Shown: piece by piece, positions 1 to 64,000 of the stretch
How positions within the stretch are numbered: position 1 is the stretch's first letter
How the letters are laid out: the number at the start of each line of letters is the position of its first letter
From: Candidatus Binatia bacterium
GTDB lineage: Bacteria > Chloroflexota > Limnocylindria > QHBO01
Length of the DNA stretch: 64,000 bases
NCBI GenBank assembly: GCA_035512895.1
Contig: DATKDB010000104.1
Span: 1,818 to 65,817 of the forward strand
Direction: 5' to 3'
Notes under the pieces: model-generated
Seen by the model: the letters and a program-made list of their open reading frames with translations, nothing else
Database searches by the model: none
What the model was told of the DNA's origin: nothing
Made by a program: the position numbers and the translations under genes

Positions 1-213
1 GGCGCGCAGCCGCTCCATGATCCGCTTCAGGCCGGGGATGTCGCCGCCGCGCGTCCCGCGCAGGCCACGCTGCATGAGGCGCTGGAGCGCCCGGCGCACG
101 TCCCCCTCGGCGAGGATGTCGTCCGCGAGCGCGTCGAGCACGTCGTCCGCCTCGAATGCCGGGAGCTGCTGCGACCCGTCCCAGCGCGAGTAACGGAAGG
201 TGCTCATCGTGCG
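1..213 (-). CDS. VWA-domain protein, N-terminal fragment (gene runs off the window start); partner type of MoxR/ChlI AAA ATPases
   Basis: Reverse-strand ATG at 213. The N-terminus MSTFRYSRWDGSQQLPAFEADDVLDALADDILAEGDVRRALQRLMQRG resembles mycobacterial Rv3693-like VWA proteins as I recall them. GC3-rich. Confidence 0.45.
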
Positions 214-267
214 CACCAGCCTAGGCCGATGCGGCCGCCACGTCCACGGCATTGCGCCACTCCTCTA

Positions 268-290
268 TTTGTAACTGCTGCGGTTACAAA
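268..290. promoter_or_regulatory. Perfect palindrome TTTGTAAC-N7-GTTACAAA about 55 bp upstream of the VWA gene start; candidate operator
   Basis: 8-bp perfect inverted arms, AT-rich in a 72% GC background. It lies inside a 44-bp repeat that is identical to the one at 1172-1215. Confidence 0.5.
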
Positions 291-395
291 TAAGGGCTGG
301 GAGAAGTGCCGTCCGATGCGGCCGCCACGTCCACGGGCCTCCGCGTGACGACGCGGCCGGGCCGCTTGGCCCCGGCCGCTCGTGACGTGTGACGC

Positions 396-1049
396 TCAGT
401 GCCCGATGAAGTGGAAGGAGCCCGCATGCTTCGAGATCAGCGCCTGATCGAAGGCAACGGCCTCGCCCCCGACGAGCACGCTGCCGCTCGCCGCGCGGGA
501 CTGCGTCCGGTTGACCTGCATCGCGCGGTATTCGCCCGGCAGGCTCTCCATGTACCGATCGGTGACGTTCTCTCGCGAACCGGTGGCGACGAGGTCCAAA
601 GACACGCTGACGCCCTCCTCCACCGAGGTGACCTCCCACAGCTCCAGGCAGCCGTCGAACGTGCCCGTGATGATCGTCATCGTGCCGGCGGCCGATGCGC
701 TGGACAGGTTCCGGGCGACCTCGAGCTCGGCGGGCGCGAAGTCGTCCCCCAGGCGGAACGTGCCGGACAGGCTCGAGTACTCGCCGCAGTCGACGGCGAC
801 CGCGGTCTGCTCGAAGAGTGAGATGCCCTCGAAGTCGTCCTGGTCGAAGGCGGCGACGATCCCCCACGTACCCGCGCCTGTCTCCAGGTCAACCTGGCCC
901 CAGACGACCTGCGCGACGCGCGCCTGGAACGAGCCGTGCGACACCTCGCGCGCCGCAGCCGGGACGACGAGGTTGATCGTGAGCGTGGCCGCGGCCAGGA
1001 CTGAGGCCAGGGCTGCGGCCACGTGGCGTCGATGAACGATGGACAGCAT
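396..1049 (-). CDS. secreted hypothetical protein (signal peptide)
   Basis: 217-aa ORF. The N-terminus MLSIVHRRHVAAALASVLAAATLTINLVVPAAA looks like a signal peptide. GC3-rich. Confidence 0.7.
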   Translation of the reverse strand: MLSIVHRRHVAAALASVLAAATLTINLVVPAAAREVSHGSFQARVAQVVWGQVDLETGAGTWGIVAAFDQDDFEGISLFEQTAVAVDCGEYSSLSGTFRLGDDFAPAELEVARNLSSASAAGTMTIITGTFDGCLELWEVTSVEEGVSVSLDLVATGSRENVTDRYMESLPGEYRAMQVNRTQSRAASGSVLVGGEAVAFDQALISKHAGSFHFIGH

Positions 1050-1187
1050 GGCTGCCTCCTCACTGCTCTCGCGCCCACGTCCGGAGCGCGTTTGCAGCCA
1101 CCCTGCGCGTCGGTCCCTGCGGCCAGCCCGCGGCCCGACTGCGGCGATCCTGCGGGTGCGCCGTCGACGGCTTGCGCCACTCCTCTA

Positions 1188-1210
1188 TTTGTAACTGCTG
1201 CGGTTACAAA
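1188..1210. promoter_or_regulatory. Second copy of palindrome TTTGTAAC-N7-GTTACAAA, upstream of the secreted-protein gene and just after the GNAT stop
   Basis: Identical 44-bp stretch (1172-1215 vs 252-295). Confidence 0.5.
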
Positions 1211-1236
1211 TAAGGCTGGGATGGGTTCTGCGCCCG

Positions 1237-1809
1237 TCAGTCGCCAGGTGCGTCGTTCGCGCCGCTCCGAGCGAGCAGCTCGGGCAGCGGGATCGGCTCC
1301 GGCGGGGTACCGACGGGCTCGGCCAGGCGCAGGCCGTACCACGCGACGTCCGGCCAGGCGCCGAACTTGAAGCCGACGCGCTCGTACACGCCGATGCGAC
1401 GCATCCCGATCGCCTCGTGCAGGGCGACGCTCGCCGGATTCGGCAGGGCGATCCCGGCGTACACGTTCACGAAGCCCTGCCGCCGCAGGATGTCGAGCAG
1501 CTCGTCATAGAGCGAGCGTCCGATCCCCCGCCCTGCGAAGCCCTCGGCGACGTAGACCGAGATGTCGACCGACCAGCGGTAACCGGCCCGCTCCCGATGG
1601 CGTGCGGCATAGGCATAGCCGACGAGGCGGCCAGCCTCCTCGGCAACGAGCCACGGTGTCCACTCGAGCGTCGCGCGCATGCGCCGCGCCATTTCGTCGG
1701 CAGACGGCGCGACGTCCTCGAACGTGGCGATCGAGCCGGCGACGAACGGCTGGTAGATGGCCGTCACGGCCGGCGCTTCGCGCTCCGGATCGGCAATTCG
1801 AACGTGCAT
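1237..1809 (-). CDS. GNAT family N-acetyltransferase (phosphinothricin/L-amino-acid acetyltransferase-like)
   Basis: Internal start MHVRIADPER. Motifs VGYAYAARHRERAGYRWSVDISVYVAEGFAGRGIGRSLY. I trimmed the upstream extension of the ORF. Confidence 0.8.
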   Translation of the reverse strand: MHVRIADPEREAPAVTAIYQPFVAGSIATFEDVAPSADEMARRMRATLEWTPWLVAEEAGRLVGYAYAARHRERAGYRWSVDISVYVAEGFAGRGIGRSLYDELLDILRRQGFVNVYAGIALPNPASVALHEAIGMRRIGVYERVGFKFGAWPDVAWYGLRLAEPVGTPPEPIPLPELLARSGANDAPGD

Positions 1810-1863
1810 GCGACGCTCATCCTGACGGACGGCGGCGGCACGCGGAATGCAGGTACAGCGGGC

Positions 1864-2220
1864 ATGAGCGACAACGACATCCACGGCATCGAGAAGGGCT
1901 GGCACGTCCAGACGGCGGACGGGCACGATATCGGGTCCGTCGAGGAGACGACCGACACGTACATCCTCGTCAAGTCGGGCCTGATCAACACGACGCAGCG
2001 CTACCTGCCGGCGGCGCTCCTGGCGCACGTGCGCCCTGAGAAGAACCAGATCGACATCTCGGCCACCCAGCAGGTGATCGAGGAGGGCGACTGGTCAGCG
2101 CCGCCGCTCGAGGGCCCGCGCCGCGAGGGCGCGCCGCTCAACGACGGGACCTACGACGAGGAGCGCGACCCGGTCGCTGCGGGCGTCGTGCGCGATCCGG
2201 AGCGCCCGACGACCATCTGA
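1864..2220 (+). CDS. DUF2171-like small protein
   Basis: MSDNDIHGIEKGWHVQTADGHDIGSVEETTDTYILVKSG resembles the DUF2171 pattern. Divergent from the GNAT gene. Confidence 0.55.
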   Translation: MSDNDIHGIEKGWHVQTADGHDIGSVEETTDTYILVKSGLINTTQRYLPAALLAHVRPEKNQIDISATQQVIEEGDWSAPPLEGPRREGAPLNDGTYDEERDPVAAGVVRDPERPTTI

Positions 2221-2340
2221 CGGGCCCAGCTCCGACGCGCCGCGGCACGCGCCCGCTGCCTCGAGCGTGCGGTTGCCGTCGCCAAGCCGGAAGGCCGGCT
2301 CAGGCGACGGAACGACGGCTGGATCGAGCGGCGACGCGGG

Positions 2341-3636
2341 CTAGCGACTGAAGCTGCCCTCGGCACGGCGCGGACGCCGTGCTCGACGCGATCCGAAGCG
2401 GGCGTTCGGCGTGCCGTCGCGGCGCGGGCCTGGCGCCCCACGTCGCTGGCCGCCACGCTGGCCGGCATGCTGGCCGGAACGGAGGCGGATCGGCTCCGGC
2501 CGAATCTCGCGATTCGGCTCGAATCCGGGGATGACCTGTGAGGCGATCGGGCCGTGCAGCAGCCGCTCGATGTCGCGCAGCAGCGGCGCCTCGTCGACGC
2601 AGACGAGCGAGACGGCGGTGCCGGTGATGCCGGCTCGGCCGGTGCGGCCGATGCGATGGACGTAGTCCGACGGCACCATCGGCAGTTCGAAGTTCACGAC
2701 GTGCGGCAGGCGCTCGATGTCGAGCCCGCGCGCCGCGACCTCGGTCGCGACGAGCAGCAGGATGCGGCCGGCCTTGAAGTCGGCGAGAGCGCGGACGCGC
2801 TGCGGCTGCGACTTGTTGCCATGGATCGCGGATGCGGCGATGCCGTCCTTGTTCAGCTGCTCTGCGAGGCGGTTGGCCCCGTGCTTCGTCCGCGTGAAGA
2901 CGAGTGCCTGGTCGATGACGCGCGTGCGCACGAGGTGCGTGAGCAGCTCGCGCTTGCGCTCGCGGTCGACCGGATGGATGACCTGCTCGACGAGGTCGAC
3001 GGCGGTGTTCTCCGGCGTGACCTGGACCGATGCGGGCCGGTCGAGGAGCCCCTCGGCGAGCGAGCGGATCTCGAGCGAGAAGGTGGCGCTGAAGAGAAGG
3101 TTCTGGCGACGCGGCGGCAGCAGCGCCAGGACCTGGCGGATGTCGCGGATGAAGCCCATGTCGAGCATGCGATCGGCCTCATCGAGGACGAGGATCTCGA
3201 CCGCGCGAAGGTCGATCGTGCCCTGGCGGGAGTGATCGAGCAGGCGCCCCGGCGTGGCGACGACGACGTCGACGCCGCGACGCAGCGCGTTGACCTGTCC
3301 GCCGAAGCCGACGCCGCCGTAGATCGCGGTCGAGCGGACGCTGCCGCCCGAGTACGTGCGGACCGACTCCTCGACCTGGATCGCCAGCTCGCGGGTCGGT
3401 GCCAGTACGAGGACGCGGATGCGCCGGTCGGTGGACGGGCGCGCGGCGAGGCGCTGGAGGATGGGCAGGACGAATGCCGCCGTCTTGCCGGTGCCGGTCT
3501 GGGCGCCGGCCATGAGATCCCGACCCTCGAGGACGAGCGGAATCGCCTCGAGCTGGACGGGGGTGGGATGCGTGTAGCCCTGGCGCGCGACAGCGCGCTG
3601 CAGGTCGGGCGTGAGCCCAAGGGTAGAGAAGGACAA
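2341..3636 (-). CDS. DEAD-box ATP-dependent RNA helicase
   Basis: Q-motif, [32 protein letters not shown] place the start at TTG (LSFSTLGL) with AGGAGC 9 nt upstream. The ORF in the track runs further upstream to 3774. Confidence 0.85.
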
Positions 3637-3815
3637 GGGGAAATAGCTCCTGACGAGGCCCTCCCGCTGAAAGCGGGGCCCGGTCAGGGCGAACGGTTGA
3701 TCAAGCTCGGACTTCAGATGAGAAGCGGCGCAGACCGGTGCGCCTTTCGAACACGTGTGCGAAATGTACCACATCGATCCGGTGTACGCTTAGGACCCCA
3801 CGGAATAAGGTGCCC

Positions 3816-4154
3816 ATGACCGACCGATGTATCCACGGGTTCGAAACCCAACGCTGCGCTTCCTGCCGTCGCTGCCCTCACGGGATCCTCGACTCCCGGT
3901 GCGCGACCTGCAACCCGAAGACCGCCCGCGAGGCCACGATCCGGCTCGCGAACGACGCCCCCCAGCCATCGGAGGAGCATCGCGGCTACGAGATCCTGTA
4001 CGTGGCCGGTGAGCGAAGCTGGTACATCAAGGCCGATGCGGACGCCCCCCTGTCCCAGGCCTCCTACCGCTCGGCCTTCCAGGCCCGCCGGAGGATCGAC
4101 GAGATCCTCGACGCCCCCGCCCCCGTCGAGAGTGGCAAGAAGAAGAAGGGCTGA
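3816..4154 (+). CDS. Cys/His-rich small protein (tandem C-x-H-x6-C-x2-C units), ends in KKKKG
   Basis: MTDRCIHGFETQRCASCRRCPHGILDSRCATC. AAGG 7 nt upstream of the ATG. Sits 56 bp upstream of the cyclase gene. Confidence 0.55.
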   Translation: MTDRCIHGFETQRCASCRRCPHGILDSRCATCNPKTAREATIRLANDAPQPSEEHRGYEILYVAGERSWYIKADADAPLSQASYRSAFQARRRIDEILDAPAPVESGKKKKG

Positions 4155-4209
4155 CCTAGCGCCCCGCGGGTCGTGATACGTTTGGCGCCGGTAGGAGGAG
4201 CGACGCCCA

Positions 4210-7200
4210 GTGATCTGCACCAGCTGCGCCGCCGAGAACGAGGCCGGCCGGAAGTTCTGCCTGAGCTGCGGCCAGCGCCTCGCGTTGACCTGCCCGAGCT
4301 GCGGAACGCCGAACACCTCGGGTGCGAGGTTCTGCGGGGAGTGCGGAGTCGAGCTTGCCCCGGCCGCAGCCGGCTCACCGTCCGCCGGATCCGCCGCGGC
4401 ACCCGGCGCGGAGGCGCCGACCGCCGAGCGGCGCCTCGTCAGCGTCCTCTTCGCCGACCTCGTCGGCTTCACGACCCTCTCCGAGGCGCGTGACGCGGAG
4501 GACGTTCGAGAGCTCCTGAACGCGTACTTCGAGACCTGTCGAACCGTCGTCGACCGCTACGGCGGGACGGTCGAGAAGTTCATCGGGGACGCGGTCATGG
4601 CCGTGTGGGGCACGCCGGCCGCCCAGGAGGACGATGCCGAGCGCGCCGTCCGTGCCGCGCTCGACCTCGTCGACGCCGTCCGCCGCCTCGGCAGCGAGCG
4701 TGACGTGCCCGACCTGGCGCTGCGGGCGGCGGTCCACACCGGCGAGGCGGTCGTGACGATCGGGGCGGCCGGCATGGGCATGGTCGCCGGCGACCTCGTG
4801 AACACGGCCTCGCGCCTCCAGTCGATCGCCCGCCCGGGAACCGTCCTCGTCGGCGAGGGGACCCGTCGCGCGGCCTCGAACGCGATCACCTTCGAGGAGG
4901 CCGGCGAGCACGAGCTCAAGGGCAAGGCCAGCCCGGTCCCCGCGTTCCGCGCCCTGCAGGTCGTCGCCCAGCGCGGAGGCGTCGGCCGGACCGAGCAGCT
5001 GGAGCCGCCCTTCGTCGGCCGCCAGTCGGAGCTCCAGCTCGTCAAGGACTTCTACCACGCCACGGCGCGCGACAGGGGCGCGCGCCTCGTGTCGGTCATC
5101 GGCCAGGCGGGCATCGGCAAGAGCCGGCTGGCCTGGGAGTTCCTCAAGTACATCGACGGCGTCACCGAGCTGGCGTACTGGCACGAGGGCCGATCCCCGG
5201 CATATGGCGACGGAATCAGCTTCTGGGCGCTCGGCGAGATGGTGCGCATGCGGATCGGCATCGGCGAGGATGCCGACGAGGCGACGACGCGCGAGCAGCT
5301 GGCGAAGAGCCTGGACGAGTTCGTGACCGATGCGGACGAGCGGCGCAGCCTGGAGGAGCCACTGCTCCACCTGCTCGGCGTCGGCGAGAGCCAGGGCCAC
5401 GACCGCGGGCAGCTCTTCCTGGCGTGGCGGACGTTCTTCGAGCGGATCGCCGAGAAGGCGCCGGTCATCATGGTCTTCGAGGACCTGCAATGGGCCGATG
5501 ACGGCCTGCTCGACTTCATCGAGGAGCTCGTCACCTGGTCGCGTGGACGCTCGATCTACCTCATCACACTCGCCCGCGCCGAGTTGCTCGACCGCCGCCC
5601 GACCTGGGGAGCCGGCCAGCTCAGTTTCACGTCGCTCGGGCTGGCGCCGCTTGCCGACGAGGATGTCGCCGCGCTCCTCGCGGGGCTCGTCCCCGGCCTG
5701 CCCGAGCCGGTCGTCCGGCAGATCGTCGGGCGGGCCGAGGGGATCCCGCTCTACGCGGTCGAGACGGTCCGGATGCTCCTGAACGACGGGCGCATCGAGC
5801 GCGACGGCGACACGTACCGTCCGGTCGGTGAGCTGCGCGAGATCGCCGTGCCGGAGTCGCTCCACGCGCTCATCGCGGCCCGGATCGACGGGCTGGCGCC
5901 CGCGGAGCGCGGCCTCGTCCAGGACGCCTCCGTGCTCGGTCTCTCCTTCACGCTCGCCGCGCTGACGGCCGTCACGCGCTCGGCGAGCGACGAGGTCGGG
6001 CCGATGCTCCAGCACCTCGTGCAGCGCGAGCTGCTCACGATCGACGACGATCCCCGATCGCCCGAGCGCGGGCAGTACCGCTTCGTCCAGGGCCTGCTGC
6101 GGGAGGTCGCATACGGCACGCTCTCGCGCGACGACCGGCGCGCGCGGCACCTGGCCGCCGCGCGCTACTACGAGGCGCTCGGCGACGACGAGCTGTCGGG
6201 CGTCCTGGCGCAGCACTACGTCGATGCCTACCAGGCCCACCCGGACGGCCCGGAGGGTGCTGCCGTGGCCACGCAGGCGCGTGTCGCACTGCGCGCCGCC
6301 GCGCAGCGGGCGGCCGACCTCGGCTCGTTCCGTCGGGCGCACGGCTACCTCGAGAGCGCGCTCATGGTCGTCAGCGATCCGGCCGACGAGCTCGACCTGC
6401 GGACGGCCGCCTGGCCCGCAGCGGCCGGCGCCGGGCTGCTCGACACCGCGGTCCAGCACGCGGAGCGGACGGTGGAGCTCGCGACGGAGATCGGCGACGT
6501 GCCCGCCCGGCGGGTCGCGTCCGCGACGCTCGGCGACCTCCTCCTCGAGGGCCACCACGACCGGGCCATGAAGGTCCTGACCGAGGCGTTCGAGGAGCCC
6601 GGCCTGGCGCCGGGCGACCCGGGCTACCTGCCGGTGGCGACCGCCTTTGCCAAGGCGCTCATGCGCTCCCAGCAGGATGCCAGGGCGGTCGAGGTCGCGG
6701 ACCAGGTGCTCCTGGCCGAGGACCGTCCGGTCTCGGAGGACGAGCGTGACGTGCGAGACGGGCGAGAGGACCTGCTCCTCGACCTCCTCATCACGCGTGG
6801 GACCGCGCTGTCGAACCTGAACCGGATCAGTGAGTCGGTCGTCCTGTTGACCGGAGCGCTCGAGGTGGCGCGGCGGCGCTCGAGGCTCGGCGCTGTGACC
6901 CGTGCCCTCATCAACCTGACGTACGCGCTGTCCAGGGATGACCCGCTCCTCGGATTCCAGCTCGCGCGCGACGGGATCGAGGGGACCAAGAAGTACGGGC
7001 ACGTGTGGGGCCTGAGATACGTGCTCGGCAATGCGGTCGAGGTCGGAATCGAGGCCGGCGAGTGGGACTGGGTCATGGAGGCGCTTGCGGACCAGGACCT
7101 CACCACGGCGGAGCCGGCGGAGCGGCTCTGGTTCGGCACGCACATGACGGTCATTCGCGCCCTGCGCGGCGAGGACGTCGAAGAGGATGCCCGACGGATT

Positions 7201-7776
7201 TACGCGGAGAGCCGCTCCTTCGACGATCCGCAGTACCTCGCCGGCGGGTCGTGGAGCCTGCTCATGACGCACCTCGTCTCCGACCGACTGCCGGAGCTCA
7301 TCGGGCTGGCCGACGAGATCCTGACGAACGGCATGGCCGGCATCGACGCTGCCGCCCACGGTGCGCGTGGGTCCGTCTGGCACGGTGACGTGACGACCGC
7401 TCGGCGCATGCGTGCGGCCTTCGAGACGACCGCGACCGCCGGCCGTCGGACGAGCGCCACGCTCGAGACGATGGATGGAGGCATCGCGATGCTCGAAGGG
7501 CGCACGGCCGAGGCCCGCGCGCACTACGCCGAGGCGCAGCGCGCCTGGCGGGAGATCGGGCTCGACTACACGCTCGCGCTCTGCGACCTCGACATCGTCG
7601 TGACCGGGGCGATGGAGCCCGCCGAACGCCGCCGTGCCGCGGAGGAGGCCCGCGCGATCTTCACCCGCATCGGAGCGCAGCCGTTCCTCGACCGCCTGAA
7701 CGCCGCCGTGGCCGCCGAGACCGGTGGCGCGCCAGCGGCCACGGGCAAGCGCAGCGGGGAACGCCAACCCGCCTAG
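4210..7776 (+). CDS. Multidomain class III adenylate/guanylate cyclase: double zinc ribbon, cyclase, AAA ATPase, TPR-like
   Basis: GTG start with AGGAGG upstream. N-terminal CxxC x4. Cyclase motifs FADLVGFT and FIGDAVMAVWG. P-loop GQAGIGKSRLA. Confidence 0.85.
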   Translation: MICTSCAAENEAGRKFCLSCGQRLALTCPSCGTPNTSGARFCGECGVELAPAAAGSPSAGSAAAPGAEAPTAERRLVSVLFADLVGFTTLSEARDAEDVRELLNAYFETCRTVVDRYGGTVEKFIGDAVMAVWGTPAAQEDDAERAVRAALDLVDAVRRLGSERDVPDLALRAAVHTGEAVVTIGAAGMGMVAGDLVNTASRLQSIARPGTVLVGEGTRRAASNAITFEEAGEHELKGKASPVPAFRALQVVAQRGGVGRTEQLEPPFVGRQSELQLVKDFYHATARDRGARLVSVIGQAGIGKSRLAWEFLKYIDGVTELAYWHEGRSPAYGDGISFWALGEMVRMRIGIGEDADEATTREQLAKSLDEFVTDADERRSLEEPLLHLLGVGESQGHDRGQLFLAWRTFFERIAEKAPVIMVFEDLQWADDGLLDFIEELVTWSRGRSIYLITLARAELLDRRPTWGAGQLSFTSLGLAPLADEDVAALLAGLVPGLPEPVVRQIVGRAEGIPLYAVETVRMLLNDGRIERDGDTYRPVGELREIAVPESLHALIAARIDGLAPAERGLVQDASVLGLSFTLAALTAVTRSASDEVGPMLQHLVQRELLTIDDDPRSPERGQYRFVQGLLREVAYGTLSRDDRRARHLAAARYYEALGDDELSGVLAQHYVDAYQAHPDGPEGAAVATQARVALRAAAQRAADLGSFRRAHGYLESALMVVSDPADELDLRTAAWPAAAGAGLLDTAVQHAERTVELATEIGDVPARRVASATLGDLLLEGHHDRAMKVLTEAFEEPGLAPGDPGYLPVATAFAKALMRSQQDARAVEVADQVLLAEDRPVSEDERDVRDGREDLLLDLLITRGTALSNLNRISESVVLLTGALEVARRRSRLGAVTRALINLTYALSRDDPLLGFQLARDGIEGTKKYGHVWGLRYVLGNAVEVGIEAGEWDWVMEALADQDLTTAEPAERLWFGTHMTVIRALRGEDVEEDARRIYAESRSFDDPQYLAGGSWSLLMTHLVSDRLPELIGLADEILTNGMAGIDAAAHGARGSVWHGDVTTARRMRAAFETTATAGRRTSATLETMDGGIAMLEGRTAEARAHYAEAQRAWREIGLDYTLALCDLDIVVTGAMEPAERRRAAEEARAIFTRIGAQPFLDRLNAAVAAETGGAPAATGKRSGERQPA

Positions 7777-8642
7777 TGCAGGTGCGATCCCCCGCCGGGC
7801 TCGCCGTTGCCGTCGTCGCCCTCGCGCAGGAAGCGCTCGATGTCGGCGATCAGCTCATCCCCGACCGGCAGCCGCGACTCATCGGCCATCTGCTCCAGCC
7901 GCTCGACGTGCGCCTTCGTCTCCTCGTCGCTGGCGGTGGCGGCGTCGAGCAGGTTGCGCCGCTCGAGGGCGCGCGTCGCGAGATGCCCGACCGGGGGCTC
8001 GATCCCGAGGTGTCGGCCCAGCGCCGCGAGGAGTGCGATCGACGCGGCGGGATACGAGGCGTTCACGTAGTGCGGGACCTGCGCGAAGAACCCGACGGCC
8101 GGGATGCCGTGCGTCGATGCCGCAATCTCCATGACCGAGAGCGCCGCCGACGGAACCCGCAGCAGCCCGTCCGGACCCTGCCGGATGCCCTCGGGCAGCA
8201 GGTCCGGAGCCGATGCGGTCGCCAGGATCGGCACCGGGCGCGTGTGCGGCACGGCCGCGGGGATGGCGCCCATGCTCGCCCAGCTCGCCACGCTCAGCCG
8301 CTTCGCCAGCTCGATCACGTCGGCCGTCAGCTCGCGCCAGCGGAAGTCCGGCTCCGGACCGCGCAGGACGAGGAGGTCGCGCCCGCCGATGCGGGCCGCG
8401 ATGACCTGGAGCGTCGGCCAGGCCAGGCTCAGCGGACGCCCGTCGACGATGTCGAGCGTCGGGCGGCGCGAGCGGTAGTCGTAGACGGCATCGGCATCGA
8501 AGGTTGCGACGAGCCGGCCGTCCTCCGCCAGCTGCGCCGCCGCGGTCGTCCCAGCGCTGCCCGCGTCGACCCAGCCCTCGAGCGCGGCGACGAGCACCGG
8601 AGCCTCGAGCTTCGGATCCTCCTCGAGCCGATACAGGGACAT
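7773..8642 (-). CDS. PAC2 (proteasome assembly chaperone-like) family protein
   Basis: LVAALEGWVDAGSAG and overall PAC2-like layout. Overlaps the convergent cyclase stop by 4 nt. Confidence 0.7.
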   Translation of the reverse strand: MSLYRLEEDPKLEAPVLVAALEGWVDAGSAGTTAAAQLAEDGRLVATFDADAVYDYRSRRPTLDIVDGRPLSLAWPTLQVIAARIGGRDLLVLRGPEPDFRWRELTADVIELAKRLSVASWASMGAIPAAVPHTRPVPILATASAPDLLPEGIRQGPDGLLRVPSAALSVMEIAASTHGIPAVGFFAQVPHYVNASYPAASIALLAALGRHLGIEPPVGHLATRALERRNLLDAATASDEETKAHVERLEQMADESRLPVGDELIADIERFLREGDDGNGEPGGGSHLH

Positions 8643-8708
8643 GCGACCAGTCTAGGACCGCTCTCGTCAGGTTGCCCGAGGCATCGCTGGCGCGGCGACC
8701 AGCGGACC

Positions 8709-9110
8709 TCAGGCGCGCTCGACGGCGACGTCCGCGGAGGGGGACGCCGAGAGCTCGCGTGCGTCGCGAGCCACGATCGCTCCGAGCCAGAACGCGAGCA
8801 GGGCCCCGACCGGGTGCAGCGCGGCCAGGAAGGGCGCATCGGCTTTGAAGAGGACGACGATCGGGATCACGAACGTGACCGCGGCCAGCGCCGCCGCGAG
8901 CTGGATCCGGCGCCGCCCGGCCCGAGCCAGCGCCGCCGCCACGAGGATGAGGATCGGCACGAGGTGGAGGAGCCAGCCGAAGCCCACGTGGACCTCGGTC
9001 CAATCGGATGGGCCGAACAACCCGAGGCCGATGAAGAAGACCTGGGCGACAAGTCCCACCAGGAATGCCCACGCCAGGGCGAGATAGGCGTACCGCGCGG
9101 CTCGGACCAT
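8709..9110 (-). CDS. small integral membrane protein
   Basis: MVRAARYAYLALAWAFLVGLVAQVFFIGL, four predicted TM helices. I trimmed the upstream ORF extension. Confidence 0.55.
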   Translation of the reverse strand: MVRAARYAYLALAWAFLVGLVAQVFFIGLGLFGPSDWTEVHVGFGWLLHLVPILILVAAALARAGRRRIQLAAALAAVTFVIPIVVLFKADAPFLAALHPVGALLAFWLGAIVARDARELSASPSADVAVERA

Positions 9111-9211
9111 GTGTGCACCCTCCGTCGAAGCCATTGGTCGGTTTAGGCGCGAGCATACGCGCCAGGTCACCCGCCGCACCGAGCGTGCGGACGCGCGCTA
9201 CGCTGCCGGGC

Positions 9212-9829
9212 ATGACAGGCGTGCGCGTCCGACTGGCAACGCGAGCGGAGATCCCCGTGCTGGCGGCCACGCTGGCGCGCGCCTTCGCGCACGACCCGTT
9301 CTACTCGTTCCTGGCCGGCTCGGCGCCGGAGCGCAACCAGCGCATGCGCGACGGGTGGGCCGGGATCCTGGAGCACGCGTCGGACCGGCTGTCGACGACG
9401 TACACGACCGATGACCACGACGGGGTCGCGCTCTGGCATCCGCCGGGCTACGGCGGCGCCAGCTTCATCGGCAGCCTGCGCATGCTGCCGTCGATGGCGA
9501 GCCTCGCCGGTGGCCTTCGCCGCCTGCGCGAGCTCTCGAAGGCGGTGGCGGAGCTCGAGGCGCGCCGGCACCACCACGTCCCGAGGCCGCACTTCTACCT
9601 CTCGGCGCTCGGCGTGGAGCCGGACCGCCAGGGCGAGGGCATCGGCACCGCGCTCGTCCGACCCGTGCTCGAGCGCGCGGACGGGTCGGGCACGATGGCG
9701 TACCTCGAGACGGCGACTGCCCGGAACGTGCTGCTCTACGAGCGCCTCGGCTTTGCCGTGATCGAGGAGCTGACGCTGTCCGGGACCGATGTCCACGGCT
9801 GGCTCATGCTCCGCCGCCCGAAGGGCTAG
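9212..9829 (+). CDS. GNAT family N-acetyltransferase
   Basis: MTGVRVRLATRAEI and QGEGIGTALVRPVLERA. Confidence 0.75.
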   Translation: MTGVRVRLATRAEIPVLAATLARAFAHDPFYSFLAGSAPERNQRMRDGWAGILEHASDRLSTTYTTDDHDGVALWHPPGYGGASFIGSLRMLPSMASLAGGLRRLRELSKAVAELEARRHHHVPRPHFYLSALGVEPDRQGEGIGTALVRPVLERADGSGTMAYLETATARNVLLYERLGFAVIEELTLSGTDVHGWLMLRRPKG

Positions 9830-10133
9830 CCGAGCTGTCGGCCAGGGCGCCGAGCTCCGCGTGGGCCTCGTGGAGGCGATCGCGGACGGCGCGGCTCCCG
9901 TTCGCATCGACCTCGGGCTCCATCGCGAGGAGCAGCGATCGGCCACGCTCGAGCAGCGCATCGACCTGGCCATCGCCGGGGGCGACGCTCCGCACGGCGA
10001 CACGGGTTGAAACGACGACCACACGAATTCGGAGCAGCATCGTACGGTCGTCCATCCGGCTCGCTCTAGCAAGGGTGATGCCGCCTCCGCTCGGCCGTCT
10101 CCAGGTCGCCGCCGGGGCTGAGGAAGCGCTCGA

Positions 10134-11069
10134 TCAGGTCGACCTGCTCTGCACGGCTCGTCTGGGCACGGCCGGATCGGCGAGGACGATCGCGGCGTCG
10201 ACGCCGATATCCTCGATGATCCGCTCGTATCGGTAGTAGACGATCGCCTCGGGGTCAACCTCGACCGCGCCATAGCCCTCGAAGAACCACGCCTCCTCGT
10301 GCGGCTGGACGGCACGCGCGATCCGGGAGCCGATGACGAAGAGCAGGTCGCGCTCGCGCGGCGCGAGCATCGGCCCATCCCAGCCGACCATGAGGATCCG
10401 GCCGTCGTCGGCGACGAGGACGTTGGCCGCATGGATGTCTGCGTGGCACAGGACGCGTGGATGCGGCCGTCCGCGCAGGACCGCGCCGAGCTCCTCGGCT
10501 CGGCCGATGGCGGCGTCGATCCAGTCTCGCGCATCGTCCAGGAAGGCGCGCAGCCGCACCGCCTGGGACGAGCGCACGGACGGCGCCCAGTCGAGGACCG
10601 TGCGCAGCACCGCCGCCGATGGCAGCGCGAACGACTCCACCGGCAGCCGATCGGCGAATCGCTCCTCCAGGCCGCTGTCGTGGACGGCGCGCAGCGCGCT
10701 GCCAAAGCCGCGCCACTGTGCGGCCGACATGCCGGCGACCATCGCGTCGCGGCCGGCGACGAACGGCTGGACGACGAGGCTCCGGTCGTCGGGCAGCGGA
10801 TGCGCGAGCGTCCCCGCGTGCGTCCGCATCGGCGCGAGAACGTTTGTCACGCCGGCGTCGAGGAGGGCGCGCGGAACCTCGAGCGGCACGTCGGACCGCG
10901 GGCCGAAGCGGACCTTCGCGAACCATCGGCCATCCGGGCCGGCGACGTCGTAGGCGGCGGCCTGCGGATCGTGGCCGGGCACGAACGTGAAGCGGCTGGC
11001 GCCGATGCCGTACGCCGCGCGGAGGGAATCGGCCAGCGCTCGCGTGTCGAGGCCGGGATCTTCGAGCAT
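10134..11069 (-). CDS. phosphotransferase (APH/choline-kinase family)
   Basis: VLCHADIHAANVLVADDGRILMVGWDG (HxDxxxxN plus D). The 3' end may carry a frameshift: a conserved-looking tail, AEQVDLIERFLSPGGDL, lies in another frame. Confidence 0.7.
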   Translation of the reverse strand: MLEDPGLDTRALADSLRAAYGIGASRFTFVPGHDPQAAAYDVAGPDGRWFAKVRFGPRSDVPLEVPRALLDAGVTNVLAPMRTHAGTLAHPLPDDRSLVVQPFVAGRDAMVAGMSAAQWRGFGSALRAVHDSGLEERFADRLPVESFALPSAAVLRTVLDWAPSVRSSQAVRLRAFLDDARDWIDAAIGRAEELGAVLRGRPHPRVLCHADIHAANVLVADDGRILMVGWDGPMLAPRERDLLFVIGSRIARAVQPHEEAWFFEGYGAVEVDPEAIVYYRYERIIEDIGVDAAIVLADPAVPRRAVQSRST

Positions 11070-11219
11070 CGGCGCACACGGTAGCCGACGAGCGGCCTCG
11101 CCAAACGGCCCCCGAGATGGGTCCGTGTGTCACATGTGCCCAAACCCCATACCGGCGACAGTTGAGCCCAGGCACACCAACAGACCCCACACCAACATAG
11201 ACACGAGAGGGTTACTCCA

Positions 11220-11903
11220 ATGATCAATCGATTGCGAGGGCTCGGCATTGTCCTCGGACTCATCGGCCTCGCATTCGTCGTGGCCGGCGGGTTCGCCTTC
11301 TTCAAGGTCCAGGAGGGGACGGCATCCCTCAAGGCCTTCAGCGCGGCGCAGGGCGTCGAGCTCACGTATAACGAGAGCGGACAGCTCACCGATCGCGGCA
11401 CCGCCGAAGGCGCGGAGCCGATCATGGCGCTGCTGACCGATGACTGGGGCTACCCCGTCGTCGCGGGCGAGCTCGATCCGAACGACCCGCTCGTCAACAC
11501 CGCGTCCGAGTACATGTACCAGATGGCGACGGTCGCGTATCACACGCTGCACGGGACGCAGACGATCGTTCTCGCTGAGGACGTCGAGTACAACGGTGAG
11601 CTCTTCACCGCCGGCACGTACGAGTTCCCGATCGACGGTCGCTACTGGGCCGATTTCGATCGCGAGCATCCCCTCGAGGGCCCCGCGCGCGGACTCGCCT
11701 GGACCGGTGTGGCCCATGCGCTCGTCGCTGAGCTCGGCGTCGGCACCGTCACCGCCTCCGCCCTGCAGCTCGGCCTCGGACTGGCCGCCCTGTTCGCCGG
11801 AGTCGGCGTCGTCTTCTTCCTCACCGGCGCCGGCCTCGTGTGGGCCACGCGCCCAGAGGCAGTCGAGGTCCCGGTCCTCCGCCCCGCGGGCGTGACCATC
11901 TGA
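11220..11903 (+). CDS. membrane protein with N- and C-terminal TM helices
   Basis: MINRLRGLGIVLGLIGLAFVVAGGFAFF. GAGAGGG upstream of the start. Confidence 0.65.
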   Translation: MINRLRGLGIVLGLIGLAFVVAGGFAFFKVQEGTASLKAFSAAQGVELTYNESGQLTDRGTAEGAEPIMALLTDDWGYPVVAGELDPNDPLVNTASEYMYQMATVAYHTLHGTQTIVLAEDVEYNGELFTAGTYEFPIDGRYWADFDREHPLEGPARGLAWTGVAHALVAELGVGTVTASALQLGLGLAALFAGVGVVFFLTGAGLVWATRPEAVEVPVLRPAGVTI

Positions 11904-11982
11904 CCCGACCGATGGAGCCGAGCTCCACGACCTAGATACGAGAGAGGAGCCCAGAGCGGGCTCCTCTCTCGCGTGCACGGGA

Positions 11983-14900
11983 TCACGCCACGCCGCCGCG
12001 AGCGTGCTCGACGAGCTGGCAGAGCGCGTTGACGAGCCGCATCTGCTCCGGGGTCCGGCAGTTCGCCTCGAGGAGCCGGGGGCTGGCGATGACGATCGCG
12101 ACGGCCCGGGCTCGCGAGACGGCGACGTTCAGGCGGTTGCGGCTGTAGAGGAAGTCCATGTCGCGGGGCGCGTCGTCGCGGCTCGAGCTCGCCATCGAGT
12201 AGATCGCAATTGCGCCCTCCTGGCCCTGGAACTTGTCGACGGTGCCGACCGGGACGCGGATGCCGCGACCGAGCCGCGCCTCCACGGCCCGGGCGATCTC
12301 GGCGACATGCGCGTTGTACGGCGCGACGATAATGATGTTCTCGGCCTGGATCGGCGCCGTGACGCCGTGGCAATCGGTCCATGACGACCCGATCAGCTCG
12401 TCGACGAGCCCGGCGATGACCGCCGCCTCCTGTGGCGACTTCGACGCGTTGCCCTCGTGCTCGCAGTCGACGAACCGGACCCCGACCCCGTCGAGCAGCG
12501 GCTCGGCGGAGGTGATCCGCTGGAGCTGGGTCGAGGGGTGCGTCCCGAGCCGGTCCTCGTAGAAGGCGGCCGAGATGTACTCGTTGACCGCCGGGTGCAT
12601 TCGCCACGTCGTCTCGAGGAAGAGTCCGCATCGGTCGTCGAGCGTGACGGCCGACCCGAGCAGGTGCTCGAGGGACGACTCGCCGGCGCCCTCGGGATGG
12701 ACGCCCTGGCTCACCATCGGCAGCTGGTTCGGGTCGCCGAGGAGGACGACCGATGACGCGGCGCCGCTCATCGCCACGACGTTCGCGAGCGACATCTGCC
12801 CGGCCTCGTCGACGAAGAGGACGTCGAGGGTGCCGACGAGCTCCGCCCGGGCGATGAGCCAGGGCGTGCCAGCCACGACGTCAACCTCTCGCTCGGCGAG
12901 GGCGGCGAAGATCTGCTCGTTCGAGCTGAGCGTGACGCTCGGGTTGCCGGTCACCTCGTCCCCGGTGTCGCAGCGCTGCATGGCGCGGAACGGGACGCCC
13001 GCCTCGCGACCCGCGACGACCACCTCGCGGAGGAGGTTCGAGATGGCCTTGTGCGACTGGGCGGCGATCCCGACCCGCTTCCCCGCTCGCACGAGCTCGA
13101 CGATCATCCGCGCCCCGGTGTACGTCTTCCCGGTTCCGGGCGGGCCCTGGATCGGCAGGACCGTCTCGTCGAGCGCGGTCGCGATCCGGCGCGCCGCGTC
13201 GAGCGTCGCCTCGCCGTCGCGCACGAGCCGCTCCCCGGCGGGCGTGCCGTTGACGTGTGGGGGCCAACAGAGCAAGAGCTCGCGGGCGGCGCGGAACGGG
13301 CCGGGACCCTCCATCCCGTGCTCGATGACGGCGTCGGCGATCCGCAGCAGCGCGTCCCGCATCGCCCGGGCCTGGAGCGGCTGGTCGGGAATGAGCGCGG
13401 TCGGATGGAACGGCTGTCGCTTCGGACCGACCTTGAGGTCCAGGTATCCCTCGACGTCGTCGATGTCCAGGATCTCGCCGGCATCGGCTCCGAAGTCGCC
13501 GTGGCGCGGGTCGGGGTCGATCGGCTTCGACCCGATGCGGAACTTGTGGTCCTGCGGCGGGAATCGGTAGCGGCGCAGGACGCTCTTCTTCTCCGGACCG
13601 AGCTCTCGCTCGAACGTCAGGCCGCCGATCCCCTCACTGGCGCCGATGAGCTCCTCCGTCGACTTCTGACGCAGGTCGTGCCACAGCCACCAGGCCGGCT
13701 TGTCGTCGCGCCGATGCCAGTCGAGGAGCTGCGCGAGCAGCCATCGGCCCTGTTGCTCGGGCGAGCGGAGGTTGCGGTCGGCGCCCACGCCATCGGTCAG
13801 GGCATCCATCCGCTTCTGCACCGCGGCCGATCGCTCCTCCTGCGCCTCGGTCGGCAGCCCGTCCAGGATGGGCGGGCGGGTCCACTCGGCGGCGACTGGG
13901 AAGGTTCGAACCGCCTCGGCCCGGCGCTCCTCGAGCCAGTCCCGCAGCTCGAGCGTCGAGATGCAGTCGTCGCGGTTGTAGTCGGCGATGGCCTGGAGGA
14001 TCGCGTCGTCGCGCTCCCGCATCCAGCGCTCGTACTCGACGACGCTGAAGCCGGCCTCCGTCACCGGGCCCTCGCGCTGCGCGAGGTAGAACTTCTCGAT
14101 CTGCTTGAGCGAGTACGACTCGACCGATGCGCGCACCCCCTGGCGCACGACGTTGAGCAGGTCGACGAAGACCCCGCCACGCAGCAGCCGATCGACCTCG
14201 TCCTCGCGGGTCGCGTGGCGCCGCATGAGCCGCTTCACGGCGCCCGACTCGTACCCGCCGTAGTGGAAGACGTGCATCCGCGGGTGCGCGTCGAGCCGCT
14301 CGATGCAGAGGTCGATGAACGACTCGAAGGCCAGCTTCTCCTCCTCGCGGTCGTGCGACCAGAACGGCAGGTACGTCCGCTCACCGTCGACGGTGATCGC
14401 GAGGCCGAGCAGGTACTCGAGGCCGTCGTCGAGCGCCCACGGGTCGGACTCGATGTCGAAGAAGACGTCCCACGGCGTCGGCTCCGGCAGCGCCGCGAGC
14501 CCGCGTCCGCTCGCGTCGGGCTCCGGCGGGATGAGCTCGTACACCCGCTCCCCGGTCACGCGTTCGTGGAGCTGGAGGCGTGCCTGGTCGCTGAGCCGGC
14601 GCCGGGCATGCGGCTCGACCTCCGGGACCGATGCGTCCGGCGGCAGCCTCGCGATCTGCGTCAGCGTCCGCACGTCGGCGCTCATGAAGCGCTCCGTGTC
14701 GACGCGCCGGATGCCGGCGACGATCGAGGGGTGGTCGTCGTCGCGGCGGCGCTGGATGCAGGTCGGGTACCAGACGCAAACCTGGCAGTGCTCGACCGGA
14801 TCGGGGTACGTGTCGAGGCCCAGCGAGCCACCGAGGACCCGCTGCTCGAACCGGTTCCGGGCGTAGCGGAAGTAGGCGGCGTAGTCGGTCAGCCGATGCG

Positions 14901-15453
14901 GACGCTCGACGCCGTCGCCGGTCACGACGTACACCGTCTCGGGCAGGACGCCCTGGAGGCGGGCGAGTAGATCGGCGTAGACGCACATCTGGATGATCGC
15001 GGCGGCCTTGACGCCGCGCGACAGCTTCGTATCGGCGATGTCGTAGCTGTACGCACCGAGGACCGGGCTCGGTCGCTCGACGCGATAGAGGAAGTCGGCG
15101 TGGCCGCGCCATCGGCCGTCGAAGAAGGTCGCCTGGAAGATGACGTCGGCGCCCTGTCGCATGGCGGCCAGCGTGTCGGCCTGCGCGGCGCGCAGCCGGT
15201 CCGGCGTCGTCAGGTCGTCCTTCGCGATCTCGACGACGCTGCGGCCCTCGGCGCGCAGGTTCTCGAGGTGGGCCAGCTCGTGCGCGTCTCCACGGTCCTG
15301 CATGAGCTGCACGGTGGGGTCGGCACGGCGCGGCGGGCGCTCCCAGCGACCCTCGATCCGCCCGAGCTCGAGCGTCGAGAGGTGGTCGCAGGCGAGGTAA
15401 CCGACGAGGTCGGTGGCACTGACGATGACCGTGCCGTCCGAGGTCTTCTGCAC
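11983..15453 (-). CDS. TM0106-family RecB-like PD-(D/E)XK nuclease fused to an SF1 (DNA2/Upf1-like) helicase
   Basis: N-terminus DLVGYLACDHLSTLE plus Cys cluster CQVCVWYPTC. Helicase motifs GPPGTGKTYT, VLFVDEAGQ, VAVSRAR. 1156 aa. Confidence 0.8.
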   Translation of the reverse strand: MQKTSDGTVIVSATDLVGYLACDHLSTLELGRIEGRWERPPRRADPTVQLMQDRGDAHELAHLENLRAEGRSVVEIAKDDLTTPDRLRAAQADTLAAMRQGADVIFQATFFDGRWRGHADFLYRVERPSPVLGAYSYDIADTKLSRGVKAAAIIQMCVYADLLARLQGVLPETVYVVTGDGVERPHRLTDYAAYFRYARNRFEQRVLGGSLGLDTYPDPVEHCQVCVWYPTCIQRRRDDDHPSIVAGIRRVDTERFMSADVRTLTQIARLPPDASVPEVEPHARRRLSDQARLQLHERVTGERVYELIPPEPDASGRGLAALPEPTPWDVFFDIESDPWALDDGLEYLLGLAITVDGERTYLPFWSHDREEEKLAFESFIDLCIERLDAHPRMHVFHYGGYESGAVKRLMRRHATREDEVDRLLRGGVFVDLLNVVRQGVRASVESYSLKQIEKFYLAQREGPVTEAGFSVVEYERWMRERDDAILQAIADYNRDDCISTLELRDWLEERRAEAVRTFPVAAEWTRPPILDGLPTEAQEERSAAVQKRMDALTDGVGADRNLRSPEQQGRWLLAQLLDWHRRDDKPAWWLWHDLRQKSTEELIGASEGIGGLTFERELGPEKKSVLRRYRFPPQDHKFRIGSKPIDPDPRHGDFGADAGEILDIDDVEGYLDLKVGPKRQPFHPTALIPDQPLQARAMRDALLRIADAVIEHGMEGPGPFRAARELLLCWPPHVNGTPAGERLVRDGEATLDAARRIATALDETVLPIQGPPGTGKTYTGARMIVELVRAGKRVGIAAQSHKAISNLLREVVVAGREAGVPFRAMQRCDTGDEVTGNPSVTLSSNEQIFAALAEREVDVVAGTPWLIARAELVGTLDVLFVDEAGQMSLANVVAMSGAASSVVLLGDPNQLPMVSQGVHPEGAGESSLEHLLGSAVTLDDRCGLFLETTWRMHPAVNEYISAAFYEDRLGTHPSTQLQRITSAEPLLDGVGVRFVDCEHEGNASKSPQEAAVIAGLVDELIGSSWTDCHGVTAPIQAENIIIVAPYNAHVAEIARAVEARLGRGIRVPVGTVDKFQGQEGAIAIYSMASSSRDDAPRDMDFLYSRNRLNVAVSRARAVAIVIASPRLLEANCRTPEQMRLVNALCQLVEHARGGVA

Positions 15454-15550
15454 GCGACCACGATAGCCAGCGCCCGCGACAGGTTGAGGGTCACGGTCGC
15501 AGGGTGCCCGCCCGTATTGACAAACGTACGTTCAGATGTACGCTTGACCG

Positions 15551-15826
15551 ATGAAGAGCATCCCGATCACCGAGCTGAGGCAGCGAGCCGCAGATGTCAT
15601 CGAGCGGGCCGGGACGAGCGACGAGCCGACGGTCATCCTCAAGCGGTCGCGCAAGGCCGCGTACATCGTCAGTCCCGAGCGCTTCGAGCAGGACCAGGCC
15701 GAGCTGCGAGCCCTCCGCCGGGCACTCTTCATGTCCGAGGTCCGCGAGGCCGAGGCCGAGCACACCGCGGGCCAGGCACGGCAGTTCGAGGACTTGGAGG
15801 ACCTCCTGGACGAGCTTCGGTCCTGA
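15551..15826 (+). CDS. type II antitoxin, Phd/YefM family
   Basis: MKSIPITELRQRAADVIERAG...PTVILKRSRKAAYIVSPERFE. Confidence 0.85.
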   Translation: MKSIPITELRQRAADVIERAGTSDEPTVILKRSRKAAYIVSPERFEQDQAELRALRRALFMSEVREAEAEHTAGQARQFEDLEDLLDELRS

Positions 15827-15829
15827 CCG

Positions 15830-16084
15830 ATGCGCCTCCAGGCATCGAGCCGATTCCTGCGGCGCGCGAAGAAGCTGCGAGAGCCCCAGGCGACGATGCT
15901 GCGCGCGGCCCTTCGCCGATTCGCCGCGGACCCGGCCGACCCCCTGCTCCGCGTCCACAAGCTGAAGGGCGAGCTGCGCGACTACTGGTCGTTCACCGTC
16001 GACGACGACCTGCGCGTGCTTTTCCGCTGGGACCGCGACGTTGCGTTCCTCGTCAACATCGGCTCACACGACGAGGTCTACTGA
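15830..16084 (+). CDS. type II toxin, RelE/YafQ family
   Basis: HKLKGELRDYWSFTVDDDLRVLFRWDRDVAFLVNIGSHDEVY. The start lies 4 nt after the antitoxin stop. Confidence 0.75.
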   Translation: MRLQASSRFLRRAKKLREPQATMLRAALRRFAADPADPLLRVHKLKGELRDYWSFTVDDDLRVLFRWDRDVAFLVNIGSHDEVY

Positions 16085-16221
16085 GCGCCGTCCTGACGTA
16101 GGACCGCGCACGCCACTTTGCCGGGTGAGGTGCGTCACTCGGCCGATGATCGGCGCCCGGCGCTCCCCGACGATGCCCTCACTGCGGCCGTCTGCGTGCC
16201 GCCCACAGGGAAATCACTGTC

Positions 16222-16716
16222 ATGTTCTCTCGAAATCAACTGCTCATCGCACCCGTCCTGGCGGTGGTTCTCGCTGCGTGCGGGACGGCGACCGCCAACC
16301 CAGACCCCGTGGACGAGCCGGCGGCGCCGTCGCCGACCGTCTCTCCCGCACCGACCGTCGCCCCGGAGCCGACCGCGCCCCCGGCGACAGGCGACGGCAC
16401 GATCACGATCGTCGGCGGCGGATCCGTCAGTGGGCCCGGCGGCAACATCGGCGATGCGCTCGATGCGGCCCTCGACCAGCCGTACCTGGTCAACGGCGTC
16501 CTGCTCAAGGACCTCGACGGCAAGATCTGGCTCTGCGACTCGCTGACCGATACGACGCCGGTCGCCTGCGACGGCCTCGTTCTCGAGGTGCTCGAGTACC
16601 CGACCGGCGGCGCCGAGTGGGAACTCGAGAACGCGGACATCACCGTGCTCCAGGAGTCCGAGGGCGTCCTCTACTTCGAGTTCAACCAGCTCTTCGGCGT
16701 CGTCGAGGCAGCGTGA
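16222..16716 (+). CDS. lipoprotein (lipobox LAAC), Pro/Thr-rich linker
   Basis: MFSRNQLLIAPVLAVVLAACG. Confidence 0.65.
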   Translation: MFSRNQLLIAPVLAVVLAACGTATANPDPVDEPAAPSPTVSPAPTVAPEPTAPPATGDGTITIVGGGSVSGPGGNIGDALDAALDQPYLVNGVLLKDLDGKIWLCDSLTDTTPVACDGLVLEVLEYPTGGAEWELENADITVLQESEGVLYFEFNQLFGVVEAA

Positions 16717-16778
16717 CCTCGGGCGTCTCTGCCCCGGAGCTCACCCCAAGGGTGGGCTCCGGGGCTTTTGCATGCGCG

Positions 16779-16994
16779 CTCGCGTGGCGCGCCGCCCGTA
16801 TCCACCCGGGGACTCTTACCGCCACGCATTGGCCGATGCATGCGCGCCCACCCCTGCGACCGCCATCCACGCCGCCCCAGCTTGGCTAACCGATGCACCG
16901 GGCGCATTTCCCGCCATCCGACGGCCGTTAGAGTCACCCGGGCGATACGCGAGCAGTACGCGGCCAGTAACCGACGCCCTGCCACCATCGAGCC
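16779..16994 (+). repeat. Copy A of a roughly 200-bp structured interspersed repeat (MITE-like or sRNA-like)
   Basis: Core ...GTATCCACCCGGGGACTCTTACCGCC...GGCCGATGCATGCGCGC...CCAGCTTGGCT...CCGCCATCCGACGGCCGTTAGAGTCACCCGGGCGATAC... This core is shared with the copies at 17919, 22902, 24793 and 35760. Confidence 0.7.
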
Positions 16995-17166
16995 GGGGCA
17001 GCCGATCACCTCCGCCCACACGACCGTTGACCCGATCAATGCGCCCTCGGTGGCCGCCTGGCCCTCGTCGACCACGATCGCGTCGTACCGATGCTCCGGC
17101 AGCTGCATCAGCGCCTCGTCCAGCTCATCGCTGCAGGGTACCGGTGCGAGGCCACGGCGAGATCAG

Positions 17167-17361
17167 TCAGTCTTCCGCACTGGCTCCTTCTCGCACGAGC
17201 GCGCGGAGTGCCGCATTAACGCTCTCCGAAGTCGGGAATCGCTCAGCCACGTCCGGATCCAAGCGGACAACCGCACCCTCCGTCCGAAGCTTGCGGTGGT
17301 GCTGGCCGCGCGATCCGCCGCGGAAGTCGTACTCGTCGCGAGGGTCGTCAGGCGTGCTCAT
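17167..17361 (-). CDS. ribbon-helix-helix protein (BrnA/CopG-like antitoxin-type)
   Basis: N-terminal EYDFRGG motif plus C-terminal RHH-like DPDVAERFPTSESVNAALRAL. No cognate toxin is adjacent. Confidence 0.5.
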   Translation of the reverse strand: MSTPDDPRDEYDFRGGSRGQHHRKLRTEGAVVRLDPDVAERFPTSESVNAALRALVREGASAED

Positions 17362-17421
17362 GATCCATCCATTCGGGCGGAGTTGCCCGTTGCTCTTCGG
17401 CGGGACCCGACCGCTTGATTC

Positions 17422-17637
17422 CTACGCGTCTTGGGCGGCCACGGTGTCGGACCAGGTGCTCGGAGCCGGCACCGGCTCCCCGATCGATCGCATCATGGCC
17501 ACGTGGGCCTTGATTGCGGACCGGATGAGCTTCTCAACCTCGCCGCGCGTCTTGGCCGCCGCCACACACCCCGGCAGGTCGGGCACATAGGCTGAGTAGC
17601 CCGTCGAGGTCGTCTCGTAGATCACCGTGAACGTCAT
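17422..17637 (-). CDS. HicB-family antitoxin (N-terminal domain only)
   Basis: MTFTVIYETTSTGYSAYVPDLPGCVAAAKTRGEVEKLIRSAI is 60% identical to the HicB at 19112. The in-frame upstream extension looks like a degraded hicA. Confidence 0.7.
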   Translation of the reverse strand: MTFTVIYETTSTGYSAYVPDLPGCVAAAKTRGEVEKLIRSAIKAHVAMMRSIGEPVPAPSTWSDTVAAQDA

Positions 17638-17918
17638 GGCCTGTCCTGCGGTTCGATTCCGGCCTGCCTGAGAATACTCCGGTAGGTGCCCGTCGCAAGG
17701 TGACGGCTCGGTTTCCCCGCGATCGTCACGAGCCCCGGTCATTTGGGATGCACAAAGTGCCGATGGCTGCCGCGAGTCCGCACCCACCGCCAGCCGTGCG
17801 CTTCAACGAGCCGAATGGCATCTCGAACTTGGGCACCCACGCATCGTCACGAAGCTGCCTTATCGCGGGCTTACCGCTGCGTTACAGCGGACTGCCCAAC
17901 GTCGCATCGCTCGCGTGC

Positions 17919-18094
17919 TCGCGTGGCGCGAGGCCCGTATCCACCCGGGGACTCTACGGCCACTCATGGGCCGATGCATGCGCGCCAACCCTTGCGACCG
18001 CCATCCACGCCGCCCCAGCTTGGCTGACCGATCCACCGCCCGCATAACCCGCCATCCGACGGCCGTTAGAGTCACCCGGGCGATACGCGAGCAG
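17919..18094 (+). repeat. Copy B of the structured repeat
   Basis: About 85% identical to the copy A core. Lies immediately upstream of the kinase gene at 18137. Confidence 0.7.
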
Positions 18095-18136
18095 TCCGCC
18101 GCGGATAATCGGCGGCATGGACAGGGGCCACGCTGC

Positions 18137-19033
18137 ATGACCGATGCGCCCGACGGCGATGCCGTCGCCGCGTCGCTGGCACGCGATTGGGGCCTCCGCG
18201 CCCCGACGATCGAGCGCCATGACCGCGGGATGAACTCCAGGACCTGGATCATCACCGACGGCGCTCGCCGGTGGGTCGCCAAGGCCGTTCCCGCCGACGT
18301 CCAGCCGAGCTTCGCGGCGGGGCTCGCCGTCGCCTCCCTCGTCGATGCCGCCGGCATCCCGAGCGGTGCGCCGGAGCCGACGCGATCCGGGGCGCTGTCG
18401 GTCGTGCTCGGCCGTTGGACCCTCGCGCTGCTGCGGTTCGCCGACGGCGAGCCGCTCGTCGGGGACGACGAGCGGGAGCAGCGGCTCATCGGCCTGACGC
18501 TCGCGCGGGCGCATCGGGCACTGAGGGGGCGCGAGGTCCCGGGCGCCGAGCGATTTCATTGGATCGATGCCGAGGCGTCACACCTCGACATCGAGCCCTG
18601 GGTTCGGCCGGCCGTTCGCGCTGCCATCGGCGCCTACGACGCCATCCACCCGCATGAGCTGACGTGGGGCCTGCTCCACTCGGACCCCGCGCCGGAGGCA
18701 TTCCTGTGCGACGCGCGCACCGACCGATGCGGGCTCATTGACTGGGGCACCGCGCTCGTCGGTCCGCTCATGTACGACGTCGCGTCGGCGGTGATGTACG
18801 TGGGCGGCCGCCGATACGCCTCCACCCTGCTGGACGCCTACCTGGCCGAGCGGGTGATCCCGGCCTCGGAGGTCGAGCGCGCGCTCGAACCGATGCTCCA
18901 GCTGCGCTGGGCCGTCCAGGCCGATTACTTCGCCCGGCGCCTCGCGACCGACGACCTCACGGGGATTGCGAATTCGGACGAGAACCAGGTCGGCCTCGAC
19001 GACGCCCGTCGGGGGCTGCTCGGCTCATCCTGA
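18137..19033 (+). CDS. phosphotransferase (APH / homoserine-kinase II-like)
   Basis: LLHSDPAPEAF (HxD), IDWG and MYDVASA. I moved the start to the ATG downstream of the repeat element (MTDAPDGD). Confidence 0.75.
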   Translation: MTDAPDGDAVAASLARDWGLRAPTIERHDRGMNSRTWIITDGARRWVAKAVPADVQPSFAAGLAVASLVDAAGIPSGAPEPTRSGALSVVLGRWTLALLRFADGEPLVGDDEREQRLIGLTLARAHRALRGREVPGAERFHWIDAEASHLDIEPWVRPAVRAAIGAYDAIHPHELTWGLLHSDPAPEAFLCDARTDRCGLIDWGTALVGPLMYDVASAVMYVGGRRYASTLLDAYLAERVIPASEVERALEPMLQLRWAVQADYFARRLATDDLTGIANSDENQVGLDDARRGLLGSS

Positions 19034-19063
19034 GCGTGGGCGTCGTGGTCAATCCCTTATCCC

Positions 19064-19088
19064 GCGATCACGAAAGAGCAGTGATCGC
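19064..19088. terminator. 8-bp stem hairpin GCGATCAC-N9-GTGATCGC between convergent genes (candidate bidirectional terminator)
   Basis: Perfect inverted repeat between the kinase stop (19033) and the hicB stop (19112). No U-tract. Confidence 0.35.
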
Positions 19089-19111
19089 CCGTGGATGCGA
19101 GGGCGGCGAGG

Positions 19112-19324
19112 CTAGAGAACGTCGACGGAGCCGGACGTGGTGGTCGGCTCGGGCGGTGCCACGCCGTCCTCGCGCATGCCTTCCAGGTGAAGCTCGATGG
19201 CAGAGCGGATCCGCCGTTCGACATCGGCCCGCGTCCGGCCGGTCGCCACACATCCCGGCAGGTCCGGCACGTACGCGCCCCAATTGCGCTCGCTGCGCTC
19301 GTAGATCACCGCGTAGGTCGTCAT
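19112..19324 (-). CDS. hicB: HicB antitoxin
   Basis: MTTYAVIYERSERNWGAYVPDLPGCVATGRTRADVERRIRSAIELHLEG. ATGA overlap with hicA. Confidence 0.8.
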   Translation of the reverse strand: MTTYAVIYERSERNWGAYVPDLPGCVATGRTRADVERRIRSAIELHLEGMREDGVAPPEPTTTSGSVDVL

Positions 19325-19518
19325 CGGTCGTCCTTCAGCCCTGCCTGCTTGCGAACATTGTTCCACGTGCCCGGCGGCATGTCGTCACTCAACTTGCCCG
19401 ACACGGTGACGCGTCCAACGCGGTCCGAGTGCTTGAACTGCCGATGTCCACCGCGCGACTTGACCTCATACCACCCTTCGGCGCGGAGCAGGCGGATGAT
19501 GTCACGGACCTTCGGCAC
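19321..19518 (-). CDS. hicA: HicA toxin (mRNA interferase)
   Basis: MPKVRDIIRLLRAEGWYEVKSRGGHRQFKH...GTWNNVRKQAGL. Confidence 0.85.
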   Translation of the reverse strand: MPKVRDIIRLLRAEGWYEVKSRGGHRQFKHSDRVGRVTVSGKLSDDMPPGTWNNVRKQAGLKDDR

Positions 19519-19659
19519 CCGCTTATCGTCGCGAGGTGCGCTTACTCCACGGTTAGCAGCTGATTACCGGACCGCCCGTCGGGGGCTCCTCGGCTAAGGC
19601 TGGTACGTCATTTGGCCGATGATCGTCGGACGAGACGAGCGCATACCAGCGGCGTCGAG

Positions 19660-20766
19660 ATGTACCGAAGAGGCGCACTGCTCCTGGGCGTCCTCGTCGC
19701 CGTCCTCCTGGCAGGCGCGGTGGCCTGGCGCCTCCTCGCCCCCGAACCGTCCGCCGCTCCAACGATCGAGGACGCCCACGTCGAGTGGACCGGGCCGGTA
19801 CGCCAGGTAGGCGGCCTGGGCGCGGTCGTCATGCTCGAAGCTGGCGGGGACGGGAGGATGACCTGGTCCGAGGCGCCGGATGCCGCGCCGCGGTGGGCGG
19901 ACGTGGCGCGGGTCTCGGTCACCCGTGAGTTTCAGAACTGGGGCCTCAAGCTTGGCGCCGATCCCCCGCTGCGGGACGCGCTCGCCCGCGAGGACCACGT
20001 CCTGGCGTTCGGGTTCGTGATGGACACGACCGGCGACGGCGTGGCCGACTACGTGGTCGGCATCGACACCGATGCCGCCGCTCCGGCCGTCCATGTCTGG
20101 CTCACAGACCTGGCCAGCGGCGAGACCCGCGAACGGTTCTCGGGACCGTATGGTGATCCGTTCGATTTTGCGACGAGCCTCGAGATTGAAGGCGACGCGA
20201 TGGCCGGCGATCGGCCACCGGGTGGTTCTTTCTTCAACGTCGGGGCCGCCCCCGCCGAGCTGTTCGACCTCGACCACGCTCAGTTCTACGCCTGGTCGTC
20301 GCTCACCGTAGCCGGGGAGGTCGTCGCCTGGGACTACGCTCCCGACGCCGGATGGCTGAGGGCGCCGGCCAGGGAACGGCTGGGATGCACGCCGCTCGCG
20401 TGTCCGATGACCGGCCCGGCGCCCGGACCCGGAGCGCGTGCGTGGATCGTCACCGTCGAGAACCAGAGCGCGGACGAGACACACCTGTTCGTCGCAGCGG
20501 ATCGGAGCCCCATGGGTGAGCTGGTCGGGACAGCCACGCCCGCATCGGTCGCGGCTGGCGTGACGCAGCAGGTGGTCTTCACCGTCCCGGCCGGCTCGGG
20601 ATGGGCGATCTTCGTCAACCCGTCGCCGGGCATGGGTCCGCTCATCCTGGCGCAAGATGTCCCTCCGGATGCCGCTGGAGCTCTGCCCATCAGGATCATC
20701 GTCCAGCCCGGCGGCGCGCCCAGCGTCATGTCCAGGGGATTTGCTCCGGGCTGGTTCGGCGACTGA
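19660..20766 (+). CDS. membrane-anchored hypothetical protein (N-terminal TM, large extracytoplasmic domain)
   Basis: MYRRGALLLGVLVAVLLAGAVAW. The start could be 48 nt upstream, at 19612. Confidence 0.6.
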   Translation: MYRRGALLLGVLVAVLLAGAVAWRLLAPEPSAAPTIEDAHVEWTGPVRQVGGLGAVVMLEAGGDGRMTWSEAPDAAPRWADVARVSVTREFQNWGLKLGADPPLRDALAREDHVLAFGFVMDTTGDGVADYVVGIDTDAAAPAVHVWLTDLASGETRERFSGPYGDPFDFATSLEIEGDAMAGDRPPGGSFFNVGAAPAELFDLDHAQFYAWSSLTVAGEVVAWDYAPDAGWLRAPARERLGCTPLACPMTGPAPGPGARAWIVTVENQSADETHLFVAADRSPMGELVGTATPASVAAGVTQQVVFTVPAGSGWAIFVNPSPGMGPLILAQDVPPDAAGALPIRIIVQPGGAPSVMSRGFAPGWFGD

Positions 20767-21165
20767 CGCCAACACACGACTCGCCCTAGGCCGCTCGCGC
20801 CAAGGTTCGTTCCGCGGCGTAATCGCGACAGGCTGTTGTCACGAGCGCCCTCGACACTAAACGCATGACCACGTTCACCGCCCGCACCGACCGCCAGCTC
20901 GTCCGCGCCGGCGCGCGCTCCACCCGCTACGTCCTCCTCCAGGCGACCGCGCCCGCCACAGGCGCCGCAGGCGGCGGACGCGCCCGCTGCTCTTGAGGCC
21001 GGCATCCCCCATCCGGTCGGGATCGCTGGGGGCTCGGGATTCCATGCGCCTGGTCCTCGCAGTCGCCTCATTGTGGGGCCGCGGGGCAAGGGACCCCGCC
21101 GGCCATCCCGCGACCCGCCAGACGCGACAGGAGAGGTGTCACGGGCTCCATGCGAGGATGTCCAC

Positions 21166-22116
21166 GTGCCACCGAAGACCTCCAACCGTCGATACACGGT
21201 CTACGGCAAGGGCCGGTTGGCCGGCGCCGTCTGGGGCCACCTCGTCGGCGACGCGATCGGTGTGCCCTACGAGTTCAACCACCACATCGAGACCGTCGAG
21301 CTCCGCGGCCACGGATCGCACAATCAGCCACCCGGCACCTGGAGCGACGACGGCGCGCTCATGCTCGCCCTCCTCGACTCCCTCGTCAGCGTCGGCTTCG
21401 ACCCCGAGGACCAGGGCCGACGCGCCCTTGCCTGGGCCTATGCAGGCGCCTACACGCCCGATGGCGACGGCAGGTTCGACATCGGCGGCGCCACGCATGC
21501 GGCCCTCGAGCGGTTGCGCCGCGGCACGCCGGCCATCGATGCCGGCGGCACCGGCGAGCGCGACCAGGGCAACGGCAGCCTGATGCGCATCCTGCCGATC
21601 GCCCTCGTAGACGTTCCGGCGGATGACGCGACGCTCGTCGAGCGCGCGCACCTCGCCAGCCGCGTGACGCACGGCCACCCGAACTGCCAGGTCGCCTGCG
21701 CGCTGTACGTCCTCATCGCCCCCGAGCTGCTGCGCGGTTCAACCCAACCGGAGACGTCGCTCACCACCTCGGTCGAGCGGCTGCGCGTCGTGTACGCGGA
21801 CGATCCGGCGTTCGGATCGGTCCTGGAGGCGCTGCTGGCGCATCGGTCCAGCGTGCGCAAGCCCGGTGGAGGCTGGGTGCTCGACAGCTTCTGGTCGGCC
21901 TGGGAGGCCTTCGCGGCGAGCACCTCGTACCGCGACGCGATCGAGCGCGCGGTCACGTACGGCCACGACACCGATACGACCGCCGCCATCGCCGGCGGCC
22001 TCGCCGGCCTGCGCTGGGGCCTCGACGAGCGGACCGACGGGATCCCGCGCCAGTGGCTCACCGCCCTCCGCGGCCGCGCCATCGTGGAGGAGCTGCTCGG
22101 CCGGCTTCTTCGATGA
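21166..22116 (+). CDS. ADP-ribosylglycohydrolase family protein
   Basis: GAVWGHLVGDAIGVPYEF, SDDGALMLAL, GNGSLMRILPIAL, YGHDTDTTAAIAGGLAG. GTG start, uncertain. Confidence 0.8.
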   Translation: MPPKTSNRRYTVYGKGRLAGAVWGHLVGDAIGVPYEFNHHIETVELRGHGSHNQPPGTWSDDGALMLALLDSLVSVGFDPEDQGRRALAWAYAGAYTPDGDGRFDIGGATHAALERLRRGTPAIDAGGTGERDQGNGSLMRILPIALVDVPADDATLVERAHLASRVTHGHPNCQVACALYVLIAPELLRGSTQPETSLTTSVERLRVVYADDPAFGSVLEALLAHRSSVRKPGGGWVLDSFWSAWEAFAASTSYRDAIERAVTYGHDTDTTAAIAGGLAGLRWGLDERTDGIPRQWLTALRGRAIVEELLGRLLR

Positions 22117-22247
22117 CCGATGCTCGCTGCGACCTCGTCGGCTGCGACCGGGCGCGCGCTCGGTATCCTGACAGGGACCATCGGGTCATTCGGAGGGAGC
22201 GTCACCGATGACAGGATTCCGGTCCGAGCAAACCACGGAGTTCGACC

Positions 22248-22877
22248 ATGGCTGACCGATGGGTCTGCACAACGTGCTGGGCAGCAAACGAGGAGCAGTG
22301 GGACAAGTGCCTCCGCTGCAAGGTGCCGCGTGGCGCCAAGGCCGATCCACTGGTGGCCTCAGCAGCCACAGGGGAGCCGCAGCGATCCTGGTGGCAACGC
22401 GTTCCGATGCGATTCGCCTGGGTCGGCATCGTGGCAGTCGTGGCCGTGGTCGGAGCGCTGAGCGCGGCCTCCCGCGACGACTCGGGCGCGATCGTCGGGG
22501 CGGGCGCGCTGCAGATCGTCGACGTGCGGGTCGGGGATTGCTTCGATCTCAACGACGGATTCGACATCGAGGAGGTCGGCGAGATCCGGGCCATCCCGTG
22601 CGACGAGCCGCATGCCTTCGAGGCCTACTTCCTAACCGAACTGGCGGCGGGTTCCTACCCCTCGCGCAGTGTCTTCAACACCGCGGTGGAGGCTGCGTGC
22701 CTCCCGTCCTTCGAGACCTACGTCGGCCGCGACTACGAAACGTCGGAGCTCTACGTGACCTCGTTCGAGCCGACGCCCGAGGGCTGGCACGATGGCGACC
22801 GCAGCATCCTGTGCGTCCTCTCGACGTACGAGGCCGCGACCCCGCTGACCGGCTCCGTCCGCGACTCCGGCCGCTGA
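22248..22877 (+). CDS. septum-formation family protein with N-terminal zinc ribbon and one TM helix
   Basis: CTTCWAAN...CLRCK, VGDCFDL...IPCDEPHAFEAYF...CLPSFETYVGRDYETSELYV...ILCVL. The last 11 codons and the stop lie in repeat-derived sequence. Confidence 0.7.
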   Translation: MADRWVCTTCWAANEEQWDKCLRCKVPRGAKADPLVASAATGEPQRSWWQRVPMRFAWVGIVAVVAVVGALSAASRDDSGAIVGAGALQIVDVRVGDCFDLNDGFDIEEVGEIRAIPCDEPHAFEAYFLTELAAGSYPSRSVFNTAVEAACLPSFETYVGRDYETSELYVTSFEPTPEGWHDGDRSILCVLSTYEAATPLTGSVRDSGR

Positions 22878-22894
22878 ATCCGCTCGAGGCGGAT
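22878..22894. terminator. short hairpin ATCCGC-tcgag-GCGGAT directly after the stop
   Basis: 6-bp stem seen in the sequence. Weak. Confidence 0.25.
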
Positions 22895-22901
22895 CCTGAA
22901 T

Positions 22902-23125
22902 CGGCTCGTGGCAGGGCGTCGGTGACTGGCCGCGTACTCCTCGCTCATGACCCGTGTGACTCTAACGGCCGTCGGATGGCGGCGAATGCGGGGGTGGATC
23001 GGTCAGCCAAGCTGGGGCGGCGTGGATGGCGGTCGTAAGGGTGGGCGTGCATGCATCGGCCGATGAATCGCCGTAAGAGTCCCCCGGTGGATACGCACGC
23101 GGCTCTGACCCCGCTGACTGGCTCC
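22902..23125 (-). repeat. Copy C of the structured repeat (reverse orientation)
   Basis: GACTCTAACGGCC...GGATGGCGG...CAGCCAAGCTGGGGCGGCGTGGATGGCGG...GCATGCATCGGCC...GCCGTAAGAGTCCCCCGGTGGATAC. Both ends are shared with copy D. Confidence 0.7.
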
Positions 23126-23148
23126 ACTCCGCTCCAAGCCCTCGCGAC

Positions 23149-23529
23149 TCAGTAGGTCAGGACCGATGCCCCCTGGCGCTCGAAGTCTGGCCGGTTGCGA
23201 GTGACGATGGTGGCGTCCAGGCCACGCGCCACCACGGCGATGAGCGCGTCGCCGAGACCCAGCTTGCCACCCGCCTGATGTCGCGCGAGGCGGGCCGCGC
23301 CGGCAGCCCGGGCCGCGGTCGGATCGGTACCCACGAAGTCGAGGGGGTCGAGCAGCCGGGAAATCACGTCTCGGTGGTCGTCGCTGCCACCGGAGAGCGC
23401 CTCGCACACGACCACGTCGCAGATGAAGAGCTCCGCGCCCTCCTCGTACAGCCGCTGCAGCAATGCCATGGCGGGTTCGTGCCCGTGGGCATGGTCGACG
23501 ATCAGCGTCGTGTCGAGCAGGTAGCGCAT
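23149..23529 (-). CDS. vapC: VapC PIN-domain toxin
   Basis: MRYLLDTTLIVDHAHGHEPA... PIN acidic residues. Confidence 0.8.
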   Translation of the reverse strand: MRYLLDTTLIVDHAHGHEPAMALLQRLYEEGAELFICDVVVCEALSGGSDDHRDVISRLLDPLDFVGTDPTAARAAGAARLARHQAGGKLGLGDALIAVVARGLDATIVTRNRPDFERQGASVLTY

Positions 23530-23532
23530 CAG

Positions 23533-23793
23533 TCAGGCGGTTTCCTCGGAGCGCAGGTCGTCGACCCAGCGAACGACCTCATCTGGGCTCATCCATCCCG
23601 GCTTCCCGATCATGGCGCCGGCCGTCTCGCGGATGGCGGCTCCCAGGGCATCACGACGCACTCGTTGGGCGACCGCCTCGGCGACATAGCGGCTGCGTCC
23701 GCGAGGCCCGGCAAACCGATCCACTTCGCTCAGCAGCGCAGCAGGCAGCGTCACGTTGGTTCTCGCCAGTTGGGTGCGCGGAGTGTGTGTCAT
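23533..23793 (-). CDS. vapB: VapB-type antitoxin (RHH)
   Basis: MTHTPRTQLARTNVTLPAALLSEVDRFAG. 3 nt upstream of vapC. Confidence 0.65.
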   Translation of the reverse strand: MTHTPRTQLARTNVTLPAALLSEVDRFAGPRGRSRYVAEAVAQRVRRDALGAAIRETAGAMIGKPGWMSPDEVVRWVDDLRSEETA

Positions 23794-23878
23794 GTCGTGT
23801 GCAATCGTATCACACTCCCTCGTAGCCAACCGCTCCTCCTGCCGGCCGGCCCCGCGGGACCGCGCAGATCGAGGAGCG

Positions 23879-24745
23879 CTACCGCGATCCGCGATTCCCG
23901 TCGGGCCGGATCCTGACGACCTCGGTCGCGAGCTGCCTGCCCTTCAGGTCGAGCGACGTGCGCTCGAGCGACGGATCGAGGCCGGCTGCCTCGGCCGCAG
24001 CGACCGAAACGACGACCTCTCCCCGCTCCGCCTGCGACGCGAGGCGTGCCGCAACGTTGACGACATCCCCGACCGCGGTCAGCTCGACATGGGTGCCCTC
24101 GCCTACTGCGCCGAACCACGTCCGGCCGAAGTGGACGCCGGCACCGACCGGGACCCACGGCCCGCCGGGATCGGCGTGCCCCGTCGCGCGCAGGAGCGCC
24201 TTGGCGGTATCGACCGCGCGCGCCACGTACCGCTCGCCGGCGAGGAGCGGGAAGAAGAGGGCGACGAGCTCGTCACCGACGAACTTGTCGACGTACCCGT
24301 CATGGTCGAAGACGGCCTTCGTGGCCGTCGTGTAGAAGCGGTCGAGCAGCGCGTGGAACTCGCCGGGCGACATCCCCTCCGCCAGCGCGGTCGAGCCGCG
24401 GATGTCGGCGAAGAGCATCGCGCCATCCACCTCGGCACCACCGTGGTGCTTCGTGAGCATGTCGGTGCACGAGTTGCACCAGTTCGGGTTCGATTCCGAC
24501 TGGCGCTTGCCGAAGACGCGCATGAAGCGGCCTCCGCGACCGCCGAACGGCGCCGCGCACATCCGGCATCGCGGCTCGGACGGGATGCGCATGAAGACGT
24601 GGCGGCCGACCGTCTTGAACGTGTCGCCGCCCTCCGTCAGGAACTTGCGCCAGAACTCCTCGTCCCGCGTGTCCTGCGCGGGTCCCGAACTCACGCTCGC
24701 TCGCTCATCGGCGCTTCGGTCCTCCTCGATCGGTTCGATCGGCAC
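23879..24745 (-). CDS. class III adenylate/guanylate cyclase with N-terminal zinc-ribbon-like Cys cluster
   Basis: CRMCAAPF...CNSC, then AMLFADIRGSTAL, FVGDELVALF, VNVAARL. Confidence 0.8.
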   Translation of the reverse strand: MPIEPIEEDRSADERASVSSGPAQDTRDEEFWRKFLTEGGDTFKTVGRHVFMRIPSEPRCRMCAAPFGGRGGRFMRVFGKRQSESNPNWCNSCTDMLTKHHGGAEVDGAMLFADIRGSTALAEGMSPGEFHALLDRFYTTATKAVFDHDGYVDKFVGDELVALFFPLLAGERYVARAVDTAKALLRATGHADPGGPWVPVGAGVHFGRTWFGAVGEGTHVELTAVGDVVNVAARLASQAERGEVVVSVAAAEAAGLDPSLERTSLDLKGRQLATEVVRIRPDGNRGSR

Positions 24746-24792
24746 CGAACCATGATAGGACCCGGCGTCGACCGTCTCATCGCGTCGCTCCT

Positions 24793-25037
24793 CGGCTCGT
24801 GGCAGGGCGTCTGTGGCTGGCCGCGTACCGCTCGCTTATCGCCCGGGTGACTCCAACGGCCGGCGGATGGCGGCGTATGCGGCCGGTGGATCGGTCAGCC
24901 AAGCTGGGGCAGCGTGGATGGCGGTCGCAAGGGTGAACGCGCATGCATCGGCCAATGAGTGGCCGTAAGAGTCCCCCGGTGGATACGCACGCGGCCCTGA
25001 CCCCGCTGATCGGCTCCGTCCGCGACTCCGGCCGCTG
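24793..25037 (-). repeat. Copy D of the structured repeat
   Basis: About 90% identical to copy C. The 3' flank reproduces the last 35 nt (including the stop) of the gene at 22248-22877. Confidence 0.7.
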
Positions 25038-25050
25038 ACCAGGCGGCGTC

Positions 25051-25074
25051 GAGGGTCTCCCAGAGGGTCTCCCA
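25051..25074. repeat. tandem 12-mer GAGGGTCTCCCA x2
   Basis: Perfect direct duplication, abutting the palindrome at 25075. Confidence 0.6.
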
Positions 25075-25097
25075 TTTGTAACCGCAATGGTTACCAA
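25075..25097. promoter_or_regulatory. Palindrome TTTGTAAC-N7-GTTACCAA (one mismatch)
   Basis: Same family as 268-290. Confidence 0.4.
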
Positions 25098-25167
25098 TTC
25101 CTGCGCGGAGACATAGACCGTGCCGAATTGGAGGAACGTCGAGCCTGCGGGAGCTGTAGTGGCCCTA

Positions 25168-25190
25168 TTTGTAACGCCGCTGGTTACAGA
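25168..25190. promoter_or_regulatory. Palindrome TTTGTAAC-N7-GTTACAGA (one mismatch), 17 bp after the stop of the membrane-protein gene
   Basis: Same family. Left arm CTATTTGTAAC is identical to copies 1 and 2. Confidence 0.45.
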
Positions 25191-25206
25191 TGGAGGCCGA
25201 GGGCAA

Positions 25207-25596
25207 TCACGCCTGCCGGCGCAGCACGGCCCACAGGATGAGCCCGGACCCGATGATCCCGACGAGCGGCAAGCCGATGTTCAACGGGAAGTCAGCCACG
25301 GGGTTCTCGTAATAGGCGAACATCCAGACGCCGACGAGAAGCGCGAACAGGCTGCCGGCCATGAGGACGGCCGCGATCCCCCACGCCAGCCCGCGCGCCC
25401 AGGTCTCGCCCGTTCGCCAGCCGAGGAGCAGGGGCGCCGTCACGACGCCGAGGGCGTAGCCCGCGAACACGATGAGCGACCCGGGATCGGCGAACGCCGA
25501 GCCCATCGCCAGCGCCAGCAAAGTAATGAGGAGCGGGCCGAACGCCAGGACGGCGGGCCGGGCGAGGACTCGGGTCATTGAGATCTGCATCATCAT
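25207..25596 (-). CDS. small polytopic membrane protein
   Basis: 129 aa, four hydrophobic helices. Confidence 0.6.
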   Translation of the reverse strand: MMMQISMTRVLARPAVLAFGPLLITLLALAMGSAFADPGSLIVFAGYALGVVTAPLLLGWRTGETWARGLAWGIAAVLMAGSLFALLVGVWMFAYYENPVADFPLNIGLPLVGIIGSGLILWAVLRRQA

Positions 25597-26045
25597 GCGC
25601 CAGAGTCTGCCCCCGCCGGCCTGCGGTCAGCCTGCGGTGAGCCGACGGCGTAAGGTGGACCCGTGCACGACGAAGAAGAGACCGATCCGACACCCCTGCC
25701 ATCGAGGCCGTCCGGCGGGCAGCTCATCGGCGGCATCCTCGCCGGCCTCGAGCATCTCCTGACCGGCCGGCCCCGCCCGGTCGCGCAGATCGAGGAGCGC
25801 TACCGCGATCCGTGGGCGTCGTCGCTGGGCGTGACGGTCGAGGGGCTCGACGAGCCGATCGAGCGGCCGGAGCCGCCGGACCGATCCGGTGCGCGCCTCT
25901 GAACGTCCGCCCCCGGGGCAGTCCTCATGGGGCCTGCCCAATTCATCGCCCGATCGGGTACAACTGCTGTCCGCACTGAGCGGCATATGGAGTGCATGAC
26001 CGGCGGCTGACCGCCGACGACGTGCGGACGAAGGAGGACAACTCG

Positions 26046-26486
26046 ATGCCAGACCCAGGCAAGGTCGTCAAGCAGGTCGGCAGGACGGCCGGCAAGGTCG
26101 GCGCTTCGGCGGGCAAGACCGCCGGGCAGGTCGGCAGGACGGCCGGCAAGGTCGGCCTGAGCGCCGGAAAGACCGCGGGGAAGACCGCCGGCAAGGTCGC
26201 CGGGACGGTCGGACACCTGGCCAGCGAGGCCGTGAAGGCCGTCGGCGACGCGCTGCCGATCGGCAAGGGTTCGAAGAACAAGACGAGCCGATCGCGTTCG
26301 AAGGCGCGCACCACGAAGGCCCGTCCCACGGCGGCGTCATCGGCCGGCCCGAAGGCGGCAACCGGGACGAAGTCCGCCACCGCGAAGAAGGCTCCGGCGA
26401 GGAAGACCACCACCACGAAGTCGACCACGCGGAAGGCGTCGACCACGCGGAAGGCGCCGGCAAAGAAGAAGCCCGCGGCCGGCTGA
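26046..26486 (+). CDS. Lys/Ala/Thr-rich basic low-complexity protein with tandem (T/S)AGK(V/T)G repeats, histone-H1-like tail
   Basis: AGGAGG 8 nt upstream of the ATG. MPDPGKVVKQVGRTAGKVGASAGKTAGQVGRTAGKVG...AKKAPARK...KAPAKKKPAAG. Confidence 0.6.
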   Translation: MPDPGKVVKQVGRTAGKVGASAGKTAGQVGRTAGKVGLSAGKTAGKTAGKVAGTVGHLASEAVKAVGDALPIGKGSKNKTSRSRSKARTTKARPTAASSAGPKAATGTKSATAKKAPARKTTTTKSTTRKASTTRKAPAKKKPAAG

Positions 26487-26502
26487 CGTCGCCCGGGGCC
26501 GA

Positions 26503-26688
26503 TCAGGGGTCGAGCGCCGTGAAGGTGCGCGCCTGGTCGCAGTCGCCGCAGATCCAGGCGTCGCCATCGCGCGCGGGCGCGAGGCCGTCGGACCACAGCG
26601 CACGCCCGCAGATGGCGCATCGCTCCTGCGGCTCGGCGCCGGCGCCGGCGTCGGCGTGATCAGGGGCAGGATCGTCGGGCGGATGCAT
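26503..26688 (-). CDS. zinc-ribbon mini-protein (CxxC...CxxC)
   Basis: ERCAICGRALWSDG...DAWICGDCDQ. GC3-rich. Follows the small TM gene on the same strand. Confidence 0.4.
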   Translation of the reverse strand: MHPPDDPAPDHADAGAGAEPQERCAICGRALWSDGLAPARDGDAWICGDCDQARTFTALDP

Positions 26689-26753
26689 CGGTGGAAAGCG
26701 GCCCGTGGGGCAGGTCAGCAGCGACGCAGCCCCACGGACCAGCAGACGAGGAG

Positions 26754-26915
26754 CTAGCTCCGCAAGAGGCCGCCGTCTCCCATGAGGAACGCGGCGGCGA
26801 ACACGGCGAGGCCGAGCGGCACGAGGCCGACGGTGCCGAGGGCGACGCCGAACGCGGCGAGCAGGAACAGGATCACTGCCACGATGAGCAGGATCGACCG
26901 GGGCCCGAGACTCAT
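26754..26915 (-). CDS. 53-aa two-helix membrane protein
   Basis: Perfect GAAGGAGGAG SD 6 nt before the ATG. MSLGPRSILLIVAVILFLLAAFGVALGTVGLVPLGLAVFAAAFLMGDGGLLRS. Confidence 0.55.
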   Translation of the reverse strand: MSLGPRSILLIVAVILFLLAAFGVALGTVGLVPLGLAVFAAAFLMGDGGLLRS

Positions 26916-27035
26916 AACCACTCCTCCTTCAGTCGGCACCGGGTCCGATGCCGGGGCCAGTATGTCCCGCCGGGCGCACCGAGATGCGACCATTCGCCGC
27001 ACTGACGGCCGGCGCCCGTTCGGTACGATGCGCGC

Positions 27036-28328
27036 GTGACCGATTCGGCCCGAGCCGTCCAGCGCGTCTACCTGCTGCTCACGCTCCTCACGACGCTCGC
27101 CGCGTCGTTCATCTGGGGCATCAACACGCTCTTCCTGCTCGATGCGGGACTGAGCAACACCGAGGCCTTCGCGGCGAACGCGTTCTTCACGGTCGGGCAG
27201 GTGCTGTTCGAGGTGCCGACGGGGGTCGTGGCCGACACCCGTGGCCGACGGTTCAGCTTCATGCTCGGCGCCGCGACCCTCCTGCTCTCGACGCTCCTCT
27301 ACCTCGTCATGTGGAACCTCGAGGCGCCGTTCTGGGGCTGGGCGCTCGCATCGGTCCTGCTCGGGTTCGGCTTCACCTTCTTCTCGGGCGCGACCGAGGC
27401 ATGGCTCGTCGACGCGCTGGACGCCACCGGCTTCACCGGCAACCTCGAGTCGGTCTTCGGCCGCGCCCAGGTCGTCGGCGGCGTGGCGATGCTCACCGGA
27501 TCGGTCGCCGGCGGGGTGCTCGCCCAGCTCACGGACCTCGGGGTGCCGTACATCGCCCGCATCGTCATGCTCGGCATCACGCTCATCGTGGCCTGGCGCT
27601 TCATGCACGACCTGGGCTGGACCCGCGAGCCGAGCGCGACACCGATGCGGGCCATGAGGAACGTGCTCGACGGCGCGATCGAGGGCGGGCTGCGCAACCG
27701 GCCCGTGCGCTGGCTCATGCTGGCCGCGCCGTTCACGATGGGGGTCGCCTTCTACGCGTTCTACGCCTTCCAGCCCTACCTGCTCGAGCTGTACGGCGAT
27801 CCCGACGCGTACAGTATCGCCGGGCTCGCCGCGGCGATCATTGCCTCGGCGCAGATCGTCGGCGGCCTGATCGTGCCGTGGGTTCGGCGCCTCTTCGCGC
27901 GACGCACGCACATCATCATCCTCGGCATCGTGCTCAGCGTCGTCGTGTTCGTCAGCGTCGGCCTGACCGACAGCTTCGTCCTCGCGCTCGTGCTCCTGGC
28001 GGCATGGTCGATGATCGCCGCCATCGAGGAGCCGATGCGACGGGCCTTCATGAACGGCCTCATCCCGTCCGCGCAGCGCGCGACGGTCCTCTCGTTCGAC
28101 TCGCTCATGGGATCGTCCGGCGGCGTCGTCATCCAACCGGCCCTCGGGCGAACGGCGGACCTGTTCGGCTACCCCGCCTCGTACGTCGCCGCGGCGGGGA
28201 TCCAGGCGCTGGCGATCCCGTTCGCCCTGCTCGCACGGCGCGAGGACGCCCCGTCGGATCCGATCCGCGACGACGGACCCGTCCCGGAGCCGCCGGCGCC
28301 GGACGTCACCCCGCCAGACGCCCGATGA
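27036..28328 (+). CDS. MFS transporter
   Basis: 12 predicted TM helices. GTG start. Confidence 0.85.
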   Translation: MTDSARAVQRVYLLLTLLTTLAASFIWGINTLFLLDAGLSNTEAFAANAFFTVGQVLFEVPTGVVADTRGRRFSFMLGAATLLLSTLLYLVMWNLEAPFWGWALASVLLGFGFTFFSGATEAWLVDALDATGFTGNLESVFGRAQVVGGVAMLTGSVAGGVLAQLTDLGVPYIARIVMLGITLIVAWRFMHDLGWTREPSATPMRAMRNVLDGAIEGGLRNRPVRWLMLAAPFTMGVAFYAFYAFQPYLLELYGDPDAYSIAGLAAAIIASAQIVGGLIVPWVRRLFARRTHIIILGIVLSVVVFVSVGLTDSFVLALVLLAAWSMIAAIEEPMRRAFMNGLIPSAQRATVLSFDSLMGSSGGVVIQPALGRTADLFGYPASYVAAAGIQALAIPFALLARREDAPSDPIRDDGPVPEPPAPDVTPPDAR

Positions 28329-29370
28329 GCTCGAGCAACGAGGGTCGGCCGCTGTAGCCCTCGGTCAGCGCGGCCCCGAGATCGGTGTGCGGCGCCGTGC
28401 CCGCGATCGCCACCGTGACGCCGGCGAGGCGAACGAGGTACGTCGTCGTCTCGTACAGGAGGCCGGAGTGGCCGACGAACCGGTGGTCGCCGATGCGCAG
28501 CAGCTGCGCGCCCTCGCCGTAGAGATGGCCGCTGCGGAAGTCGAGCATCCGACGCAGCGACGGGCCCGAGAGGACGGCCCCGCCATAGAGCGCGTGGCCC
28601 CATCGCGCGAGCTCGCTCGGCCGCGAGACCATGGCACCCGAGGTCCAGAAGGCGGTCGACCAGGCCGCGGGCAGCTGCGGATCGGCCGCGGTCAGGAGTC
28701 GAGTGTGCTCGAGGCCGAGCGGGCCGGTGAACCGCGCCTGGAGCTCCTCGCCGAACGAACGGCCGGTGACGACCTCGATGATGAGCCCGAGCAGGTAGTA
28801 GTTCGTGTTCGAGTACGCGTAGCCGGTCCCCGGCGCGAAGTACGCCGGGCCGATCGGATGGAGGACGGCATTCGAGCTGAGCGTCGCTCCCGGCGCCCCG
28901 TGCAGCACCTCCTTCGCCGGGCGGTACAGATCGGCGATCCCGCTCGTGTGGTTGAGGAGCTGGCGCACCGTCGTGCCGCGGACGAGCGCGACGTTCGGCA
29001 GGTACGCGGCGGTGGGGGCGTCGAGCTGGATGCGTCCCTCGTCGACGAGGGCCAGGACGATGGCCGCCGTGAACGTCTTCGTGACGCTGCCGATCATGAG
29101 CGGGTCGTCGATCATAACGAGCCTGCCGTCGGTATGGCGTCCGGCGGCGCCCGACCACTGGCGACCGTCGGCGGTGACGACCGAGATCGACATGCCGGGC
29201 GCGCCGCTATTCGCCTGCGCGTCGCGAAGGGCCTCCCTGAGCTGGCTCTCGAGGTCCACGTCGACCGCGAAGGCGGGCGTCGGACCGAGGAACGAGGGGA
29301 CGGCGACGATGGCCGCGATCAACGCGGCGACGAGGAGGCGGCAAGGCGCGTCGAAGCAGAGCTTGCGCAA
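28306..29370 (-). CDS. serine hydrolase (beta-lactamase / DD-peptidase family, class C fold)
   Basis: SVTKTF (SxxK), YSNTNY. The signal peptide start is probably a TTG at 29370 with GGAG upstream; the ORF extends to 29505. Confidence 0.75.
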   Translation of the reverse strand: MRKLCFDAPCRLLVAALIAAIVAVPSFLGPTPAFAVDVDLESQLREALRDAQANSGAPGMSISVVTADGRQWSGAAGRHTDGRLVMIDDPLMIGSVTKTFTAAIVLALVDEGRIQLDAPTAAYLPNVALVRGTTVRQLLNHTSGIADLYRPAKEVLHGAPGATLSSNAVLHPIGPAYFAPGTGYAYSNTNYYLLGLIIEVVTGRSFGEELQARFTGPLGLEHTRLLTAADPQLPAAWSTAFWTSGAMVSRPSELARWGHALYGGAVLSGPSLRRMLDFRSGHLYGEGAQLLRIGDHRFVGHSGLLYETTTYLVRLAGVTVAIAGTAPHTDLGAALTEGYSGRPSLLELIGRLAG

Positions 29371-29494
29371 GGGAGGAACACTCCGTGTGCGGTGATGTGT
29401 TGACGTGGATCCGCACACTCGGGAAGGGTGATCTCGGGCCCCCGTGCAGCGATGCATATAGACCAGCATTGCTGCATGTGCTACGGTATATGCG

Positions 29495-29716
29495 ATGCGC
29501 CGCACGTCAATCCTACTCGACCCCGGACTTTTGGCCGAGCTGGAACGGATCGCTCACCGCGAGGACCGGCCGACGGCCCACGTCATCCGCGAGGCGCTCG
29601 ACCGCTACGTGGCGGCCCAGGCGGCCGAGCAGCGCGCGCTCCCCGGCTTCGTGGGGCTCGCAACGGGGCCGGGAACTGACGCGCTGCCGGCGGACGCGGC
29701 CGAGCCCGGGGAGTGA
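29495..29716 (+). CDS. RHH antitoxin (VapB/CopG-like)
   Basis: MRRTSILLDPGLLAELERIAHREDRPTAHVIREALDRYV. Confidence 0.7.
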   Translation: MRRTSILLDPGLLAELERIAHREDRPTAHVIREALDRYVAAQAAEQRALPGFVGLATGPGTDALPADAAEPGE

Positions 29717-30135
29717 CCGCCGTCATCGACGCGCGCATCCTGTACGCCCTCGTCGACAACGCTGACAGCATCCACGATCGGGCCGTCGCCGCTGTGCAGG
29801 GCGAGACCGAGGCGATCATCGTGCCGCAGGCCATCCTGCCGGAGATCTGCTACCTCATCGCCTCGCGACTCGGCGCCGCCCAGGAGGCGGCATTCATCCG
29901 CTACCTTGCCGACTCGGACTGGCGCCTCGAGGCTCTGAATGCACAGGACGTCTCACGCGTCATCGCGCTCATGTCCGAGCACGGGACGGCCGGCATCGGA
30001 TTCGTGCATGCCGCCGTCGCCGCCGTCGCGGAGCGCATGGGCGCGACCCGCATCTACACGCTGAACCGCCGGCACTTCGAGGCGATCCGCCCGAGCCACG
30101 TCAGCCGCTTCGAGCTCCTGCCCGATCCCGACTGA
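29713..30135 (+). CDS. vapC: VapC PIN-domain toxin
   Basis: MTAVIDARILYALVDNADSIHDRA. 4-nt overlap with the antitoxin. Confidence 0.8.
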   Translation: MTAVIDARILYALVDNADSIHDRAVAAVQGETEAIIVPQAILPEICYLIASRLGAAQEAAFIRYLADSDWRLEALNAQDVSRVIALMSEHGTAGIGFVHAAVAAVAERMGATRIYTLNRRHFEAIRPSHVSRFELLPDPD

Positions 30136-30148
30136 TCTGCCCGGCGCG

Positions 30149-31063
30149 TTACGAGCAGCGGTGGTTCACGTCGAGATCGTTCTCGACCCACTGCACCATG
30201 GCCAGCTCGCCACCGTTGAAGGCCTCGTCGTCGTCACAGCGACGCCGAGCATCGTCGAGATCGCGCGCGCCGGCATGCCAGGCCGGGTGGTCGGCGAAGG
30301 CCTGCGTGCCACCGGTCACCATCCACCACAGCAGCGGCGTGGAGTAGAACCCGATCTCGGCCACCTCCATCGACTTGAGGTAGTCGACGGCGCCCTGGAG
30401 GGCGGCGACGTTGAGGGACCGATCGAGGCGCCACGAGTTGGCGATCTCCACGTCGAGCCACCACGTCCGGTCGCCCGGGACGCGCTCGGCGCCCGGCGAC
30501 GCCCATCCGAGCGCGATGAACGCCTCGAGGGCGGTGCGGTACGAGTCGGCGGCGGCGTTCCAGCCGTAGACGTACGCGCAATCGGACGTATCGGTTTCGG
30601 AGAAGGGCGACGTGCTGCACGCGCGTGGCGCCTCCTGCCCGGTCGGCCAGAAGCTGGAGATCTCCGGGCCGGGGTTGCCGGTGTTGATGTACAGGTCGGC
30701 ATCGGCGCCGGCCCACTCGAGCAGGCTCGGGTGGTCGCCACCCGGCCCGAGGCACGGGTTCGGAAGGTGCACGCGTCCACCATTCACGCCGACGATGGCG
30801 AAGGCGAACGCGTCCGGCAGCGCGTCGCCGCACTGCGGATACGAGACGTCGTAGCCGATCTCGACAGCAGGCGTGGGAGCCGGCTTCGGGGTGGGAGTCG
30901 GCTGCGGCCGGACGGGACGCGGGGTGGGCTGCGGGTCGATCGGGTCGAGCGGCTCGACGCCAGCGACCGGCGCGGCGGCGGTTCCGAGCAGCACGAAAGC
31001 GCCGAGCGCCATGACGAGGACGCGACGAGGCAGACTGGATGTACGGAAAACGGACAGATGCAT
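30149..31063 (-). CDS. secreted glycoside-hydrolase-like protein (GH25/DUF1906-type), Pro/Thr-rich linker
   Basis: Signal peptide MHLSVFRTSSLPRRVLVMALGAFVLLGTAAAPVAG. GYDVSYPQCG motif. Confidence 0.5.
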   Translation of the reverse strand: MHLSVFRTSSLPRRVLVMALGAFVLLGTAAAPVAGVEPLDPIDPQPTPRPVRPQPTPTPKPAPTPAVEIGYDVSYPQCGDALPDAFAFAIVGVNGGRVHLPNPCLGPGGDHPSLLEWAGADADLYINTGNPGPEISSFWPTGQEAPRACSTSPFSETDTSDCAYVYGWNAAADSYRTALEAFIALGWASPGAERVPGDRTWWLDVEIANSWRLDRSLNVAALQGAVDYLKSMEVAEIGFYSTPLLWWMVTGGTQAFADHPAWHAGARDLDDARRRCDDDEAFNGGELAMVQWVENDLDVNHRCS

Positions 31064-31161
31064 CGGGTTTGGGAACACCCTACCGCGATCGGCGACCGAC
31101 CGCAATGACCCGCGTGGCCGGCGGGTACCATCCGCGAGTTCATTTCCCGCAGGAGAACGTC

Positions 31162-31524
31162 ATGGCCAAGCTCCTCGTGCACCTGACCGCCGGCCCGCAC
31201 GACCCGACCCGCGCCGCCCTCGCCTTGCTCGTCGCGCGGACCGCCGCGGCCGGCGGGCACGAGGTGTCCGTCTTCCTCGCCGGCGACTCGGTCGCCTACC
31301 TGCGCGACCCGATCATGGACGCCGCGCAGGGCATCGGGACCGGCAGCGTTCGGGAGCACTACACGGCGCTCGCGGCAGCCGGCGTGCGCGTCTTCGCGTC
31401 GGGCATGTCGAGCAAGGCCCGCGGCGTCGACGCCGATGCGACCGGCGGCAAGCCGGTCGAGTTCGCGCCACCGGACAAGCTCGTGGAGCTCATCTTCGAG
31501 GCGGACCGCGTCGTCACGTACTGA
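31162..31524 (+). CDS. DsrE/DsrF-like family protein
   Basis: MAKLLVHLTAGPHDPTRAALALLVARTAAAGGHEVSVFLAGDSV. GGAGAA upstream of the start. Confidence 0.65.
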   Translation: MAKLLVHLTAGPHDPTRAALALLVARTAAAGGHEVSVFLAGDSVAYLRDPIMDAAQGIGTGSVREHYTALAAAGVRVFASGMSSKARGVDADATGGKPVEFAPPDKLVELIFEADRVVTY

Positions 31525-31595
31525 GGCTTCCGTCTTGCGGGGCTGACGGGCGCGGGCGTATCGTTCGGCCCTGCCCGGCGGAAGGAGATCACGAG

Positions 31596-33620
31596 CTGTT
31601 CGAGCCGCTCGAATTCGTCGCCCACGGCGCGACCGCCATCCTGGCCACATGGCTGGGCCTGCTCGTCGTGACCCGGGCGCGCCGGACGCCGGGCGCACCG
31701 ATCTTCGGGTTCCTCTGTTTCCTGCTCGTCACGTGGTGCGTCGCGATCATCATCCAGCGGCTCGGCCCGGCGGAGAGCATCATTCAGCCGGTCAACCTGC
31801 TCGAGGATGCCGCCGCCTTCCTCCTCGTGCCGGCGACGACCCACATCGCCATCTCGGTCGCCGTGGAGGGGCGCCGGTCGGCCTTCGCCAGCGTCGTCCT
31901 GGCGGCCGGGTACACGCTCGCGGCCCTCGCGATCGCGCAGGCGGCGCTCGACCCGGCGCACCCGATCCAGTTCACCCACCCCGCCTTCTCGCCACTCGGC
32001 ATCCCCGCGCCGGTCGTGGCGTGGGCGTTCGCCATCGCCCGCCTCGCCATCTGGTCGGCGGGCATCGGCTACCTCGTCGCCGCCCTGCGCCAGGCGGGAG
32101 CGGACCGCGCGCGCCGACGGCAGCTGGCGGTCGCGACGGCCACGGTCGTCCTCGGCGTCATCGGCGGGATGCTGCGCATCGTTCCCGAGGAGCTCGGCGG
32201 GCCGCGCTGGATCGGTGTTTCGCTCATCGCGATCGCGACCGTGCTGGCGACGTACGCCGTCGTGGCGCAGCACGTCTTCCTGGCGCCCGAGGTCGCCGGC
32301 CGTGCCGTGCGCTGGTCGCTCGTCGCCGGCCTGGGCGTCGTCGTCTACGTCGCGACCCTCGTCCTGCTCGAGGAGGCGACGGCCCGGCTGCTCGGAATCG
32401 ACTTCCCGATCATCACGCCGCTCGCCATCGTCGTAACCCTCGCCCTCTTCGAGCCGATCTCCGACCTCGTTCGGACACGGACCGCGGAGAGCCCGCGGGC
32501 CGCGGCACGCGATCGGTTCCTCGGCGCGCTCGGCATGGGCTCGATGCCTCGGCAGGAGCCCGACGTCGCGCTCGGCCCTGCCCTCGACCGGCTCGTCCGC
32601 ACGTTCGAGATCACCGGAGCCGAGCTCGTCGTCGATGGCGCGCCGGCCGCGTCGAGCGGGACCGTGGATCCCGACGACCCCCTCGCCGTGCGCCTGACGC
32701 TGACCCACGACGACGCGCCCTTCGGCCACGCCGTCTTCGGCCGCAAGCAGAGCGGGCTCTCGTTCACGCCCCCCGACCTCGAGGCGCTCGAGCTGGCCGT
32801 CTCGTATCTCGGCTCCGGCCTGCGCCTCGCCGAGCAAGGCGAGGAGCAGGCCGCGGCGCTCCAGCAGCTGCGGGCCGAGCGCGCCGTGCACGAGTCTCGC
32901 GGGACGGCGCTGAGCGAGGCCCTCGCCGACGCGGCGACGCCACCCCAAGGCCTGCGTGTCTACGCGCTCGGCTCACTGCGCGCCGAGCTGGACGGCGAGC
33001 CGGTGCGGCGATGGGGTGGCGAGAAGGCCGGCTCGCGGCAGGCCGAGGCGATCTTCGCGTTCCTCTTCGATCGCGGTGAGCGCGGGGTGGCGAAGGACGA
33101 GATCCTCGAGCTCGTCTGGCCGGACGTCGACCTCGCTCGCGCCGACGTCGCGTTCCATCGCACGATGCTCGGCCTGCGATCCGTGCTGCGACCCGCACGG
33201 CGACACCGCGGCACGGAGGGCGTCATCAGCTTCGCGAACGATCGGTATCGCCTCGAGCCGTCCGTCGTGGCGTGGAGCGACGTCGACAACTTCGAGCGTC
33301 TCGTGGCCGAGTCGATCGACGCCGAACCGGACGCGGCGGTCCGCCTCCTCGAGCAGGCCCGCGCGCTCTACCGCGGCGACTATCTTGACGACTGCCCCTT
33401 CTACGGGGACAGCGCGCCGGTCGAAGATCGGCGAACCGACCTGCGCCAGCGGTACGTCGATGTCCTCGTCGAGCTCGGCGAGCACTACGCCGGACGCGGT
33501 AACCGCACGGCTGCGGCGGCCTGCCTGCGCCAGGCACAGAGCACGGCCGACGAGGACCTGCCCCGCGTCACCGAGGCACTCGGGCGGCTGACCCTTCCGG
33601 CGGTTGCCGACTCCGCCTGA
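31596..33620 (+). CDS. membrane-anchored (about 8 TM) regulator with C-terminal SARP-type winged-helix plus BTAD domain
   Basis: C-terminus LRVYALGSLRAELDGEPVRRWGGEKAGSRQAEAIFAFL...ILELVWPD...RALYRGDYLDD. The start is uncertain. Confidence 0.6.
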   Translation: MFEPLEFVAHGATAILATWLGLLVVTRARRTPGAPIFGFLCFLLVTWCVAIIIQRLGPAESIIQPVNLLEDAAAFLLVPATTHIAISVAVEGRRSAFASVVLAAGYTLAALAIAQAALDPAHPIQFTHPAFSPLGIPAPVVAWAFAIARLAIWSAGIGYLVAALRQAGADRARRRQLAVATATVVLGVIGGMLRIVPEELGGPRWIGVSLIAIATVLATYAVVAQHVFLAPEVAGRAVRWSLVAGLGVVVYVATLVLLEEATARLLGIDFPIITPLAIVVTLALFEPISDLVRTRTAESPRAAARDRFLGALGMGSMPRQEPDVALGPALDRLVRTFEITGAELVVDGAPAASSGTVDPDDPLAVRLTLTHDDAPFGHAVFGRKQSGLSFTPPDLEALELAVSYLGSGLRLAEQGEEQAAALQQLRAERAVHESRGTALSEALADAATPPQGLRVYALGSLRAELDGEPVRRWGGEKAGSRQAEAIFAFLFDRGERGVAKDEILELVWPDVDLARADVAFHRTMLGLRSVLRPARRHRGTEGVISFANDRYRLEPSVVAWSDVDNFERLVAESIDAEPDAAVRLLEQARALYRGDYLDDCPFYGDSAPVEDRRTDLRQRYVDVLVELGEHYAGRGNRTAAAACLRQAQSTADEDLPRVTEALGRLTLPAVADSA

Positions 33621-33697
33621 CACGAAGAATGACCGGCGCCTCCACCGTGGGAGACGCCGGTCGATCGGTGTGGTCCGGGCGTGAGAGCGCCCTCGAG

Positions 33698-34537
33698 CTA
33701 CGGAGTGGGCTCGCGGGGCGGCGTGCTCGGCTCCGGGTTCGTGGCCGAGCCGCCACCTGGCGGGGAGCCCGTCGCGGGGGCGGTTGCCGCCGTGCCGGTG
33801 CCAGATGAGCCGGTCGACGACTGCGACTGGTACCGGGCGACCTTCTGGCTGGCCGCACGGCCCTTCTCGTACCAGCCGGCCGTGATCTGGGCGGCGGTCT
33901 GCTGCCCACCGAGGCCGAAGGCGAGGCCGACGGCCAGGACGACGAGCGCCACGAGGCCGATGAAGAGCGTGTTGACGACCGTCGCGGCGATGCCGAGCTG
34001 GTTGACGGCCGCGATGATCGCGAACGCGAGGATCGCGTAGTACGACACGCTTCCGAGCAGCTCGGAGTTGCTGAAGCCCATCTGACTTGTCGAGCCGCGC
34101 ACGAGACCGCCGACGAAGCGGGCGATGAGCGCCCCGATGACGATGATCGCGATCGCGACGACGAGGTTCGGCAGCCAGAGCAGGATCGCGTTGATGATCG
34201 AGCTGATCTGGTTCAAGCCGAGGATCGAGGCCGCGGCCTGGATCGCGATCAGGCGGATGAACCACTTGATGATCTCGGCCACGATCGCGCTCGCGGTCCA
34301 GCTCGATCCGCTGCGCTCGATGAACGAGCTGATCCCGGTTGTCTGCGCCGCACGCTCGAAGCCGACCATCTTCAGGCCGCGCTCGACGAGGCCGGCGAGG
34401 AGGCCGGCGAGGAACCAGCCGATGATGAGGATGAGGATCGCGCCGACGAGCGCGGGAAGGAACCCGAGGAAGTTCTGAAGGGCCTCGGTGGCCGACACCA
34501 TGACGGCGTCGCCCCAATTCTGGACGGTGTTTTCCAT
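33698..34537 (-). CDS. membrane protein with conserved TM-helix repeats (MscS-N-terminal-like), Ser/Thr/Pro-rich tail
   Basis: AGGAGAA SD. MENTVQNWGDAVMVSATEALQNFLGFLPALVGAILILIIGWFLAG. Confidence 0.6.
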   Translation of the reverse strand: MENTVQNWGDAVMVSATEALQNFLGFLPALVGAILILIIGWFLAGLLAGLVERGLKMVGFERAAQTTGISSFIERSGSSWTASAIVAEIIKWFIRLIAIQAAASILGLNQISSIINAILLWLPNLVVAIAIIVIGALIARFVGGLVRGSTSQMGFSNSELLGSVSYYAILAFAIIAAVNQLGIAATVVNTLFIGLVALVVLAVGLAFGLGGQQTAAQITAGWYEKGRAASQKVARYQSQSSTGSSGTGTAATAPATGSPPGGGSATNPEPSTPPREPTP

Positions 34538-34568
34538 GTTGGGCGTTCTCCTGTGACGGGCGTCTAGC

Positions 34569-34991
34569 CTACCGGGGTTGCATGTCACGTGCCCCGTCGA
34601 TTGCGCGCCGGACGCTCTCGAGCAGGCGGTCGACGTTGAGCGGCTTGCGCAGGACGGCGACGGCCTCGAGCGTCTCGCTCGGCCGCTGCCAGTACGCCGA
34701 GAGCACGATGACCGGGATCCTCGTGAGCTCGTGCCGTCGCAGCATCTGCGACCGCAGCGTGAACCCGGACATCCCCGGCATGAACAGGTCGGTGATCACG
34801 AGGTCTGGCAGGCGCTCGACCATCTCGGTGAGCGCCAGACCTCCCGACGCGACGGCGATGACTTCGTAGCCCTCCGCCTCGAGGACCTCCCGCAGCATGG
34901 CGCGCATCTCGACCGAGTCATCGGCGACGAGGACGACGGGGCGCTGGCCGGGCGGCCGTACCTCGACTGGCTGGGCTTCGATGTGCTGCAT
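34569..34991 (-). CDS. single-domain response regulator (CheY-like receiver)
   Basis: VVLVADDSVEMR...DLVITDLFMPGMSG...VIVLSAY. Confidence 0.75.
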   Translation of the reverse strand: MQHIEAQPVEVRPPGQRPVVLVADDSVEMRAMLREVLEAEGYEVIAVASGGLALTEMVERLPDLVITDLFMPGMSGFTLRSQMLRRHELTRIPVIVLSAYWQRPSETLEAVAVLRKPLNVDRLLESVRRAIDGARDMQPR

Positions 34992-35051
34992 CGGTGGATC
35001 TCTGGGTGGCGCGGTTGCCCGCGACAACGCAATCTCCATGCCGCGTCCGTC

Positions 35052-35714
35052 ATGATGTGGAGCATGCCGCCGTCCTGCTGCACGCCCGACTACGACGCCG
35101 CGTTCGACGCGCGATCCGCGCGACGGCAGGCGCTGGCCTATCGCCGATCCGGCGCCGGGGGGAGCACGCTGCGCCTCCTGAACGCGATCCGCGAGACCGA
35201 GGTCGCGGGCGCAGCGGTGCTGGACATCGGCGGCGGCATCGGCGTCATCGGTCTCGAGCTGCTGGCCGCCGGAGCCGCCTCGCTGACGAGCGTCGACGCC
35301 TCGCGGCCGTCAGTGGCCGTCGCCAAGGGGGAGTTGCAGCGCGCTGGCTTGGCGGACCGCGCAACCGTGCGGCATGGCGACTTCGTTGAGCTCGCCGGCG
35401 AGATCGAGGCGGCCGACGTCGTGACGCTCGACCGCGTCGTGTGCTGCTACGGCGATTGGCGAGCGCTCGTGGACGCATCAGTCTCGCATGCCCGGCGAGT
35501 CATCGGCCTCGTCTATCCGAACGAGCGGTGGTGGATGCGCGCCGGCATCGGCATCGGCAACCTCATGCTGCGGCTCGTCGGCCAGTCGTTCCGTGGCTAC
35601 GTGCACCCGGAGCGCGCGATCGACGATCGGATCCGGCGTGCGGGCTTCGAGCGGCGCACGCATCACCGCGGGTGGCTGTGGCAGACCGTGCTGTACGAGC
35701 GGGCGGCGCGCTGA
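35052..35714 (+). CDS. class I SAM-dependent methyltransferase
   Basis: VLDIGGGIGVIGLELL glycine-rich SAM motif. Confidence 0.7.
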   Translation: MMWSMPPSCCTPDYDAAFDARSARRQALAYRRSGAGGSTLRLLNAIRETEVAGAAVLDIGGGIGVIGLELLAAGAASLTSVDASRPSVAVAKGELQRAGLADRATVRHGDFVELAGEIEAADVVTLDRVVCCYGDWRALVDASVSHARRVIGLVYPNERWWMRAGIGIGNLMLRLVGQSFRGYVHPERAIDDRIRRAGFERRTHHRGWLWQTVLYERAAR

Positions 35715-35759
35715 GTCCGGCGCGCTAACGGCGATTGACGAGCACTCATGGAGGCATCG

Positions 35760-35950
35760 GTCTCGCATGCCCGGGGGCTCAAGCCGCGTGCCGCATGCCT
35801 CTGGGGACTCTAACGGCCTGCGGATGGCGGAATATGCGGCCGGTGCATCGGTTCGCCAAGGTTAGGCATCGTCGTTGACGGTGGCAGGGATCGGCGCGCA
35901 TGCATCGGCCATTACGTGGCTGTAAGAGTCACGGGGTGGATGCGGGACGA
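35760..35950 (-). repeat. Copy E of the structured repeat (most divergent)
   Basis: GGACTCTAACGGCCTGCGGATGGCGG...GCGCATGCATCGGCC...GCTGTAAGAGTCACGGGGTGGATGCGG. Confidence 0.55.
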
Positions 35951-35995
35951 AGGGGCTGTGCCGCACGCTGAGCCCGGTCCACTGAACCGAACGAC

Positions 35996-37435
35996 CTAGC
36001 GGGCGTAGCGGACGCCGGCCCCGCGGCGTTCCTTGTTTAGGCGCCGGTTCAGGTGCAGCCCCTCGAGCACGAACTCGATGGCGGACGCGCGCCCGGCGGC
36101 CGACTCGCCGGCGTCGAGGCGGGCGATCGCCGATCCCAGCTCCGCGACCGCGCTCACGAGCTCGCCGTGCGCCGACGACGGCACGAACTCCCCGACCTCC
36201 GCCTCCAGGCCCTCGGTCTCGAACCGCTCGATGAGCGGCATGAGCTCGGCCAGCGCAAAGTGGCGGTTGAAGACGTTCACGACCGCTCGCGCCACGAGCT
36301 TCTCGACGACGCGGTCCTCGCGCGTCTCGTCGCCGAGCGTCTCGAGCTCGATCTTTCCGGCCGTCGAGGCCACGACGGCGGGCAGGTCGCTGATCCGCGG
36401 TGCCGCCGACGGCTCGCCGAGGCGAACCGCCCGCTTCAGCGCGGCCGCGCCGAGCGTCTCGTGATTCGAGATCGTGACGCGCACCGACACGCCGGAACGT
36501 TGCGACACCTCCGACGAGCGTCGGGCCAGCTGCGACAGCTCGGCGACGATCTCCTTCATGAATCCCGGCGTCTGCACCGGGACCGATGCCGGCGTGCCCT
36601 CGGCGGCGTCCTCGAACACCGAGGCCTCGCCCTCCATGATCGCGATCTCGGTCGCCGCCTCCTCGGGGTAATGCGTCCGGATCTGAGCCCCGAACCGGTC
36701 CTTGAGCGGCGTGATGATCCGGCCGCGGCTCGTGTAGTCCTCCGGGTTGGCCGACGCGATGACGAACAGGTCGAGCTCGAGGCGGACGCGGTACCCGCGA
36801 ACCTGGACGTCGCGCTCCTCCATCACGTTGAGCAGGCCGACCTGGATCCGCTCCGCGAGGTCGGGCAGCTCGTTGAGGCTGAAGATGCCGCGATGCGTCC
36901 GTGGCAGGAGCCCGTAGTGGATCGTCAGCTCGTCGGACAGATAACGGCCCTCGGCCACCTTGACGGGATCCACCTCGCCGATGAGGTCGGCGATGCTGAT
37001 GTCCGGGGTGCTGAGCTTCTCGCTGTACCGATCCTGCGCGGCCCACCAGCCGATCGGCGTCGCGTCGCCGTGCTTCGCGACGATGCTGCGTGCGAGCGGC
37101 GAGACCGGATGGAACGGGTCGTCGTGGAGCTCGGTGCCGGCCACGTACGGCAGCCACGGATCGAGCAGGTCCACGAGGGCGCGCGCGATGCGGCTCTTCG
37201 CCTGGCCCCGCTCGCCGAGGAGGATGACGTCCTGGCCGGCGAGGATCGCGTTCTCGAGCTGCGGCAGGACGGTCTCGTCGTATCCGAGGATGCCCGACAG
37301 GAACGGGTCGCCGGCCCGGACGCGGTCGAGCAGGTTGCCGCGCATCTCGGCCTTGACGGTCCGCGAGCGCCAGCCGGCGGAGCGCAGCTCACCGAGGGTC
37401 GTGTCTGCGGGGTGCTGGGTCGCGGGCTCGGGCAT
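35996..37435 (-). CDS. AAA+ ATPase, Mg-chelatase ChlI-like (VWA-partnered type)
   Basis: ILGYDETVLPQLENAILAGQDVILLGERGQAKSRIARALVDLL, compared with ChlI IVGQE...GDRGTGKST.VRAL.DLL. Sensor-2-type C-terminus. Confidence 0.8.
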   Translation of the reverse strand: MPEPATQHPADTTLGELRSAGWRSRTVKAEMRGNLLDRVRAGDPFLSGILGYDETVLPQLENAILAGQDVILLGERGQAKSRIARALVDLLDPWLPYVAGTELHDDPFHPVSPLARSIVAKHGDATPIGWWAAQDRYSEKLSTPDISIADLIGEVDPVKVAEGRYLSDELTIHYGLLPRTHRGIFSLNELPDLAERIQVGLLNVMEERDVQVRGYRVRLELDLFVIASANPEDYTSRGRIITPLKDRFGAQIRTHYPEEAATEIAIMEGEASVFEDAAEGTPASVPVQTPGFMKEIVAELSQLARRSSEVSQRSGVSVRVTISNHETLGAAALKRAVRLGEPSAAPRISDLPAVVASTAGKIELETLGDETREDRVVEKLVARAVVNVFNRHFALAELMPLIERFETEGLEAEVGEFVPSSAHGELVSAVAELGSAIARLDAGESAAGRASAIEFVLEGLHLNRRLNKERRGAGVRYAR

Positions 37436-37483
37436 CAGGCGCAGAGGCTAGCACCCGCGCGGCACAACGGCTATGGGGGCCGA

Positions 37484-37506
37484 TTCGTAACGGCCGCCGT
37501 TACAAA
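37484..37506. promoter_or_regulatory. Palindrome TTCGTAAC-N7-GTTACAAA 48 bp upstream of the ChlI-like ATPase start
   Basis: Same motif and same spacing as the site upstream of the VWA gene at window start. Confidence 0.55.
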
Positions 37507-37784
37507 TCCGCTCGTGATGGCCAGGGCTCAGATCGGGCTGCCGCACGTCCACCGGCGCCCCCAGCGATCCCCCAGAAGTACCCCCCGCCGCGCGGGCGCG
37601 TCGGAAGCCGTGCGCTTGCTCGGCGGGTCCCAAAGTCAGGCATGACCAACGGCCCATCGCCCCCCGGTGACCATCGGAGCAGGATCGCGGCGTAAAGACC
37701 AGCGAGGTCGAAAAACGGCGATCCACTTCGGGTGCCGCGGCATCGGCCGGGCACCCGCTCCGAGCGAAACGGAAGGAATCTCAC

Positions 37785-38381
37785 ATGAACACGATGAACA
37801 CGCGAGGACGGCGCCGTCTCGCAGCCCTCGCGATCGGGCTGGGCCTCCTTGGCACCTTCAGCGCGGCGATGAGCCTGGCGGTCTTCACCGACCAGGAGAC
37901 CGTCGACGGCACCTTCTCGACCGGCTCGATCGTCCTCGACGCGGCGGAGATCGACGCCCTCACCCTGAGCGTCGCGGCCCTCATGCCCGGCGACGCGGTC
38001 ACCGATGACGTCGTCGTCGAGAACGACGGCACGGCGCAGCTGCGCTACGCGATCAGCACGGCCACCACGGACCCCGATGGTAAGGGCCTGCGTGACGCGC
38101 TGAACGTGACCATCCGCACGATCGACGTCACGACCCCGGGCACACCGTGCAACGACTTCGACGGCACCATCCTGTACGACGGCGTCATGGGCGCGGCGAC
38201 GGCCGCGGTCGGCTCGCCGGCCGCCGGAGCTGATGCCGGTGACCGAACGCTGGCCGGCCTGTCGAACGAGACGCTCTGCTTCCGCGTCTCGCTTCCCCTG
38301 GCCACGGGCAACGCGCACGCAGCCGCGACCGCGGTGACGACGTTCACCTTCGACGCGGAGCAGACGGCGAACAACCCGTAG
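37785..38381 (+). CDS. SipW-cognate-class secreted protein (TasA/camelysin-like signal region)
   Basis: MNTMNTRGRRRLAALAIGLGLLGTFSAAMSLAVFTDQETVDGTFSTGSIVLD. Confidence 0.7.
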   Translation: MNTMNTRGRRRLAALAIGLGLLGTFSAAMSLAVFTDQETVDGTFSTGSIVLDAAEIDALTLSVAALMPGDAVTDDVVVENDGTAQLRYAISTATTDPDGKGLRDALNVTIRTIDVTTPGTPCNDFDGTILYDGVMGAATAAVGSPAAGADAGDRTLAGLSNETLCFRVSLPLATGNAHAAATAVTTFTFDAEQTANNP

Positions 38382-38424
38382 GAGGCCGTGAAGAGGGAGC
38401 TGGCGGATCGGCCGCCGGCTCCCG

Positions 38425-38988
38425 ATGAACGGACCAACGACGATCATGGGATTCGTCCGGCACGTCCTCGGCGTGCTCATCGTCCTGCTCATCGGGATCG
38501 GCATCGCGACCCCGGCGGCCACGATGCTCGCCCCGATGATGGACCGCGAGCTCTTCGCCATCCGCGGCACCTCGATGGCGCCCACGATTCCGACGGGCGC
38601 GCTCTCGATCGTCGCCGAGCGTCCGGCGAGCGAGCTGCGTGTCGGCGACGTCGTCACCTGGCGCGGTGACAACGGCGTGTACGTCACGCACCGCGTCGCG
38701 GAGCTGCTCGAGGCAGATGGCCAGCGCTACGTGCGCACGAAGGGCGACGCGAACGTCACCGCCGACCCGGAGCCGGTGCCCGAGCGTGCGATCATCGGGG
38801 TCGTCGAGGCCTGGGTGCCGCTCGGGGGCTACGCGCTCGTCGTCCTCGCCACGCCGAGCGGCCTCGTCGCCTGGCTCTCGTTCGCCATGGCGCTGCTCGT
38901 GCTCGACAGCCTGCTCGGCGCACCCACGCCGCACGCCCCCCGCGCGCGCCACGTGGCGACGTTCGGGCAGCCGGTCCGCAAGGGATGA
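38425..38988 (+). CDS. sipW: signal peptidase I, SipW (archaeal/ER S26B) type
   Basis: FAIRGTSMAPTIPTGA (catalytic Ser box). TM anchors at both ends. Confidence 0.8.
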   Translation: MNGPTTIMGFVRHVLGVLIVLLIGIGIATPAATMLAPMMDRELFAIRGTSMAPTIPTGALSIVAERPASELRVGDVVTWRGDNGVYVTHRVAELLEADGQRYVRTKGDANVTADPEPVPERAIIGVVEAWVPLGGYALVVLATPSGLVAWLSFAMALLVLDSLLGAPTPHAPRARHVATFGQPVRKG

Positions 38989-39977
38989 TGGCGGCGATGG
39001 CGCAGGTCCATCGCCTGAGCCTCCTCGTGCTCGTGGTGGGCACCATCGTCGCGTCCCTGCTCGTCGGCGATGGCGCTCGCGTGTCGCTCGCCGTCTTCGG
39101 CGCCCAGGAGGAGACCTCCGCCACGACGAGCACGGCGGCCTGCTTCGTCGACGACCCCGCCGCACCCACGGTGACCGCGTCCGTCATCGCGAAGACGACG
39201 CCGTACCTCGGCGGCGCGATCCGAGAGGGCGGTGCCTATTACGTGTACGCGAACGTCTCCCCTGGCGCCCTGCCCGTGGCGGCCGTGACAGCCGACGTGC
39301 GACCGCTCACGTCCGGCGAGTTCCTCGTGCCGATGACGGCCGGTGCGTACAGCGTTGAGGGCACCTCGTACGGCTACCGGAGCGGGGCGCTCGCCGCCGA
39401 GTCGCCGCTGGCCGAGGGATCGACCTCCTACTCGGTGAGTGCATCGGACACGGCCAGCGAGTGCCGAACGGTCGCGTCGACCGTCGCGGTCGACAACACC
39501 CCGCCCGTCGGGACCGATGTCCAGCCGACGAACGGCGGCGGTCCGCCGGGAAGGATCCAGGCCGGCGACAGCATCACGTACAGCTTCTCCGAGGTCATCG
39601 ACCCCGAAAGCGTGCTCGCCGGCTGGGCGGGGGCGCCACAGAACGTCGTCGTCCAGGTCACGAACAATGGGAACAATGACCTGCTCACCATCTGGGACAC
39701 GGCGAACGCCACGCAGCTTGCGCTCGGGTCGACCGACGTGGGAGGCAACTTCGTCACGACGGACGTGACGCTCGGGGCGACGGGCACGCCGTCGACGATG
39801 GTGCAGAGCGGCACGACGATCACGGTGACGTTCGGCACCCCGACCGGCACGACGCAGATGGTGACGCAGGACGCCACCGCCATCTGGACGCCATCGGCGG
39901 CCGCGACGGACGCGGCCGGCAACCCGGGCTCCACGACGAGCGTCACCGAGAGCGGGCCCGCCGACCGCAACTTCTAG
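38985..39977 (+). CDS. second SipW-cognate-class secreted protein, Thr/Gly/Ser-rich
   Basis: LAVFGAQEETSATT mirrors AVFTDQETVDGTF of the first substrate. ATGA overlap with the sipW stop. Confidence 0.65.
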   Translation: MMAAMAQVHRLSLLVLVVGTIVASLLVGDGARVSLAVFGAQEETSATTSTAACFVDDPAAPTVTASVIAKTTPYLGGAIREGGAYYVYANVSPGALPVAAVTADVRPLTSGEFLVPMTAGAYSVEGTSYGYRSGALAAESPLAEGSTSYSVSASDTASECRTVASTVAVDNTPPVGTDVQPTNGGGPPGRIQAGDSITYSFSEVIDPESVLAGWAGAPQNVVVQVTNNGNNDLLTIWDTANATQLALGSTDVGGNFVTTDVTLGATGTPSTMVQSGTTITVTFGTPTGTTQMVTQDATAIWTPSAAATDAAGNPGSTTSVTESGPADRNF

Positions 39978-40867
39978 GTCGCCGAGGGGAACGCCGCCAC
40001 GGCAGCCGCGACCGAAGCCGGGTCGCAGACGCCGCGGCGCGCCAGGTCCTCCAGGAAGGACGACCGCCGCGCGAGCTCGGCCTCGAACGCCTCGGGGGTC
40101 GTGCCCAGGCTGTGCGCCAGGACGGCGCAGGCGGCCGAATCGTGCTCGAACGGCCGGGACAAGCGACCGCCGTCATCAGGAAGCAGCGGCGGCGACGGCA
40201 GGCGCTGTGCGCCGGTCAGGCTCGGGGAGCGGTCGCCGGTGATGGCGCCCAGCCGCACCGGGGCGAGCGCGCCGTCTTCGTCAAGGCGCAGGTGCCAGGC
40301 CTCCTCGATCCGCCGGTACATCCCGGCGGGCGTGGCGTAGGCCGAGTACTGCAGGTAGATCGTCAGGCCCGCGAGATCCGCATCGGTCGCGCCGAGGTGG
40401 GTGCGCAGGCCGTCGAGCGCCTCGGGCAGCGAGTCGGCGTGCATCGTCGCGCCGAGGCCCCAGCCCTTGCCCGCGAGCATGAGCGCGCCACGCGCCGCGC
40501 GGCCCCAGACGTAGATCGGCAGGTGGTCGCTCATCTCGTTGATGAGCAGGTAGCCGGTGCCCGGCTCGATCTCCTCGATCCAGTCGTACTCCTCCCACCA
40601 GCCGCGGACGAAGATGCCGGTCGTGTCCGGCGGCAGGAAGTCGACGAGGGCGCTCAACGCCGTCGTCTTGCCGGCCTGGGGCGCCTCGGAGCTGAGCATG
40701 ACGCTGCGTCTCCGGGAGACGACCGCCCAGAGAATCGCCATCAGGCGGCTGTCGATCGTCGGGGTCCCGATGAGCTCGACGGCGCTCATCGGCCTCGGCA
40801 GCGCCCAGTGATAGCCCCACCAGCCGTCTGGGAACCGGGCGGCCCACTGTTCGCGGCTGAGCGTCAT
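39974..40867 (-). CDS. minimal VirB11/CpaF/PilT-family secretion ATPase (RecA-like core only)
   Basis: Walker A SSEAPQAGKTTALSALVDFLPP. Walker B-like LLINEMSD. His-box-like GLGATMHADSLPEALDGL. I trimmed the ORF to MTLSREQW. Confidence 0.5.
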   Translation of the reverse strand: MTLSREQWAARFPDGWWGYHWALPRPMSAVELIGTPTIDSRLMAILWAVVSRRRSVMLSSEAPQAGKTTALSALVDFLPPDTTGIFVRGWWEEYDWIEEIEPGTGYLLINEMSDHLPIYVWGRAARGALMLAGKGWGLGATMHADSLPEALDGLRTHLGATDADLAGLTIYLQYSAYATPAGMYRRIEEAWHLRLDEDGALAPVRLGAITGDRSPSLTGAQRLPSPPLLPDDGGRLSRPFEHDSAACAVLAHSLGTTPEAFEAELARRSSFLEDLARRGVCDPASVAAAVAAFPSAT

Positions 40868-41012
40868 GCACGGACGGTACGGGCCGGCCACTCGCGGCGC
40901 AACACACCCACTGCGTGCGTGCGAACAGGCTCCGTGCGCCAGGCCCATTTTGCGTCCGATGCTCCGGTCCGGAACGAATCCTGCCTGTATCCGGGAGGAA
41001 ACGGATCAATGC

Positions 41013-41105
41013 ATGAAGGGAGACCCAACCATGTTCGGACTCGGAATCGTCGGCACGATCCTGCTGATCATCCTCGTTCTCTGGCTGCTCGGCGTCCTCG
41101 GCTGA
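41013..41105 (+). CDS. 30-aa hydrophobic peptide
   Basis: GGGAGGAA 12 nt upstream. MKGDPTMFGLGIVGTILLIILVLWLLGVLG. Confidence 0.4.
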   Translation: MKGDPTMFGLGIVGTILLIILVLWLLGVLG

Positions 41106-41107
41106 GC

Positions 41108-41560
41108 TCAGGAGGACAGCAGGCGCCGCTGGCGGGCGCGGCGCCAGGCGAACGTCAGGCGCATGACAACCCCCGCCAGCGCGTCAAGGACGGCGCCGGG
41201 CAGCCCGCCCGGACCGACGTGATAGTCAACCTCGTCCTCGATCCACGTGCCGCCGCCACGAGCGGCGGTGAACGTGTGCGAGTGGTGGAAGCGGCGCATC
41301 GGCCCTGAGAGCGTCTCGTCCACGATTCGCGCGCCCGGCACGTGCTCGGTGAAGCGGACGAGCCACGAGCGCTCGAAGGGGCCGATGCCGTAGCGCAGCT
41401 CCATCACGGAGCCCGCCCGCGGTGGGCTGGGCTCGACGCGAGCGACGCGGATGCGCACCGGAGGCGGCATGAGCCGCGCGAGGTTCGCCGGGTCGTCGAA
41501 GAACGCGAATGCCCGGTCGATGGGCGCGGCCACGCGACCGCGGCTTCGGATGACGGGCAC
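41108..41560 (-). CDS. SRPBCC (START/cyclase-dehydrase) family protein
   Basis: GTG start VPVIRSRGRVAAPIDRAFAFFDDPANLARL, 2 nt after the ALDH stop. Confidence 0.65.
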   Translation of the reverse strand: MPVIRSRGRVAAPIDRAFAFFDDPANLARLMPPPVRIRVARVEPSPPRAGSVMELRYGIGPFERSWLVRFTEHVPGARIVDETLSGPMRRFHHSHTFTAARGGGTWIEDEVDYHVGPGGLPGAVLDALAGVVMRLTFAWRRARQRRLLSS

Positions 41561-41562
41561 GA

Positions 41563-43044
41563 TCAGACCCCGAAGGGATTGATCGGCTTCGGCGACGTGC
41601 CCTGCAGGACCGCCTTCGTCTCGGTGTACAGGTCGAGCGCCTCGAGCGACTGCTCGCGCCCATAGCCGGACTCCTTGAAGCCACCGAACGGGACGCCGGG
41701 GAACGCGACGAACGGCGTGTTGATGCCGACAGCGCCCGAGCGGATCCGCTGCGCGACGCGGTGGCCACGCGCGCCGTCCGCCGTCCACACGGTCGCGGCC
41801 AGGCCGTAGCGCACGTCGTTCGCGAACGAGATGGCCTCCTTCTCGTCCGCGAAGCGGGTCAACGTCACGACCGGCCCGAAGACCTCCTCCTGCGCGATGC
41901 GCGAGCCATTGCTCACGCCACCGATGACGGTGGGGGCCACGAAGGCCGCGGCATCGAGGCCGTCGCCGAGCGACAGGTCGCCCCCGGCCAGGAGCTCGCC
42001 CCCGTCCTCCAGGCCCATCTCGACCATCCCACGCACCTTGTCGGCGTGCGCGCGGCTGATGAGCGAGCCGACCTTCGTGTCATCGGCCAATGGGTCACCG
42101 ACCGTGAGCGCCTTCGCCTGCTCCGCAAAGGCCAATGCGAACGCGTCGTACACCTCGTCCTGCACGAGGATCCGCGAGCGAGCCTCGCACGACTGCCCGG
42201 CCGAGTAGTAGATCGCCCACAGCGAGCCGATGACGGCTGCCTCGAGGTCCGCGTCGGCGAAGACGATGTTCGGCGACTTTCCGCCAAGCTCCAATGAGAC
42301 TCGCTTGAGCGTCTTCGCGGCGGCCGCGGCGATGCGACGGCCGGTCGCCGTCTCGCCGGTGAAGGCGACCTTGTCGATCCCCGGATGCGCGGCGATCGCC
42401 TCCCCGACCTCGGCACCCGGACCGGGGACGACGTTGAGGACGCCCGGCGGGATGCCGGCCTCGAGCGCGAGCTCGCCGAGCCGGATGGCGGTGAGCGGCG
42501 TCGCCGATGCCGGCTTGAGCACGAGCGTGTTCCCGGTCGCGAGCGCCGGTGCCACCTTCCAGGCGGCCATCATGAGCGGGTAGTTCCACGGGATGATCGC
42601 CCCGACGACGCCCACCGGCTCGCGCAGCGTGTACGACACGACCGCCGGGTTGACGACGTGCGAGCGCCCGTACAGGTGCTGCGCCGTGCCGGCGAAGAGC
42701 TCGAGGGTCGAGACCGCGACCTTGATCTCGGCCGCGCACTGCCACTTCGCCTTGCCGTTGTTGCGCGACTCGAGCTCGGCGAGCGCATCGGTCTGCTCAT
42801 CGAGCAGCTGCGCCAGCCGGTTGAGCATCCGAGCGCGCTTGGCGGGCGCCGTCTTCGCCCAGGCGCCGTCGAACGCGCCGCGGGCGGCGGCGACCGCCGC
42901 ATCGACGTCATCGGTTCCGGCCTGGGCGACCGTGGCGAGCTCGGCGCCGCGCGCCGGGTCGAAGGTGGGGAAGGTCGCGCCGGCGGCCGCGTCGCGGAGC
43001 TCGCCGTCGATCAGTAGCTGGGTGGCGGTGGTCATGGGCACCAT
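41563..43044 (-). CDS. aldehyde dehydrogenase family protein
   Basis: Catalytic regions LELGGKSP and YSAGQSCEA. Start MVPMTTATQLLIDGE. Confidence 0.85.
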   Translation of the reverse strand: MVPMTTATQLLIDGELRDAAAGATFPTFDPARGAELATVAQAGTDDVDAAVAAARGAFDGAWAKTAPAKRARMLNRLAQLLDEQTDALAELESRNNGKAKWQCAAEIKVAVSTLELFAGTAQHLYGRSHVVNPAVVSYTLREPVGVVGAIIPWNYPLMMAAWKVAPALATGNTLVLKPASATPLTAIRLGELALEAGIPPGVLNVVPGPGAEVGEAIAAHPGIDKVAFTGETATGRRIAAAAAKTLKRVSLELGGKSPNIVFADADLEAAVIGSLWAIYYSAGQSCEARSRILVQDEVYDAFALAFAEQAKALTVGDPLADDTKVGSLISRAHADKVRGMVEMGLEDGGELLAGGDLSLGDGLDAAAFVAPTVIGGVSNGSRIAQEEVFGPVVTLTRFADEKEAISFANDVRYGLAATVWTADGARGHRVAQRIRSGAVGINTPFVAFPGVPFGGFKESGYGREQSLEALDLYTETKAVLQGTSPKPINPFGV

Positions 43045-43057
43045 GGTACCGGGCGTC

Positions 43058-43939
43058 CTACGGATCGGCCTCGGCCTCGGCCCCAAAGCGGTACATGTCC
43101 ACGTCGCACACCGGCTCGTAGCCGATGGCCCGGTAGATCTTGTTCGAGGTCGGATTGGCGAGATCGGTGAAGAGGAAGACGAAGTCCCTGCCCCGGTCCA
43201 GCTGGTCCTGGCTGGCGGTGGCGGTGAGCGCGCTCGCATAGCCTCGACCGCGGAGCTCCGGCGGGGTGTAGACCGGACCGATGCGCACGCCGTGCGGCGT
43301 CTCGCCACTCGCTCCGACCATCGAGACGGGCTCGCCGCCGTCCTCCCAGAAGTAGACCCAGACATTCGGGCTGGCGAGCCAACGGGCGATCACCTGCTCC
43401 GGGTCGCGGGGAGGCGGCCCGAGGGGCATCGCCTCCGAGATGAACGCGAGCCACCATCGCAGCGCCAGCTCGTGGTCGCGCGGCTCGCCGAAGCGCCACG
43501 ATCCCGTTGCCGGACGCTGCGGTGGGATCACCCGTTCCAGGCGAAAGATGCGTTCGGCGAGCTCGATCCTCGCCGGCTGGCCCGTGGCATCGGTCCAGTG
43601 CCGGGCGAAGCGCTCCGCCGGCTCCGTTGGGCCGAGCACGCCCGGGAGGGGCTCCCCCGTCAGCGACGCAACGAGCGGCTCGACCGCCTCGGGGGTCTCC
43701 ACCCACGAGAGCACCTGGTTGTGCGGCGGCGTGCGGACGGTGGCCGCCACGATCCGGCCGGCGGCATCGGTCACGGTGGCGAAGCTCGGAGGCTCGTCAA
43801 CGAACCGGTCCGGCGCCGCCCGGACGTTCGAGCAGATGCCGAGGATGAGGTTGTGCTCGGCCTCGCGCGCCTCCAGGAAGGAGCCTGCCGCCGCCAGGAA
43901 CTCGTCGACCGTGCCATGCCGGTGGACCGTGAAACGCAT
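43058..43939 (-). CDS. GNAT family acetyltransferase (long two-lobe type)
   Basis: MRFTVHRHGTVDEFLAAAGSFLEAREAEHNLILGI. C-terminus RGRGYASALTA. Confidence 0.6.
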   Translation of the reverse strand: MRFTVHRHGTVDEFLAAAGSFLEAREAEHNLILGICSNVRAAPDRFVDEPPSFATVTDAAGRIVAATVRTPPHNQVLSWVETPEAVEPLVASLTGEPLPGVLGPTEPAERFARHWTDATGQPARIELAERIFRLERVIPPQRPATGSWRFGEPRDHELALRWWLAFISEAMPLGPPPRDPEQVIARWLASPNVWVYFWEDGGEPVSMVGASGETPHGVRIGPVYTPPELRGRGYASALTATASQDQLDRGRDFVFLFTDLANPTSNKIYRAIGYEPVCDVDMYRFGAEAEADP

Positions 43940-44004
43940 CGGCCAATGATGCCGTACGTCGCGGCCGCTCACCCGCGGCACTTCCGCTCGCGAGCGACTC
44001 GGAG

Positions 44005-45291
44005 TCAGGGCCCGACCTGCGCCGGCAGCCTGATGACGAACGTCGTCCCAGCCGGGCCGGTGGACTCCACCTCCAGGGTTCCACCGTTCGCCCCGATCAG
44101 TTCGCGCGCGACGGTGAGGCCGATCCCGCTCCCGGCCACGCCGGTCGAGCGCGCGCGGTCCGCCCGGTAGAAGCGCTCGAAGACGTAGGGGAGATCCTCG
44201 GCCGGAATGCCGGGGCCACGGTCGATCACCCGCAGCGAGCCCTCCGCCACCTCGACGCGCACGTCGGCGTCGCGCGGTGAGTGCTGGATCGCGTTGATCA
44301 CCACGTTGCGCAGGGCGCGCGCAAGCTGCCCGCGGTCGGCGGTTGCCCAAGCGTCGCCGACGACGACGGCCGTGACGCCGCGCTCCCGCAGCAGCCCCTC
44401 GGCCCCGGCCACGACCTCGCGCGCCAGCTCGCCGAGCGGGACGCGCTCCACCTGTCGCTGGAATGGCGCGGCCTCGGCCCGCGTCAGCTCGCCGAGCTGG
44501 GTGATCACGCTCGAGAGGTCCGTCGCCGCGAGGCGGGCGCGCTCGAGCTGCTCCGCGTCGGCGGCGACAATCCCGTCGACCATGGCCTGCAGCTGCGACT
44601 CCAGCACCGTCGCGGGCGTGGCCAGGTCATGAGCCAGGTCGCTGGCCGCACGGCGTCGGAGCTCCTCGGACCGTTCGAGGCGCGCGGCCATCGTGTTGAA
44701 GGCGGCGGCCAGCTCGGCGGACTCCGAGTCCGCACCGCCCCGGGCGCGTGCCGACAGATCGCCGCGCCCCAGCCGGCGCGCGGCCTCGGCCACCTCGCGC
44801 AGGGGTTGCGTCACCCGGCGCGCCACGGCGGCGGCCGCTATCAGGAGCGCGGCCACGGCCACGGCCCCGGTGAGCAGCAGCGCGGTGTTGAACGCTCCGA
44901 GGAACGGCGCTCGCGGGTTGGGCACGACGACCTCGAGCGTCCCGCCGCCGGAAAGCGGGTTCGACCACGTCTGGGTCTCCGTCCCCGCCGGCAGCCGTCC
45001 CGCGGCCGCCAGCTCGCGGCCATCCGCGTCGCGGATGCGCGCCACGCCTCGGCTCTCCGTCGCCACTCGCCTCACGAGAGCGTCCAGCCGTCGCTCCCCC
45101 ACCCCACGCTCCAGCGCCTCCTCGACGAACGCGACCGCCAGCCCGAGCCGCTGCTCGTCGCGCGGTCCGAGGGTGTCCTCCAACGAGCGCGACGCGGCGC
45201 GGTTCACGACGAGGCCGGCCAGGAGCAGCACGACCACGACGACGGCGGAGAGCAACAGCGCCAGGCGCACCGCCAGCGACTGCCCCCTCAC
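44005..45291 (-). CDS. sensor histidine kinase (2 TM, HAMP, HisKA, HATPase)
   Basis: SDLAHDLATP and GSGIGLTVAREL. GTG start overlaps the RR stop (GTGA). Confidence 0.85.
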   Translation of the reverse strand: MRGQSLAVRLALLLSAVVVVVLLLAGLVVNRAASRSLEDTLGPRDEQRLGLAVAFVEEALERGVGERRLDALVRRVATESRGVARIRDADGRELAAAGRLPAGTETQTWSNPLSGGGTLEVVVPNPRAPFLGAFNTALLLTGAVAVAALLIAAAAVARRVTQPLREVAEAARRLGRGDLSARARGGADSESAELAAAFNTMAARLERSEELRRRAASDLAHDLATPATVLESQLQAMVDGIVAADAEQLERARLAATDLSSVITQLGELTRAEAAPFQRQVERVPLGELAREVVAGAEGLLRERGVTAVVVGDAWATADRGQLARALRNVVINAIQHSPRDADVRVEVAEGSLRVIDRGPGIPAEDLPYVFERFYRADRARSTGVAGSGIGLTVARELIGANGGTLEVESTGPAGTTFVIRLPAQVGP

Positions 45292-46001
45292 GCCGTCGGG
45301 TCCTTCGCGGCGACCAGCCGGTAGCCGCTGGCCGGCACCGTCTCGATCAGCCACGGCTCGCCGGCGTCGTCGCCGACCTTGCGGCGCAGGTTGGCGACGT
45401 GGACGTCGACGACCCGCTCGTAGACCTCGTCCGGACGCCGGGCAACGATCTCCAGCAGCTGGGGGCGTGGCCACACCGCGCCCGGGCGCGACGCCAGGGC
45501 GACGAGGAGCGCGGCCTCGCCCGGCGTCAACCGCCCGGTGCCACCGTCGGCGAGCGTGTACCGCCGCGAGCCGGGATCCAGCACCAGCCGCCCACCGCCG
45601 AGGCTGAGCATCGGCGCATCGTCGGCGCCCGACGGTCGTGCGCGGCGCAGGATGGCCGCCACGCGGGCGGTGAGCTCGTGGGGGTTGAACGGCTTGGCGA
45701 GGTAGTCATCGGCACCGGCGCGCAGCCCGGCGATGCGCTCCGCATCGGTCCGCTTCGCGGAGGTGATGAGCACGGGCACGTCGCCCGCATCTCTCAGGGC
45801 GTCCAGGACGGTCTCGCCCTGCATGCCGGGGAGCATGAGGTCCAGGATCACGAGATCCGCGCCATCGGCATCGAAGGCGGCCAGGGCGGATGGGCCGTCC
45901 GCGGCCTCGATCACCCGGTGGCCCTCGCGCTCCAGGTAGAGGCGCAGCAGGCTCCGCAGCTGGGGCTCGTCCTCCACGATCAGGATGCGCGCGCGGCTCA
46001 T
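45288..46001 (-). CDS. OmpR-family response regulator
   Basis: ILIVEDEPQL...DLVILDLMLPGM plus winged-helix C-terminus. Confidence 0.85.
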   Translation of the reverse strand: MSRARILIVEDEPQLRSLLRLYLEREGHRVIEAADGPSALAAFDADGADLVILDLMLPGMQGETVLDALRDAGDVPVLITSAKRTDAERIAGLRAGADDYLAKPFNPHELTARVAAILRRARPSGADDAPMLSLGGGRLVLDPGSRRYTLADGGTGRLTPGEAALLVALASRPGAVWPRPQLLEIVARRPDEVYERVVDVHVANLRRKVGDDAGEPWLIETVPASGYRLVAAKDPTA

Positions 46002-46130
46002 CGGCGCATCCTACGCGGCCGCGTGTTCAGAGCATGTGAAGACGCACGATCCGTATCTTGGCGCGATCTTCATGCCCCGGGCCGATCATGACGCTCATCC
46101 GTATCCCACTCCAGCAGGAGACACAGACCG

Positions 46131-46817
46131 ATGCGACTTCGACTGGCGAAGACACTCGGCGCCGCCGGGGCGCTCATCACCGCCGCCATCGTGGGCGGGA
46201 CGCTGATCGGGTCAGCCCTGGCGGTCGACGAGGACGCCCCCACCGACAGCGATGCCGGCGCCTACTGCGAAACCTTCATGGACACCTTCGCCGCGGAGCT
46301 CGGGACCACCCGCGAGGGGCTCGTGGCCGCCGGCCAGGTGGCCGCCAACGCGGCCATCGATGCCGCCGTGGCTGCCGGCGACCTCACCGAGGAGCGGGCG
46401 GCCGCCATGCGTGAGCGGGTGGCCGAGCACGACGGCGAGGGCTGCCGCTGGTTCGGGCCCGGCCATCGTGGCGGGCCAGGGCGCGGGGCCGCCGGCTTCG
46501 TTCGCGGCTTCATCGGCGCCGGAAGGTTCGACGCCGCCGCGGAGGCGCTCGGCCTGGAAATGGCGGAGCTGATGGCCGGGCTGCGCGAGGCGGGCGGCCT
46601 CCAGGCGTTGGCCGAGGTTCAGGGCGCCAGCTACGACGAGGTTGCGGCCGCCGTCCTTGCGGACGCCGTGGCGGAGCTCGACGCCGCCGTCGCAGCAGGC
46701 GACCTGGCGCAGGAGCGTGCGGATGCGATCCTCGAGCGGGTGACGACCTGGCTGAACGATGGCGGCGAGCTTCGCGGCGCGCGACACCGCCACGGGATGC
46801 GCGACGAGGGCGGGTGA
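46131..46817 (+). CDS. secreted Ala-rich hypothetical protein
   Basis: Signal peptide MRLRLAKTLGAAGALITAAIVGGTLIGSALA. GGAG upstream. Confidence 0.6.
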   Translation: MRLRLAKTLGAAGALITAAIVGGTLIGSALAVDEDAPTDSDAGAYCETFMDTFAAELGTTREGLVAAGQVAANAAIDAAVAAGDLTEERAAAMRERVAEHDGEGCRWFGPGHRGGPGRGAAGFVRGFIGAGRFDAAAEALGLEMAELMAGLREAGGLQALAEVQGASYDEVAAAVLADAVAELDAAVAAGDLAQERADAILERVTTWLNDGGELRGARHRHGMRDEGG

Positions 46818-46942
46818 TCCGCGGCTGATCCGTACGAACGGGGCTCGCGTGGCACGGCCCTGAAGCCCCGGTCCAGGTGGGCTGCGGCCACCCAGGGGGC
46901 GGCCGCAGTCTCGCCGCAGTTGCGGCGAGTACAGTGCGCGCC

Positions 46943-47449
46943 ATGACCACACCACAGCCAGCGCAAGCGGGCCACGATACGCGGCCGCTGCTGTTCATCG
47001 GCGCCGGCGTCCTCGCGCTCGTCATCATCAGCGTGGCGGTGGTGCTGCTGTTGGGACGAGGCGCCGCAACCGAGTTTCCCGCCGACTCGCCGGAGGGCGC
47101 CTTCCAGCGCTACCTGGCCGCCTACGAGGACGGCGACTACGAGACGGCGTACGGCTACTTCTCCGAGGGCGTCCAGGGGCAGATGTCGCTGGAGGACTAC
47201 CGCCAGGGCGCGCAGATGCACGGCGGAGGCATGGGCTTCGGCCGTACGTCGCAGCGCGTCCTGTTCCAGGACACCGAGGGCGATGACGATCGCGTGCGGC
47301 TCAACCTCGTGGTCGAGTACTTCTACGGCGAGGGGATGCAGGGCGGCTCGGACAGGTACCCCCTCCAGGTGAGCATGATCCGCGAGGATGGGGAGTGGCG
47401 GATCGACGACCCGCTGGTCGGGTTCGAGCGTTACCACGGCCCCTTCTAG
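46943..47449 (+). CDS. membrane-anchored hypothetical protein
   Basis: MTTPQPAQAGHDTRPLLFIGAGVLALVIISVAVVLLLG. Confidence 0.55.
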   Translation: MTTPQPAQAGHDTRPLLFIGAGVLALVIISVAVVLLLGRGAATEFPADSPEGAFQRYLAAYEDGDYETAYGYFSEGVQGQMSLEDYRQGAQMHGGGMGFGRTSQRVLFQDTEGDDDRVRLNLVVEYFYGEGMQGGSDRYPLQVSMIREDGEWRIDDPLVGFERYHGPF

Positions 47450-47475
47450 CCCGCGACCGAGAAGAGGAGTAACCG

Positions 47476-49173
47476 ATGCAGACCGCCCGCCGCCTCTACG
47501 TCTACCTGCTGTCGGGAATAGCGCTCGGCACGCTGGTCGTGGGGCTGAGCATGCTGCTCACCGTCCTCCTCGACACGCTCGGCCTGCGGGGCACGGAAGG
47601 CGTGATGTTCGGCGGCCCGGACGCCACGGGCCAGCAGCTCACCCTGGCCTCGGCCCTTACCGTCGTGTCGCTGCCGTTGTGGCTGGCACACTGGATCGCC
47701 GCCGAGCGGTCGGTGGCTCCGGGCCGCGCGGGGGCCGATCTCGAGCGCAGCTCCGACGTGCGCGGCCTGTACTTCGCGGTCGCCATGGGCGCCCTCCTGC
47801 TCGTCGCGGCCTTTGCGGCGCGCGCGCTCATCGAGTGGCTCGTCTTCGCCGTCGTGGGCGACGCGAACAACTTCATGGCCTCGAACCCCGCCGGCGACCT
47901 GGCGCTCCTGCTCGTGGCCGGCGCAGCGTGGGGCTACCACGTCGCCCTCCGCACCCGCGACTGGCGTCACGGCCAGATCCGCGACGCGGGCGCATTCCTG
48001 CCGCGAACCTACCTCTATCTGGCCACGTTCATCGGACTGATGGCGATGCTGTTCGGCATCGTCGGCCTCGTCGAGCTCACCGGGCGCGTGCTCCTCGACG
48101 AGCCGGGAGTCGAGTTTGGCGGCCAGGGCAACTGGTGGGCGTATCCACTTGCCTCATCGATCGCCGGCGTCGTTGTCGGCGGTACCGTCTGGGTCGGGCA
48201 CTGGGCCTTCGCCGGGAGGCTACTGGCGGACACCGGCTGGCGGGGGGCGAGCGAGCGCACCTCGCGCGTTCGGCTCGCGTACTACGTGGCGGTCATCGTC
48301 GTGACCGCCGCCGTCGCGGTGGGCCAGCTGGCGGCCAGCGCGGCCGCCGCCCTTCGCGCCGCGTTCGGCATCTCGGAGGCACTCGAGGCCGGCCAGGTGG
48401 CGGGGCTGATCGTCCTGCCGCTCATCGGCGCGGTCATCTTCGGCCTCGCCTGCGAGCTGCATCGACGGTGGCTCGCCGGAGAGTCCGAGACGACCGGCGT
48501 CGCCGGCCGGGTCCACACCTCGGGGCGGCTGGAGGAGTACGGCACGGCGCTCGTCGGGCTCGCGTTCGCCGGGACCGGGGTCGCGATGCTGATCGGCGTG
48601 ACGATCAGCACGGTCCTGACCGCGGGGCGAACGCTCGGAGGGACGGACTCCCTGCTCCACGAGCTCTCGAACAGCATCCCCATGGCCATCTTCGGCGCCG
48701 CGCTCTGGATCTGGAGCTGGCGGCGTGCGTCCGCCCGATTCGCGTCCGCGCCCGCCGAGGAGGCCGGCGCAACGAGCCGTCGCGCTGCCCTGCTCATCGT
48801 GGTGGCGGTCAGCCTGCTCACCGGCGTCGGCAGCCTCGGCTTCATCCTGTACCGCGTCTTCGGGGCGGCCTTCGGGGTGGCGCTCGGCGGGGACGTCGCC
48901 GCAGAGTTGAGCCAGCCCAGCGGCGCGCTGATCGTCGCGCTCGTGGCGGGCCTGTACCACGCCACGCTCCTGCGTCGCGATCAGGCGCTCCGCGCGCGGG
49001 CCGAGCCCGAGGCAGTGCCCGCGACCGGCCCGGAGGCCGCTGCCCCGCCGTCATCGGTCGTGCTGAGGCTCATCGGTCCTTCGGGAGCCGATCTGTCGGC
49101 GGCGACCGCATCCATGCGGGACTCCCTGCCACCCGACTACTCGCTGGAGCCGGTGCCGTCCGAACCTGGCTGA
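47476..49173 (+). CDS. polytopic integral membrane protein (more than 12 TM), unknown function
   Basis: GAGGAG SD. 565 aa of alternating hydrophobic helices. Confidence 0.7.
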   Translation: MQTARRLYVYLLSGIALGTLVVGLSMLLTVLLDTLGLRGTEGVMFGGPDATGQQLTLASALTVVSLPLWLAHWIAAERSVAPGRAGADLERSSDVRGLYFAVAMGALLLVAAFAARALIEWLVFAVVGDANNFMASNPAGDLALLLVAGAAWGYHVALRTRDWRHGQIRDAGAFLPRTYLYLATFIGLMAMLFGIVGLVELTGRVLLDEPGVEFGGQGNWWAYPLASSIAGVVVGGTVWVGHWAFAGRLLADTGWRGASERTSRVRLAYYVAVIVVTAAVAVGQLAASAAAALRAAFGISEALEAGQVAGLIVLPLIGAVIFGLACELHRRWLAGESETTGVAGRVHTSGRLEEYGTALVGLAFAGTGVAMLIGVTISTVLTAGRTLGGTDSLLHELSNSIPMAIFGAALWIWSWRRASARFASAPAEEAGATSRRAALLIVVAVSLLTGVGSLGFILYRVFGAAFGVALGGDVAAELSQPSGALIVALVAGLYHATLLRRDQALRARAEPEAVPATGPEAAAPPSSVVLRLIGPSGADLSAATASMRDSLPPDYSLEPVPSEPG

Positions 49174-49216
49174 GTCGAATTTCGTCGCGGACCGCGCAAC
49201 CGGCTACGCTACGAGC

Positions 49217-50206
49217 ATGACGAAGATCGGCTACGCCTGCATGCTCGAGCAGTTCCACCCCACCGACCTGCTGGATTGGGCCGAGCAGGCCGAGGGCGCC
49301 GGCTTCGATGCCGGCTTCCAGGTGAGCGAACACTTCCATCCATGGACCCCGCAGCAGGGTCAGAGCGCCTTCGCCTGGTCCTTCATGGGTGCGCTCGGCC
49401 AGCGGACGACGCTGCCCTTCGGCACCGCGGTGACGTGCCCTGGCTTCCGATACCACCCGGCGGTCATCGCTCACGCGGCGGCGACGCTCGGCGCCATGTA
49501 CCCGGGCCGCTTCTGGCTGGGGCTCGGCGCCGGCGAGGCGCTGAACGAGCACGTCATCGGCGGCGAGTGGCCGGAGGTCGGCGAGCGCAGCCGAATGATG
49601 TTCGAGAGCATCGAGATCATCAACAAGCTCTTCAGCGGCAAGGTCACCAAGCACGACGGCGAGTACTTCACCCTCGAGTCCGCGAAGCTCTACACGCGTC
49701 CCGAGCAGCCGGTCCCGATCTACGTCGCCACCGCCGGCCCGGTGAACGCGAAGCGAACCGGCAAGTTTGCCGATGGGATCATCACCGTCGGCGCGGCCGA
49801 CGAGAAGATCACGATGCTCTGGGAGAAGTTCCGCGAGGGGGCCGCCGAGGCCGGCAAGGACGCATCGACCATGCGCACGCAGCTCCAGATCCATGTGTCG
49901 TGGGCACCCACGCAGGCCGAGGCCGAGGCGAACGCCCTCGAGGAGTGGCCGAATGGCGGGATGCCGTTCCCGAAGCAGGACATCAAGAACCCCGAGGACT
50001 TCGAGCAGATGGCGAAGCTCGTCGGGATCGAGAACTTCGCGAACCGCATGCTCATCAGCGCCGATCTCGAGAAGCACACGGCGCAGATCCAGAAGTTCGT
50101 CGACATGGGCTTCGACGAGGTCTACCTGCACAACGTGGGACGCGATCAGGCAGGCTTCATCACGACCTTCGGCGACAAGGTGCTGCCGAACCTGAAGCTG
50201 GGATAG
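49217..50206 (+). CDS. LLM-class F420-dependent oxidoreductase, glucose-6-phosphate dehydrogenase (Fgd) family
   Basis: KIGYACMLEQFHP...VSEHFHPW...GLGAGEALNE closely follows the Fgd1 N-terminal pattern. Confidence 0.85.
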   Translation: MTKIGYACMLEQFHPTDLLDWAEQAEGAGFDAGFQVSEHFHPWTPQQGQSAFAWSFMGALGQRTTLPFGTAVTCPGFRYHPAVIAHAAATLGAMYPGRFWLGLGAGEALNEHVIGGEWPEVGERSRMMFESIEIINKLFSGKVTKHDGEYFTLESAKLYTRPEQPVPIYVATAGPVNAKRTGKFADGIITVGAADEKITMLWEKFREGAAEAGKDASTMRTQLQIHVSWAPTQAEAEANALEEWPNGGMPFPKQDIKNPEDFEQMAKLVGIENFANRMLISADLEKHTAQIQKFVDMGFDEVYLHNVGRDQAGFITTFGDKVLPNLKLG

Positions 50207-50269
50207 GGTCGCGCCGTCGGCCGGCCACGTCCGGCCGCGCGTCCCCGCGCCTCACGGGTGAGCAGGCAC

Positions 50270-50826
50270 ATGGACATCTATCTCGAGACGAATCGCCTCG
50301 TCCTGCGACGCTTCACCGATGCCGATGTCGACGATCTCGTCGAGCTCGACTCGGATCCGCAGGTGATGTTCTTCATCACCGGCGGACGGCCGGAGTTCGA
50401 CCCGTCGATGCTCCGGCCTTGGCTCGGCGAGTACGAGCGCTGGCCGGGATACGGGGCTGGGCCGCCGTCGAGAAGTCGACCCGTGCGTTCATCGGCTGGT
50501 TCCACCTCCGACCGCGCTCCGCTCACGAGGACGAGCCCGAGCTCGGCTACCGGCTCCGCCGATCAGCCTGGGGCCGCGGCTACGCGACCGAGGGCTCACG
50601 CGCCCTCATCGAGAAGGCCTTCACCGACCTCGGCGCCGCCCGCGTCTTCGCGGAGACGATGGCCGTCAACACGGCCTCGCGGCGCGTCATGGAGAAGGCG
50701 GGCCTGAGCTACGTCCGCCTGTTCCACCAGGACTGGCCGGACCGGATCCCCGGCGACGAGCACGGTGACGTCGAGTACGCGCTCACGCGCGAGGAGTGGG
50801 AGGCCGAACGACGGGACTCGTCATAA
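50270..50826 (+). pseudogene. GNAT (RimJ/RimL-type) acetyltransferase with a +/-1 frameshift in a G-run near 50455
   Basis: N-terminal part MDIYLETNRLVLRRFTDADVDDL...WPGYG in one frame. The rest, WAAVEKSTRAFIGWFHLRP...GYRL..WGRGYATEG, in another. Confidence 0.6.
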
Positions 50827-50877
50827 GACAGATCTCGCGGGGGGCTGTACCGAGGGTACTGGCCGATCCGCCAGCCG

Positions 50878-52283
50878 ATGGGACCATCGCCGCATGGAGG
50901 ATCCGGCCGTACGCTGGCGCCGATGAACGAAGCGATCGACGCCGGTGCCGATGAGGTCGCGGCCGCCCTCGGCGTGGACGACCTCATGGTCTTCGAGCTG
51001 CGCGACGGCCGGGCCCGCCTGCTCGGCGGGGTCGGCCGCGGCAGCGGCTGGGCCGGCGTCGTCGACCTCGACCCGGCCGACGAGCCGCTCCTGCGTGAGG
51101 CGATCGAGCATTGCCGCGTCATCCGGGTGAGTGGCAACGAGGCCGTTCGCGTCATCGGGCCGTACTGGAGCACGCACGCCGTCCTGGCTCCGACCGGCGA
51201 TCACATCATGGTCGCCGGAAGGGACACCCCCATCCGCGCCTCGAGCGCCGAGCTCGTCCGGCGCGCAACCGAGGCCGTAGCCGCGATGGGCGACATCCCG
51301 CCCTCGAAGCTCCTCGCCGATGAGCTCGAGCTCGTGCAGGCCGTTCGCCAGCTCACCGATCACGTGCCACGGACGGTCGCGGACACCGCGACACACGTCG
51401 CGGCGGTCGCCGCCGACGCCCTCGCCTGCGAGATCGGCGCGGTGCTCCTGCGCATCGCCGGAGAGACCCAGATCCATGGGGCCGGATCCGCCTGGCCGGC
51501 GCTCGTCGACGACGACGTCCTGACGAGCGCGCTCCACGAGCTCGTCACGCGCGCCGCAAATGGACCGATCGTCGACCATGACCTCGTCGCGGTCGGCGAG
51601 AGCGGCCTGCGCATCGTTTCCTGCTACGCGCTCGCGATCGGCCGGCCGGAGGCGCTCGGCGCGCTCATCGTCGGCCACACCGACGAGCGCCCGCGGGGAT
51701 TCACGATGCTCTGCCAGCGCGTCGGCCGTGCCCTGGCCGACGCCTCCGAGCCGGCGCTGCGGCAGGCGATCGCGCACGAGGAGCTCGCCGCGCAGCGCGA
51801 TCGGTTCGCGCTCGAGGCGCGCACCGACCCGCTCACCGGGCTCGCCAACCGGCTCAGCTGGGATGACACGCTCTCGATCGAGCAGGCCCGCTTCGACCGC
51901 CACCCGCGGCCGCTCGTCCTGCTCTCGTTCGACATCGACGACCTGAAGGCGACGAACGACGACCACGGGCATGCCGCCGGCGACGAGATGCTCATCGCTG
52001 CGGCCGACATCCTGCGCAAGTCGTTGCGCGGCGGCGACATCATCGTGCGCATGAGCGGCGACGAGTTCGCGGCCCTCCTGCCCGACGGGGATGCGCGGGC
52101 CGCCGCCGTCGTCCGGCGTCGCGTGGACGCGGCGTGCGCGGCGTGGCGCGGCTCTCAGCCGGACGTCCGCCTCTCGATCTCGACGGGCTGGGCCGTCCCG
52201 CAGCCGGGTGAAGAGCTGCGCGAGGCATTCAGGCGCGCCGATGCCTCGATGTACGAGGACAAGCGCGCCGTCCCCGTCCTGCC

Positions 52284-52287
<4 letters not shown>
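50878..52287 (+). CDS. GGDEF-domain diguanylate cyclase (SGDEF variant) with N-terminal GAF-like region
   Basis: [39 protein letters not shown]. The start may be the Met at 50923. Confidence 0.8.
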
Positions 52288-53489
<1,202 letters not shown>

Positions 53490-53546
53490 CGGGCTCGATG
53501 CTACCCCGAGTCGCAGCACCGGGCGCGGGCAGATCGCTGACGGCGC

Positions 53547-54104
53547 TCAGAAGCTGGGCGGCGTGATCACGAACAGGATGCGGGCGGTGTCCGGTCCCGG
53601 GTTCTCGTTTCGGTGTGGCAGACGGCTCGAGTACCGGATGGCGTCACCGGTCTGCAACCGATGCTGCTCCGTCCCGACCCACAGGTCGAGCGTGCCCTCG
53701 AGCACGATGAGGCACTCCTCGTCCGACTCATGGCTGTACGACTCCGGCCCGGTGCCACCGCCGGGCTCCACGACCGACATGATGACCTGCAGCCGGCCGC
53801 CGCTGCCATCGGTCAGGAACTCGTCCCGCGCACGCAGCCCGGGATAGTTCACGACCCGCCGGTCCGCGGCACGCACGAGCTGCCCGGCCGGGCCGGCCTC
53901 GTCGAGCAAGACGCCGATCGAGGTGCCGAGCGCCACGGCGATGCGACGCAGCGTGGCGATCGATGGGCTCGCGATGTCGCGTTCCACCTGCGAGAGAAAG
54001 CTCTCGGTCACCCCGGCCGCCTCGGCGACCTGACGGAGCGTCTTGCCGCGGCGACGGCGAACGACCCGCAGGCTTGCCCCGATCATCGACTCCTCGTCGG
54101 CCAT
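53547..54104 (-). CDS. XRE-family HTH plus cupin transcriptional regulator (PuuR-like)
   Basis: LRQVAEAAGVTESFLSQVERD plus a C-terminal cupin. Confidence 0.8.
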   Translation of the reverse strand: MADEESMIGASLRVVRRRRGKTLRQVAEAAGVTESFLSQVERDIASPSIATLRRIAVALGTSIGVLLDEAGPAGQLVRAADRRVVNYPGLRARDEFLTDGSGGRLQVIMSVVEPGGGTGPESYSHESDEECLIVLEGTLDLWVGTEQHRLQTGDAIRYSSRLPHRNENPGPDTARILFVITPPSF

Positions 54105-54123
54105 GGGTACAGTCTAAAGCACG

Positions 54124-54145
54124 ACTTCAGATCGGCGCCTTGACG
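54124..54145. promoter_or_regulatory. Shared promoter motif ACTTCAGATC...CTTGACG (-35) upstream of the FAD oxidase gene
   Basis: The same motif pair recurs at 55666-55682 upstream of the ABC-transporter SBP gene. Downstream lie TAGGAT (-10) and a second shared motif, CCGCTTCAGG (54185-54194). Confidence 0.4.
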
Positions 54146-54200
54146 GACGCTCCGACTCGACCATAGGATCGCGGGACTGTAGTACCGCTTCAGGACCCCG

Positions 54201-55637
54201 ATGACCCATGCTGGCGACGCTCCCACGCTCCCGGTTCCGGGGCTGCGCCGGAGCTGGTGGCTGCGCGAGGCCCTCGCCGAGGAGGGGGACCCGGCGCCGC
54301 TCCCCGCCCTGACGGGCGGGGTCGAGTGCGACGTGGCGATCGTGGGCGGCGGCTACACGGGCCTGTGGACCGCCTACGAGCTGGTCGAGCGGGCGCCCGG
54401 CGCCCGCATCGTGCTCCTCGAGCAGGACATCTGCGGGGGCGGCCCGAGCGGCCGGAACGGTGGCTTCGTCCACGGCTGGTGGGATCAGCTGCCGCTCCTC
54501 ACGGACCTGCACGGCGACGAGCGCGCGCTCGAGGCGGTCCGTGCCTCCGACGCTGCCGTGGATCAGATCGGCGAGTTCTGTGAGCGGCACTCGGTGGATG
54601 CCTGGTTCGTGCGCGGCGGGTACCTGCAGGCCAGCGCCTCGCCCGCGCAGGACGGCGACTGGGATCGCGCCGTGGCAGCGTGCCGCCGACTTGGCGTCGG
54701 AGAGAGCTATCGGCCACTGAGCCCGGACGAGGTCCAGGCGCGCTGCGCGTCTCCGCGCTTCCGAGCGGGCGTCTACATGCCGAACGCGGCGACGGTCCAG
54801 CCCGCTCTCCTGGCGCGCGGGCTGCGGCGCGTCCTGCTCGAGCGCGGTGTCACGATCCACGAGGGAACGCGCGTGACCCGCCTGCGGCCCGGCGCGCCGG
54901 TCGTGCTCGAGACAGAGGCCGGATCAGTGCGGGCGCCGCAGGTCGTGCTCGCGATGAACGCCTGGGCCGCGGGCTGGCCCGGCTTCCGGACGCGCCTCCT
55001 GAGCTGGGCCAGCTACATCGTCCTCACCGAGCGGATCCCCGACCGCCTGCGCGAGATCGGCTGGACCGGCGGGGAGGCGGTGACCGACTCCCGCTTCACG
55101 CTCCACTACTTCAGGACGACGCGCGACGGGCGCATCGCATGGGGCGCCGGCGTCGGCGAGGCCGGGTATGGCGGGCGCATCGACCGCCGCTTCACGGGCG
55201 ACCATCGGGCGGTGGCGCGCGCGGCGGCCGGGATGCGGCACCTGTTCCCGATGCTCGCCGACGTGCGGCTCGACGACGCCTGGGGCGGGCCGATCGACAT
55301 CTCGTCCGACCGGCTGCCGGCGATCGGCTCGCAGCATGGCGGTCGCGTCCACTTCGCCCATGGCTACTCGGGCAACGGGGTCGGCCCGTCACGACTGGCC
55401 GGACGGATTCTCGCGGCGCTCGTCGACGGTGGCGACGACCCGATCAGCCGCCTCGCCATCGTCGGCGCGCGCGCCCGGCCCTTCCCTCCGGAGCCGTTCC
55501 GCTACGTGGGCGCGCGGCTCATCCGCGAGGCGCTCGTGCGCACAGACGAGGCCCAGGACCACGGGCGCCGACCGGGTCCGCTCGTGAGCCTCGTCACACG
55601 GATCCCGCGCTGGCTCGGCTACCGCTTCGGCCATTGA
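54201..55637 (+). CDS. FAD-dependent oxidoreductase (DAO family; gamma-glutamylputrescine oxidase-like)
   Basis: CDVAIVGGGYTGLWTAYEL dinucleotide fold. Confidence 0.8.
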   Translation: MTHAGDAPTLPVPGLRRSWWLREALAEEGDPAPLPALTGGVECDVAIVGGGYTGLWTAYELVERAPGARIVLLEQDICGGGPSGRNGGFVHGWWDQLPLLTDLHGDERALEAVRASDAAVDQIGEFCERHSVDAWFVRGGYLQASASPAQDGDWDRAVAACRRLGVGESYRPLSPDEVQARCASPRFRAGVYMPNAATVQPALLARGLRRVLLERGVTIHEGTRVTRLRPGAPVVLETEAGSVRAPQVVLAMNAWAAGWPGFRTRLLSWASYIVLTERIPDRLREIGWTGGEAVTDSRFTLHYFRTTRDGRIAWGAGVGEAGYGGRIDRRFTGDHRAVARAAAGMRHLFPMLADVRLDDAWGGPIDISSDRLPAIGSQHGGRVHFAHGYSGNGVGPSRLAGRILAALVDGGDDPISRLAIVGARARPFPPEPFRYVGARLIREALVRTDEAQDHGRRPGPLVSLVTRIPRWLGYRFGH

Positions 55638-55665
55638 CCGCACGCCCGTAGGTTTTTGAAGTGGC

Positions 55666-55682
55666 ACTTCAGATCCTTGACG
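55666..55682. promoter_or_regulatory. Second copy of ACTTCAGATC-CTTGACG motif with 17-nt spacer to TACGAT (-10)
   Basis: Also the palindrome TGAAGTG-G-CACTTCA at 55658-55672, and CCGCTTCAGG at 55719-55728. Confidence 0.4.
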
Positions 55683-55771
55683 CGATTCCGCACGGGGATT
55701 ACGATCCGATCTTGAGCACCGCTTCAGGTGCGAGGCGCCCGGGCCGGGCGCGACAGGAGGGCGACCGAGCC

Positions 55772-56854
55772 ATGCGCACCCCCCATCCCCGACGGGTCCC
55801 ATCACTGCTCATCGCGATCGGCCTGGCGCTCACGGCGTGCGCCACCGATCAGGCGGGGCCATCCCAATCGGCCGCGCCCGAGCCGGACGAGCTCCTCGTC
55901 CTCGAATGGGGCGGGTACGAGGCGGAGGACTTCTGGACCGACTTCAGGACCGCCAACCCTGACACCGAGGTGACGTTCGAGTTCGGCGACACGGACGCGA
56001 ACATCCTGGCCCTGATGCAGGGCGGCAGCCAGGCCGACATCGTCCACTTCTACACCGGCTGGCAGCAGTTCTACGTCGATGAGGGTCTCGTGCGCGAGAT
56101 CGATACGAGCAGGCTCAGCAACTGGGACAAGGTGCCTCCGGACTACCAGGCGCTGGGACAGATCGACGGCAAGCAGTACTTCGTGCCATGGGACTGGGGC
56201 TTCACCTCGATCCTCTACAACACCGACGAGGTGGACGAGGTCACGAGCTGGGATGCCCTGTTCGATGAGGCGTACGCGGGCCACGTCTCGATGTGGAACG
56301 ACGGCCCCGGCGCCGTCGCCGTATCGGCCTACATCAACGGCTGGGACGAGACGAACCTGACCGACGAGCAGCTGGCCCAGATCGAGGCCGACTGGATCGC
56401 CCAGAAGCCGCTCAACGCCTTCTACTGGTCGGGCGAGTACACGGACCTCTGCCCGGCGGTCCAGGACGGCACGGTCTGGGTCGCGTACGCCTGGCAGGGC
56501 TGTTACGCCACGGCCCTGGCGGCCGGAGACCCGGTCGCGTACGCCAACCCGGAGGAAGGTCGGAACTCCTGGGTCGGGCTGTACGGCATCAGCGCCGACA
56601 CCGACAGCTACGAGCTCGCACTCGAGTTCCTCGACCTGAAGCTGGCCGAGGCGAGCTGCGGCAACGCCGTCTCGCTCTTCTACTACGGCTGCGCGAACGG
56701 CGACGTCATGGCCGCGATCGACGATCCCATCCTCATCGAGGCCTTCGGCATCGATGATCCGAGCATCCTCGAGTCGACCAACTTCACGCCGCTCGTGACC
56801 GAGGAGCAGCGCGAGGCGTGGACCGGGATGTGGGAGCGGGTGCAGGCAAACTGA
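55772..56854 (+). CDS. ABC transporter substrate-binding lipoprotein (polyamine PotD/PotF-like)
   Basis: Lipobox LTAC. I trimmed the ORF to MRTPHPRRVPSLLIAIGLALTAC. Confidence 0.8.
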   Translation: MRTPHPRRVPSLLIAIGLALTACATDQAGPSQSAAPEPDELLVLEWGGYEAEDFWTDFRTANPDTEVTFEFGDTDANILALMQGGSQADIVHFYTGWQQFYVDEGLVREIDTSRLSNWDKVPPDYQALGQIDGKQYFVPWDWGFTSILYNTDEVDEVTSWDALFDEAYAGHVSMWNDGPGAVAVSAYINGWDETNLTDEQLAQIEADWIAQKPLNAFYWSGEYTDLCPAVQDGTVWVAYAWQGCYATALAAGDPVAYANPEEGRNSWVGLYGISADTDSYELALEFLDLKLAEASCGNAVSLFYYGCANGDVMAAIDDPILIEAFGIDDPSILESTNFTPLVTEEQREAWTGMWERVQAN

Positions 56855-56889
56855 CGACCGGACGGGGCTGAAGCGGGCAAGCTGCGCGC

Positions 56890-57750
56890 ATGCTCGGTCG
56901 TCGCGGCACGCTGAAGTTCCTGGTCGGGCCACCGTCCCTGTGGCTGGCCCTGTTCTTCCTCGTGCCGCTCGTCCTCATCGCTGCCTACAGCCTGCGCGCC
57001 GGTTCGGGGGCGATCGGTCCGTCGGAGCCGTGGGCGCCCTCGCTCGAGCACTTCAGGGAAGTGCTCGGCACGCCCGCATTCGTCCGCCTGCTCGGAGTCT
57101 CCGTCCTCATGGCGCTCGTCATCGCCACCGGGGCAACCCTGCTCGCGTATCCAGTGGCCTACTTTCTGGCGTTCCGGGCCGGCCGCCGCGCCCCGCTCTT
57201 CCTGACCCTGCTGCTCGTCCCGTTCGCCGTCAGCTACCTGCTGCGCGTCATGGCCTGGAAGCTCATGCTCGGCCCGGAGGGCGGGATCAACTCGCTGCTG
57301 AGCACGCTGGGCCTGACCGCCGAGCCGATCGGCCTCCTCCTCTACAGCCGGCCGGCCGTCATCATCACGCTGATCTACATCTGGATCCCGTTTGCCGCGC
57401 TGCCGATCTACGCCGCCATGCAGCGTATCGATCGCAGCCAGCTCGAAGCCGCCGCGGACCTCGGGGCCGGGCCGTGGAGCCGCTTCTGGCGCGTGACAGT
57501 CCCGCTCAGCCTGCCCGGCGCCCTGCTCACCTTCTTCATGGTCTTCATCCCAACCGTCGGTGAGTACGTCACCCCGGCGCTCGTCGGAGGCACCGACGGA
57601 ATCATGTACGGCAACATCATCGGCGGCTTCTTCACGCGGTCGGCGAACTGGCCGATGGGGTCGGCGATGGCGATGATCATGCTCGCCCTGACCTTGACCC
57701 TCGTCGTCGTCGGCGTGCGGGTCGTGAACTTCCGGCGGGTGACCGCGTGA
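56890..57750 (+). CDS. ABC transporter permease (PotB-like)
   Basis: EAAxDLGA permease signature, 6 TM. Confidence 0.85.
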   Translation: MLGRRGTLKFLVGPPSLWLALFFLVPLVLIAAYSLRAGSGAIGPSEPWAPSLEHFREVLGTPAFVRLLGVSVLMALVIATGATLLAYPVAYFLAFRAGRRAPLFLTLLLVPFAVSYLLRVMAWKLMLGPEGGINSLLSTLGLTAEPIGLLLYSRPAVIITLIYIWIPFAALPIYAAMQRIDRSQLEAAADLGAGPWSRFWRVTVPLSLPGALLTFFMVFIPTVGEYVTPALVGGTDGIMYGNIIGGFFTRSANWPMGSAMAMIMLALTLTLVVVGVRVVNFRRVTA

Positions 57751-58538
57751 GGGCCGTCGGCGTCGGGCGAACGCGCGTCCCGCTCGGTCCGTTCTTCGTC
57801 GGCATGCTCGTCCTGCTCTACCTGCCGATCGCCGTGCTCTTCGTCTTCTCGTTCAACGCCGGCACGACGCTCTCGTTCCCGCTCCGTGGCCTCACGTTCG
57901 ACTGGTACGCCGCGGTCCTCGGCGACGCGGCGCTCCTGAACGCGGCCCGCAACAGCCTTGTCGTCGGGGTTGCAGCGGCCACGATCGCGACGGTCATCGG
58001 CTGTCTCGTGGCCGTGGCCGTCCTGCGCTTCCGGTTCCGGGGACGCCGGCTGCTGCTCGCCCTGGCCGGGCTGCCCCTCGTCGTCCCCTTCGTCGTCATG
58101 GGCGTCGCGTTCTTCCTGCTCTTCGTCGCGATCGACCTGCCTCGCTCGCTGCTGACGGTCGCCGCCGGCCACTCGGTCATCGCCACGCCGTACGCGACGC
58201 TCATCCTCATTGCACGTCTCGGCGGGCTGGACCCTGCGCTCGAGGACGCCTCGATGGACCTCGGGGCGACGTACCCCGCTACGTTGCATCGAGTCGTCCT
58301 GCCGCTCATGGGACCGACGCTCGTATCGGCCTGGCTCACCTGTTTCATCGTGTCGTTCGACGAGATCGCGCTGGCGATCTTCCTCGTCGGTGGCGATCCG
58401 ACGTTCCCGGTCTTCCTGTATGGCCAGCTGCGCTTCGCGCAGCGGCTGCCGGTCCTCGTCGCGATGGCCGTGCTCCTCATGCTGGCGACCGTGGCGCTCG
58501 CGGTCGTCGCGCTTCGCCTGCGAGCCCGATCCGAATGA
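57747..58538 (+). CDS. ABC transporter permease (PotC-like)
   Basis: EDASMDLGA signature. 4-nt overlap with the previous gene. Confidence 0.85.
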   Translation: MRAVGVGRTRVPLGPFFVGMLVLLYLPIAVLFVFSFNAGTTLSFPLRGLTFDWYAAVLGDAALLNAARNSLVVGVAAATIATVIGCLVAVAVLRFRFRGRRLLLALAGLPLVVPFVVMGVAFFLLFVAIDLPRSLLTVAAGHSVIATPYATLILIARLGGLDPALEDASMDLGATYPATLHRVVLPLMGPTLVSAWLTCFIVSFDEIALAIFLVGGDPTFPVFLYGQLRFAQRLPVLVAMAVLLMLATVALAVVALRLRARSE

Positions 58539-59011
58539 CTCAGCCGCGCACGGACCTCGACAACGTCGATGCCGCGCGCGGACCGACGGCCGCGCAGGCT
58601 GCCGGCCTGACGCTCGCGGCGGCGAGGCGGATGATCGCGGCGGTCGAGTCGGTCGCCCGGGAGATCCGCGTCGCGCTCTCGGTCGCGATCGTCGACTCGG
58701 GGGACCAGCTCGTCGCGTTCGCGCGCATGGACGGGGCGGACCTCGTGTCCATCGGCCTGGCCCGCGACAAGGCGTTCAGCGCGCTCGTGAACCGCATGCC
58801 GACACGCGACCTCGCTCCGCTCGTCGTCCCCGGAGCGGAGTTCTACGGGTACGACTCGCTCGAGGGCGGGCGGATGGTCGTCTTCGCCGGCGGCATGCCG
58901 CTCGAGCGGGGCGGCGTTCTCGTCGGGGCGGTCGGCGTCAGCGGTGGGAGCTCGACGGAGGACCAGGCGGCGGCCGATGCGGCCGTCGAGGCGTTCGCTC
59001 AGCGACGATAG
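58535..59011 (+). CDS. GlcG/HbpS-like (DUF336) heme-binding protein
   Basis: GAVGVSGGSSTEDQAAADAA. Confidence 0.75.
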   Translation: MTQPRTDLDNVDAARGPTAAQAAGLTLAAARRMIAAVESVAREIRVALSVAIVDSGDQLVAFARMDGADLVSIGLARDKAFSALVNRMPTRDLAPLVVPGAEFYGYDSLEGGRMVVFAGGMPLERGGVLVGAVGVSGGSSTEDQAAADAAVEAFAQRR

Positions 59012-59589
59012 TCGTGCGCGGCGTCGATCTTCGCCAACTCGTCGATGCGACGCAGCCGCCAGCCCAGGATGAGCAGGAACGCGCCGAAGGCGATCGCGAA
59101 GGAGCCGATGAGCCAGACGAGGCTGAGCGCGCCCGCGGCCGGATAGACGAGCATGATCACACCGAACAGGATCGAGGCGACGCCGGCCAGGCCGAGCCAG
59201 AGCTCGCCCTCGATCTGGTCGCGCAGCCGGATCGCCGCCCAGATCTGGAAGCCGCCAGTCACGATGGCCCAGGCGGCGATGATGATGACGAGGACCTGAG
59301 CCGCGAAGGCGGGGAAGAGGAGCGCGATCAAACCTGCCACGATGCTGACGAGCCCCTCGAGCACCTCCAGCCACCAGCTGCGGTCGGTCGCGCGTCCGCG
59401 GATGCCGGCGTACAGGCTCCCTGCGCCGTCAATGAGCACCCAGGCCGCGAAGAGGCCGACGAGGACGGCGATCCCGAGCTCCGGCGCGAAGAAGGCGAGG
59501 ACGCCGAAGGCAATCGCCAGGAGCCCCCGGACGACGAAGGTCCACCACCAGCGCGCGAGCCCCACGGTCCGCGAGACGTCGATGGTCAT
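58999..59589 (-). CDS. HdeD/DUF308 family membrane protein
   Basis: Repeated G-rich TM helices WWWTFVVRGLLAIAFGVLAFF. Confidence 0.75.
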   Translation of the reverse strand: MTIDVSRTVGLARWWWTFVVRGLLAIAFGVLAFFAPELGIAVLVGLFAAWVLIDGAGSLYAGIRGRATDRSWWLEVLEGLVSIVAGLIALLFPAFAAQVLVIIIAAWAIVTGGFQIWAAIRLRDQIEGELWLGLAGVASILFGVIMLVYPAAGALSLVWLIGSFAIAFGAFLLILGWRLRRIDELAKIDAAHDYRR

Positions 59590-59600
59590 GACGGCCCCGC

Positions 59601-59822
59601 TCAGGCGCCGCGCGCCTGCGGATGCGTCGCGGCGACCGCGTCGAGCAGCCGCTTCGAAGCCTTCGCCACGGCGACGACCGCCTCGTCGAAGGCGCGCTCG
59701 TTGGCCGCCGATGGCTTGCGGTAGCCGCTCACCTTGCGCACGTACTGCAGCGCAGCCGCGCTGATCTCATCGTCGTTTGCCGGCGTGGCGCCGGTCCGGA
59801 GGGTCTTGATGCTTCGGCACAT
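59601..59822 (-). CDS. DUF2277 family protein
   Basis: MCRSIKTLRTG...AALQYVRKVSGYRKPSAANERAF. Confidence 0.7.
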   Translation of the reverse strand: MCRSIKTLRTGATPANDDEISAAALQYVRKVSGYRKPSAANERAFDEAVVAVAKASKRLLDAVAATHPQARGA

Positions 59823-59893
59823 GCCGTCAGGATACCGCCGTTGACGCCGGTGCTCGGGGAGGCCGTCGAGGGCGAGGCCGCGACGAGCGCTCG

Positions 59894-60541
59894 CTAGCCG
59901 TCGAGCAGCTCCTCGAGCGACTTGATGACGAGATCCGCGGCCGCGACGTCGGTCTCGGCGAACAGCGGCACGGCGATGCAGGCCAGCCCGGCCGCCTTCG
60001 CGGCGGTCACGCCCGAAGCGGAGTCCTCGAGGGCGATGGCCTCCGATGGCGAGACCCCGAGGCGGGCGCACGCAAGGAGATAGATGTCGGGTGCCGGCTT
60101 CGCGTGCTCGACGTCGTCGGCGGTCACGATCGCCTCGAACGCGTCGGACAGGCCGGCCGTGGCGAGCGCGTCGTCGACGAGGAAGAGCGGCGAATTGGAG
60201 GCGAGCCCCAGCCGGACCCCATCCACGGCGCGCAGCGCGTCGACGAGCTCGACCGCCCCCGGACGCGCGTCGACCTGCTGTCGGACGCGCTCGTGCATGA
60301 GCGCGACCATCTCGTCGACGAGCTCCGCGCCGCGCTCCACCGGCCAGCCGAGGCGCTCCGCGAAGTAGCGGGCGGTGATGTCGAAGCTCGTGCCGATGAC
60401 CTGCATCTGGTCCTCGCGCGTGAACTCCGCTCCATGCCGCCGGAAGAGCTCGACCTCCGACTCGTGCCAAAGCGTCTCGGTGTCGAGCAGCAGCCCGTCC
60501 ATGTCGAAGATGACGGCCCGATACCGTCCGCTCAGCGGCAC
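59894..60541 (-). CDS. HAD-family hydrolase (beta-phosphoglucomutase-like)
   Basis: AVIFDMDGLLLDTE motif I. Confidence 0.8.
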   Translation of the reverse strand: MPLSGRYRAVIFDMDGLLLDTETLWHESEVELFRRHGAEFTREDQMQVIGTSFDITARYFAERLGWPVERGAELVDEMVALMHERVRQQVDARPGAVELVDALRAVDGVRLGLASNSPLFLVDDALATAGLSDAFEAIVTADDVEHAKPAPDIYLLACARLGVSPSEAIALEDSASGVTAAKAAGLACIAVPLFAETDVAAADLVIKSLEELLDG

Positions 60542-60547
60542 CTGCGC

Positions 60548-61756
60548 CTAGTCCTGCGCGGGAAAGAAGGAGCCGCCGCCGTCCGCGACGGCGCGAAGCA
60601 GCGGCGTCGTCCGGTAGCGGCCGTCCGGGACCGCGGCATGCAGCGCATCGAGCGTGTGGGTGACGCTGGCAAGGCCGATGCGCTCGCCCCAGGCGAGCGG
60701 GCCTTCTGGCCAGTTCGTGCCGAGGCGCATGGCCGTGTCGATCGCGTCGGGGGTCGCTACGCCGTCCGCGACGGCGGAGGCCGCCTCGTTGACGATCGTG
60801 GCGAGGATGCGCGCCTCCACCTGTGCCGCATCGAGCGCCGGCAGCGCCGGGCCGGCCTCGGGGCGGGAGAGGCCGGCCCAGACCGCGCCTCGCGTCCCAT
60901 CGGCCCCGTAGTCGTAGCAGCCGCCCGCGGTCTTGCGCCCGAGCCGTCCCGCGTCGACGAGGGTGCGCTGCAGCGGATGCGGGCGGTAGCGCGGGTCGCC
61001 GAAGAACTGCTCGAACACGCTCTGGCTCACCGCGAAGTTCACGTCCGCACCGATCGCGTCGATGAGCTCGAACGGGCCCATCCGGAAGCCGATCCCGCGC
61101 ATCGCTTCGTCGACGTCGTCGACCGTCGCCACGCCCTCTCCGATGATCCGGAACGCTTCGAGGTAGTAGGGCCGCGCAACGCGATTCACGATGAAGCCCG
61201 GCGTGTCGGCAGCGACGACCGGTGTCTTGCCCAGTCGAGTCGCGAGTGCGAGGGTCGCGTCGACGACCTCGGCGGTCGTCATCGGTGCCGCGATCACCTC
61301 GACGAGCGCCATGATCGGCACCGGGTTGAAGAAGTGCATCCCGACGACGCGCTCCGGATTCCGCATGCCGGCGGCGATCGCCGCCACCGACAGCGAGCTC
61401 GTGTTCGTGGCCAGGATCGTGCGCTCCGACGACGTGACGTCGAGGCGACGGAAGGCGTCGCGCTTCAGCTCGAGCTGCTCGGGGATGGCCTCGATGACGA
61501 GGTCGGCCCCGGCCAGCGACTCGAGGCTGGCGACGGACCGGATGCGAGCCGTCGCCGCGGCCGCGTCCGACGCCGCGATCTGCTCCCTGTCGACCTTGCG
61601 CTGAAGGAAGCCGGCGATCCGTTCGAGCGCGCGGTCCGTGGCCCCATCGATCGGGTCGTGCATGAGGACGTCGATCCCGGCCTCGGCCGCGACCTGCACG
61701 ATCCCGGCGCCCATCGTGCCGGCACCGAGGACGCCGATCGTGCGGACCTCGCTCAT
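60548..61756 (-). CDS. 3-hydroxyacyl-CoA dehydrogenase (NAD-binding plus duplicated C-terminal domain)
   Basis: IGVLGAGTMGAGIVQVAAEAG. Confidence 0.85.
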   Translation of the reverse strand: MSEVRTIGVLGAGTMGAGIVQVAAEAGIDVLMHDPIDGATDRALERIAGFLQRKVDREQIAASDAAAATARIRSVASLESLAGADLVIEAIPEQLELKRDAFRRLDVTSSERTILATNTSSLSVAAIAAGMRNPERVVGMHFFNPVPIMALVEVIAAPMTTAEVVDATLALATRLGKTPVVAADTPGFIVNRVARPYYLEAFRIIGEGVATVDDVDEAMRGIGFRMGPFELIDAIGADVNFAVSQSVFEQFFGDPRYRPHPLQRTLVDAGRLGRKTAGGCYDYGADGTRGAVWAGLSRPEAGPALPALDAAQVEARILATIVNEAASAVADGVATPDAIDTAMRLGTNWPEGPLAWGERIGLASVTHTLDALHAAVPDGRYRTTPLLRAVADGGGSFFPAQD

Positions 61757-62538
61757 CGCCCGCTGAAACGCGGATCGCGCTTCTCGCCGAAGGCGGCGAC
61801 GCCCTCCGCGTGGTCGTCGCTGCGGCCGGCGACCTGCTGGAGCGCCGCCTCGGCGGCCAGCGCCTCGGCGAGCGAGGCGTCCTCGGCAAGGTTGAGGAGC
61901 CGCTTCGTGAGACCGATCCCGATCGTCGGGCCGTCAGCCAGCCGTCGCGCCACCTCCGTGGCGGCCTGCGCCAGGCGGTCACCCGGCACGACGGCGGCGA
62001 CGAGACCGGCGTCGTGGGCGTCGGCGGCACTCAGCTGGCGCTCGCCCATGAGGATCTCGAAGGCGCGATGCCGGCCGAGCGCGCGTACGAGCGTGCGGGT
62101 GAGACCCGAGTCCGGAACGAGGCCGATGCGGTTGAAGGCGGGCACGAACCGGGCATCGTCCGCGGCGACGACGAGGTCGGCCGCGAGGGCGAGGCTGACA
62201 CCGGCTCCCGCCGCAACGCCGTTGACCGCCGCGACGACCGGCTTCGGCAGGGTGCGGATCGCCTCGATCAACGGGTTGTACTCGGCGCTGAGCACGCGCC
62301 GGAACTCGCGCTCGGTCGCCTCGCCGCGAAGGTCAGCGCCGGCGCAGAAGCCCCGGCCGGCGCCGGTGATGACGATCGCGCGCGTCGCGGGGTCCTTCCG
62401 TGCAGCATTGACCTCGCCGAGGAGCGCTGCGCGCAGCGGGCCGTTCAGGGCGTTGAGGGCGTCGGGCCGGTTGAGCGTGAGCGTGACGACGCCGTCGTCG
62501 TGCTCGCGCAGGAGCGTCTCGGGCGGCTGATCAGGCAT
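61753..62538 (-). CDS. enoyl-CoA hydratase/isomerase (crotonase)
   Basis: LTLNRPDALNALN, ITGAGRGFCAGADL. Confidence 0.85.
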   Translation of the reverse strand: MPDQPPETLLREHDDGVVTLTLNRPDALNALNGPLRAALLGEVNAARKDPATRAIVITGAGRGFCAGADLRGEATEREFRRVLSAEYNPLIEAIRTLPKPVVAAVNGVAAGAGVSLALAADLVVAADDARFVPAFNRIGLVPDSGLTRTLVRALGRHRAFEILMGERQLSAADAHDAGLVAAVVPGDRLAQAATEVARRLADGPTIGIGLTKRLLNLAEDASLAEALAAEAALQQVAGRSDDHAEGVAAFGEKRDPRFSGR

Positions 62539-62650
62539 CGCGTCGATTGTACGGCGGGCGGCCGCCTCCCGACCGGTGCGCCGTGGCTCCGGGCATGGAA
62601 GCGCCCGGTGCCGCGATGGCACCGGGCGCTTCCGATCAGAAAGCCGTCGG

Positions 62651-62923
62651 TCAGACGGTGTTGCTGCCGCTGCGCTTCGTCACCATGTTCCACACGAACA
62701 CGACGATGATCGCACCGACGATGGCGGCGACGATCGAGCCGATCGTGATGCCCTGGAGCCAGTCCTCACCGGTCAGGAGACCGAAGAGGAACCCGCCGAG
62801 AATGGCACCGACGATGCCGGCGATGAGACCGCCGAGCACGCCGTAGCCCTCGTCACCAGGAACGACCTTGCTTGCAACGAAGCCGGCAATTGCGCCGACG
62901 ACCAACCACGCGATGATACTCAT
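62651..62923 (-). CDS. GlsB/YeaQ/YmgE-family transglycosylase-associated membrane protein
   Basis: GGAGG SD. MSIIAWLVVGAIAGFVASKVV. Confidence 0.8.
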   Translation of the reverse strand: MSIIAWLVVGAIAGFVASKVVPGDEGYGVLGGLIAGIVGAILGGFLFGLLTGEDWLQGITIGSIVAAIVGAIIVVFVWNMVTKRSGSNTV

Positions 62924-63054
62924 AGACTACCTCCGGTTCCCTCCCACGGGATGAAAATGGACGAGCGAAGTCACGCTCACGACCGCTACCCCTTGCACAT
63001 TGTGTTCCGTAACGCCAAGCCCTCGCTCGGTCAAATCGCAGAACGGCCCGCCGT

Positions 63055-63975
63055 TCAGCGCTGGAGCGTGTAGAAGCTCCCGACATCGGCCATGCCGGCG
63101 CTCGCGTAGAGCCGGTGGGCCACGGCGCGCTGGTGGCCGCTCTCGAGCGCGAGCGCGTACGCACCGCGCGCGGCCGATTCCGCGAAAGCGGACTCGAGCA
63201 GCATCGCCCCGATGCCGCGTCCGCGCCCCGGCTCGGTGACGATGAGGTCCGGAACCCACGCCTGCGGGGCGGTGGTGAAGAAGGGCTGGCGGAACTCGAG
63301 GCTGACGAACCCGACCGGGACGCCGTCGAGCAGGGCGAGGCGCGAACCGGTGTCGGATCTCGCGACGTACTGCGCATACGTCCGACGGAGAGCCGGCAGC
63401 CGCTCCTCCGACGGGGGCGGGCGGCCGAGCTCGGCGAGCAGGCGGGTCGTGGCATCGAAGTCGCCGTCGTCGTCCCCGATCGGCCGGATCTCGACGCCGG
63501 GCCCCGGCTCGATGCCGCGCGTCCGAATCGGCCCGATCTCGAAGTACCTGCCCTGGTTCTCGAAGCCGGCGGCCTCGTACAGCGCGCGGGCCTCCGCCCG
63601 CTCGTACGCGACCTCGAGCATGACCTGGTGGCCGCCGCGCAGGCGCCACTCGGCGATCGCCGACGCGAGGAGCGCGCGACCGATCCCGCGCCCGCGAAAC
63701 GGCTCGCGGACGAAGAGGTCGCTCACCCAGCCCTCGAAGGTGGCGTGGTTCAGGCGCCGCCGCAGCCGGTGCACGATGAAGCCCGCCACCTCGCCATCGG
63801 CGCTCGCGAGGAAGGGCGTGGCGTCGACGTCGTTGACGAGCGCCTCGTACGCGCCCCGGTGCGGCTCGGCGTCCGCCTGGGCATCAAGGCCGTAGAGCTC
63901 GCGCGCCAGGGCGAGCGCCTCGTCGAGATCGTCGCGTCCGAACGGCCGAATCTCGACGCCCGGCGGACGGGGCAC
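63055..63975 (-). CDS. tandem-GNAT acetyltransferase
   Basis: Two GNAT cores (RGRGIGRALL and RGRGIGAMLL). GTG start near the window edge. Confidence 0.65.
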   Translation of the reverse strand: MPRPPGVEIRPFGRDDLDEALALARELYGLDAQADAEPHRGAYEALVNDVDATPFLASADGEVAGFIVHRLRRRLNHATFEGWVSDLFVREPFRGRGIGRALLASAIAEWRLRGGHQVMLEVAYERAEARALYEAAGFENQGRYFEIGPIRTRGIEPGPGVEIRPIGDDDGDFDATTRLLAELGRPPPSEERLPALRRTYAQYVARSDTGSRLALLDGVPVGFVSLEFRQPFFTTAPQAWVPDLIVTEPGRGRGIGAMLLESAFAESAARGAYALALESGHQRAVAHRLYASAGMADVGSFYTLQR

Positions 63976-64000
63976 GGCGAGGCCGCCGACCGGGTGGTCG

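Follow-up and report, generated by a model that had tools for sequence, protein, structure and literature searches.

Five copies of a palindrome in a 64-kb stretch of high-GC bacterial DNA resemble the operator of HypR/SifR-type Rrf2 repressors

The palindrome (A)TTTGTAAC-N7-GTTACAAA(T), which occurs five times in the window, i.e., the whole 64-kb stretch of DNA analysed here, is probably an operator for a homodimeric regulator of the YwnA/SifR/HypR branch of the Rrf2 family, and the protein reading it in this lineage would likely be a short, cysteine-less Rrf2. A search for TTGTAAC-N7-GTTACAA with at most two mismatches returned exactly five matches (269-289, 1189-1209, 25076-25096, 25169-25189 and 37485-37505), compared to a mean of 0.00 matches in 100 dinucleotide-preserving shuffles, which bears out the positions given for the five copies in a preliminary description of this DNA. 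The core GTAAC-N7-GTTAC is intact in all of them (chance expectation 0.15). When arms were scored over 9 nt of the 25-nt full site, the term "perfect palindrome" used in that description applied to copies 1 and 2 but not to copies 3, 4 and 5, which have one mismatch each (Table 1). The 7-nt spacers are GC-rich as described, with G or C at 4-7 of 7 positions in a window of ~70-71% GC.

Table 1. Positions of the palindrome copies, genes and predicted promoter elements in the window.
Feature	Position	Strand	Description
Palindrome copy 1	267-291	.	ATTTGTAAC-TGCTGCG-GTTACAAAT; perfect 9-nt arms
Palindrome copy 2	1187-1211	.	Same as copy 1, spacer included; perfect 9-nt arms
Palindrome copy 3	25074-25098	.	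ATTTGTAAC-CGCAATG-GTTACCAAT; one uncompensated arm mismatch
Palindrome copy 4	25167-25191	.	ATTTGTAAC-GCCGCTG-GTTACAGAT; one uncompensated arm mismatch
Palindrome copy 5	37483-37507	.	ATTCGTAAC-GGCCGCC-GTTACAAAT; one uncompensated arm mismatch
Rv0959-like VWA-domain gene, 5' end (69 codons)	1-207	-	Remainder past the window edge
Predicted VWA promoter	218-247	-	GTGGAC (247-242)-N18-TAGGCT (223-218), ends 10 nt before ATG
Gene B	396-1049	-	217-aa signal-peptide protein, no family match; inside 920-bp indel, absent from L048
Adenylate/guanylate cyclase gene	23879-24745	-	Downstream of copies 3 and 4; possible target
Rv0958-like AAA+ ATPase gene	35996-37435	-	479 aa; ChlI/MoxR/sigma-54-activator-like P-loop core
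Predicted extended -10 of ATPase gene	37445-37453	-	TGCTAGCCT, ends 9 nt before ATG

The motif had initially been regarded as none of the well-known actinobacterial boxes; however, its core, TGTAA-N9-TTACA, is that of the published HypR/SifR-type operator of monothiol Rrf2 repressors. HypR, the Rrf2 repressor of hypR-merA that responds to hypochlorite and disulfide stress in S. aureus, binds TAATTGTAACTA-N3-CAGTTACAATTA, as was demonstrated by gel shift and by mutation of the inverted repeat (PMC6067689), and SifR from S. pneumoniae binds TGTAA-N9-TTACA with a Ka of ~1e8 per M, an operator that was compared with the SaiR operator in the same study (PMC9218516). The window sites, which can be written as TGTAA-C-N7-G-TTACA, match the HypR and SifR operators in core and spacing, and all five contain the perfect GTAAC-N7-GTTAC of the HypR/SifR/YwnA type, whose inverted repeats span ~25-27 bp in total, with 0-1 mismatch in the 9-nt arms. 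Judged by its sequence, the palindrome is therefore not a new motif but a match to the known Rrf2 operator of this type, and because of this match it is most likely an ordinary operator.

An analysis of half-sites in 31 sites from high-GC loci showed that they share one consensus. Changes in the flanks and arms matched between the two arms no more often than expected under independence, A-to-G changes in the arms were never compensated, and the spacers were unrelated to each other. In a comparison of L034 and L101 the arms were identical and the flanks had diverged. The combination of conserved arms, a free spacer and independently varying arms supports the earlier proposal that the palindrome may be an operator to which a transcription factor binds as a dimer, while the uncompensated arm changes indicate that hairpin formation is not under selection.

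A link to Rrf2 proteins also emerged from the genes that adjoin the palindrome elsewhere. Of 120 public genome loci containing the exact 18-base pattern, 30 have a YwnA-like Rrf2 gene that begins at the palindrome, a linkage that spans phyla, and in many of these Rrf2-linked loci TTGACA precedes the palindrome and TATAAT constitutes its spacer. In Limnocylindria-type Chloroflexota (L113 and L202-L205) a short Rrf2 gene is located between two palindrome copies, with its start codon in the spacer of the upstream copy and the other copy right after its stop codon. The MAGs MFD02360.bin.1.60 and M3-S bin.20 contain the short Rrf2 gene together with other palindrome copies. The encoded protein (~120-125 aa) matches Pfam Rrf2 with E = 1e-22, and its closest solved structure by sequence is that of B. 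subtilis YwnA (1XD7); where the alignment covers the helix-turn-helix, the two proteins have the stretch VVVRR in common. It has zero cysteines and a ~15-residue deletion covering the segment of the CPV motif, which is kept in the longer homologues aligned with it. Since both the cysteine and the CPV segment are missing, the short protein, as far as can be read from its alignment, is a member of the Rrf2 superfamily that is not a monothiol sensor; the relatives of the window, whose own lineage is probably Limnocylindria-like Chloroflexota and not Actinobacteria, thus harbor a sensor-less Rrf2 variant. No Rrf2 gene was found in the 64-kb window, which, like the missing sensing cysteine, speaks against the Rrf2 reading, and we infer from these relatives that the short Rrf2 is present in the window's genome and binds to the five sites.

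In the mechanism that we propose, each monomer of a homodimeric winged-helix Rrf2 would read one (CCT)ATT(T/C)GTAAC half-site, leaving the 7-nt spacer unread. The likely regulator, the short cysteine-less Rrf2, would be encoded outside the window, with an asparaginase gene on one side and a pyruvate kinase gene on the other. At the rrf2 locus the upstream copy would cover the -10 region and hold the ATG of a leaderless transcript, a position that implies autorepression. Within the window it would bind at five intergenic positions, of which those at the VWA and ATPase genes are ~45-80 nt ahead of the predicted start sites.

It had been assumed that the products of these two genes form a functional pair and that the palindrome ties the genes together. 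The ATPase assignment was confirmed, as the protein belongs to the AAA+ group with weak matches to Sigma54_activat, AAA_5 and Mg_chelatase, and its homologues are named "magnesium chelatase subunit I" or "sigma 54-interacting" in public sources. The VWA assignment holds only via orthologues, while the 69 residues encoded in the window have no Pfam match: this 5' end is 97% identical to the L048 orthologue, which has a VWA_2 domain, and a 675-aa protein (P0167) that is 98% identical to the L048 orthologue contains Mb0984_helical, VWA_2 and Rv0959_3rd domains. The likeliest start codon of the VWA gene is ATG 207 and not the one at 213, so that copy 1 ends 60 nt upstream of the start instead of the 54 bp initially given; copy 5 is located 48 nt upstream of the ATPase ATG (37435), as reported. 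In almost every related locus of 61-81% identity whose sequence extends sufficiently far downstream, the VWA gene directly follows the ATPase gene, which supports the natural pairing of the two. In the closest clade (85-90% identity) and in the window (~35 kb apart) the genes are separated. As judged from their homologues, the two proteins are a Rv0958/Rv0959-like pair whose operon arrangement has been lost here.

Each of the two genes has a predicted promoter of its own (Table 1), and the VWA transcript would be leaderless or nearly so. TAGGCT is found at the same position in three relatives, L212, L213 and L214, two of which (L213 and L214) share the entire GTGGAC-spacer-TAGGCT block; all three loci are without the palindrome. 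Of the 16 closest ATPase loci inspected, ~9 have a TGGTAGGCT/TGCTAGCCT-type element at the corresponding position. Copy 1 is separated from the predicted -35 hexamer of the VWA gene by 19 nt, and copy 5 ends 32 nt upstream of TAGCCT, the predicted -10 hexamer of the ATPase gene. At both genes the palindrome is thus found upstream of the predicted -35 region and not over the promoter. In contrast, the operators of the published repressors overlap the -10 or -35, a repressor geometry that is not seen at the predicted promoters of the VWA and ATPase genes.

Phylogenetic footprinting did not reveal a conserved connection between the two genes. None of the 80 related ATPase loci (674 kb; ATPase 61-90% identical) and none of three related VWA loci (38 kb) contained the palindrome. 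The copy before the VWA gene recurs only in contig L048 (95% identical), where the arms are unchanged and three of the seven spacer bases differ. Furthermore, the three other window copies are found near a secreted-protein gene, the 3' end of a GNAT gene and the intergenic gap between membrane-protein and adenylate cyclase genes, all unrelated to the pair. Copy 2 follows the GNAT stop (1237) at a distance of 25 nt and precedes the gene B ATG (1049) by 137 nt, and copy 3 is ~330 nt upstream of the cyclase gene start (24745). Copy 4 comes 15 nt after the stop codon of the membrane-protein gene (25207-25596, minus strand), and the centres of copies 3 and 4 are 93 nt apart. Cyclase genes ~65 nt downstream of palindromes also occur in L061 and L107. 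Copy 5 lies in the divergent gap between the ATPase gene and a TasA/camelysin-like gene (start 37785). Because of the three copies elsewhere, the palindrome does not specifically tie the ATPase gene to the VWA gene as had been proposed, and together with its absence from related loci this leaves co-regulation of the two genes by one factor as a possible, lineage-specific feature. The presence of the palindrome before both genes is a recent feature of one lineage and not a conserved link.

The wider distribution of the palindrome is patchy. Contigs that carry it have further copies at ~1 per 6-13 kb, including seven in ~8 kb on JBOGSW010000079 (L107/L118), which is a high density for such near-perfect sites, and some copies in related loci occupy places that rule out a promoter, either the gap between two convergent genes (at 5082 in L061 and 4669 in L113) or the first bases past a stop codon. 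Such dense copies on some contigs, as opposed to none in the 674 kb of relatives, suggest a recent spread rather than an old regulon. In the window itself, copies 1 and 2 are not independent, since each lies within one unit of a 44-nt exact direct repeat (units at 252-295 and 1172-1215). These 44 nt form the core of a longer, 72-nt repeat (231-302 and 1151-1222) that flanks a 920-bp indel relative to L048. Palindrome-containing repeats hence flank the indel of a gene.

A speculative and rather unlikely extension of the Rrf2 reading is that, in a few Limnocylindria lineages, the operator of the cysteine-less Rrf2 escaped from the rrf2 locus and multiplied across intergenic regions as a portable regulatory or insulating module that also serves as a recombination hotspot for gene gain and loss, and that its acquisition before the split ATPase and VWA genes restored their joint control. 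Examples would be the gene B indel and the stretch separating the GNAT gene from the VWA gene, which is variable. It is unlikely, in turn, that the palindrome is a short repeated element of REP or MITE type, recently spread through intergenic regions in a few Limnocylindria lineages by duplication, gene conversion or a mobilising activity, such that the resemblance to the Rrf2 operator reflects an origin at the rrf2 locus and not a role of each copy. Such an element would account for the uneven copy numbers and the duplicated repeat described above, for the occurrence of copies in tandem, divergent and convergent gaps, often 10-30 nt past stop codons, for two pairs of similarly flanked copies on one contig, and for the 0-1 arm mismatches, which are unusual for members of a regulon. 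However, outside the duplicated pair no sequence is shared past ~31 nt and the spacers are unrelated, while copy-and-paste elements normally retain loops and flanks; arm changes are uncompensated, and no transposase or RAYT-like gene was seen among the genes neighbouring the copies. REP elements are short intergenic palindromes in multiple copies, often near gene 3' ends, but here a conserved loop, a shared flank, compensatory change and a RAYT-type gene are lacking, and the sequence is an established protein operator. The palindrome was therefore not assigned to the REP class.

Core sites of tyrosine recombinases have a layout similar to the 9-12/7/9-12 arrangement of arms and spacer seen here. 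There is little chance, though, that a site-specific recombinase uses the palindrome as its core site, with 9-12-nt arms and a 7-nt crossover region, and that the copies mark the boundaries of cassettes such as gene B. The identical spacers and same orientation of copies 1 and 2 around the gene B indel would fit this idea, as would the copies bounding the rrf2 gene and several genes of L107/L118, but no recombinase gene was found near the window sites or in the related loci examined, exchange among nearly all other copies would be blocked by their differing spacers, and experiments elsewhere have proven this sequence to be a protein operator. Since the 72-nt repeat at the indel reaches well past the palindrome, homologous recombination fits better than site-specific exchange.

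It is similarly improbable that a dimeric regulator of another family binds here and that the match to the Rrf2 operator is coincidental. No regulator gene adjoins any of the five window sites, and in ~33 Opitutaceae loci these arms enclose a conserved GTAWTAC spacer, with no Rrf2 gene in the vicinity; nevertheless, five independent loci of the window's clade have an Rrf2 gene bracketed by the palindrome, and nine specified bases per arm are unlikely to match by chance at equal spacing. Least probable of all is an RNA hairpin acting as transcription terminator or 3'-end stabiliser. Several copies do lie 10-30 nt past stop codons, and the folds of copies 1 and 5 are more stable than those of shuffled sequence (z ~ -4.4), but predicted fold energies range from -6.5 to -19.8 kcal/mol with copy 4 no better than shuffled, no U-tract follows any copy, arm mismatches are uncompensated, flanks are without covariation, and copy 5 and the L061 site 3849 are in divergent promoter regions. 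An intrinsic terminator was rejected on account of the AT-rich stems, the missing T-run, the inconsistent fold energies and a terminator scan that was empty in 24700-25700, around copies 3 and 4. The palindrome had no family match in Rfam.

If the Rrf2 reading is right, it provides a probable regulator and a testable regulon for an uncultured soil lineage (Limnocylindria), extends the HypR/SifR/YwnA operator beyond Firmicutes to Chloroflexota, Acidobacteriota and others, and points to a truncated Rrf2 variant that would retain the DNA-reading part and have lost the known sensing residue. The ATPase-VWA link matters only locally: with evidence from one genome and one near-identical contig, it would illustrate how a split operon can come back under common control.

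Among known systems, HypR is similar in that its repeat contains TTGTAAC-N7-GTTACAA, with bases and spacing as in the window, in an autoregulatory operator bound by an Rrf2 homodimer (PMC6067689). It differs in that its site overlaps the -10, whereas the window sites at the VWA and ATPase genes are upstream of the predicted -35, in that it senses via Cys33 and Cys99, whereas the candidate short Rrf2 has no cysteine, and in that it controls one operon, compared to five sites in 64 kb here. The SifR/YwnA clade of monothiol Rrf2 quinone sensors has the operator core TGTAA-N9-TTACA in common with the window (PMC9218516). However, these proteins have a conserved, quinone-reactive Cys-Pro-Val at the head of the dimer helix, a segment that the short Limnocylindria Rrf2 does not have, and SifR targets are catechol and quinone detoxification genes, a theme not apparent around the window sites. 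Finally, the ATPase and VWA proteins resemble Rv0958/Rv0959 of M. tuberculosis, an AAA+ "magnesium chelatase-like" ATPase followed by a VWA protein, in the Mb0984_helical and Rv0959_3rd domains (read from P0167) and in the direct succession of the two genes in most related loci, while in the window and its closest clade the genes are separated, each with its own predicted promoter.

With two mismatches allowed at most, the pattern TTGTAAC-N7-GTTACAA matched the window at exactly five places, sites 1 to 5 (listed in the table), while 100 dinucleotide-preserving shuffles of the window contained none, and the inner core GTAAC-N7-GTTAC, for which 0.15 occurrences were expected, is perfect in all five sites. 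The palindrome arms are AT-rich by contrast with the window GC content of about 70-71%, and their N7 spacers are GC-rich. The pattern search and the shuffles thus bear out the preliminary description of a five-copy, AT-rich palindrome with GC-rich spacers. Sites 1 and 2 are, however, not independent, since both lie inside a 44-nt exact direct repeat that they share. Genes were called by third-position GC content and annotated with Pfam and NCBIfam. Among the approximately 45 window genes no Rrf2 or other regulator gene adjoining any site was found with Pfam, and scans of the window returned neither Rfam families nor tRNA genes.

Coordinates of palindromes, genes and intervals in the window and in public genome or metagenome loci and contigs used for comparison (L-numbers)
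Feature	Locus	Coordinates (strand)	Context
Site 1	window	269-289	precedes the minus-strand VWA gene (ATG at 207) by 60 nt
Site 2	window	1189-1209	between the GNAT acetyltransferase stop and the start of gene B
Site 3	window	25076-25096	93 nt from site 4; intergenic, with a small membrane-protein gene ending on one side and the adenylate cyclase gene starting about 330 nt away on the other
Site 4	window	25169-25189	same intergenic region as site 3
Site 5	window	37485-37505	divergent region; 48 nt from the ATPase ATG, 279 nt from the TasA/camelysin-like gene
VWA gene	window	1-207 (-)	69 codons inside the window
Gene B	window	396-1049	217-aa signal-peptide protein, no family match
72-nt direct repeat	window	231-302, 1151-1222	flanks the gene B segment
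24-nt exact direct repeat	window	226-249, 313-336	either side of site 1
ATPase gene	window	35996-37435 (-)	479 aa
Element before ATPase start	window	37445-37453 (-)	
TasA/camelysin-like gene, then weak signal-peptidase (S24/S26) matches	window	37785-38988 (+)	
Adenylate cyclase gene	window	23879-24745 (-)	downstream of palindrome
Cyclase gene	L061	2582-3796 (-)	downstream of palindrome
Cyclase gene	L107	5717-6580 (-)	downstream of palindrome
Short rrf2 gene (about 120-125 aa)	L113	4701-5066 (-)	between two palindromes
Short rrf2 gene	L202	about 9975-10357 (+)	
Short rrf2 gene	L203	6034-6411	
Short rrf2 gene	L204	4888-5187	frame broken near residue 83
Short rrf2 gene	L205	3638-4003	
GNAT-VWA interval	window	208-1236	gene B
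GNAT-VWA interval	L212	4767-5495	
GNAT-VWA interval	L213	953-1639	
GNAT-VWA interval	L214	5614-5952	
Toxin-antitoxin-type genes	window	15551-16084 (+), 23149-23529 (-), 29713-30135 (+)	
Region of lower GC	window	about 16700-20900	GC 0.665-0.69
Phosphotransferase (APH)	window	17915-19033	single family match in that region

An alignment of 31 palindromes from the window and from high-GC loci gave the consensus half-site (CCT)ATT(T/C)GTAAC and bears on whether the element is a hairpin or a protein site. At three flank positions arm-to-arm matches numbered 10, 16 and 12, against independent expectations of 10.6, 17.4 and 14, and six A-to-G arm changes (four left, two right) never affected both arms of the same site. 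The T/C position alone has an excess of double changes, which are concentrated in particular genomes and fit lineage preference over base pairing. Moreover, the spacers are unrelated across the 31 palindromes, the energies predicted for RNA hairpins run from -6.5 to -19.8 kcal/mol, copy 4 being no better than shuffled sequence, and no U-tract follows any palindrome copy. The independence of the arms, the unrelated spacers and the hairpin predictions favour recognition of the palindrome as two half-sites that would be read by a protein dimer. Several other identities were rejected: a promoter, as TTGTAA and TACAAA lie just 9 nt apart; an integron attC site, as the element is only 25-31 nt long with no second pair of boxes, and an Xer/dif site, as the palindrome has no ATAA-N6-TTAT core; and, among other known boxes, the TnrA/GlnR box TGTNA-N7-TNACA, where the spacing is wrong, and the actinobacterial GlnR box, BldD and PadR, where spacing and full arms do not fit. 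In their AAC ends and GTT starts the palindrome arms do resemble attC core sites.

When one genome per species was scanned for the exact 18-base pattern ATTTGTAAC-N7-GTTACAAAT, at least 120 loci were recovered, the high-GC ones from Limnocylindria or 'Chloroflexia' MAGs. In the moderate-GC matches (Acidobacteriota, Anaerolineae, Firmicutes and others) TTGACA precedes a palindrome with TATAAT as its spacer, and a gene starts at, or a few bases from, the palindrome end; the products, of about 140 aa with the N-terminus M-x-x-N-x-x-F-A-x-x-x-H, are Rrf2-family regulators, and by tblastn 30 of the 120 loci listed have an Rrf2 gene at their palindrome. A literature search on the two half-site strings gave no relevant match. 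The Rrf2-family regulator HypR of S. aureus, however, binds TAATTGTAACTA-N3-CAGTTACAATTA, with mutations in the repeats abolishing binding (PMC6067689), and SifR of S. pneumoniae binds TGTAA-N9-TTACA with a Ka of about 1e8 per M, an operator that its authors compared with those of HypR and SaiR (PMC9218516). Since the window sites, TGTAA-C-N7-G-TTACA, are identical to these operators in core and spacing, the box that had been described as unrecognised was in fact already known (PMC6067689, PMC9218516), and the palindrome is probably best explained as an Rrf2-type operator. A separate set of 33 loci from Opitutaceae, Lacunisphaera and related Verrucomicrobiota (within L004-L115; e.g. L030, L062, L088) carries ATTTGTAAC-GTAWTAC-GTTACAAAT with a conserved spacer, on several contigs per MAG and often just 3-30 nt upstream of unrelated start codons. 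Their outer flanks are often complementary, yet vary by copy (GGAA/TTCC, GATA/TATC, GGAT/ATCC), and no Rrf2 gene was found near these 33 loci.

A candidate for the cognate regulator was found in the high-GC lineage, where one locus (L113) encodes a 122-aa protein with a Pfam Rrf2 match (E = 1e-22). A protein search with this short Rrf2 returned about 33 close homologues (55-66% identity, mostly 100-125 aa), one of them annotated Limnocylindria, and the gene order ABC transporter, asparaginase, rrf2 and convergent pyruvate kinase is conserved. The upstream palindrome takes the form ATCTGTAAC-nnnnATG-GTTACRAAT in five independent loci (L113, L202-L205), so that the rrf2 ATG sits in its spacer and its right arm codes the conserved N-terminus V-T-N-R, while a second palindrome lies 3' of the rrf2 stop codon; in three of the five, the -10-like hexamer TAATCT overlaps the left arm. 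Such bracketing palindromes are the arrangement that would be expected of an autorepressed, leaderless regulator gene. Six further loci (L206-L211) have a degenerate upstream palindrome and none downstream, and the broken L204 frame reflects a sequencing error or a pseudogene. Two MAGs, MFD02360.bin.1.60 (L033, L061, L113) and M3-S bin.20 (L034, L107/L118, L204), hold both the short rrf2 and other palindrome copies. By sequence, the closest solved structure is YwnA (1XD7); where the alignment covers the helix-turn-helix region, a VVVRR stretch is identical. The SifR authors assign SifR and B. subtilis YwnA to a large group of Rrf2 proteins that share one conserved cysteine (PMC9218516), whereas the short Rrf2 proteins have no cysteines and lack a segment of about 15 residues containing the Cys-Pro-Val sensing motif, which is kept in longer homologues. 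The short Rrf2, the candidate regulator, retains the DNA-reading part of the family but no longer its known sensor.

The domain content confirms the preliminary ATPase and VWA gene calls, which together resemble the Rv0958/Rv0959 pair: around its AAA+ core the ATPase shows weak matches to ChlI, MoxR and sigma-54 activators, the orthologue of the truncated window gene in L048, a contig with DNA 95% identical to the left end of the window, has a VWA_2 domain, and the 675-aa orthologue P0167, 98% identical to the L048 protein and encoded on a 68,458-bp MAG contig labelled 'Candidatus Binatia', contains Mb0984_helical, VWA_2 and Rv0959_3rd. A metagenome scan for ATPase relatives yielded 80 loci (61-90% identity, 674 kb in total). 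The VWA gene is directly 3' of the ATPase gene in nearly all 61-81% loci that extend far enough and is not so placed within the closest group (85-90%). It is likewise solitary in three related VWA loci, with a GNAT gene upstream and variable small inserts between. This adjacency check agrees with the earlier view that the two proteins normally work as a pair whose genes sit apart here: the pair is ancestral and became separated in the clade of the window. An exact look-up of the ATPase protein yielded no contig. An NCBI protein encoded on the same 68,458-bp MAG contig labelled 'Candidatus Binatia' matches the window ATPase at 100% identity, and all named close relatives of the ATPase (86-89%) are Limnocylindria or Chloroflexota, as are those of the VWA protein; this label and the 'Steroidobacteraceae' label of L048 look wrong and probably reflect mis-binning. 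Divergent from the ATPase gene, and sharing with it the intergenic region that holds copy 5, is the TasA/camelysin-like cluster, whose pairing with a gene of weak S24/S26 signal-peptidase matches resembles that of Bacillus tasA and sipW.

The proposal that a shared operator ties the ATPase to the VWA gene holds in so far as a site precedes both genes in the window, but the arrangement is not conserved and sites also lie beside unrelated genes. Phylogenetic footprinting gave no related locus with a site at the ATPase gene: across the 674 kb of the 80 loci neither a palindrome, even when the threshold was relaxed, nor a single half-site ATTTGTAAC turned up, compared to seven such half-sites in the window. 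Likewise, the three VWA loci (38 kb) have no palindrome, though two come from MAGs with palindromes elsewhere, and only L048 keeps the pre-VWA site, with identical arms and three of seven spacer bases changed. The palindrome is hence not a conserved link between the two genes; a coupling of the split genes is possible, as judged from one genome and one near-identical contig.

Most palindrome copies lie in tandem intergenic regions, and several are situated 60-70 nt upstream of start codons that have a TANNNT hexamer before them. Their neighbours include three different adenylate/guanylate cyclase genes: those in L061 and L107 start about 65 nt from the palindrome centre with TANNNT 8 nt before the ATG, the window one being farther away; cyclases near palindromes could represent a functional theme or merely their commonness in these genomes. 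Counted in loci fetched for one perfect site, further palindromes occur about once per 6-13 kb. Contig JBOGSW010000079 (L107/L118) has seven within about 8 kb, L104 has three within 4.9 kb, and the rrf2 loci have just the two bracketing palindromes in about 38 kb. A minority reading is that of a recently spread element, consisting of the palindrome or of a slightly larger unit, that promotes rearrangement. It draws on this clustering, on at least two copies between convergent genes (L061 at 5082, L113 at 4669) and on two repeat structures beside site 1. The first is a 920-bp segment with gene B, absent from L048 (compare 1808-1879) and flanked by the 72-nt direct repeat, whose 44-nt exact core includes the palindrome; the sole public contig on which gene B turned up is the 936-bp L001 (SRR8556377), which has the two palindromes at its ends and is 100% identical to 266-1201, so that its termini fall within the two copies of the repeat. 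The second concerns the 24-nt repeat, which reads CCGTGGACGTGGCGGCCGCATCGG on the minus strand and corresponds to the -35 and spacer portion of the predicted VWA promoter, so that a promoter segment is duplicated around a 63-nt stretch holding the palindrome. The GNAT-VWA interval differs in every relative examined: two have an XRE-type HTH gene there, one has a small ORF and L048 is empty. It appears to be a gene gain-and-loss hotspot. Elsewhere the window carries a Phd/YefM antitoxin with a YafQ/RelE-like toxin, plus two PIN-domain genes, and a region of lower GC whose ORFs have third-position GC below the rest of the window and which may be acquired DNA.

Returning to the Rrf2-type operator, the promoters near sites 1 and 5 can be predicted from related loci. 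Relatives carry TGGTAGGCT, or a sequence close to it, some 9 nt ahead of the ATPase start, and this TGGTAGGCT/TGCTAGCCT element, seen in about nine of the 16 closest loci listed (L122-L136) and in the window, suggests an extended -10 promoter with a leaderless ATPase transcript. TAGGCT stands 8-10 nt before the VWA start codon in all three relatives and, at 218-223, 10 nt before the ATG in the window, with an upstream GTGGAC block common to L213 and L214. At the ATPase gene the window palindrome ends 32 nt before the predicted -10 hexamer, TAGCCT at 37445-37450, and at the VWA gene 19 nt before the predicted -35 hexamer; relative to the predicted start sites, the palindrome centres fall near -57 and -68, respectively. 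This position differs from the repression geometry of HypR and SifR and, if the predicted promoters are correct, could fit activation, interference with an upstream element or a block to read-through from the upstream gene. The likely regulator is the short Rrf2 protein, which is cysteine-free and specific to the lineage; its gene would lie outside the window, elsewhere in the genome. In summary, the palindrome is a further example of a known operator class, with nothing out of the ordinary apart from a sensor-less regulator and a patchy multiplication of its sites.

What the first reader, a model, noticed from the sequence alone, without database searches (positions are those of the whole stretch)
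16779..35950. Five copies of a roughly 200-bp structured interspersed repeat (MITE-like or small-RNA family)
The copies sit at 16779-16994 and 17919-18094 (forward) and at 22902-23125, 24793-25037 and 35760-35950 (reverse). Their cores are 80-90% identical.

The element is an imperfect long inverted repeat. GTATCCACCCGGGGACTCT pairs with AGAGTCACCCGGGCGATAC, and there are internal GC-rich blocks CCGCCATCC and GCATGCATCGGCC.

One substitution in the divergent copy E (G to T in the GCYGTAAGAGTC arm) preserves wobble pairing, which suggests selection on RNA structure.

All copies are intergenic or lie at gene ends, and four of the five sit inside the toxin-antitoxin-rich accessory block.

Five copies in 64 kb is a very high density.
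Basis: seen in the sequence. Interest (0 to 1): 0.7.

Follow-up and report, generated by a model that had tools for sequence, protein, structure and literature searches.

The report
Palindromic intergenic repeat, soil Chloroflexota genome
Five copies of a non-coding, hairpin-forming repeat (about 160 nt of core, about 270 nt in all) lie between genes in a 19-kb stretch of an uncultured soil bacterium's genome; it behaves like the small parasitic mobile repeats common in bacteria, but this family is undescribed and how it moves is unknown.

Summary
Exactly five copies exist in the window. A-D are 85-92% identical over the core; E is 69-78%. None are expected by chance.

Each copy has a ~160-nt imperfect hairpin core plus 25-70 nt of partly shared flanks. 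None is coding. No Rfam family matches, no promoter or terminator accompanies the copies, and the 64 kb holds no transposase, integrase or reverse transcriptase.

The contig is a soil MAG labelled Binatia whose relatives are Chloroflexota/Limnocylindria. Only three further copies turned up in very large public collections, each at an unrelated locus.

A 93-97% identical syntenic contig lacks copy E precisely. The missing 267 bp is bounded by a CTGA direct repeat. This is the best evidence for mobility.

Covariation is weak: 8 pairs show compensatory change in 8 related sequences. The G-rich strand folds much better than the C-rich strand (5-13 G·U pairs against 1-3).

Several features do not fit a classical MITE. 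The indel ends lie outside the inverted repeat. The interior is better conserved than the arms. The flanks carry fragments of neighbouring genes.

Verdict: a new, rare, lineage-restricted palindromic repeat of the MITE/REPIN/ERIC kind. Its mechanism is unresolved and its interest is modest.

The parts
16746..17030 (-). Copy A. The strand given is the G-rich strand that folds best. The hairpin core is 16795-16955. It lies directly after the intrinsic terminator (16731-16765) of gene 16222-16716(+). On its other side it abuts an unidentified open reading frame on the minus strand (about 16990-17165).
   Evidence: nhmmer E 7e-78; CM 165.9 bits; terminator; translation of the neighbouring frame
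17884..18154 (-). Copy B. The core is 17934-18093. It sits between the start of the hicA pseudogene (-) and the APH-type kinase gene (+), a region of divergent transcription.
   Evidence: nhmmer E 4e-72; CM 178.7 bits; Pfam; translation
22889..23146 (+). Copy C. The core is 22938-23097. It sits between the convergent ends of the Septum_form gene (ends at 22877, +) and the PIN toxin gene (ends at 23149, -).
   Evidence: nhmmer E 6e-75; CM 146.1 bits; Pfam; an independent Logan contig, L040, is 100% identical over 22108-23022
24756..25045 (+). Copy D. The core is 24829-24989. It sits between a membrane-protein gene (25207-25596, -) and the start of the cyclase gene (23879-24745, -). Its tail, 24985-25038, is 91% identical to the 3' end of the Septum_form gene.
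   Evidence: nhmmer E 2e-81; CM 166.2 bits
35715..35981 (+). Copy E, delimited by the indel against syntenic contig L034. The core is 35786-35946. It sits between the convergent methyltransferase gene (ends at 35714, +) and the AAA ATPase gene (ends at 35996, -). CTGA is repeated at both ends of the segment.
   Evidence: blastn and alignment with L034; CM 143 bits
22824..22877 (+). The genuine 3' end of the Septum_form gene. The tails of copies D and C, and in part the tail of L024, resemble this 54-nt segment.
   Evidence: the repeat finder D13; blastn-short; the Pfam match runs to residue 205 of 209
35449..35502 (+). An internal segment of the methyltransferase gene. A degenerate copy of it (35728-35781, 85-89% identical, with a frame-breaking indel) forms the 5' flank of copy E, inside the 267-bp indel.
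   Evidence: the repeat finder D14

Best explanation
This is a lineage-restricted, non-autonomous palindromic DNA repeat of an uncultured soil Chloroflexota (Limnocylindria-like) bacterium. It belongs to the same general kind as bacterial MITEs, REPINs and ERIC/Correia-type elements.

Shown:
- The unit is a ~160-nt imperfect hairpin plus short flanks, about 265-290 bp in all.
- It cannot code for a protein.
- It sits only between genes and occurs in both orientations.
- It is present or absent between near-identical genomes.
- It turns up at unrelated loci in other genomes.

Inferred:
- It is copied or moved by an enzyme encoded elsewhere in the genome. Insertions survive only where they do no harm, such as 3' ends of convergent genes, just after terminators, and among toxin-antitoxin modules and gene remnants.
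- The G-rich strand alone forms a fully paired hairpin, with many G·U/G·T pairs. The interior is better conserved than the arms. I therefore think the recognised form is a single strand, as for REP/REPIN and IS200/IS605 ends, rather than double-stranded terminal inverted repeats.
- Once inserted, it is probably co-transcribed in neighbours' untranslated regions, where the hairpin could stabilise or end transcripts. That would be a side effect, not its reason for existing.
For: - Five copies are present against none expected.
- Single-base indels between copies break every reading frame, so it is non-coding.
- A 267-bp segment equal to copy E is missing from L034. L034 is 93-97% identical on both sides and has only 10 bp between the two convergent genes. 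CTGA is repeated at the segment's ends.
- Three more copies exist at unrelated loci: L003/L042 between meaB and an hbd-like gene, L024 between convergent genes, and L037.
- Distribution is patchy. One true hit came from 185,579 species genomes and one from 241 million metagenome records. None came from phages, plasmids or viral contigs. No copy was found in the relatives L034, L035, L036, L038, L039 and L041.
- All 8 copies are intergenic, and 3 of them lie between convergent gene ends.
- Orientation relative to neighbouring genes is mixed, and no promoter or terminator is attached.
- No Rfam family matches.
- The two strands differ. Minimum free energy is -70 to -89 kcal/mol with 5-13 G·U pairs on the G-rich strand, against -47 to -70 with 1-3 G·U pairs on the other. 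Z-scores are -2.6 against -1.3.
- Copy E keeps 10 of 13 outer-stem pairs through two double changes and one wobble.
- Logan contig L040 ends inside copy C, as repeats do to assemblies.
Against: - No transposase, integrase, Y1/HUH enzyme or reverse transcriptase is present anywhere in the 64 kb.
- The one indel that can be measured ends ~70 and ~36 nt outside the inverted repeat. Its 4-bp repeat could equally be deletion microhomology, so the direction of the event is unknown.
- The copies are clustered within 19 kb, four of them within 8.3 kb. C/D and A/B share extended flanks, so some copies may come from local duplication rather than transposition.
- The flanks contain fragments of neighbouring genes, which a clean transposition would not produce.
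- The family is extremely rare in public data. The six-frame protein trick and an exhaustive HMMER scan found only one further copy.
- Identity between genomes is about the same as identity among A-D. This could mean sequence constraint rather than neutral decay.
Confidence: 0.5

Rival explanations
1. It is a family of structured non-coding RNA genes or cis-acting RNA domains. The G-rich strand is transcribed, and its ~125-160-nt hairpin is the functional product. It might be a protein-sequestering or regulatory RNA: four GGAU motifs occur in direct orientation on that strand.
For: - The G-rich strand folds far better than its complement, with conserved G·U pairs such as 99-106 and 58-120 in 8 of 8 copies.
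- The interior (GACTC...GAGTC) is more conserved between genomes than the arms. L003, at ~71% overall identity, keeps long invariant blocks.
- Eight pairs have changes on both sides, and only 6 of 500 shuffles reach that number.
- Identity between genomes roughly equals identity within the genome.
Against: - No promoter-like or terminator-like signal accompanies any copy.
- Orientation relative to neighbouring genes is inconsistent.
- Paired and unpaired columns vary about equally: 44% against 55% overall, and 37% against 47% in the interior.
- The RNAalifold covariation term is unfavourable, at +2.05 to +2.36.
- The best inner fold differs from copy to copy.
- The G-strand z-score is only -2.6.
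- The invariant block GCATGCATCGGCC was the search anchor, so its conservation in L003 and L024 reflects how they were found.
- One copy is dispensable between near-identical genomes.
- Distribution is patchy and rare.
Confidence: 0.15
2. It is not mobile in itself. An ancestral intergenic hairpin, for example a terminator-like palindrome, has been spread by local segmental duplications and illegitimate recombination in a rearrangement-prone block. Long palindromes act as break points that drag neighbouring gene fragments with them.
For: - Four copies lie within 8.3 kb.
- C and D share 226 nt, and a second 57-nt segment recurs at similar spacing, 1892 against 1921 bp.
- Gene fragments flank the copies: a Septum_form 3' end and a methyltransferase interior, and a 79-aa ORF fragment.
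- The block is full of pseudogenes and remnants.
- The window and L034 differ by several gene-sized indels, not only by E.
Against: - The genes between C and D and those after D are unrelated: PIN against a membrane protein, with no alignment. There is therefore no simple tandem duplication.
- Copies in L003, L024 and L037 lie in unrelated contexts in other genomes and are 71-88% identical to A-D.
- Copy E is 11 kb away and divergent.
- Copies occur in both orientations.
Confidence: 0.15
3. It is a single-stranded recombination site in the manner of integron attC sites. An unknown recombinase would use it to shuffle gene cassettes, including toxin-antitoxin pairs. A-B and C-D would then be cassette boundaries.
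For: - The hairpin is strand-asymmetric, with imperfect pairing and bulges.
- The direct-oriented pairs A/B and C/D bracket 0.9-kb and 1.7-kb segments that contain toxin-antitoxin genes.
- The copies show the 85-92% similarity seen among attC sites of sedentary integrons (this comparison rests on my own knowledge).
- GTTAGAG and CTCTTAC motifs resemble the R' and R'' boxes.
Against: - No integrase or other recombinase is present in 64 kb.
- Orientation is mixed: two copies one way and three the other.
- The R-like boxes are internal, not at the hairpin base.
- The core, at ~160 nt, exceeds the 57-141 nt range of attC sites.
- The homologous PIN-antitoxin module in L035 and L041 ends exactly at the two genes and carries no hairpin.
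- The copies in L003, L024 and L037 are solitary.
Confidence: 0.06

Closest known systems
Bacterial MITEs and long palindromic intergenic repeats (Correia elements of Neisseria, ERIC/IRU of enterobacteria, bcr1 of the Bacillus cereus group, RUP of pneumococcus). Named from my own knowledge, not from a database hit.
   Same: It is 100-300 bp and non-coding, and it folds into one long imperfect hairpin. It is intergenic, occurs in both orientations, is often at 3' ends of genes, and is present or absent between close relatives. No transposase lies inside it.
   Different: No family member matches by sequence or in Rfam. The indel boundaries do not coincide with the inverted repeat. No TA-type or other constant target duplication is shown. 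The interior is more conserved than the termini. The flanks carry fragments of neighbouring genes. Few copies are known.
REP/REPIN elements mobilised by RAYT (Y1/HUH) transposases, and the related IS200/IS605-derived palindrome-associated elements (PATEs)
   Same: The hairpin is strand-specific with G·T/G·U pairs. Conservation is of the structure rather than of terminal repeats. It sits between convergent genes and after terminators. There is no clear target duplication. In E, the same tetranucleotide (CTGA) appears next to one end and at the other end, as in IS200/IS605-type insertion.
   Different: REPs are 20-40 nt and REPINs about 70-120 nt, whereas this core is about 160 nt. The conserved GTAG-type 5' tetranucleotide was not identified. 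No RAYT or TnpA gene is present in the window. The hundreds of copies per genome typical of REPINs are not shown.
Integron attC sites (for example the Vibrio cholerae repeats)
   Same: It is an imperfect, strand-asymmetric hairpin. Copies are 85-92% similar and interspersed with small gene modules that include toxin-antitoxin pairs.
   Different: Orientation is mixed. No intI gene is present. The R''/R' boxes are not at the base of the hairpin. It is too long. The copies in other genomes are solitary.

Membership tests
MITE (miniature inverted-repeat transposable element) | Small (under ~600 bp) and without coding capacity | tested here: met
   The unit is 265-290 bp. Single-base indels between copies break all frames. 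Pfam finds nothing in the ORFs that overlap it.
MITE (miniature inverted-repeat transposable element) | Terminal inverted repeats that form the ends of the inserted unit | tested here: not met
   A 26-30-bp imperfect inverted repeat exists. However, the only measurable insertion (E against L034) ends ~70 and ~36 nt outside it. L003 and L024 lack a recognisable 5' outer arm.
MITE (miniature inverted-repeat transposable element) | Target-site duplication of constant length flanking each copy | tested here: inconclusive
   Only one filled/empty pair is available. It shows a 4-bp CTGA direct repeat, which could equally be deletion microhomology or stop-codon context. No common flanking repeat is visible at A-D.
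MITE (miniature inverted-repeat transposable element) | A related autonomous insertion sequence with matching ends and a transposase | tested here: not met
   None is present in the 64-kb window or in about 130 kb of related loci. The rest of the source genome could not be searched.
MITE (miniature inverted-repeat transposable element) | Multiple dispersed copies and insertion polymorphism | tested here: met
   Five copies are present here and three at unrelated loci elsewhere. E is absent from the 93-97% identical L034. Caveat: four of the five local copies lie within 8.3 kb.
REP/REPIN-RAYT | Short REP palindromes (20-40 nt), paired in inverted orientation, with a conserved 5' tetranucleotide | tested here: not met
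   The hairpin is a single ~160-nt structure with a conserved non-repetitive interior. No REP doublet is present.
REP/REPIN-RAYT | A RAYT (Y1 transposase) gene in the genome, usually flanked by the repeats | not testable with these tools
   None is present in the window (Pfam). The other contigs of the MAG were not retrievable: searches returned 'not on record'.
Integron attC | R''(RYYYAAC)/R'(GTTRRRY) at the base of a 57-141-nt hairpin, arrays in one orientation, and an intI gene nearby | tested here: not met
   The GTTAGAG/CTCTTAC motifs lie inside the stem. The core is ~160 nt. Orientation is 2 minus and 3 plus. No integrase is present.
Any Rfam RNA family | A covariance-model match | tested here: not met
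   There are no matches at gathering score in the window. Nothing falls on the copies at E up to 10.
Structured RNA (generic) | Significant covariation supporting a conserved fold | tested here: inconclusive
   82% of cells are paired, against 34-42% when partners are slid. Eight pairs change on both sides, matched by 6 of 500 shuffles. The covariation score is 0.096 against 0.075, matched by 11 of 500 shuffles. The alternative fold does worse. There are only 8 related sequences, and the alifold covariation term is unfavourable.

The most novel reading that the evidence does not exclude
The conserved ~125-160-nt G-strand hairpin may be the working part of an undescribed kind of mobile element in Chloroflexota. 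It would act as single-stranded DNA or RNA rather than through terminal inverted repeats. It would also carry short pieces of adjacent genes and integrate next to homologous genes. Two observations prompt this. Copy C has the arrangement 54-mer, then hairpin, then 54-mer. Copy E has a methyltransferase-like flank and sits beside a methyltransferase gene. That would amount to a hairpin-guided, homology-assisted insertion mechanism, or a mobile structured RNA.
Probability: 0.1. Interest if true: 0.7.

Novelty: new member of a known kind. Interest (0 to 1): 0.3.

Why it matters
Limnocylindria are abundant, uncultured soil Chloroflexota. I found no literature on their repeats.

A defined repeat family, with a covariance model, is useful in several practical ways:
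- It explains why assemblies break at these points.
- It marks rearrangement-prone islands rich in toxin-antitoxin genes.
- It provides a strain-level marker.

The odd features would matter more if they hold up in complete genomes. These are the strand-asymmetric hairpin, the interior being better conserved than the ends, and the captured fragments of neighbouring genes. Together they would point to a single-strand-based mobilisation route in a phylum where none has been described.

As it stands, this is one more lineage-specific palindromic repeat.

Tried and rejected
Searches that found nothing or almost nothing:
- Rfam at gathering score and at permissive E-values found nothing on the copies.
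- The anchor pattern gave 13 and 20 loci in the genome and metagenome collections. Only L003 and L024 are real, and the rest are chance.
- Two patterns in the viral contigs gave nothing. Distant blastn against plasmids and phages gave nothing.
- Translating the repeat in four open frames and searching 5.8 billion protein clusters for spurious ORFs gave one new copy, P0039/L037. An exhaustive HMMER scan of 1.84 billion representatives with one frame gave only an irrelevant weak hit.

Attempts to find more empty sites:
- Exact look-ups of window proteins failed.
- Homologues of the helicase at 84% identity (L038, L039) share only that gene with the window.
- Homologues of the PIN module (L035, L041) end at the gene borders.
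- The meaB-hbd site occupied in L003 has no orthologous junction in the window.

Ideas rejected:
- The repeat is the 3' part of a vapC or helicase gene. Pfam finds no match for ORF 16671-17108, and tblastn against UvrD-like proteins finds nothing.
- C and D are a tandem duplication of a toxin-antitoxin block. The genes are unrelated.
- A diversity-generating retroelement with template and variable repeats. The 54-mer mismatches are not adenine-specific, and no reverse transcriptase is present.
- The covariance-model hit at 50346-50455. It lies inside a GNAT-type ORF and is chance.
- A CsrA-type sponge reading of the four GGAU motifs. Only one of them is unpaired in the predicted fold, and this was not pursued.

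Full report

Yes. The repeat finder recovers all the claimed pairs in direct and inverted orientation. An alignment of the five stretches shows long invariant runs.

An nhmmer profile built from them finds exactly five places in the 64 kb, with E-values from 1e-66 to 1e-81. The only other hits are two short flank fragments at E near 1.

The anchor GCATGCATCGGCC-N8-20-AGAGTC occurs five times, against 0.00 expected in shuffles. A covariance model built later places 161-nt cores at 16795-16955(-), 17934-18093(-), 22938-23097(+), 24829-24989(+) and 35786-35946(+), at 143-179 bits. The next-best window hit scores 25 bits and lies inside a GNAT-type ORF.

Core identity is 85-92% among A-D and 69-78% for E.

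**2. Anatomy**

The core is one long imperfect hairpin. The outer arms are GTATCGCCCGGGTGACTCTAACGGCC and GGCCGTAAGAGTCCCCGGGTGGATAC, written on the G-rich strand.

The two strands are very unequal:
- The G-rich strand is + for C, D and E and - for A and B. It folds at -70 to -89 kcal/mol with 5-13 G·U pairs.
- The complement folds at -47 to -70 kcal/mol with 1-3 G·U pairs. Only its outer ~30 bp pair robustly.
- Against dinucleotide shuffles, the z-scores are -2.6 for the G strand and -1.3 for the C strand. The fold is therefore better than chance, but not dramatically so.

Homology extends beyond the hairpin:
- A, C and D share a ~45-nt leader, GGCTCG..TGGCAGGGCGTCGGT.ACTGGCCGCGTAC.
- A and B share one tail.
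- C, D and partly L024 share another tail.

Single-base indels between copies break every frame, so the element is not coding. No sigma-70-like promoter or intrinsic terminator accompanies the copies. Copy A simply follows the terminator of gene 16222-16716.

**3. Context**

The contig is a 68,458-bp TPA MAG contig labelled 'Candidatus Binatia bacterium'. Its RecB-like nuclease/helicase and other proteins have their best relatives in Chloroflexota/Limnocylindria MAGs. It is not an actinobacterium.

Genes around the copies:
- Phd/YafQ.
- An unknown gene, then copy A.
- A small ORF, then hicB and a hicA pseudogene with an in-frame TGA, then copy B.
- An APH-type kinase, an ADP-ribosylglycohydrolase and a Septum_form gene, then copy C.
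- A PIN gene with its antitoxin and a cyclase, then copy D.
- A membrane protein, followed further on by an MFS transporter, a beta-lactamase-fold protein, a second PIN gene, a BTAD regulator, an MscS-like protein and a methyltransferase, then copy E.
- An AAA ATPase.

No transposase, integrase, Y1/HUH enzyme or reverse transcriptase is found anywhere in the window.

C and E lie between convergent gene ends. A lies after a terminator. B lies in a divergent promoter region. D lies between two genes on the same strand. Orientation relative to neighbouring transcription is not consistent.

**4. Relatives elsewhere**

- The anchor pattern gave one true hit among 185,579 species genomes. This is L003, a Limnocylindria MAG, where the copy sits between meaB and an hbd-like gene.
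- It gave one true hit among 241 million metagenome records. This is L024, where the copy sits between convergent genes.
- Translating the repeat in its four mostly open frames and searching the protein collection for spurious ORFs gave one more copy, L037.
- An exhaustive HMMER scan with one frame added nothing.
- Viral contigs, plasmids and phages gave nothing.
- Extending L003's contig to 11.8 kb showed just that one copy.
- The related contigs L034, L035, L036, L038, L039 and L041, about 87 kb together, have none.

The family is therefore rare, patchy and restricted to this lineage. The window holds an unusual local concentration. L024 and L037 are 81-88% identical to A-D, about the same as A-D are to each other. 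L003 is ~71% identical.

**5. Evidence for gain or loss**

L034 (GCA_964552085.1) is collinear with window 28311-47133 at 93-97% identity. In L034, the methyltransferase and AAA genes end 10 bp apart. In the window, 267 bp (35715-35981) lie between them, and this segment is copy E.

The junctions read as follows:
- L034: GCGCTGA|ACCGAGCG.
- Window: GCGCTGA|GTCCGG...GGTCCACTGA|ACCGAACG.

CTGA is repeated at both ends of the segment. This is a precise presence/absence polymorphism, but its direction is not known. It could be an insertion with a 4-bp duplication, an IS200/IS605-style insertion beside a tetranucleotide, or a deletion by microhomology.

The same two contigs also differ by several gene-sized indels, so the region is generally in flux.

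The Logan contig L040 is 100% identical to 22108-23022 and stops inside copy C, as assemblies do at repeats.

L035 carries the PIN-antitoxin pair at 86% identity. It appears to have a Septum_form-like gene end 175 nt beyond the PIN stop, with an unrelated spacer where C would be. That rests on a 19-nt match.

**6. Structure conservation**

RNAalifold on eight copies predicts 46-49 pairs. Only 5-6 show a compensatory change, and the covariation term is unfavourable.

Counting pairs for the long-hairpin model gave these results:
- 82% of cells are paired, against 34-42% when partners are slid.
- 8 pairs change on both sides, a number reached by 6 of 500 shuffles.
- The covariation score is 0.096 against 0.075, reached by 11 of 500 shuffles.

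An alternative inner fold does worse, and the best inner fold differs between copies. Paired and unpaired columns vary about equally.

With eight related sequences, this is suggestive at most. The tool's own calibration says that unconstrained related sequences can reach such values.

Copy E keeps 10 of 13 outer-stem pairs through two double changes and one wobble.

**7. Things that do not fit a textbook MITE**

- The E indel ends ~70 and ~36 nt outside the inverted repeat.
- The interior (GACTC...GAGTC) is better conserved between genomes than the outer arms. L003 and L024 lack a recognisable 5' outer arm.
- The flanks contain gene fragments. E's 5' flank (35728-35781) is an 85-89% identical, frame-broken copy of methyltransferase interior 35449-35502. 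The tails of D (91% identical), C and partly L024 resemble the genuine 3' end of the Septum_form gene (22824-22877), which lies just upstream of C. The Pfam match for that gene runs to residue 205 of 209.
- Integration of a circle through the 54-mer would explain the order at C (54-mer, leader, hairpin, 54-mer') but not the order at E.
- C and D are not a simple tandem duplication, because the genes that follow them are unrelated.

**8. Interpretation**

The best-supported reading (confidence about 0.5) is a non-autonomous, lineage-specific palindromic repeat of the MITE/REPIN/ERIC kind. It would be moved or copied by an enzyme encoded elsewhere and tolerated only in harmless intergenic sites.

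The strand asymmetry and the conserved interior incline me to a single-strand-recognised element of the REP/REPIN or IS200/IS605-PATE type, rather than a double-stranded TIR element. That step is inference.

The rivals are:
- A functional structured RNA (0.15).
- Passive spread by local duplication around a fragile palindrome (0.15).
- An attC-like recombination site (0.06).

None is excluded. Each has a stated refutation test.

**9. Novelty and score**

No sequence, Rfam or literature match was found, so the family itself is new. The kind of element, a palindromic intergenic repeat, is well known in bacteria.

I rate it a new member of a known kind, with interest 0.3. There is roughly a 10% chance that the odd features reflect a mechanistically new hairpin-based element.

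Noticed in passing
window 252-295 and 1172-1215: A 44-nt perfect direct repeat, TTGCGCCACTCCTCTATTTGTAACTGCTGCGGTTACAAATAAGG. It is AT-rich for this genome and has an internal palindrome, TTTGTAAC..GTTACAAA. The two copies bracket the unknown gene 396-1184(-). They could be operator or attachment sites (D16).
   Followed up: no
window 17634-17840 (-): hicA, upstream of hicB, has an in-frame TGA at codon 34 (VGAQV...FVHPK*PGLV...), so it is a pseudogene or a recoded gene.
   Followed up: partly
window 23836-23891 and 25756-25812: A 57-nt segment is repeated at 91% identity. The second copy lies inside the 79-aa ORF 25663-25902(+). The first copy is a stray fragment between the antitoxin gene and the cyclase gene.
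   Followed up: partly
window 16990-17165 (-): An open frame next to copy A reads ...LDEALMQLPEHRYDAIVVDEGQAATEGALIG.... The DEGQ stretch resembles a helicase motif, but Pfam and tblastn against UvrD-like proteins give no match. It is probably a gene remnant.
   Followed up: partly
window 25992-26486 (+), repeats at 26058-26165: An ORF encodes a repetitive Lys/Gly/Ala-rich protein with 21- and 33-nt tandem units (AGKTAGQVGRTAGKVG...). It has no Pfam match.
   Followed up: no
whole window: NCBI labels the contig 'Candidatus Binatia bacterium'. However, its syntenic contigs and its closest protein homologues are Chloroflexota/Limnocylindria. The taxonomic label or the binning looks doubtful.
   Followed up: partly
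window 28311-47133 against L034: The two contigs are 93-97% identical but differ by several gene-sized indels. A cupredoxin gene, and an HTH_31 gene with a response-regulator gene, are present only in L034. Window 37574-39995 has no DNA-level match in L034.
   Followed up: no
L035 5412-5584: The spacer beyond the PIN gene, where the window has copy C, contains its own ~34-nt imperfect direct repeat: GGCCAGGATGTGGCTACTTGTACCAGCGGCGAAC and GGCCAAGAAGTGGCCGTTTGTCCCAGCAGCGGAC. It is unrelated to the repeat studied here.
   Followed up: no
window 17509-17592 and 19193-19276: An 84-nt match at 74% identity links hicB to a second hicB-like stretch near 19.1-19.4 kb. This suggests a paralogous antitoxin gene or remnant.
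   Followed up: no

What the first reader, a model, noticed from the sequence alone, without database searches (positions are those of the whole stretch)
37785..41105. SipW-type signal peptidase with two cognate secreted proteins, convergent on a minimal VirB11/CpaF-like ATPase and a 30-aa TM peptide
This is a three-gene operon: a substrate with a SipW-cognate signal region (LAVFTDQETVDG), sipW (catalytic GTSMAPTIPTGA), and a second substrate that is larger and Thr/Gly-rich with the matching LAVFGAQEETSATT.

That layout matches the TasA/SipW architecture used to build extracellular fibres in Bacillus.

The operon converges on a 298-aa RecA-core-only secretion-type ATPase (Walker A GKTT, His box GLGATMHADSLPEALDGL). 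The ATPase lacks the usual TadB/TadC partners, and the cluster ends with a tiny hydrophobic peptide.

An ATPase next to a SipW fibre module is unusual. It may indicate an uncharacterised surface-filament or secretion assembly in this actinobacterium.
Basis: partly seen in the sequence, partly recalled or inferred. Interest (0 to 1): 0.65.

Follow-up and report, generated by a model that had tools for sequence, protein, structure and literature searches.

The report
TasA-type fibre cassette beside unrelated ATPase
This is an ordinary TasA/SipW-type extracellular fibre operon (already annotated as such) sitting in a swap-prone gap of a soil Chloroflexota genome; the neighbouring secretion-like ATPase is a conserved housekeeping-type gene that belongs with a different partner, not with the fibre genes.

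Summary
Genes 37785-39977 (+) form a tight three-gene cassette. It holds a TasA/camelysin-family protein (Pfam PF12389 above threshold), an ER/archaeal-type signal peptidase I (TIGR02228, 94.5 bits) and a 330-aa secreted protein with two Ig-like domains. The N-terminal segment of that third protein mimics the TasA-like N-terminus.

The convergent 297-aa gene is a real but very divergent homologue of the C-terminal ATPase domain of archaeal FlaI/GspE. It has no N-terminal domain.

In 80 Limnocylindria species loci the ATPase is followed within 300 bp by a ChlI/MoxR-like AAA+ gene in 64 of 78 loci. Only 3 of 64 informative loci carry any cassette gene. Only 2 of 14 informative TasA-like loci have the ATPase nearby.

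A near-identical relative (flanks 95-97% nucleotide identity) carries a different tasA-sipW-X cassette at the same site, so this is an insertion or replacement hot spot.

The organism is Chloroflexota (Limnocylindria), not an actinobacterium. The tiny peptide is narrowly conserved and unrelated to the cassette.

Verdict: a new member of a known kind, of low to moderate interest.

The parts
37574..37784 (.). Cassette-specific upstream region: the left edge of the variable island and the presumed promoter region of the fibre operon.
   Evidence: Nucleotide identity with the close relative L008 (96.7% over window 35982-37573) stops at 37573. No sigma-70 consensus, terminator or Rfam element was found here.
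37785..38381 (+). TasA/camelysin-family protein (sub1, 198 aa), the presumed major fibre subunit. Its signal peptide has a predicted SipW cleavage at SLA|VF, with Phe at P2'.
   Evidence: PF12389 scores 27.4 bits against a cut-off of 22.5. The family profile hits the TasA fibre structure 8AUR at E = 4e-4, aligned from mature TasA residue 2. NCBI names the identical protein 'TasA family protein'. The invariant Cys122/Cys165 pair comes from alignment A3.
38425..38988 (+). Dedicated ER/archaeal-type signal peptidase I (SipW-like, 187 aa).
   Evidence: TIGR02228 scores 94.5 bits against a cut-off of 51.85. The SM.P, H-R-V and GDAN motifs are conserved in three divergent cassettes. The gene lies next to the tasA-like gene in 71 of 80 metagenome loci.
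38985..39977 (+). Second SipW-type substrate (sub2, 330 aa). It has a signal peptide, a disordered TasA-like N-terminal strand and two Ig-like beta domains. It is the proposed TapA/AbpB-like nucleator or adhesin.
   Evidence: The AF2 model has pLDDT 86.6, with residues 24-48 disordered. Foldseek hits are tandem Ig and SiiE BIg domains. The profile hits SiiE 2YN3. Homologues carry PF19077 Big_13. hhalign matches sub1 27-55 to sub2 31-59 at E = 3e-5. The start codon overlaps the sipW stop.
39974..40867 (-). Neighbour, judged NOT part of the module: a 297-aa homologue of the FlaI/GspE secretion ATPase that has only the C-terminal domain. It is conserved across Limnocylindria.
   Evidence: In relatives the ChlI/MoxR-like gene follows within 300 bp in 64 of 78 loci. 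Homology with L008 resumes at 39993.
41013..41105 (+). Neighbour, judged NOT part of the module: a 30-aa (conserved core 24 aa) hydrophobic small ORF.
   Evidence: It is 100% conserved in L008 and 83% over 23 aa in L025 at the same relative position, and absent from the other loci. There is a weak DUF3309 hit, 15.9 bits against a cut-off of 22.3.
35996..37435 (-). Context: a ChlI/MoxR-like AAA+ protein (479 aa), the usual operon partner of the ATPase. The inserted cassette separates the two genes here.
   Evidence: Pfam AAA_5 and Sigma54_activat hits. PDB ChlI 8OSF at E = 5e-10. Synteny.

Best explanation
Window 37574-39992 is a self-contained TasA-type extracellular fibre cassette.

Proposed mechanism (the first four steps are inferred by analogy with Bacillus subtilis):
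1. sub1 (TasA/camelysin family) and sub2 are exported by Sec.
2. The dedicated ER-type peptidase SipW removes their unusual signal peptides, cutting at SLA|VF with Phe at P2'.
3. sub1 then polymerises outside the cell by donor-strand exchange of its N-terminal strand. No ATPase is needed for this.
4. sub2 has a disordered N-terminal strand that copies the sub1 N-terminus, followed by two Ig-like domains. It most likely plays the role of TapA or AbpB: it donates the first strand to nucleate or cap a fibre, and it acts as an anchor or adhesin.

Shown by comparative genomics: the cassette sits in an insertion and replacement hot spot between two conserved, normally operonic genes. These are an N-domain-less FlaI/GspE-like ATPase and a ChlI/MoxR-like AAA+ protein of Limnocylindria (Chloroflexota). 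Its convergence on the ATPase is therefore positional, not functional.
For: Family assignments:
- sub1: PF12389 above threshold, a profile hit to the TasA fibre 8AUR and the NCBI name.
- SipW: TIGR02228 at 94.5 bits.
- sub2: a confident two-Ig-domain model with a disordered N-terminus.

sub1 and sub2 relationship:
- The only similarity between the sub1 and sub2 families is the N-terminal segment (hhalign E = 3e-5; motif listing).
- The same signature was reported for TapA and TasA (PMC9674648; PMC10151520).
- The sipW stop and sub2 start overlap, as was noted for tapA and sipW.

Module integrity:
- sipW follows tasA in 71 of 80 loci and sub2 follows in 26.
- The same core gene order, tasA-like, sipW, then the Ig-domain protein, occurs elsewhere in Limnocylindria genomes with no ATPase nearby. 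In L005-L007 there are two extra small genes, one between tasA and sipW and one after the Ig-domain gene.

Independence from the ATPase:
- The ATPase to MoxR-like gap is 300 bp or less in 64 of 78 species loci, and cassette genes occur in only 3 of 64.
- L001-L003 lack the cassette.
- L008 has flanks 95-97% identical but a different tasA-sipW-418aa cassette.
- Unrelated cargo occupies the same gap in other genomes.

TasA homologues were already reported in Chloroflexota (PMC9245690).
Against: - No structure was predicted for sub1. Pfam and PDB matches cover mainly its N-terminal 90 residues plus a weak collinear C-terminal stretch.
- Neither window protein reaches the TIGR04088 'SipW-cognate' model.
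- sub2 shows no sequence or fold match to TapA itself, so its role is argued only by analogy.
- Within-cassette co-variation of the sub1 and sub2 N-termini is weak (0.366 against 0.342 identity, permutation p = 0.01).
- The cassette and the ATPase do co-occur, convergent and abutting, in a small clade (window, L004, L042, L090, L091, and L008 with a different cassette). A lineage-specific link therefore cannot be formally excluded.
- Fibre formation is untested.
Confidence: 0.8

Rival explanations
1. One reading: the core-only FlaI/CpaF-like ATPase energises secretion or assembly of the SipW-dependent fibre, forming a new ATPase-assisted surface-filament system.
For: - The two are convergent and overlap by 4 nt in the window.
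- The same arrangement occurs in L004, L042, L090 and L091.
- There is a precedent: in Clostridium perfringens, secretion of products of a sipW-bsaA-bsaB-bsaC operon depends on type IV pilus genes (PMC11580942).
Against: - The ATPase is present without the cassette in 61 of 64 informative species loci, and the cassette is present without the ATPase in 12 of 14 informative loci.
- The ATPase is 68-96% conserved regardless of whether the cassette is present.
- A near-identical backbone carries a different cassette.
- No platform protein (T2SSF/TadB/TadC/FlaJ), prepilin peptidase or pilin is annotated within 8 kb either side in L001-L003.
- The two are on opposite strands, so they are not co-transcribed.
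- TasA assembly in Bacillus needs no ATPase (PMC9674648).
Confidence: 0.05
2. sub2 is an independent SipW-processed adhesin or matrix protein that does not interact with the sub1 fibre. The shared N-terminal motif reflects only SipW substrate recognition.
For: - The shared segment starts in the signal-peptide c-region.
- Many cassettes have tasA and sipW but a different or absent third gene. L008 has a 418-aa repeat protein, and 8 of 14 long loci lack sub2.
- There is no fold match to TapA.
Against: - The similarity extends about 20 residues beyond the predicted cleavage site, into the region that is the donor strand in TasA.
- That segment is disordered in the sub2 model, as in TapA.
- sub2 is translationally coupled to sipW.
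Confidence: 0.3
3. sub1 is a camelysin-like cell-surface protease (Peptidase_M73) rather than a fibre subunit.
For: The Pfam family name is Peptidase_M73, 'camelysin metallo-endopeptidase'. Some JGI names for homologues say 'camelysin-like metallo-endopeptidase'.
Against: - The family's structurally characterised members (TasA 5OF1 and 8AUR, archaeal AbpA) are jelly-roll fibre subunits.
- I saw no metalloprotease motif such as HExxH in the printed sub1 sequence.
- The N-terminal donor-strand-like segment is the most conserved part of the protein.
Confidence: 0.05

Closest known systems
Bacillus subtilis tapA-sipW-tasA operon (TasA donor-strand-exchange biofilm fibres)
   Same: - A three-gene operon built around a dedicated ER-type SipW peptidase.
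- The major subunit belongs to Pfam PF12389, with an A-x-A|x-F cleavage context.
- The accessory protein has an unstructured N-terminus resembling the major subunit's donor strand, followed by an Ig-like domain.
- The accessory gene is translationally coupled to sipW.
   Different: - The gene order is tasA-sipW-accessory instead of tapA-sipW-tasA.
- sub1 is shorter (198 aa against 261) and only about 27 bits to the family models.
- The accessory protein has two Ig-like/BIg domains and no detectable homology to TapA.
- The host is a Chloroflexota (Limnocylindria) MAG.
- The SipW protein does not reach the Bacillus SipW equivalog cut-off (66.9 against 190 bits).
Archaeal bundling pili AbpA/AbpB (Pyrobaculum calidifontis; PMC9245690)
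   Same: A TasA-homologous jelly-roll subunit lies next to a larger beta-rich secreted protein. That protein is proposed to start the filament by donating the first strand and to act as an adhesin.
   Different: The archaeal operon has no dedicated signal peptidase and relies on the generic one. Here a dedicated SipW is present. Sequence similarity to AbpA was not tested.
Bacillus cereus sipW-calY1-bc1280-calY2 and Clostridium perfringens sipW-bsaA-bsaB-bsaC operons
   Same: SipW lies beside one or more TasA-like subunits with lineage-specific accessory proteins.
   Different: - This window has only one TasA-like paralogue.
- TIGR04090 (BsaA family) gives only 16.9 bits against a cut-off of 60.
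- There is no vWA protein.
- The adjacent ATPase is not a PilB-type type IV pilus ATPase and is not syntenic with the cassette.
Archaeal secretion ATPases FlaI (4II7/4IHQ) and Archaeoglobus GspE (2OAP)
   Same: The neighbouring 297-aa protein is homologous to their C-terminal ATPase domain from just before Walker A to the C-terminus (profile E = 4e-34 and 2e-24; Foldseek probability 1.00). The Walker A Lys/Thr, the Walker B Glu and the His-box His are conserved.
   Different: - It lacks the roughly 225-residue N-terminal domain entirely.
- The P-loop is one residue longer and lacks the first Gly (SEAPQAGKTT).
- A family-specific SDHLPxYxWG insertion follows the Walker B Glu.
- No FlaJ/TadB-type platform gene is nearby.
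- It is bacterial and pairs with a ChlI/MoxR-like AAA+ gene.

Membership tests
TasA/camelysin family (Pfam PF12389, Peptidase_M73) - sub1 | Score at or above the curated Pfam gathering threshold | tested here: met
   27.4 bits against a cut-off of 22.5, residues 16-87 only. Most of the 120 closest homologues carry PF12389, and NCBI names the identical protein 'TasA family protein'.
TasA/camelysin family (Pfam PF12389, Peptidase_M73) - sub1 | N-terminal donor strand directly after a SipW-type cleavage site (A-x-A | x-aromatic) | tested here: met
   The profile alignment to the mature TasA fibre chain 8AUR starts at TasA residue 2, with FTDQETV.GTFSSGS aligned to FNDIKSKDATFASGT. This places cleavage at SLA|VF with Phe at P2'. 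Function as a donor strand is inferred.
TasA/camelysin family (Pfam PF12389, Peptidase_M73) - sub1 | Jelly-roll fold of the whole mature protein | not tested
The only other evidence is a weak collinear C-terminal match to TasA.
TasA/camelysin family (Pfam PF12389, Peptidase_M73) - sub1 | Encoded next to a dedicated sipW | tested here: met
   44-bp gap in the window. sipW lies immediately downstream in 71 of 80 related loci.
TasA/camelysin family (Pfam PF12389, Peptidase_M73) - sub1 | Forms extracellular fibres | not testable with these tools
   Needs expression, purification and electron microscopy.
SipW-cognate signal peptide domain (TIGR04088) | Score at or above the curated cut-off (19 bits) | tested here: not met
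   No hit for sub1 or sub2 even at E <= 10. A related L005 TasA-like protein gets 16 bits, below the cut-off. JGI labels several homologues of both proteins with this model's name.
ER/archaeal-type signal peptidase I (TIGR02228; SipW-like) | Score at or above the curated cut-off | tested here: met
   94.5 bits against 51.85, residues 13-160.
ER/archaeal-type signal peptidase I (TIGR02228; SipW-like) | Ser/His(/Asp) catalytic residues instead of the Ser/Lys dyad | tested here: met
   The GTSMAPT, VTHRV and KGDAN motifs are conserved in the window, L005 and L008 peptidases, which are only 35-39% identical. Assigning these motifs as the catalytic residues rests on my knowledge of B. subtilis SipW (Ser47, His87, Asp106).
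Bacillus SipW equivalog (NF046067) | Score at or above 190 bits | tested here: not met
   66.9 bits. It is SipW-like in function and context but not an orthologue-level match.
TapA (B. subtilis fibre nucleator) - sub2 | Sequence or fold homology to TapA | tested here: not met
   No TapA chain was found in the PDB profile search or in the top 50 Foldseek hits.
TapA (B. subtilis fibre nucleator) - sub2 | Unstructured N-terminal segment resembling the major subunit's donor strand, followed by a stable Ig-type domain | tested here: met
   hhalign matches sub1 27-55 to sub2 31-59 at E = 3e-5. pLDDT is below 50 for residues 24-48, followed by two confident beta domains. Foldseek hits are tandem Ig and BIg domains.
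Type II/IV secretion ATPase superfamily (PF00437 T2SSE; FlaI/GspE/CpaF/VirB11) - 297-aa neighbour | Pfam PF00437 hit | tested here: not met
   No Pfam hit for the window protein at E <= 0.1. 22 of 60 family members give weak PF00437 hits, best 1.4e-5.
Type II/IV secretion ATPase superfamily (PF00437 T2SSE; FlaI/GspE/CpaF/VirB11) - 297-aa neighbour | Homology of the ATPase (C-terminal) domain | tested here: met
   The family profile matches 2OAP at E = 4.4e-34, FlaI at 2e-24 and CpaF at 1e-5. Foldseek's top hits are 2OAP, FlaI and CpaF with probability 1.00 and TMq 0.52-0.56. The model is only moderate, with pLDDT 66.8.
Type II/IV secretion ATPase superfamily (PF00437 T2SSE; FlaI/GspE/CpaF/VirB11) - 297-aa neighbour | N-terminal domain that packs against the neighbouring subunit in the hexamer | tested here: not met
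   The protein begins at the equivalent of FlaI/afGspE residue ~226-232. Homologues share the same short N-terminus.
Type II/IV secretion ATPase superfamily (PF00437 T2SSE; FlaI/GspE/CpaF/VirB11) - 297-aa neighbour | Canonical Walker A (GxxxxGK[ST]), Walker B Glu and His box | tested here: inconclusive
   The Lys/Thr of GKTT, Glu112 and His144 are invariant. However, the P-loop is SEAPQAGKTT, one residue longer and without the first Gly. The AF2 model has low confidence in these segments. Catalytic competence is unknown.
Type II/IV secretion ATPase superfamily (PF00437 T2SSE; FlaI/GspE/CpaF/VirB11) - 297-aa neighbour | Adjacent platform protein (T2SSF/TadB/TadC/FlaJ) and filament subunits | tested here: not met
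   None among the Pfam-annotated genes within 8 kb either side in L001-L003. The constant neighbours are Aldedh, SRPBCC and the ChlI/MoxR-like AAA+ gene.
   3 of 64 informative ATPase loci and 2 of 14 informative tasA loci. The cassette is swapped between near-identical backbones.

The most novel reading that the evidence does not exclude
Two things remain open.

(a) The conserved pair of an N-domain-less FlaI/GspE-type ATPase (noncanonical P-loop, SDHLPxYxWG insertion) and a ChlI/MoxR-like AAA+ protein is kept at 68-96% identity in at least 80 Limnocylindria species loci. The ATPase has 30-45%-identical relatives in other Chloroflexota, all unnamed. The pair could be an uncharacterised cytoplasmic two-ATPase machine that has been exapted away from filament secretion.

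(b) The gap between the two genes is a hot spot where whole TasA-fibre cassettes are exchanged between strains. That would point to diversifying selection on surface fibres in soil Chloroflexota.
Probability: 0.25. Interest if true: 0.55.

Novelty: new member of a known kind. Interest (0 to 1): 0.3.

Why it matters
The cassette adds a concrete, cleanly delimited example of the TasA/SipW donor-strand fibre system in an uncultured soil Chloroflexota class.

Its accessory protein has two Ig-like domains and appears to reproduce the TapA trick, an N-terminal strand that mimics the donor strand, without any homology to TapA. That supports the view that a major subunit plus a strand-donating nucleator is a general design of these fibres.

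The strain-level swap of the whole cassette hints that these fibres are under diversifying selection.

The main practical value is negative. It shows that adjacency to a secretion-like ATPase here is an insertion-site accident, which prevents a false 'new secretion system' call.

The orphan FlaI-like ATPase and AAA+ pair is the more unusual item, but it lies outside the finding as posed.

Tried and rejected
- Alignment A2 (distant ATPase relatives) was too divergent to seed search for related loci. A1 was used instead, so synteny was measured only within Limnocylindria. Genomic context of the 30-45%-identical relatives could not be fetched.
- The AF2 model of the ATPase is only moderate (pLDDT 66.8, low around the nucleotide site), because the usable alignment was 79-86% identical.
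- TIGR04088 and other NCBIfam models at E <= 10 gave nothing for sub1 or sub2 beyond weak TasA and BsaA hits.
- Rfam at E <= 1 over 35500-41800 gave no RNA element, and in particular no c-di-GMP riboswitch ahead of the operon.
- The sigma-70 promoter and intrinsic-terminator scans over 37300-41300 found nothing.
- Within-cassette co-variation of the sub1 and sub2 N-termini is only marginal (0.366 against 0.342 identity, p = 0.01), probably driven by one divergent cassette type. I do not use it as evidence.
- A window-wide search for further TasA, sub2, SipW or ATPase copies, and for further SipW-type N-termini, found none.
- I considered and rejected sub1 as a camelysin protease, and the tiny ORF as a component of the cluster.

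Full report
**1. What is there**

- sub1: 37785-38381 (+), 198 aa.
- sipW: 38425-38988 (+), 187 aa.
- sub2: 38985-39977 (+), 330 aa. Its ATG overlaps the sipW stop.
- A convergent ORF: 39974-40948 (-).
- A small hydrophobic ORF: 41013-41105 (+).

An alignment of 30 homologues shows that the convergent gene starts at the Met at 40867, giving 297 aa. That is also the length of the identical NCBI protein. sub2 and this gene overlap by 4 nt at their 3' ends.

The window matches an NCBI MAG contig at 100% protein identity, and that contig is already annotated. The annotations are 'sigma 54-interacting transcriptional regulator' (35996-37435), 'TasA family protein' (sub1), 'signal peptidase I' (sipW), and 'hypothetical protein' for both sub2 and the ATPase-like gene.

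**2. Family assignments**

sub1 passes Pfam PF12389 (Peptidase_M73, the TasA/camelysin family) at 27.4 bits against a cut-off of 22.5. The match covers residues 16-87 only. A profile of 34 homologues hits the TasA fibre structure 8AUR (E = 4e-4) and the monomer 5OF1. That alignment starts at residue 2 of mature TasA. It places the cleavage site at SLA|VF, with Phe at P2'. A Phe at P2' is the feature that makes TasA a poor substrate for LepB-type peptidases (abstract of PMC10269814).

SipW passes TIGR02228 (archaeal/ER-type signal peptidase I) at 94.5 bits against 51.85. Its SM.P, H-R-V and GDAN motifs are kept in peptidases from three divergent cassettes.

sub2 has no family hit of its own. 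It belongs to a family of about 325-aa proteins, some of which carry PF19077 Big_13. Its profile hits the BIg domains of SiiE. The AF2 model is confident (pLDDT 86.6). It shows a signal helix, a disordered stretch (residues 24-48) and two beta-sandwich domains. Foldseek matches these domains to tandem Ig, BIg and Fn3-like modules.

Profile-profile comparison of the sub1 and sub2 families finds a single shared region, sub1 27-55 against sub2 31-59 (E = 3e-5). This region is the signal c-region plus roughly 20 residues of the mature N-terminus. The motif is visible across 26 cassettes.

**3. The ATPase-like gene**

Single-sequence searches give only weak hits around Walker A, to FlaI and TadA in NCBIfam and to afGspE 2OAP at E = 6e-6.

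An exhaustive search found 513 clusters of mostly 260-310-aa relatives. A profile of 60 of them matches afGspE at E = 4.4e-34 and FlaI at about 2e-24, across the whole C-terminal ATPase domain. It matches CpaF at 1e-5. Foldseek on the moderate AF2 model (pLDDT 66.8, pTM 0.73) returns the same proteins first.

The protein is closest to archaeal FlaI/GspE and has no N-terminal domain at all. Its P-loop is noncanonical (SEAPQAGKTT), and a family-specific insertion follows the Walker B Glu. Activity is thus uncertain. Named relatives are all 'hypothetical protein' from Chloroflexota or Dehalococcoidia MAGs, apart from two JGI entries labelled EcfA2.

**4. Is the ATPase linked to the fibre genes?**

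It is not. Contexts of close homologues on long contigs show a shared gene order: RR, HK, GNAT, (SRPBCC), Aldedh, ATPase, ChlI/MoxR-like AAA+. No sipW or tasA appears there (L001-L003).

A scan of GTDB species representatives returned 80 loci, nearly all labelled Limnocylindria, Chloroflexota or Chloroflexia.
- In 64 of 78 loci the AAA+ gene follows the ATPase within 300 bp.
- 13 loci have inserts of more than 1 kb.
- Only 3 of 64 informative loci (L008, L041, L042) contain any cassette gene.

The reverse test used 80 metagenomic loci holding close sub1 homologues.
- sipW lies next door in 71 and sub2 in 26.
- Of the 14 with at least 3.5 kb downstream, only 2 (L090, L091, the closest relatives) have the ATPase.

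Elsewhere in Limnocylindria genomes the same core order (tasA-like, sipW, Ig-domain protein, with two extra small genes interleaved) sits next to a two-component system, with no ATPase nearby (L005-L007).

The most telling case is L008. It shares 95-97% nucleotide identity with the window on both sides. Between window 37574 and 39992, however, it carries a different cassette. Its TasA-like protein is 46% identical, its SipW 39% identical, and its third gene is an unrelated 418-aa two-repeat protein with a SipW-type N-terminus. In other genomes the same gap holds unrelated cargo, including a 1190-aa zinc-ribbon protein, lipoproteins and small regulators.

The ATPase to AAA+ gap is therefore an insertion and replacement hot spot, and the convergence is positional.

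**5. The tiny ORF**

It is 100% conserved in L008. It is 83% conserved in L025 from its second Met, at the same relative position. It is absent from the other 85 loci. It has only a sub-threshold DUF3309 hit. It may be a real small membrane peptide, but nothing connects it to either neighbour.

**6. Mechanism**

*Shown:*
- The family memberships above.
- The operon structure.
- The shared N-terminal segment of sub1 and sub2.
- The disordered N-terminus plus Ig-like domains of sub2.
- The modular mobility of the cassette.

*Inferred from B. subtilis work (PMC9674648; PMC10151520) and from archaeal ABP (PMC9245690):*
- Sec export of both proteins.
- SipW cleavage at SLA|VF.
- ATP-independent polymerisation of sub1 by donor-strand exchange.
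- sub2 donating the first strand, as TapA and AbpB are proposed to do, while its Ig-like domains anchor or adhere.

I put about 0.8 on 'TasA-type fibre cassette, ATPase unrelated' and about 0.5 on the specific TapA-like role of sub2.

**7. Comparison with what is known, and novelty**

TasA homologues were already reported as widespread in Chloroflexota, and this locus is already annotated as TasA plus signal peptidase. It is a new member of a known kind. Three modestly new aspects are the non-homologous two-Ig accessory with a donor-strand-like N-terminus, the tasA-sipW-accessory gene order, and the strain-level cassette swap.

The orphan FlaI-like ATPase and AAA+ pair is the most unusual object nearby. 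It is not what the finding proposed.

**8. Negative results**

- No Rfam element.
- No consensus promoter or terminator.
- No additional cassette-family genes in the window.
- Two structure libraries were unavailable.

Noticed in passing
window 35996-37435 (-) and 39974-40867 (-); L009-L087: An N-domain-less FlaI/GspE-like ATPase and a 479-aa ChlI/MoxR-like AAA+ protein (which NCBI calls a 'sigma 54-interacting transcriptional regulator') form a tightly conserved co-directional pair across Limnocylindria. The gap is 300 bp or less in 64 of 78 species loci, and the genes sometimes overlap. The function is unknown. All ATPase homologues are unnamed.
   Followed up: partly
window 37574-39992 compared with L008 8878-11663: The whole fibre cassette is replaced between two backbones that are 95-97% identical at the nucleotide level. 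The TasA-like proteins are 46% identical, the SipW proteins 39%, and the third gene is unrelated (a 418-aa two-repeat protein). The right-hand breakpoint lies inside the last ~20 nt of the ATPase gene and changes its C-terminal tail.
   Followed up: yes
L046, L018, L020, L023, L010, L001 and others: the gap between the ATPase and the AAA+ gene: The same intergenic site holds unrelated cargo in other species. Examples are a ~1190-aa protein with an N-terminal zinc-ribbon motif, ~630-aa lipoprotein-like proteins, ~250-280-aa putative regulators and a ~370-390-aa protein. This is a general insertion hot spot.
   Followed up: partly
L005 6329-9526, L006 6343-9532, L007 354-3543: A five-gene version of the cassette: TasA-like 195 aa, 174 aa, SipW, Big_13 327-329 aa, 180 aa. 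It lies directly downstream of a divergent PAS histidine kinase and OmpR-type response regulator pair. The 174-aa and 180-aa proteins have signal-like N-termini and no family hits. They may be minor subunits.
   Followed up: no
window 41013-41105 (+); L008 7769-7858; L025 1554-1622: A small hydrophobic ORF (MFGLGIVGTILLIILVLWLLGVLG core) is conserved in only two related genomes, between the SRPBCC gene and the ATPase on the opposite strand. It has a sub-threshold DUF3309 similarity.
   Followed up: partly
window 38985-39977 (sub2 C-terminus); alignment A4: The sub2 family ends in an invariant or nearly invariant motif, E..G.AD..F-COOH (E322, D327, F330). It has no sortase or transmembrane anchor, so how the protein is retained at the cell surface is unclear.
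   Followed up: no
L004 2580-3800: In one relative that has the same sipW-sub2 against ATPase convergence, an extra 406-aa L-type lectin/PKD-domain protein is inserted between the ATPase and the SRPBCC gene. This is another secreted-protein insertion near the locus.
   Followed up: no
record titles of L008, L024, L057, L061, L073, L030, L078 and the source MAG: Several MAGs that carry this clearly Limnocylindria-type locus are labelled Steroidobacteraceae, Candidatus Angelobacter, Dormiibacterota or Candidatus Binatia in their records. These are probable taxonomic mislabels or mis-binning.
   Followed up: no
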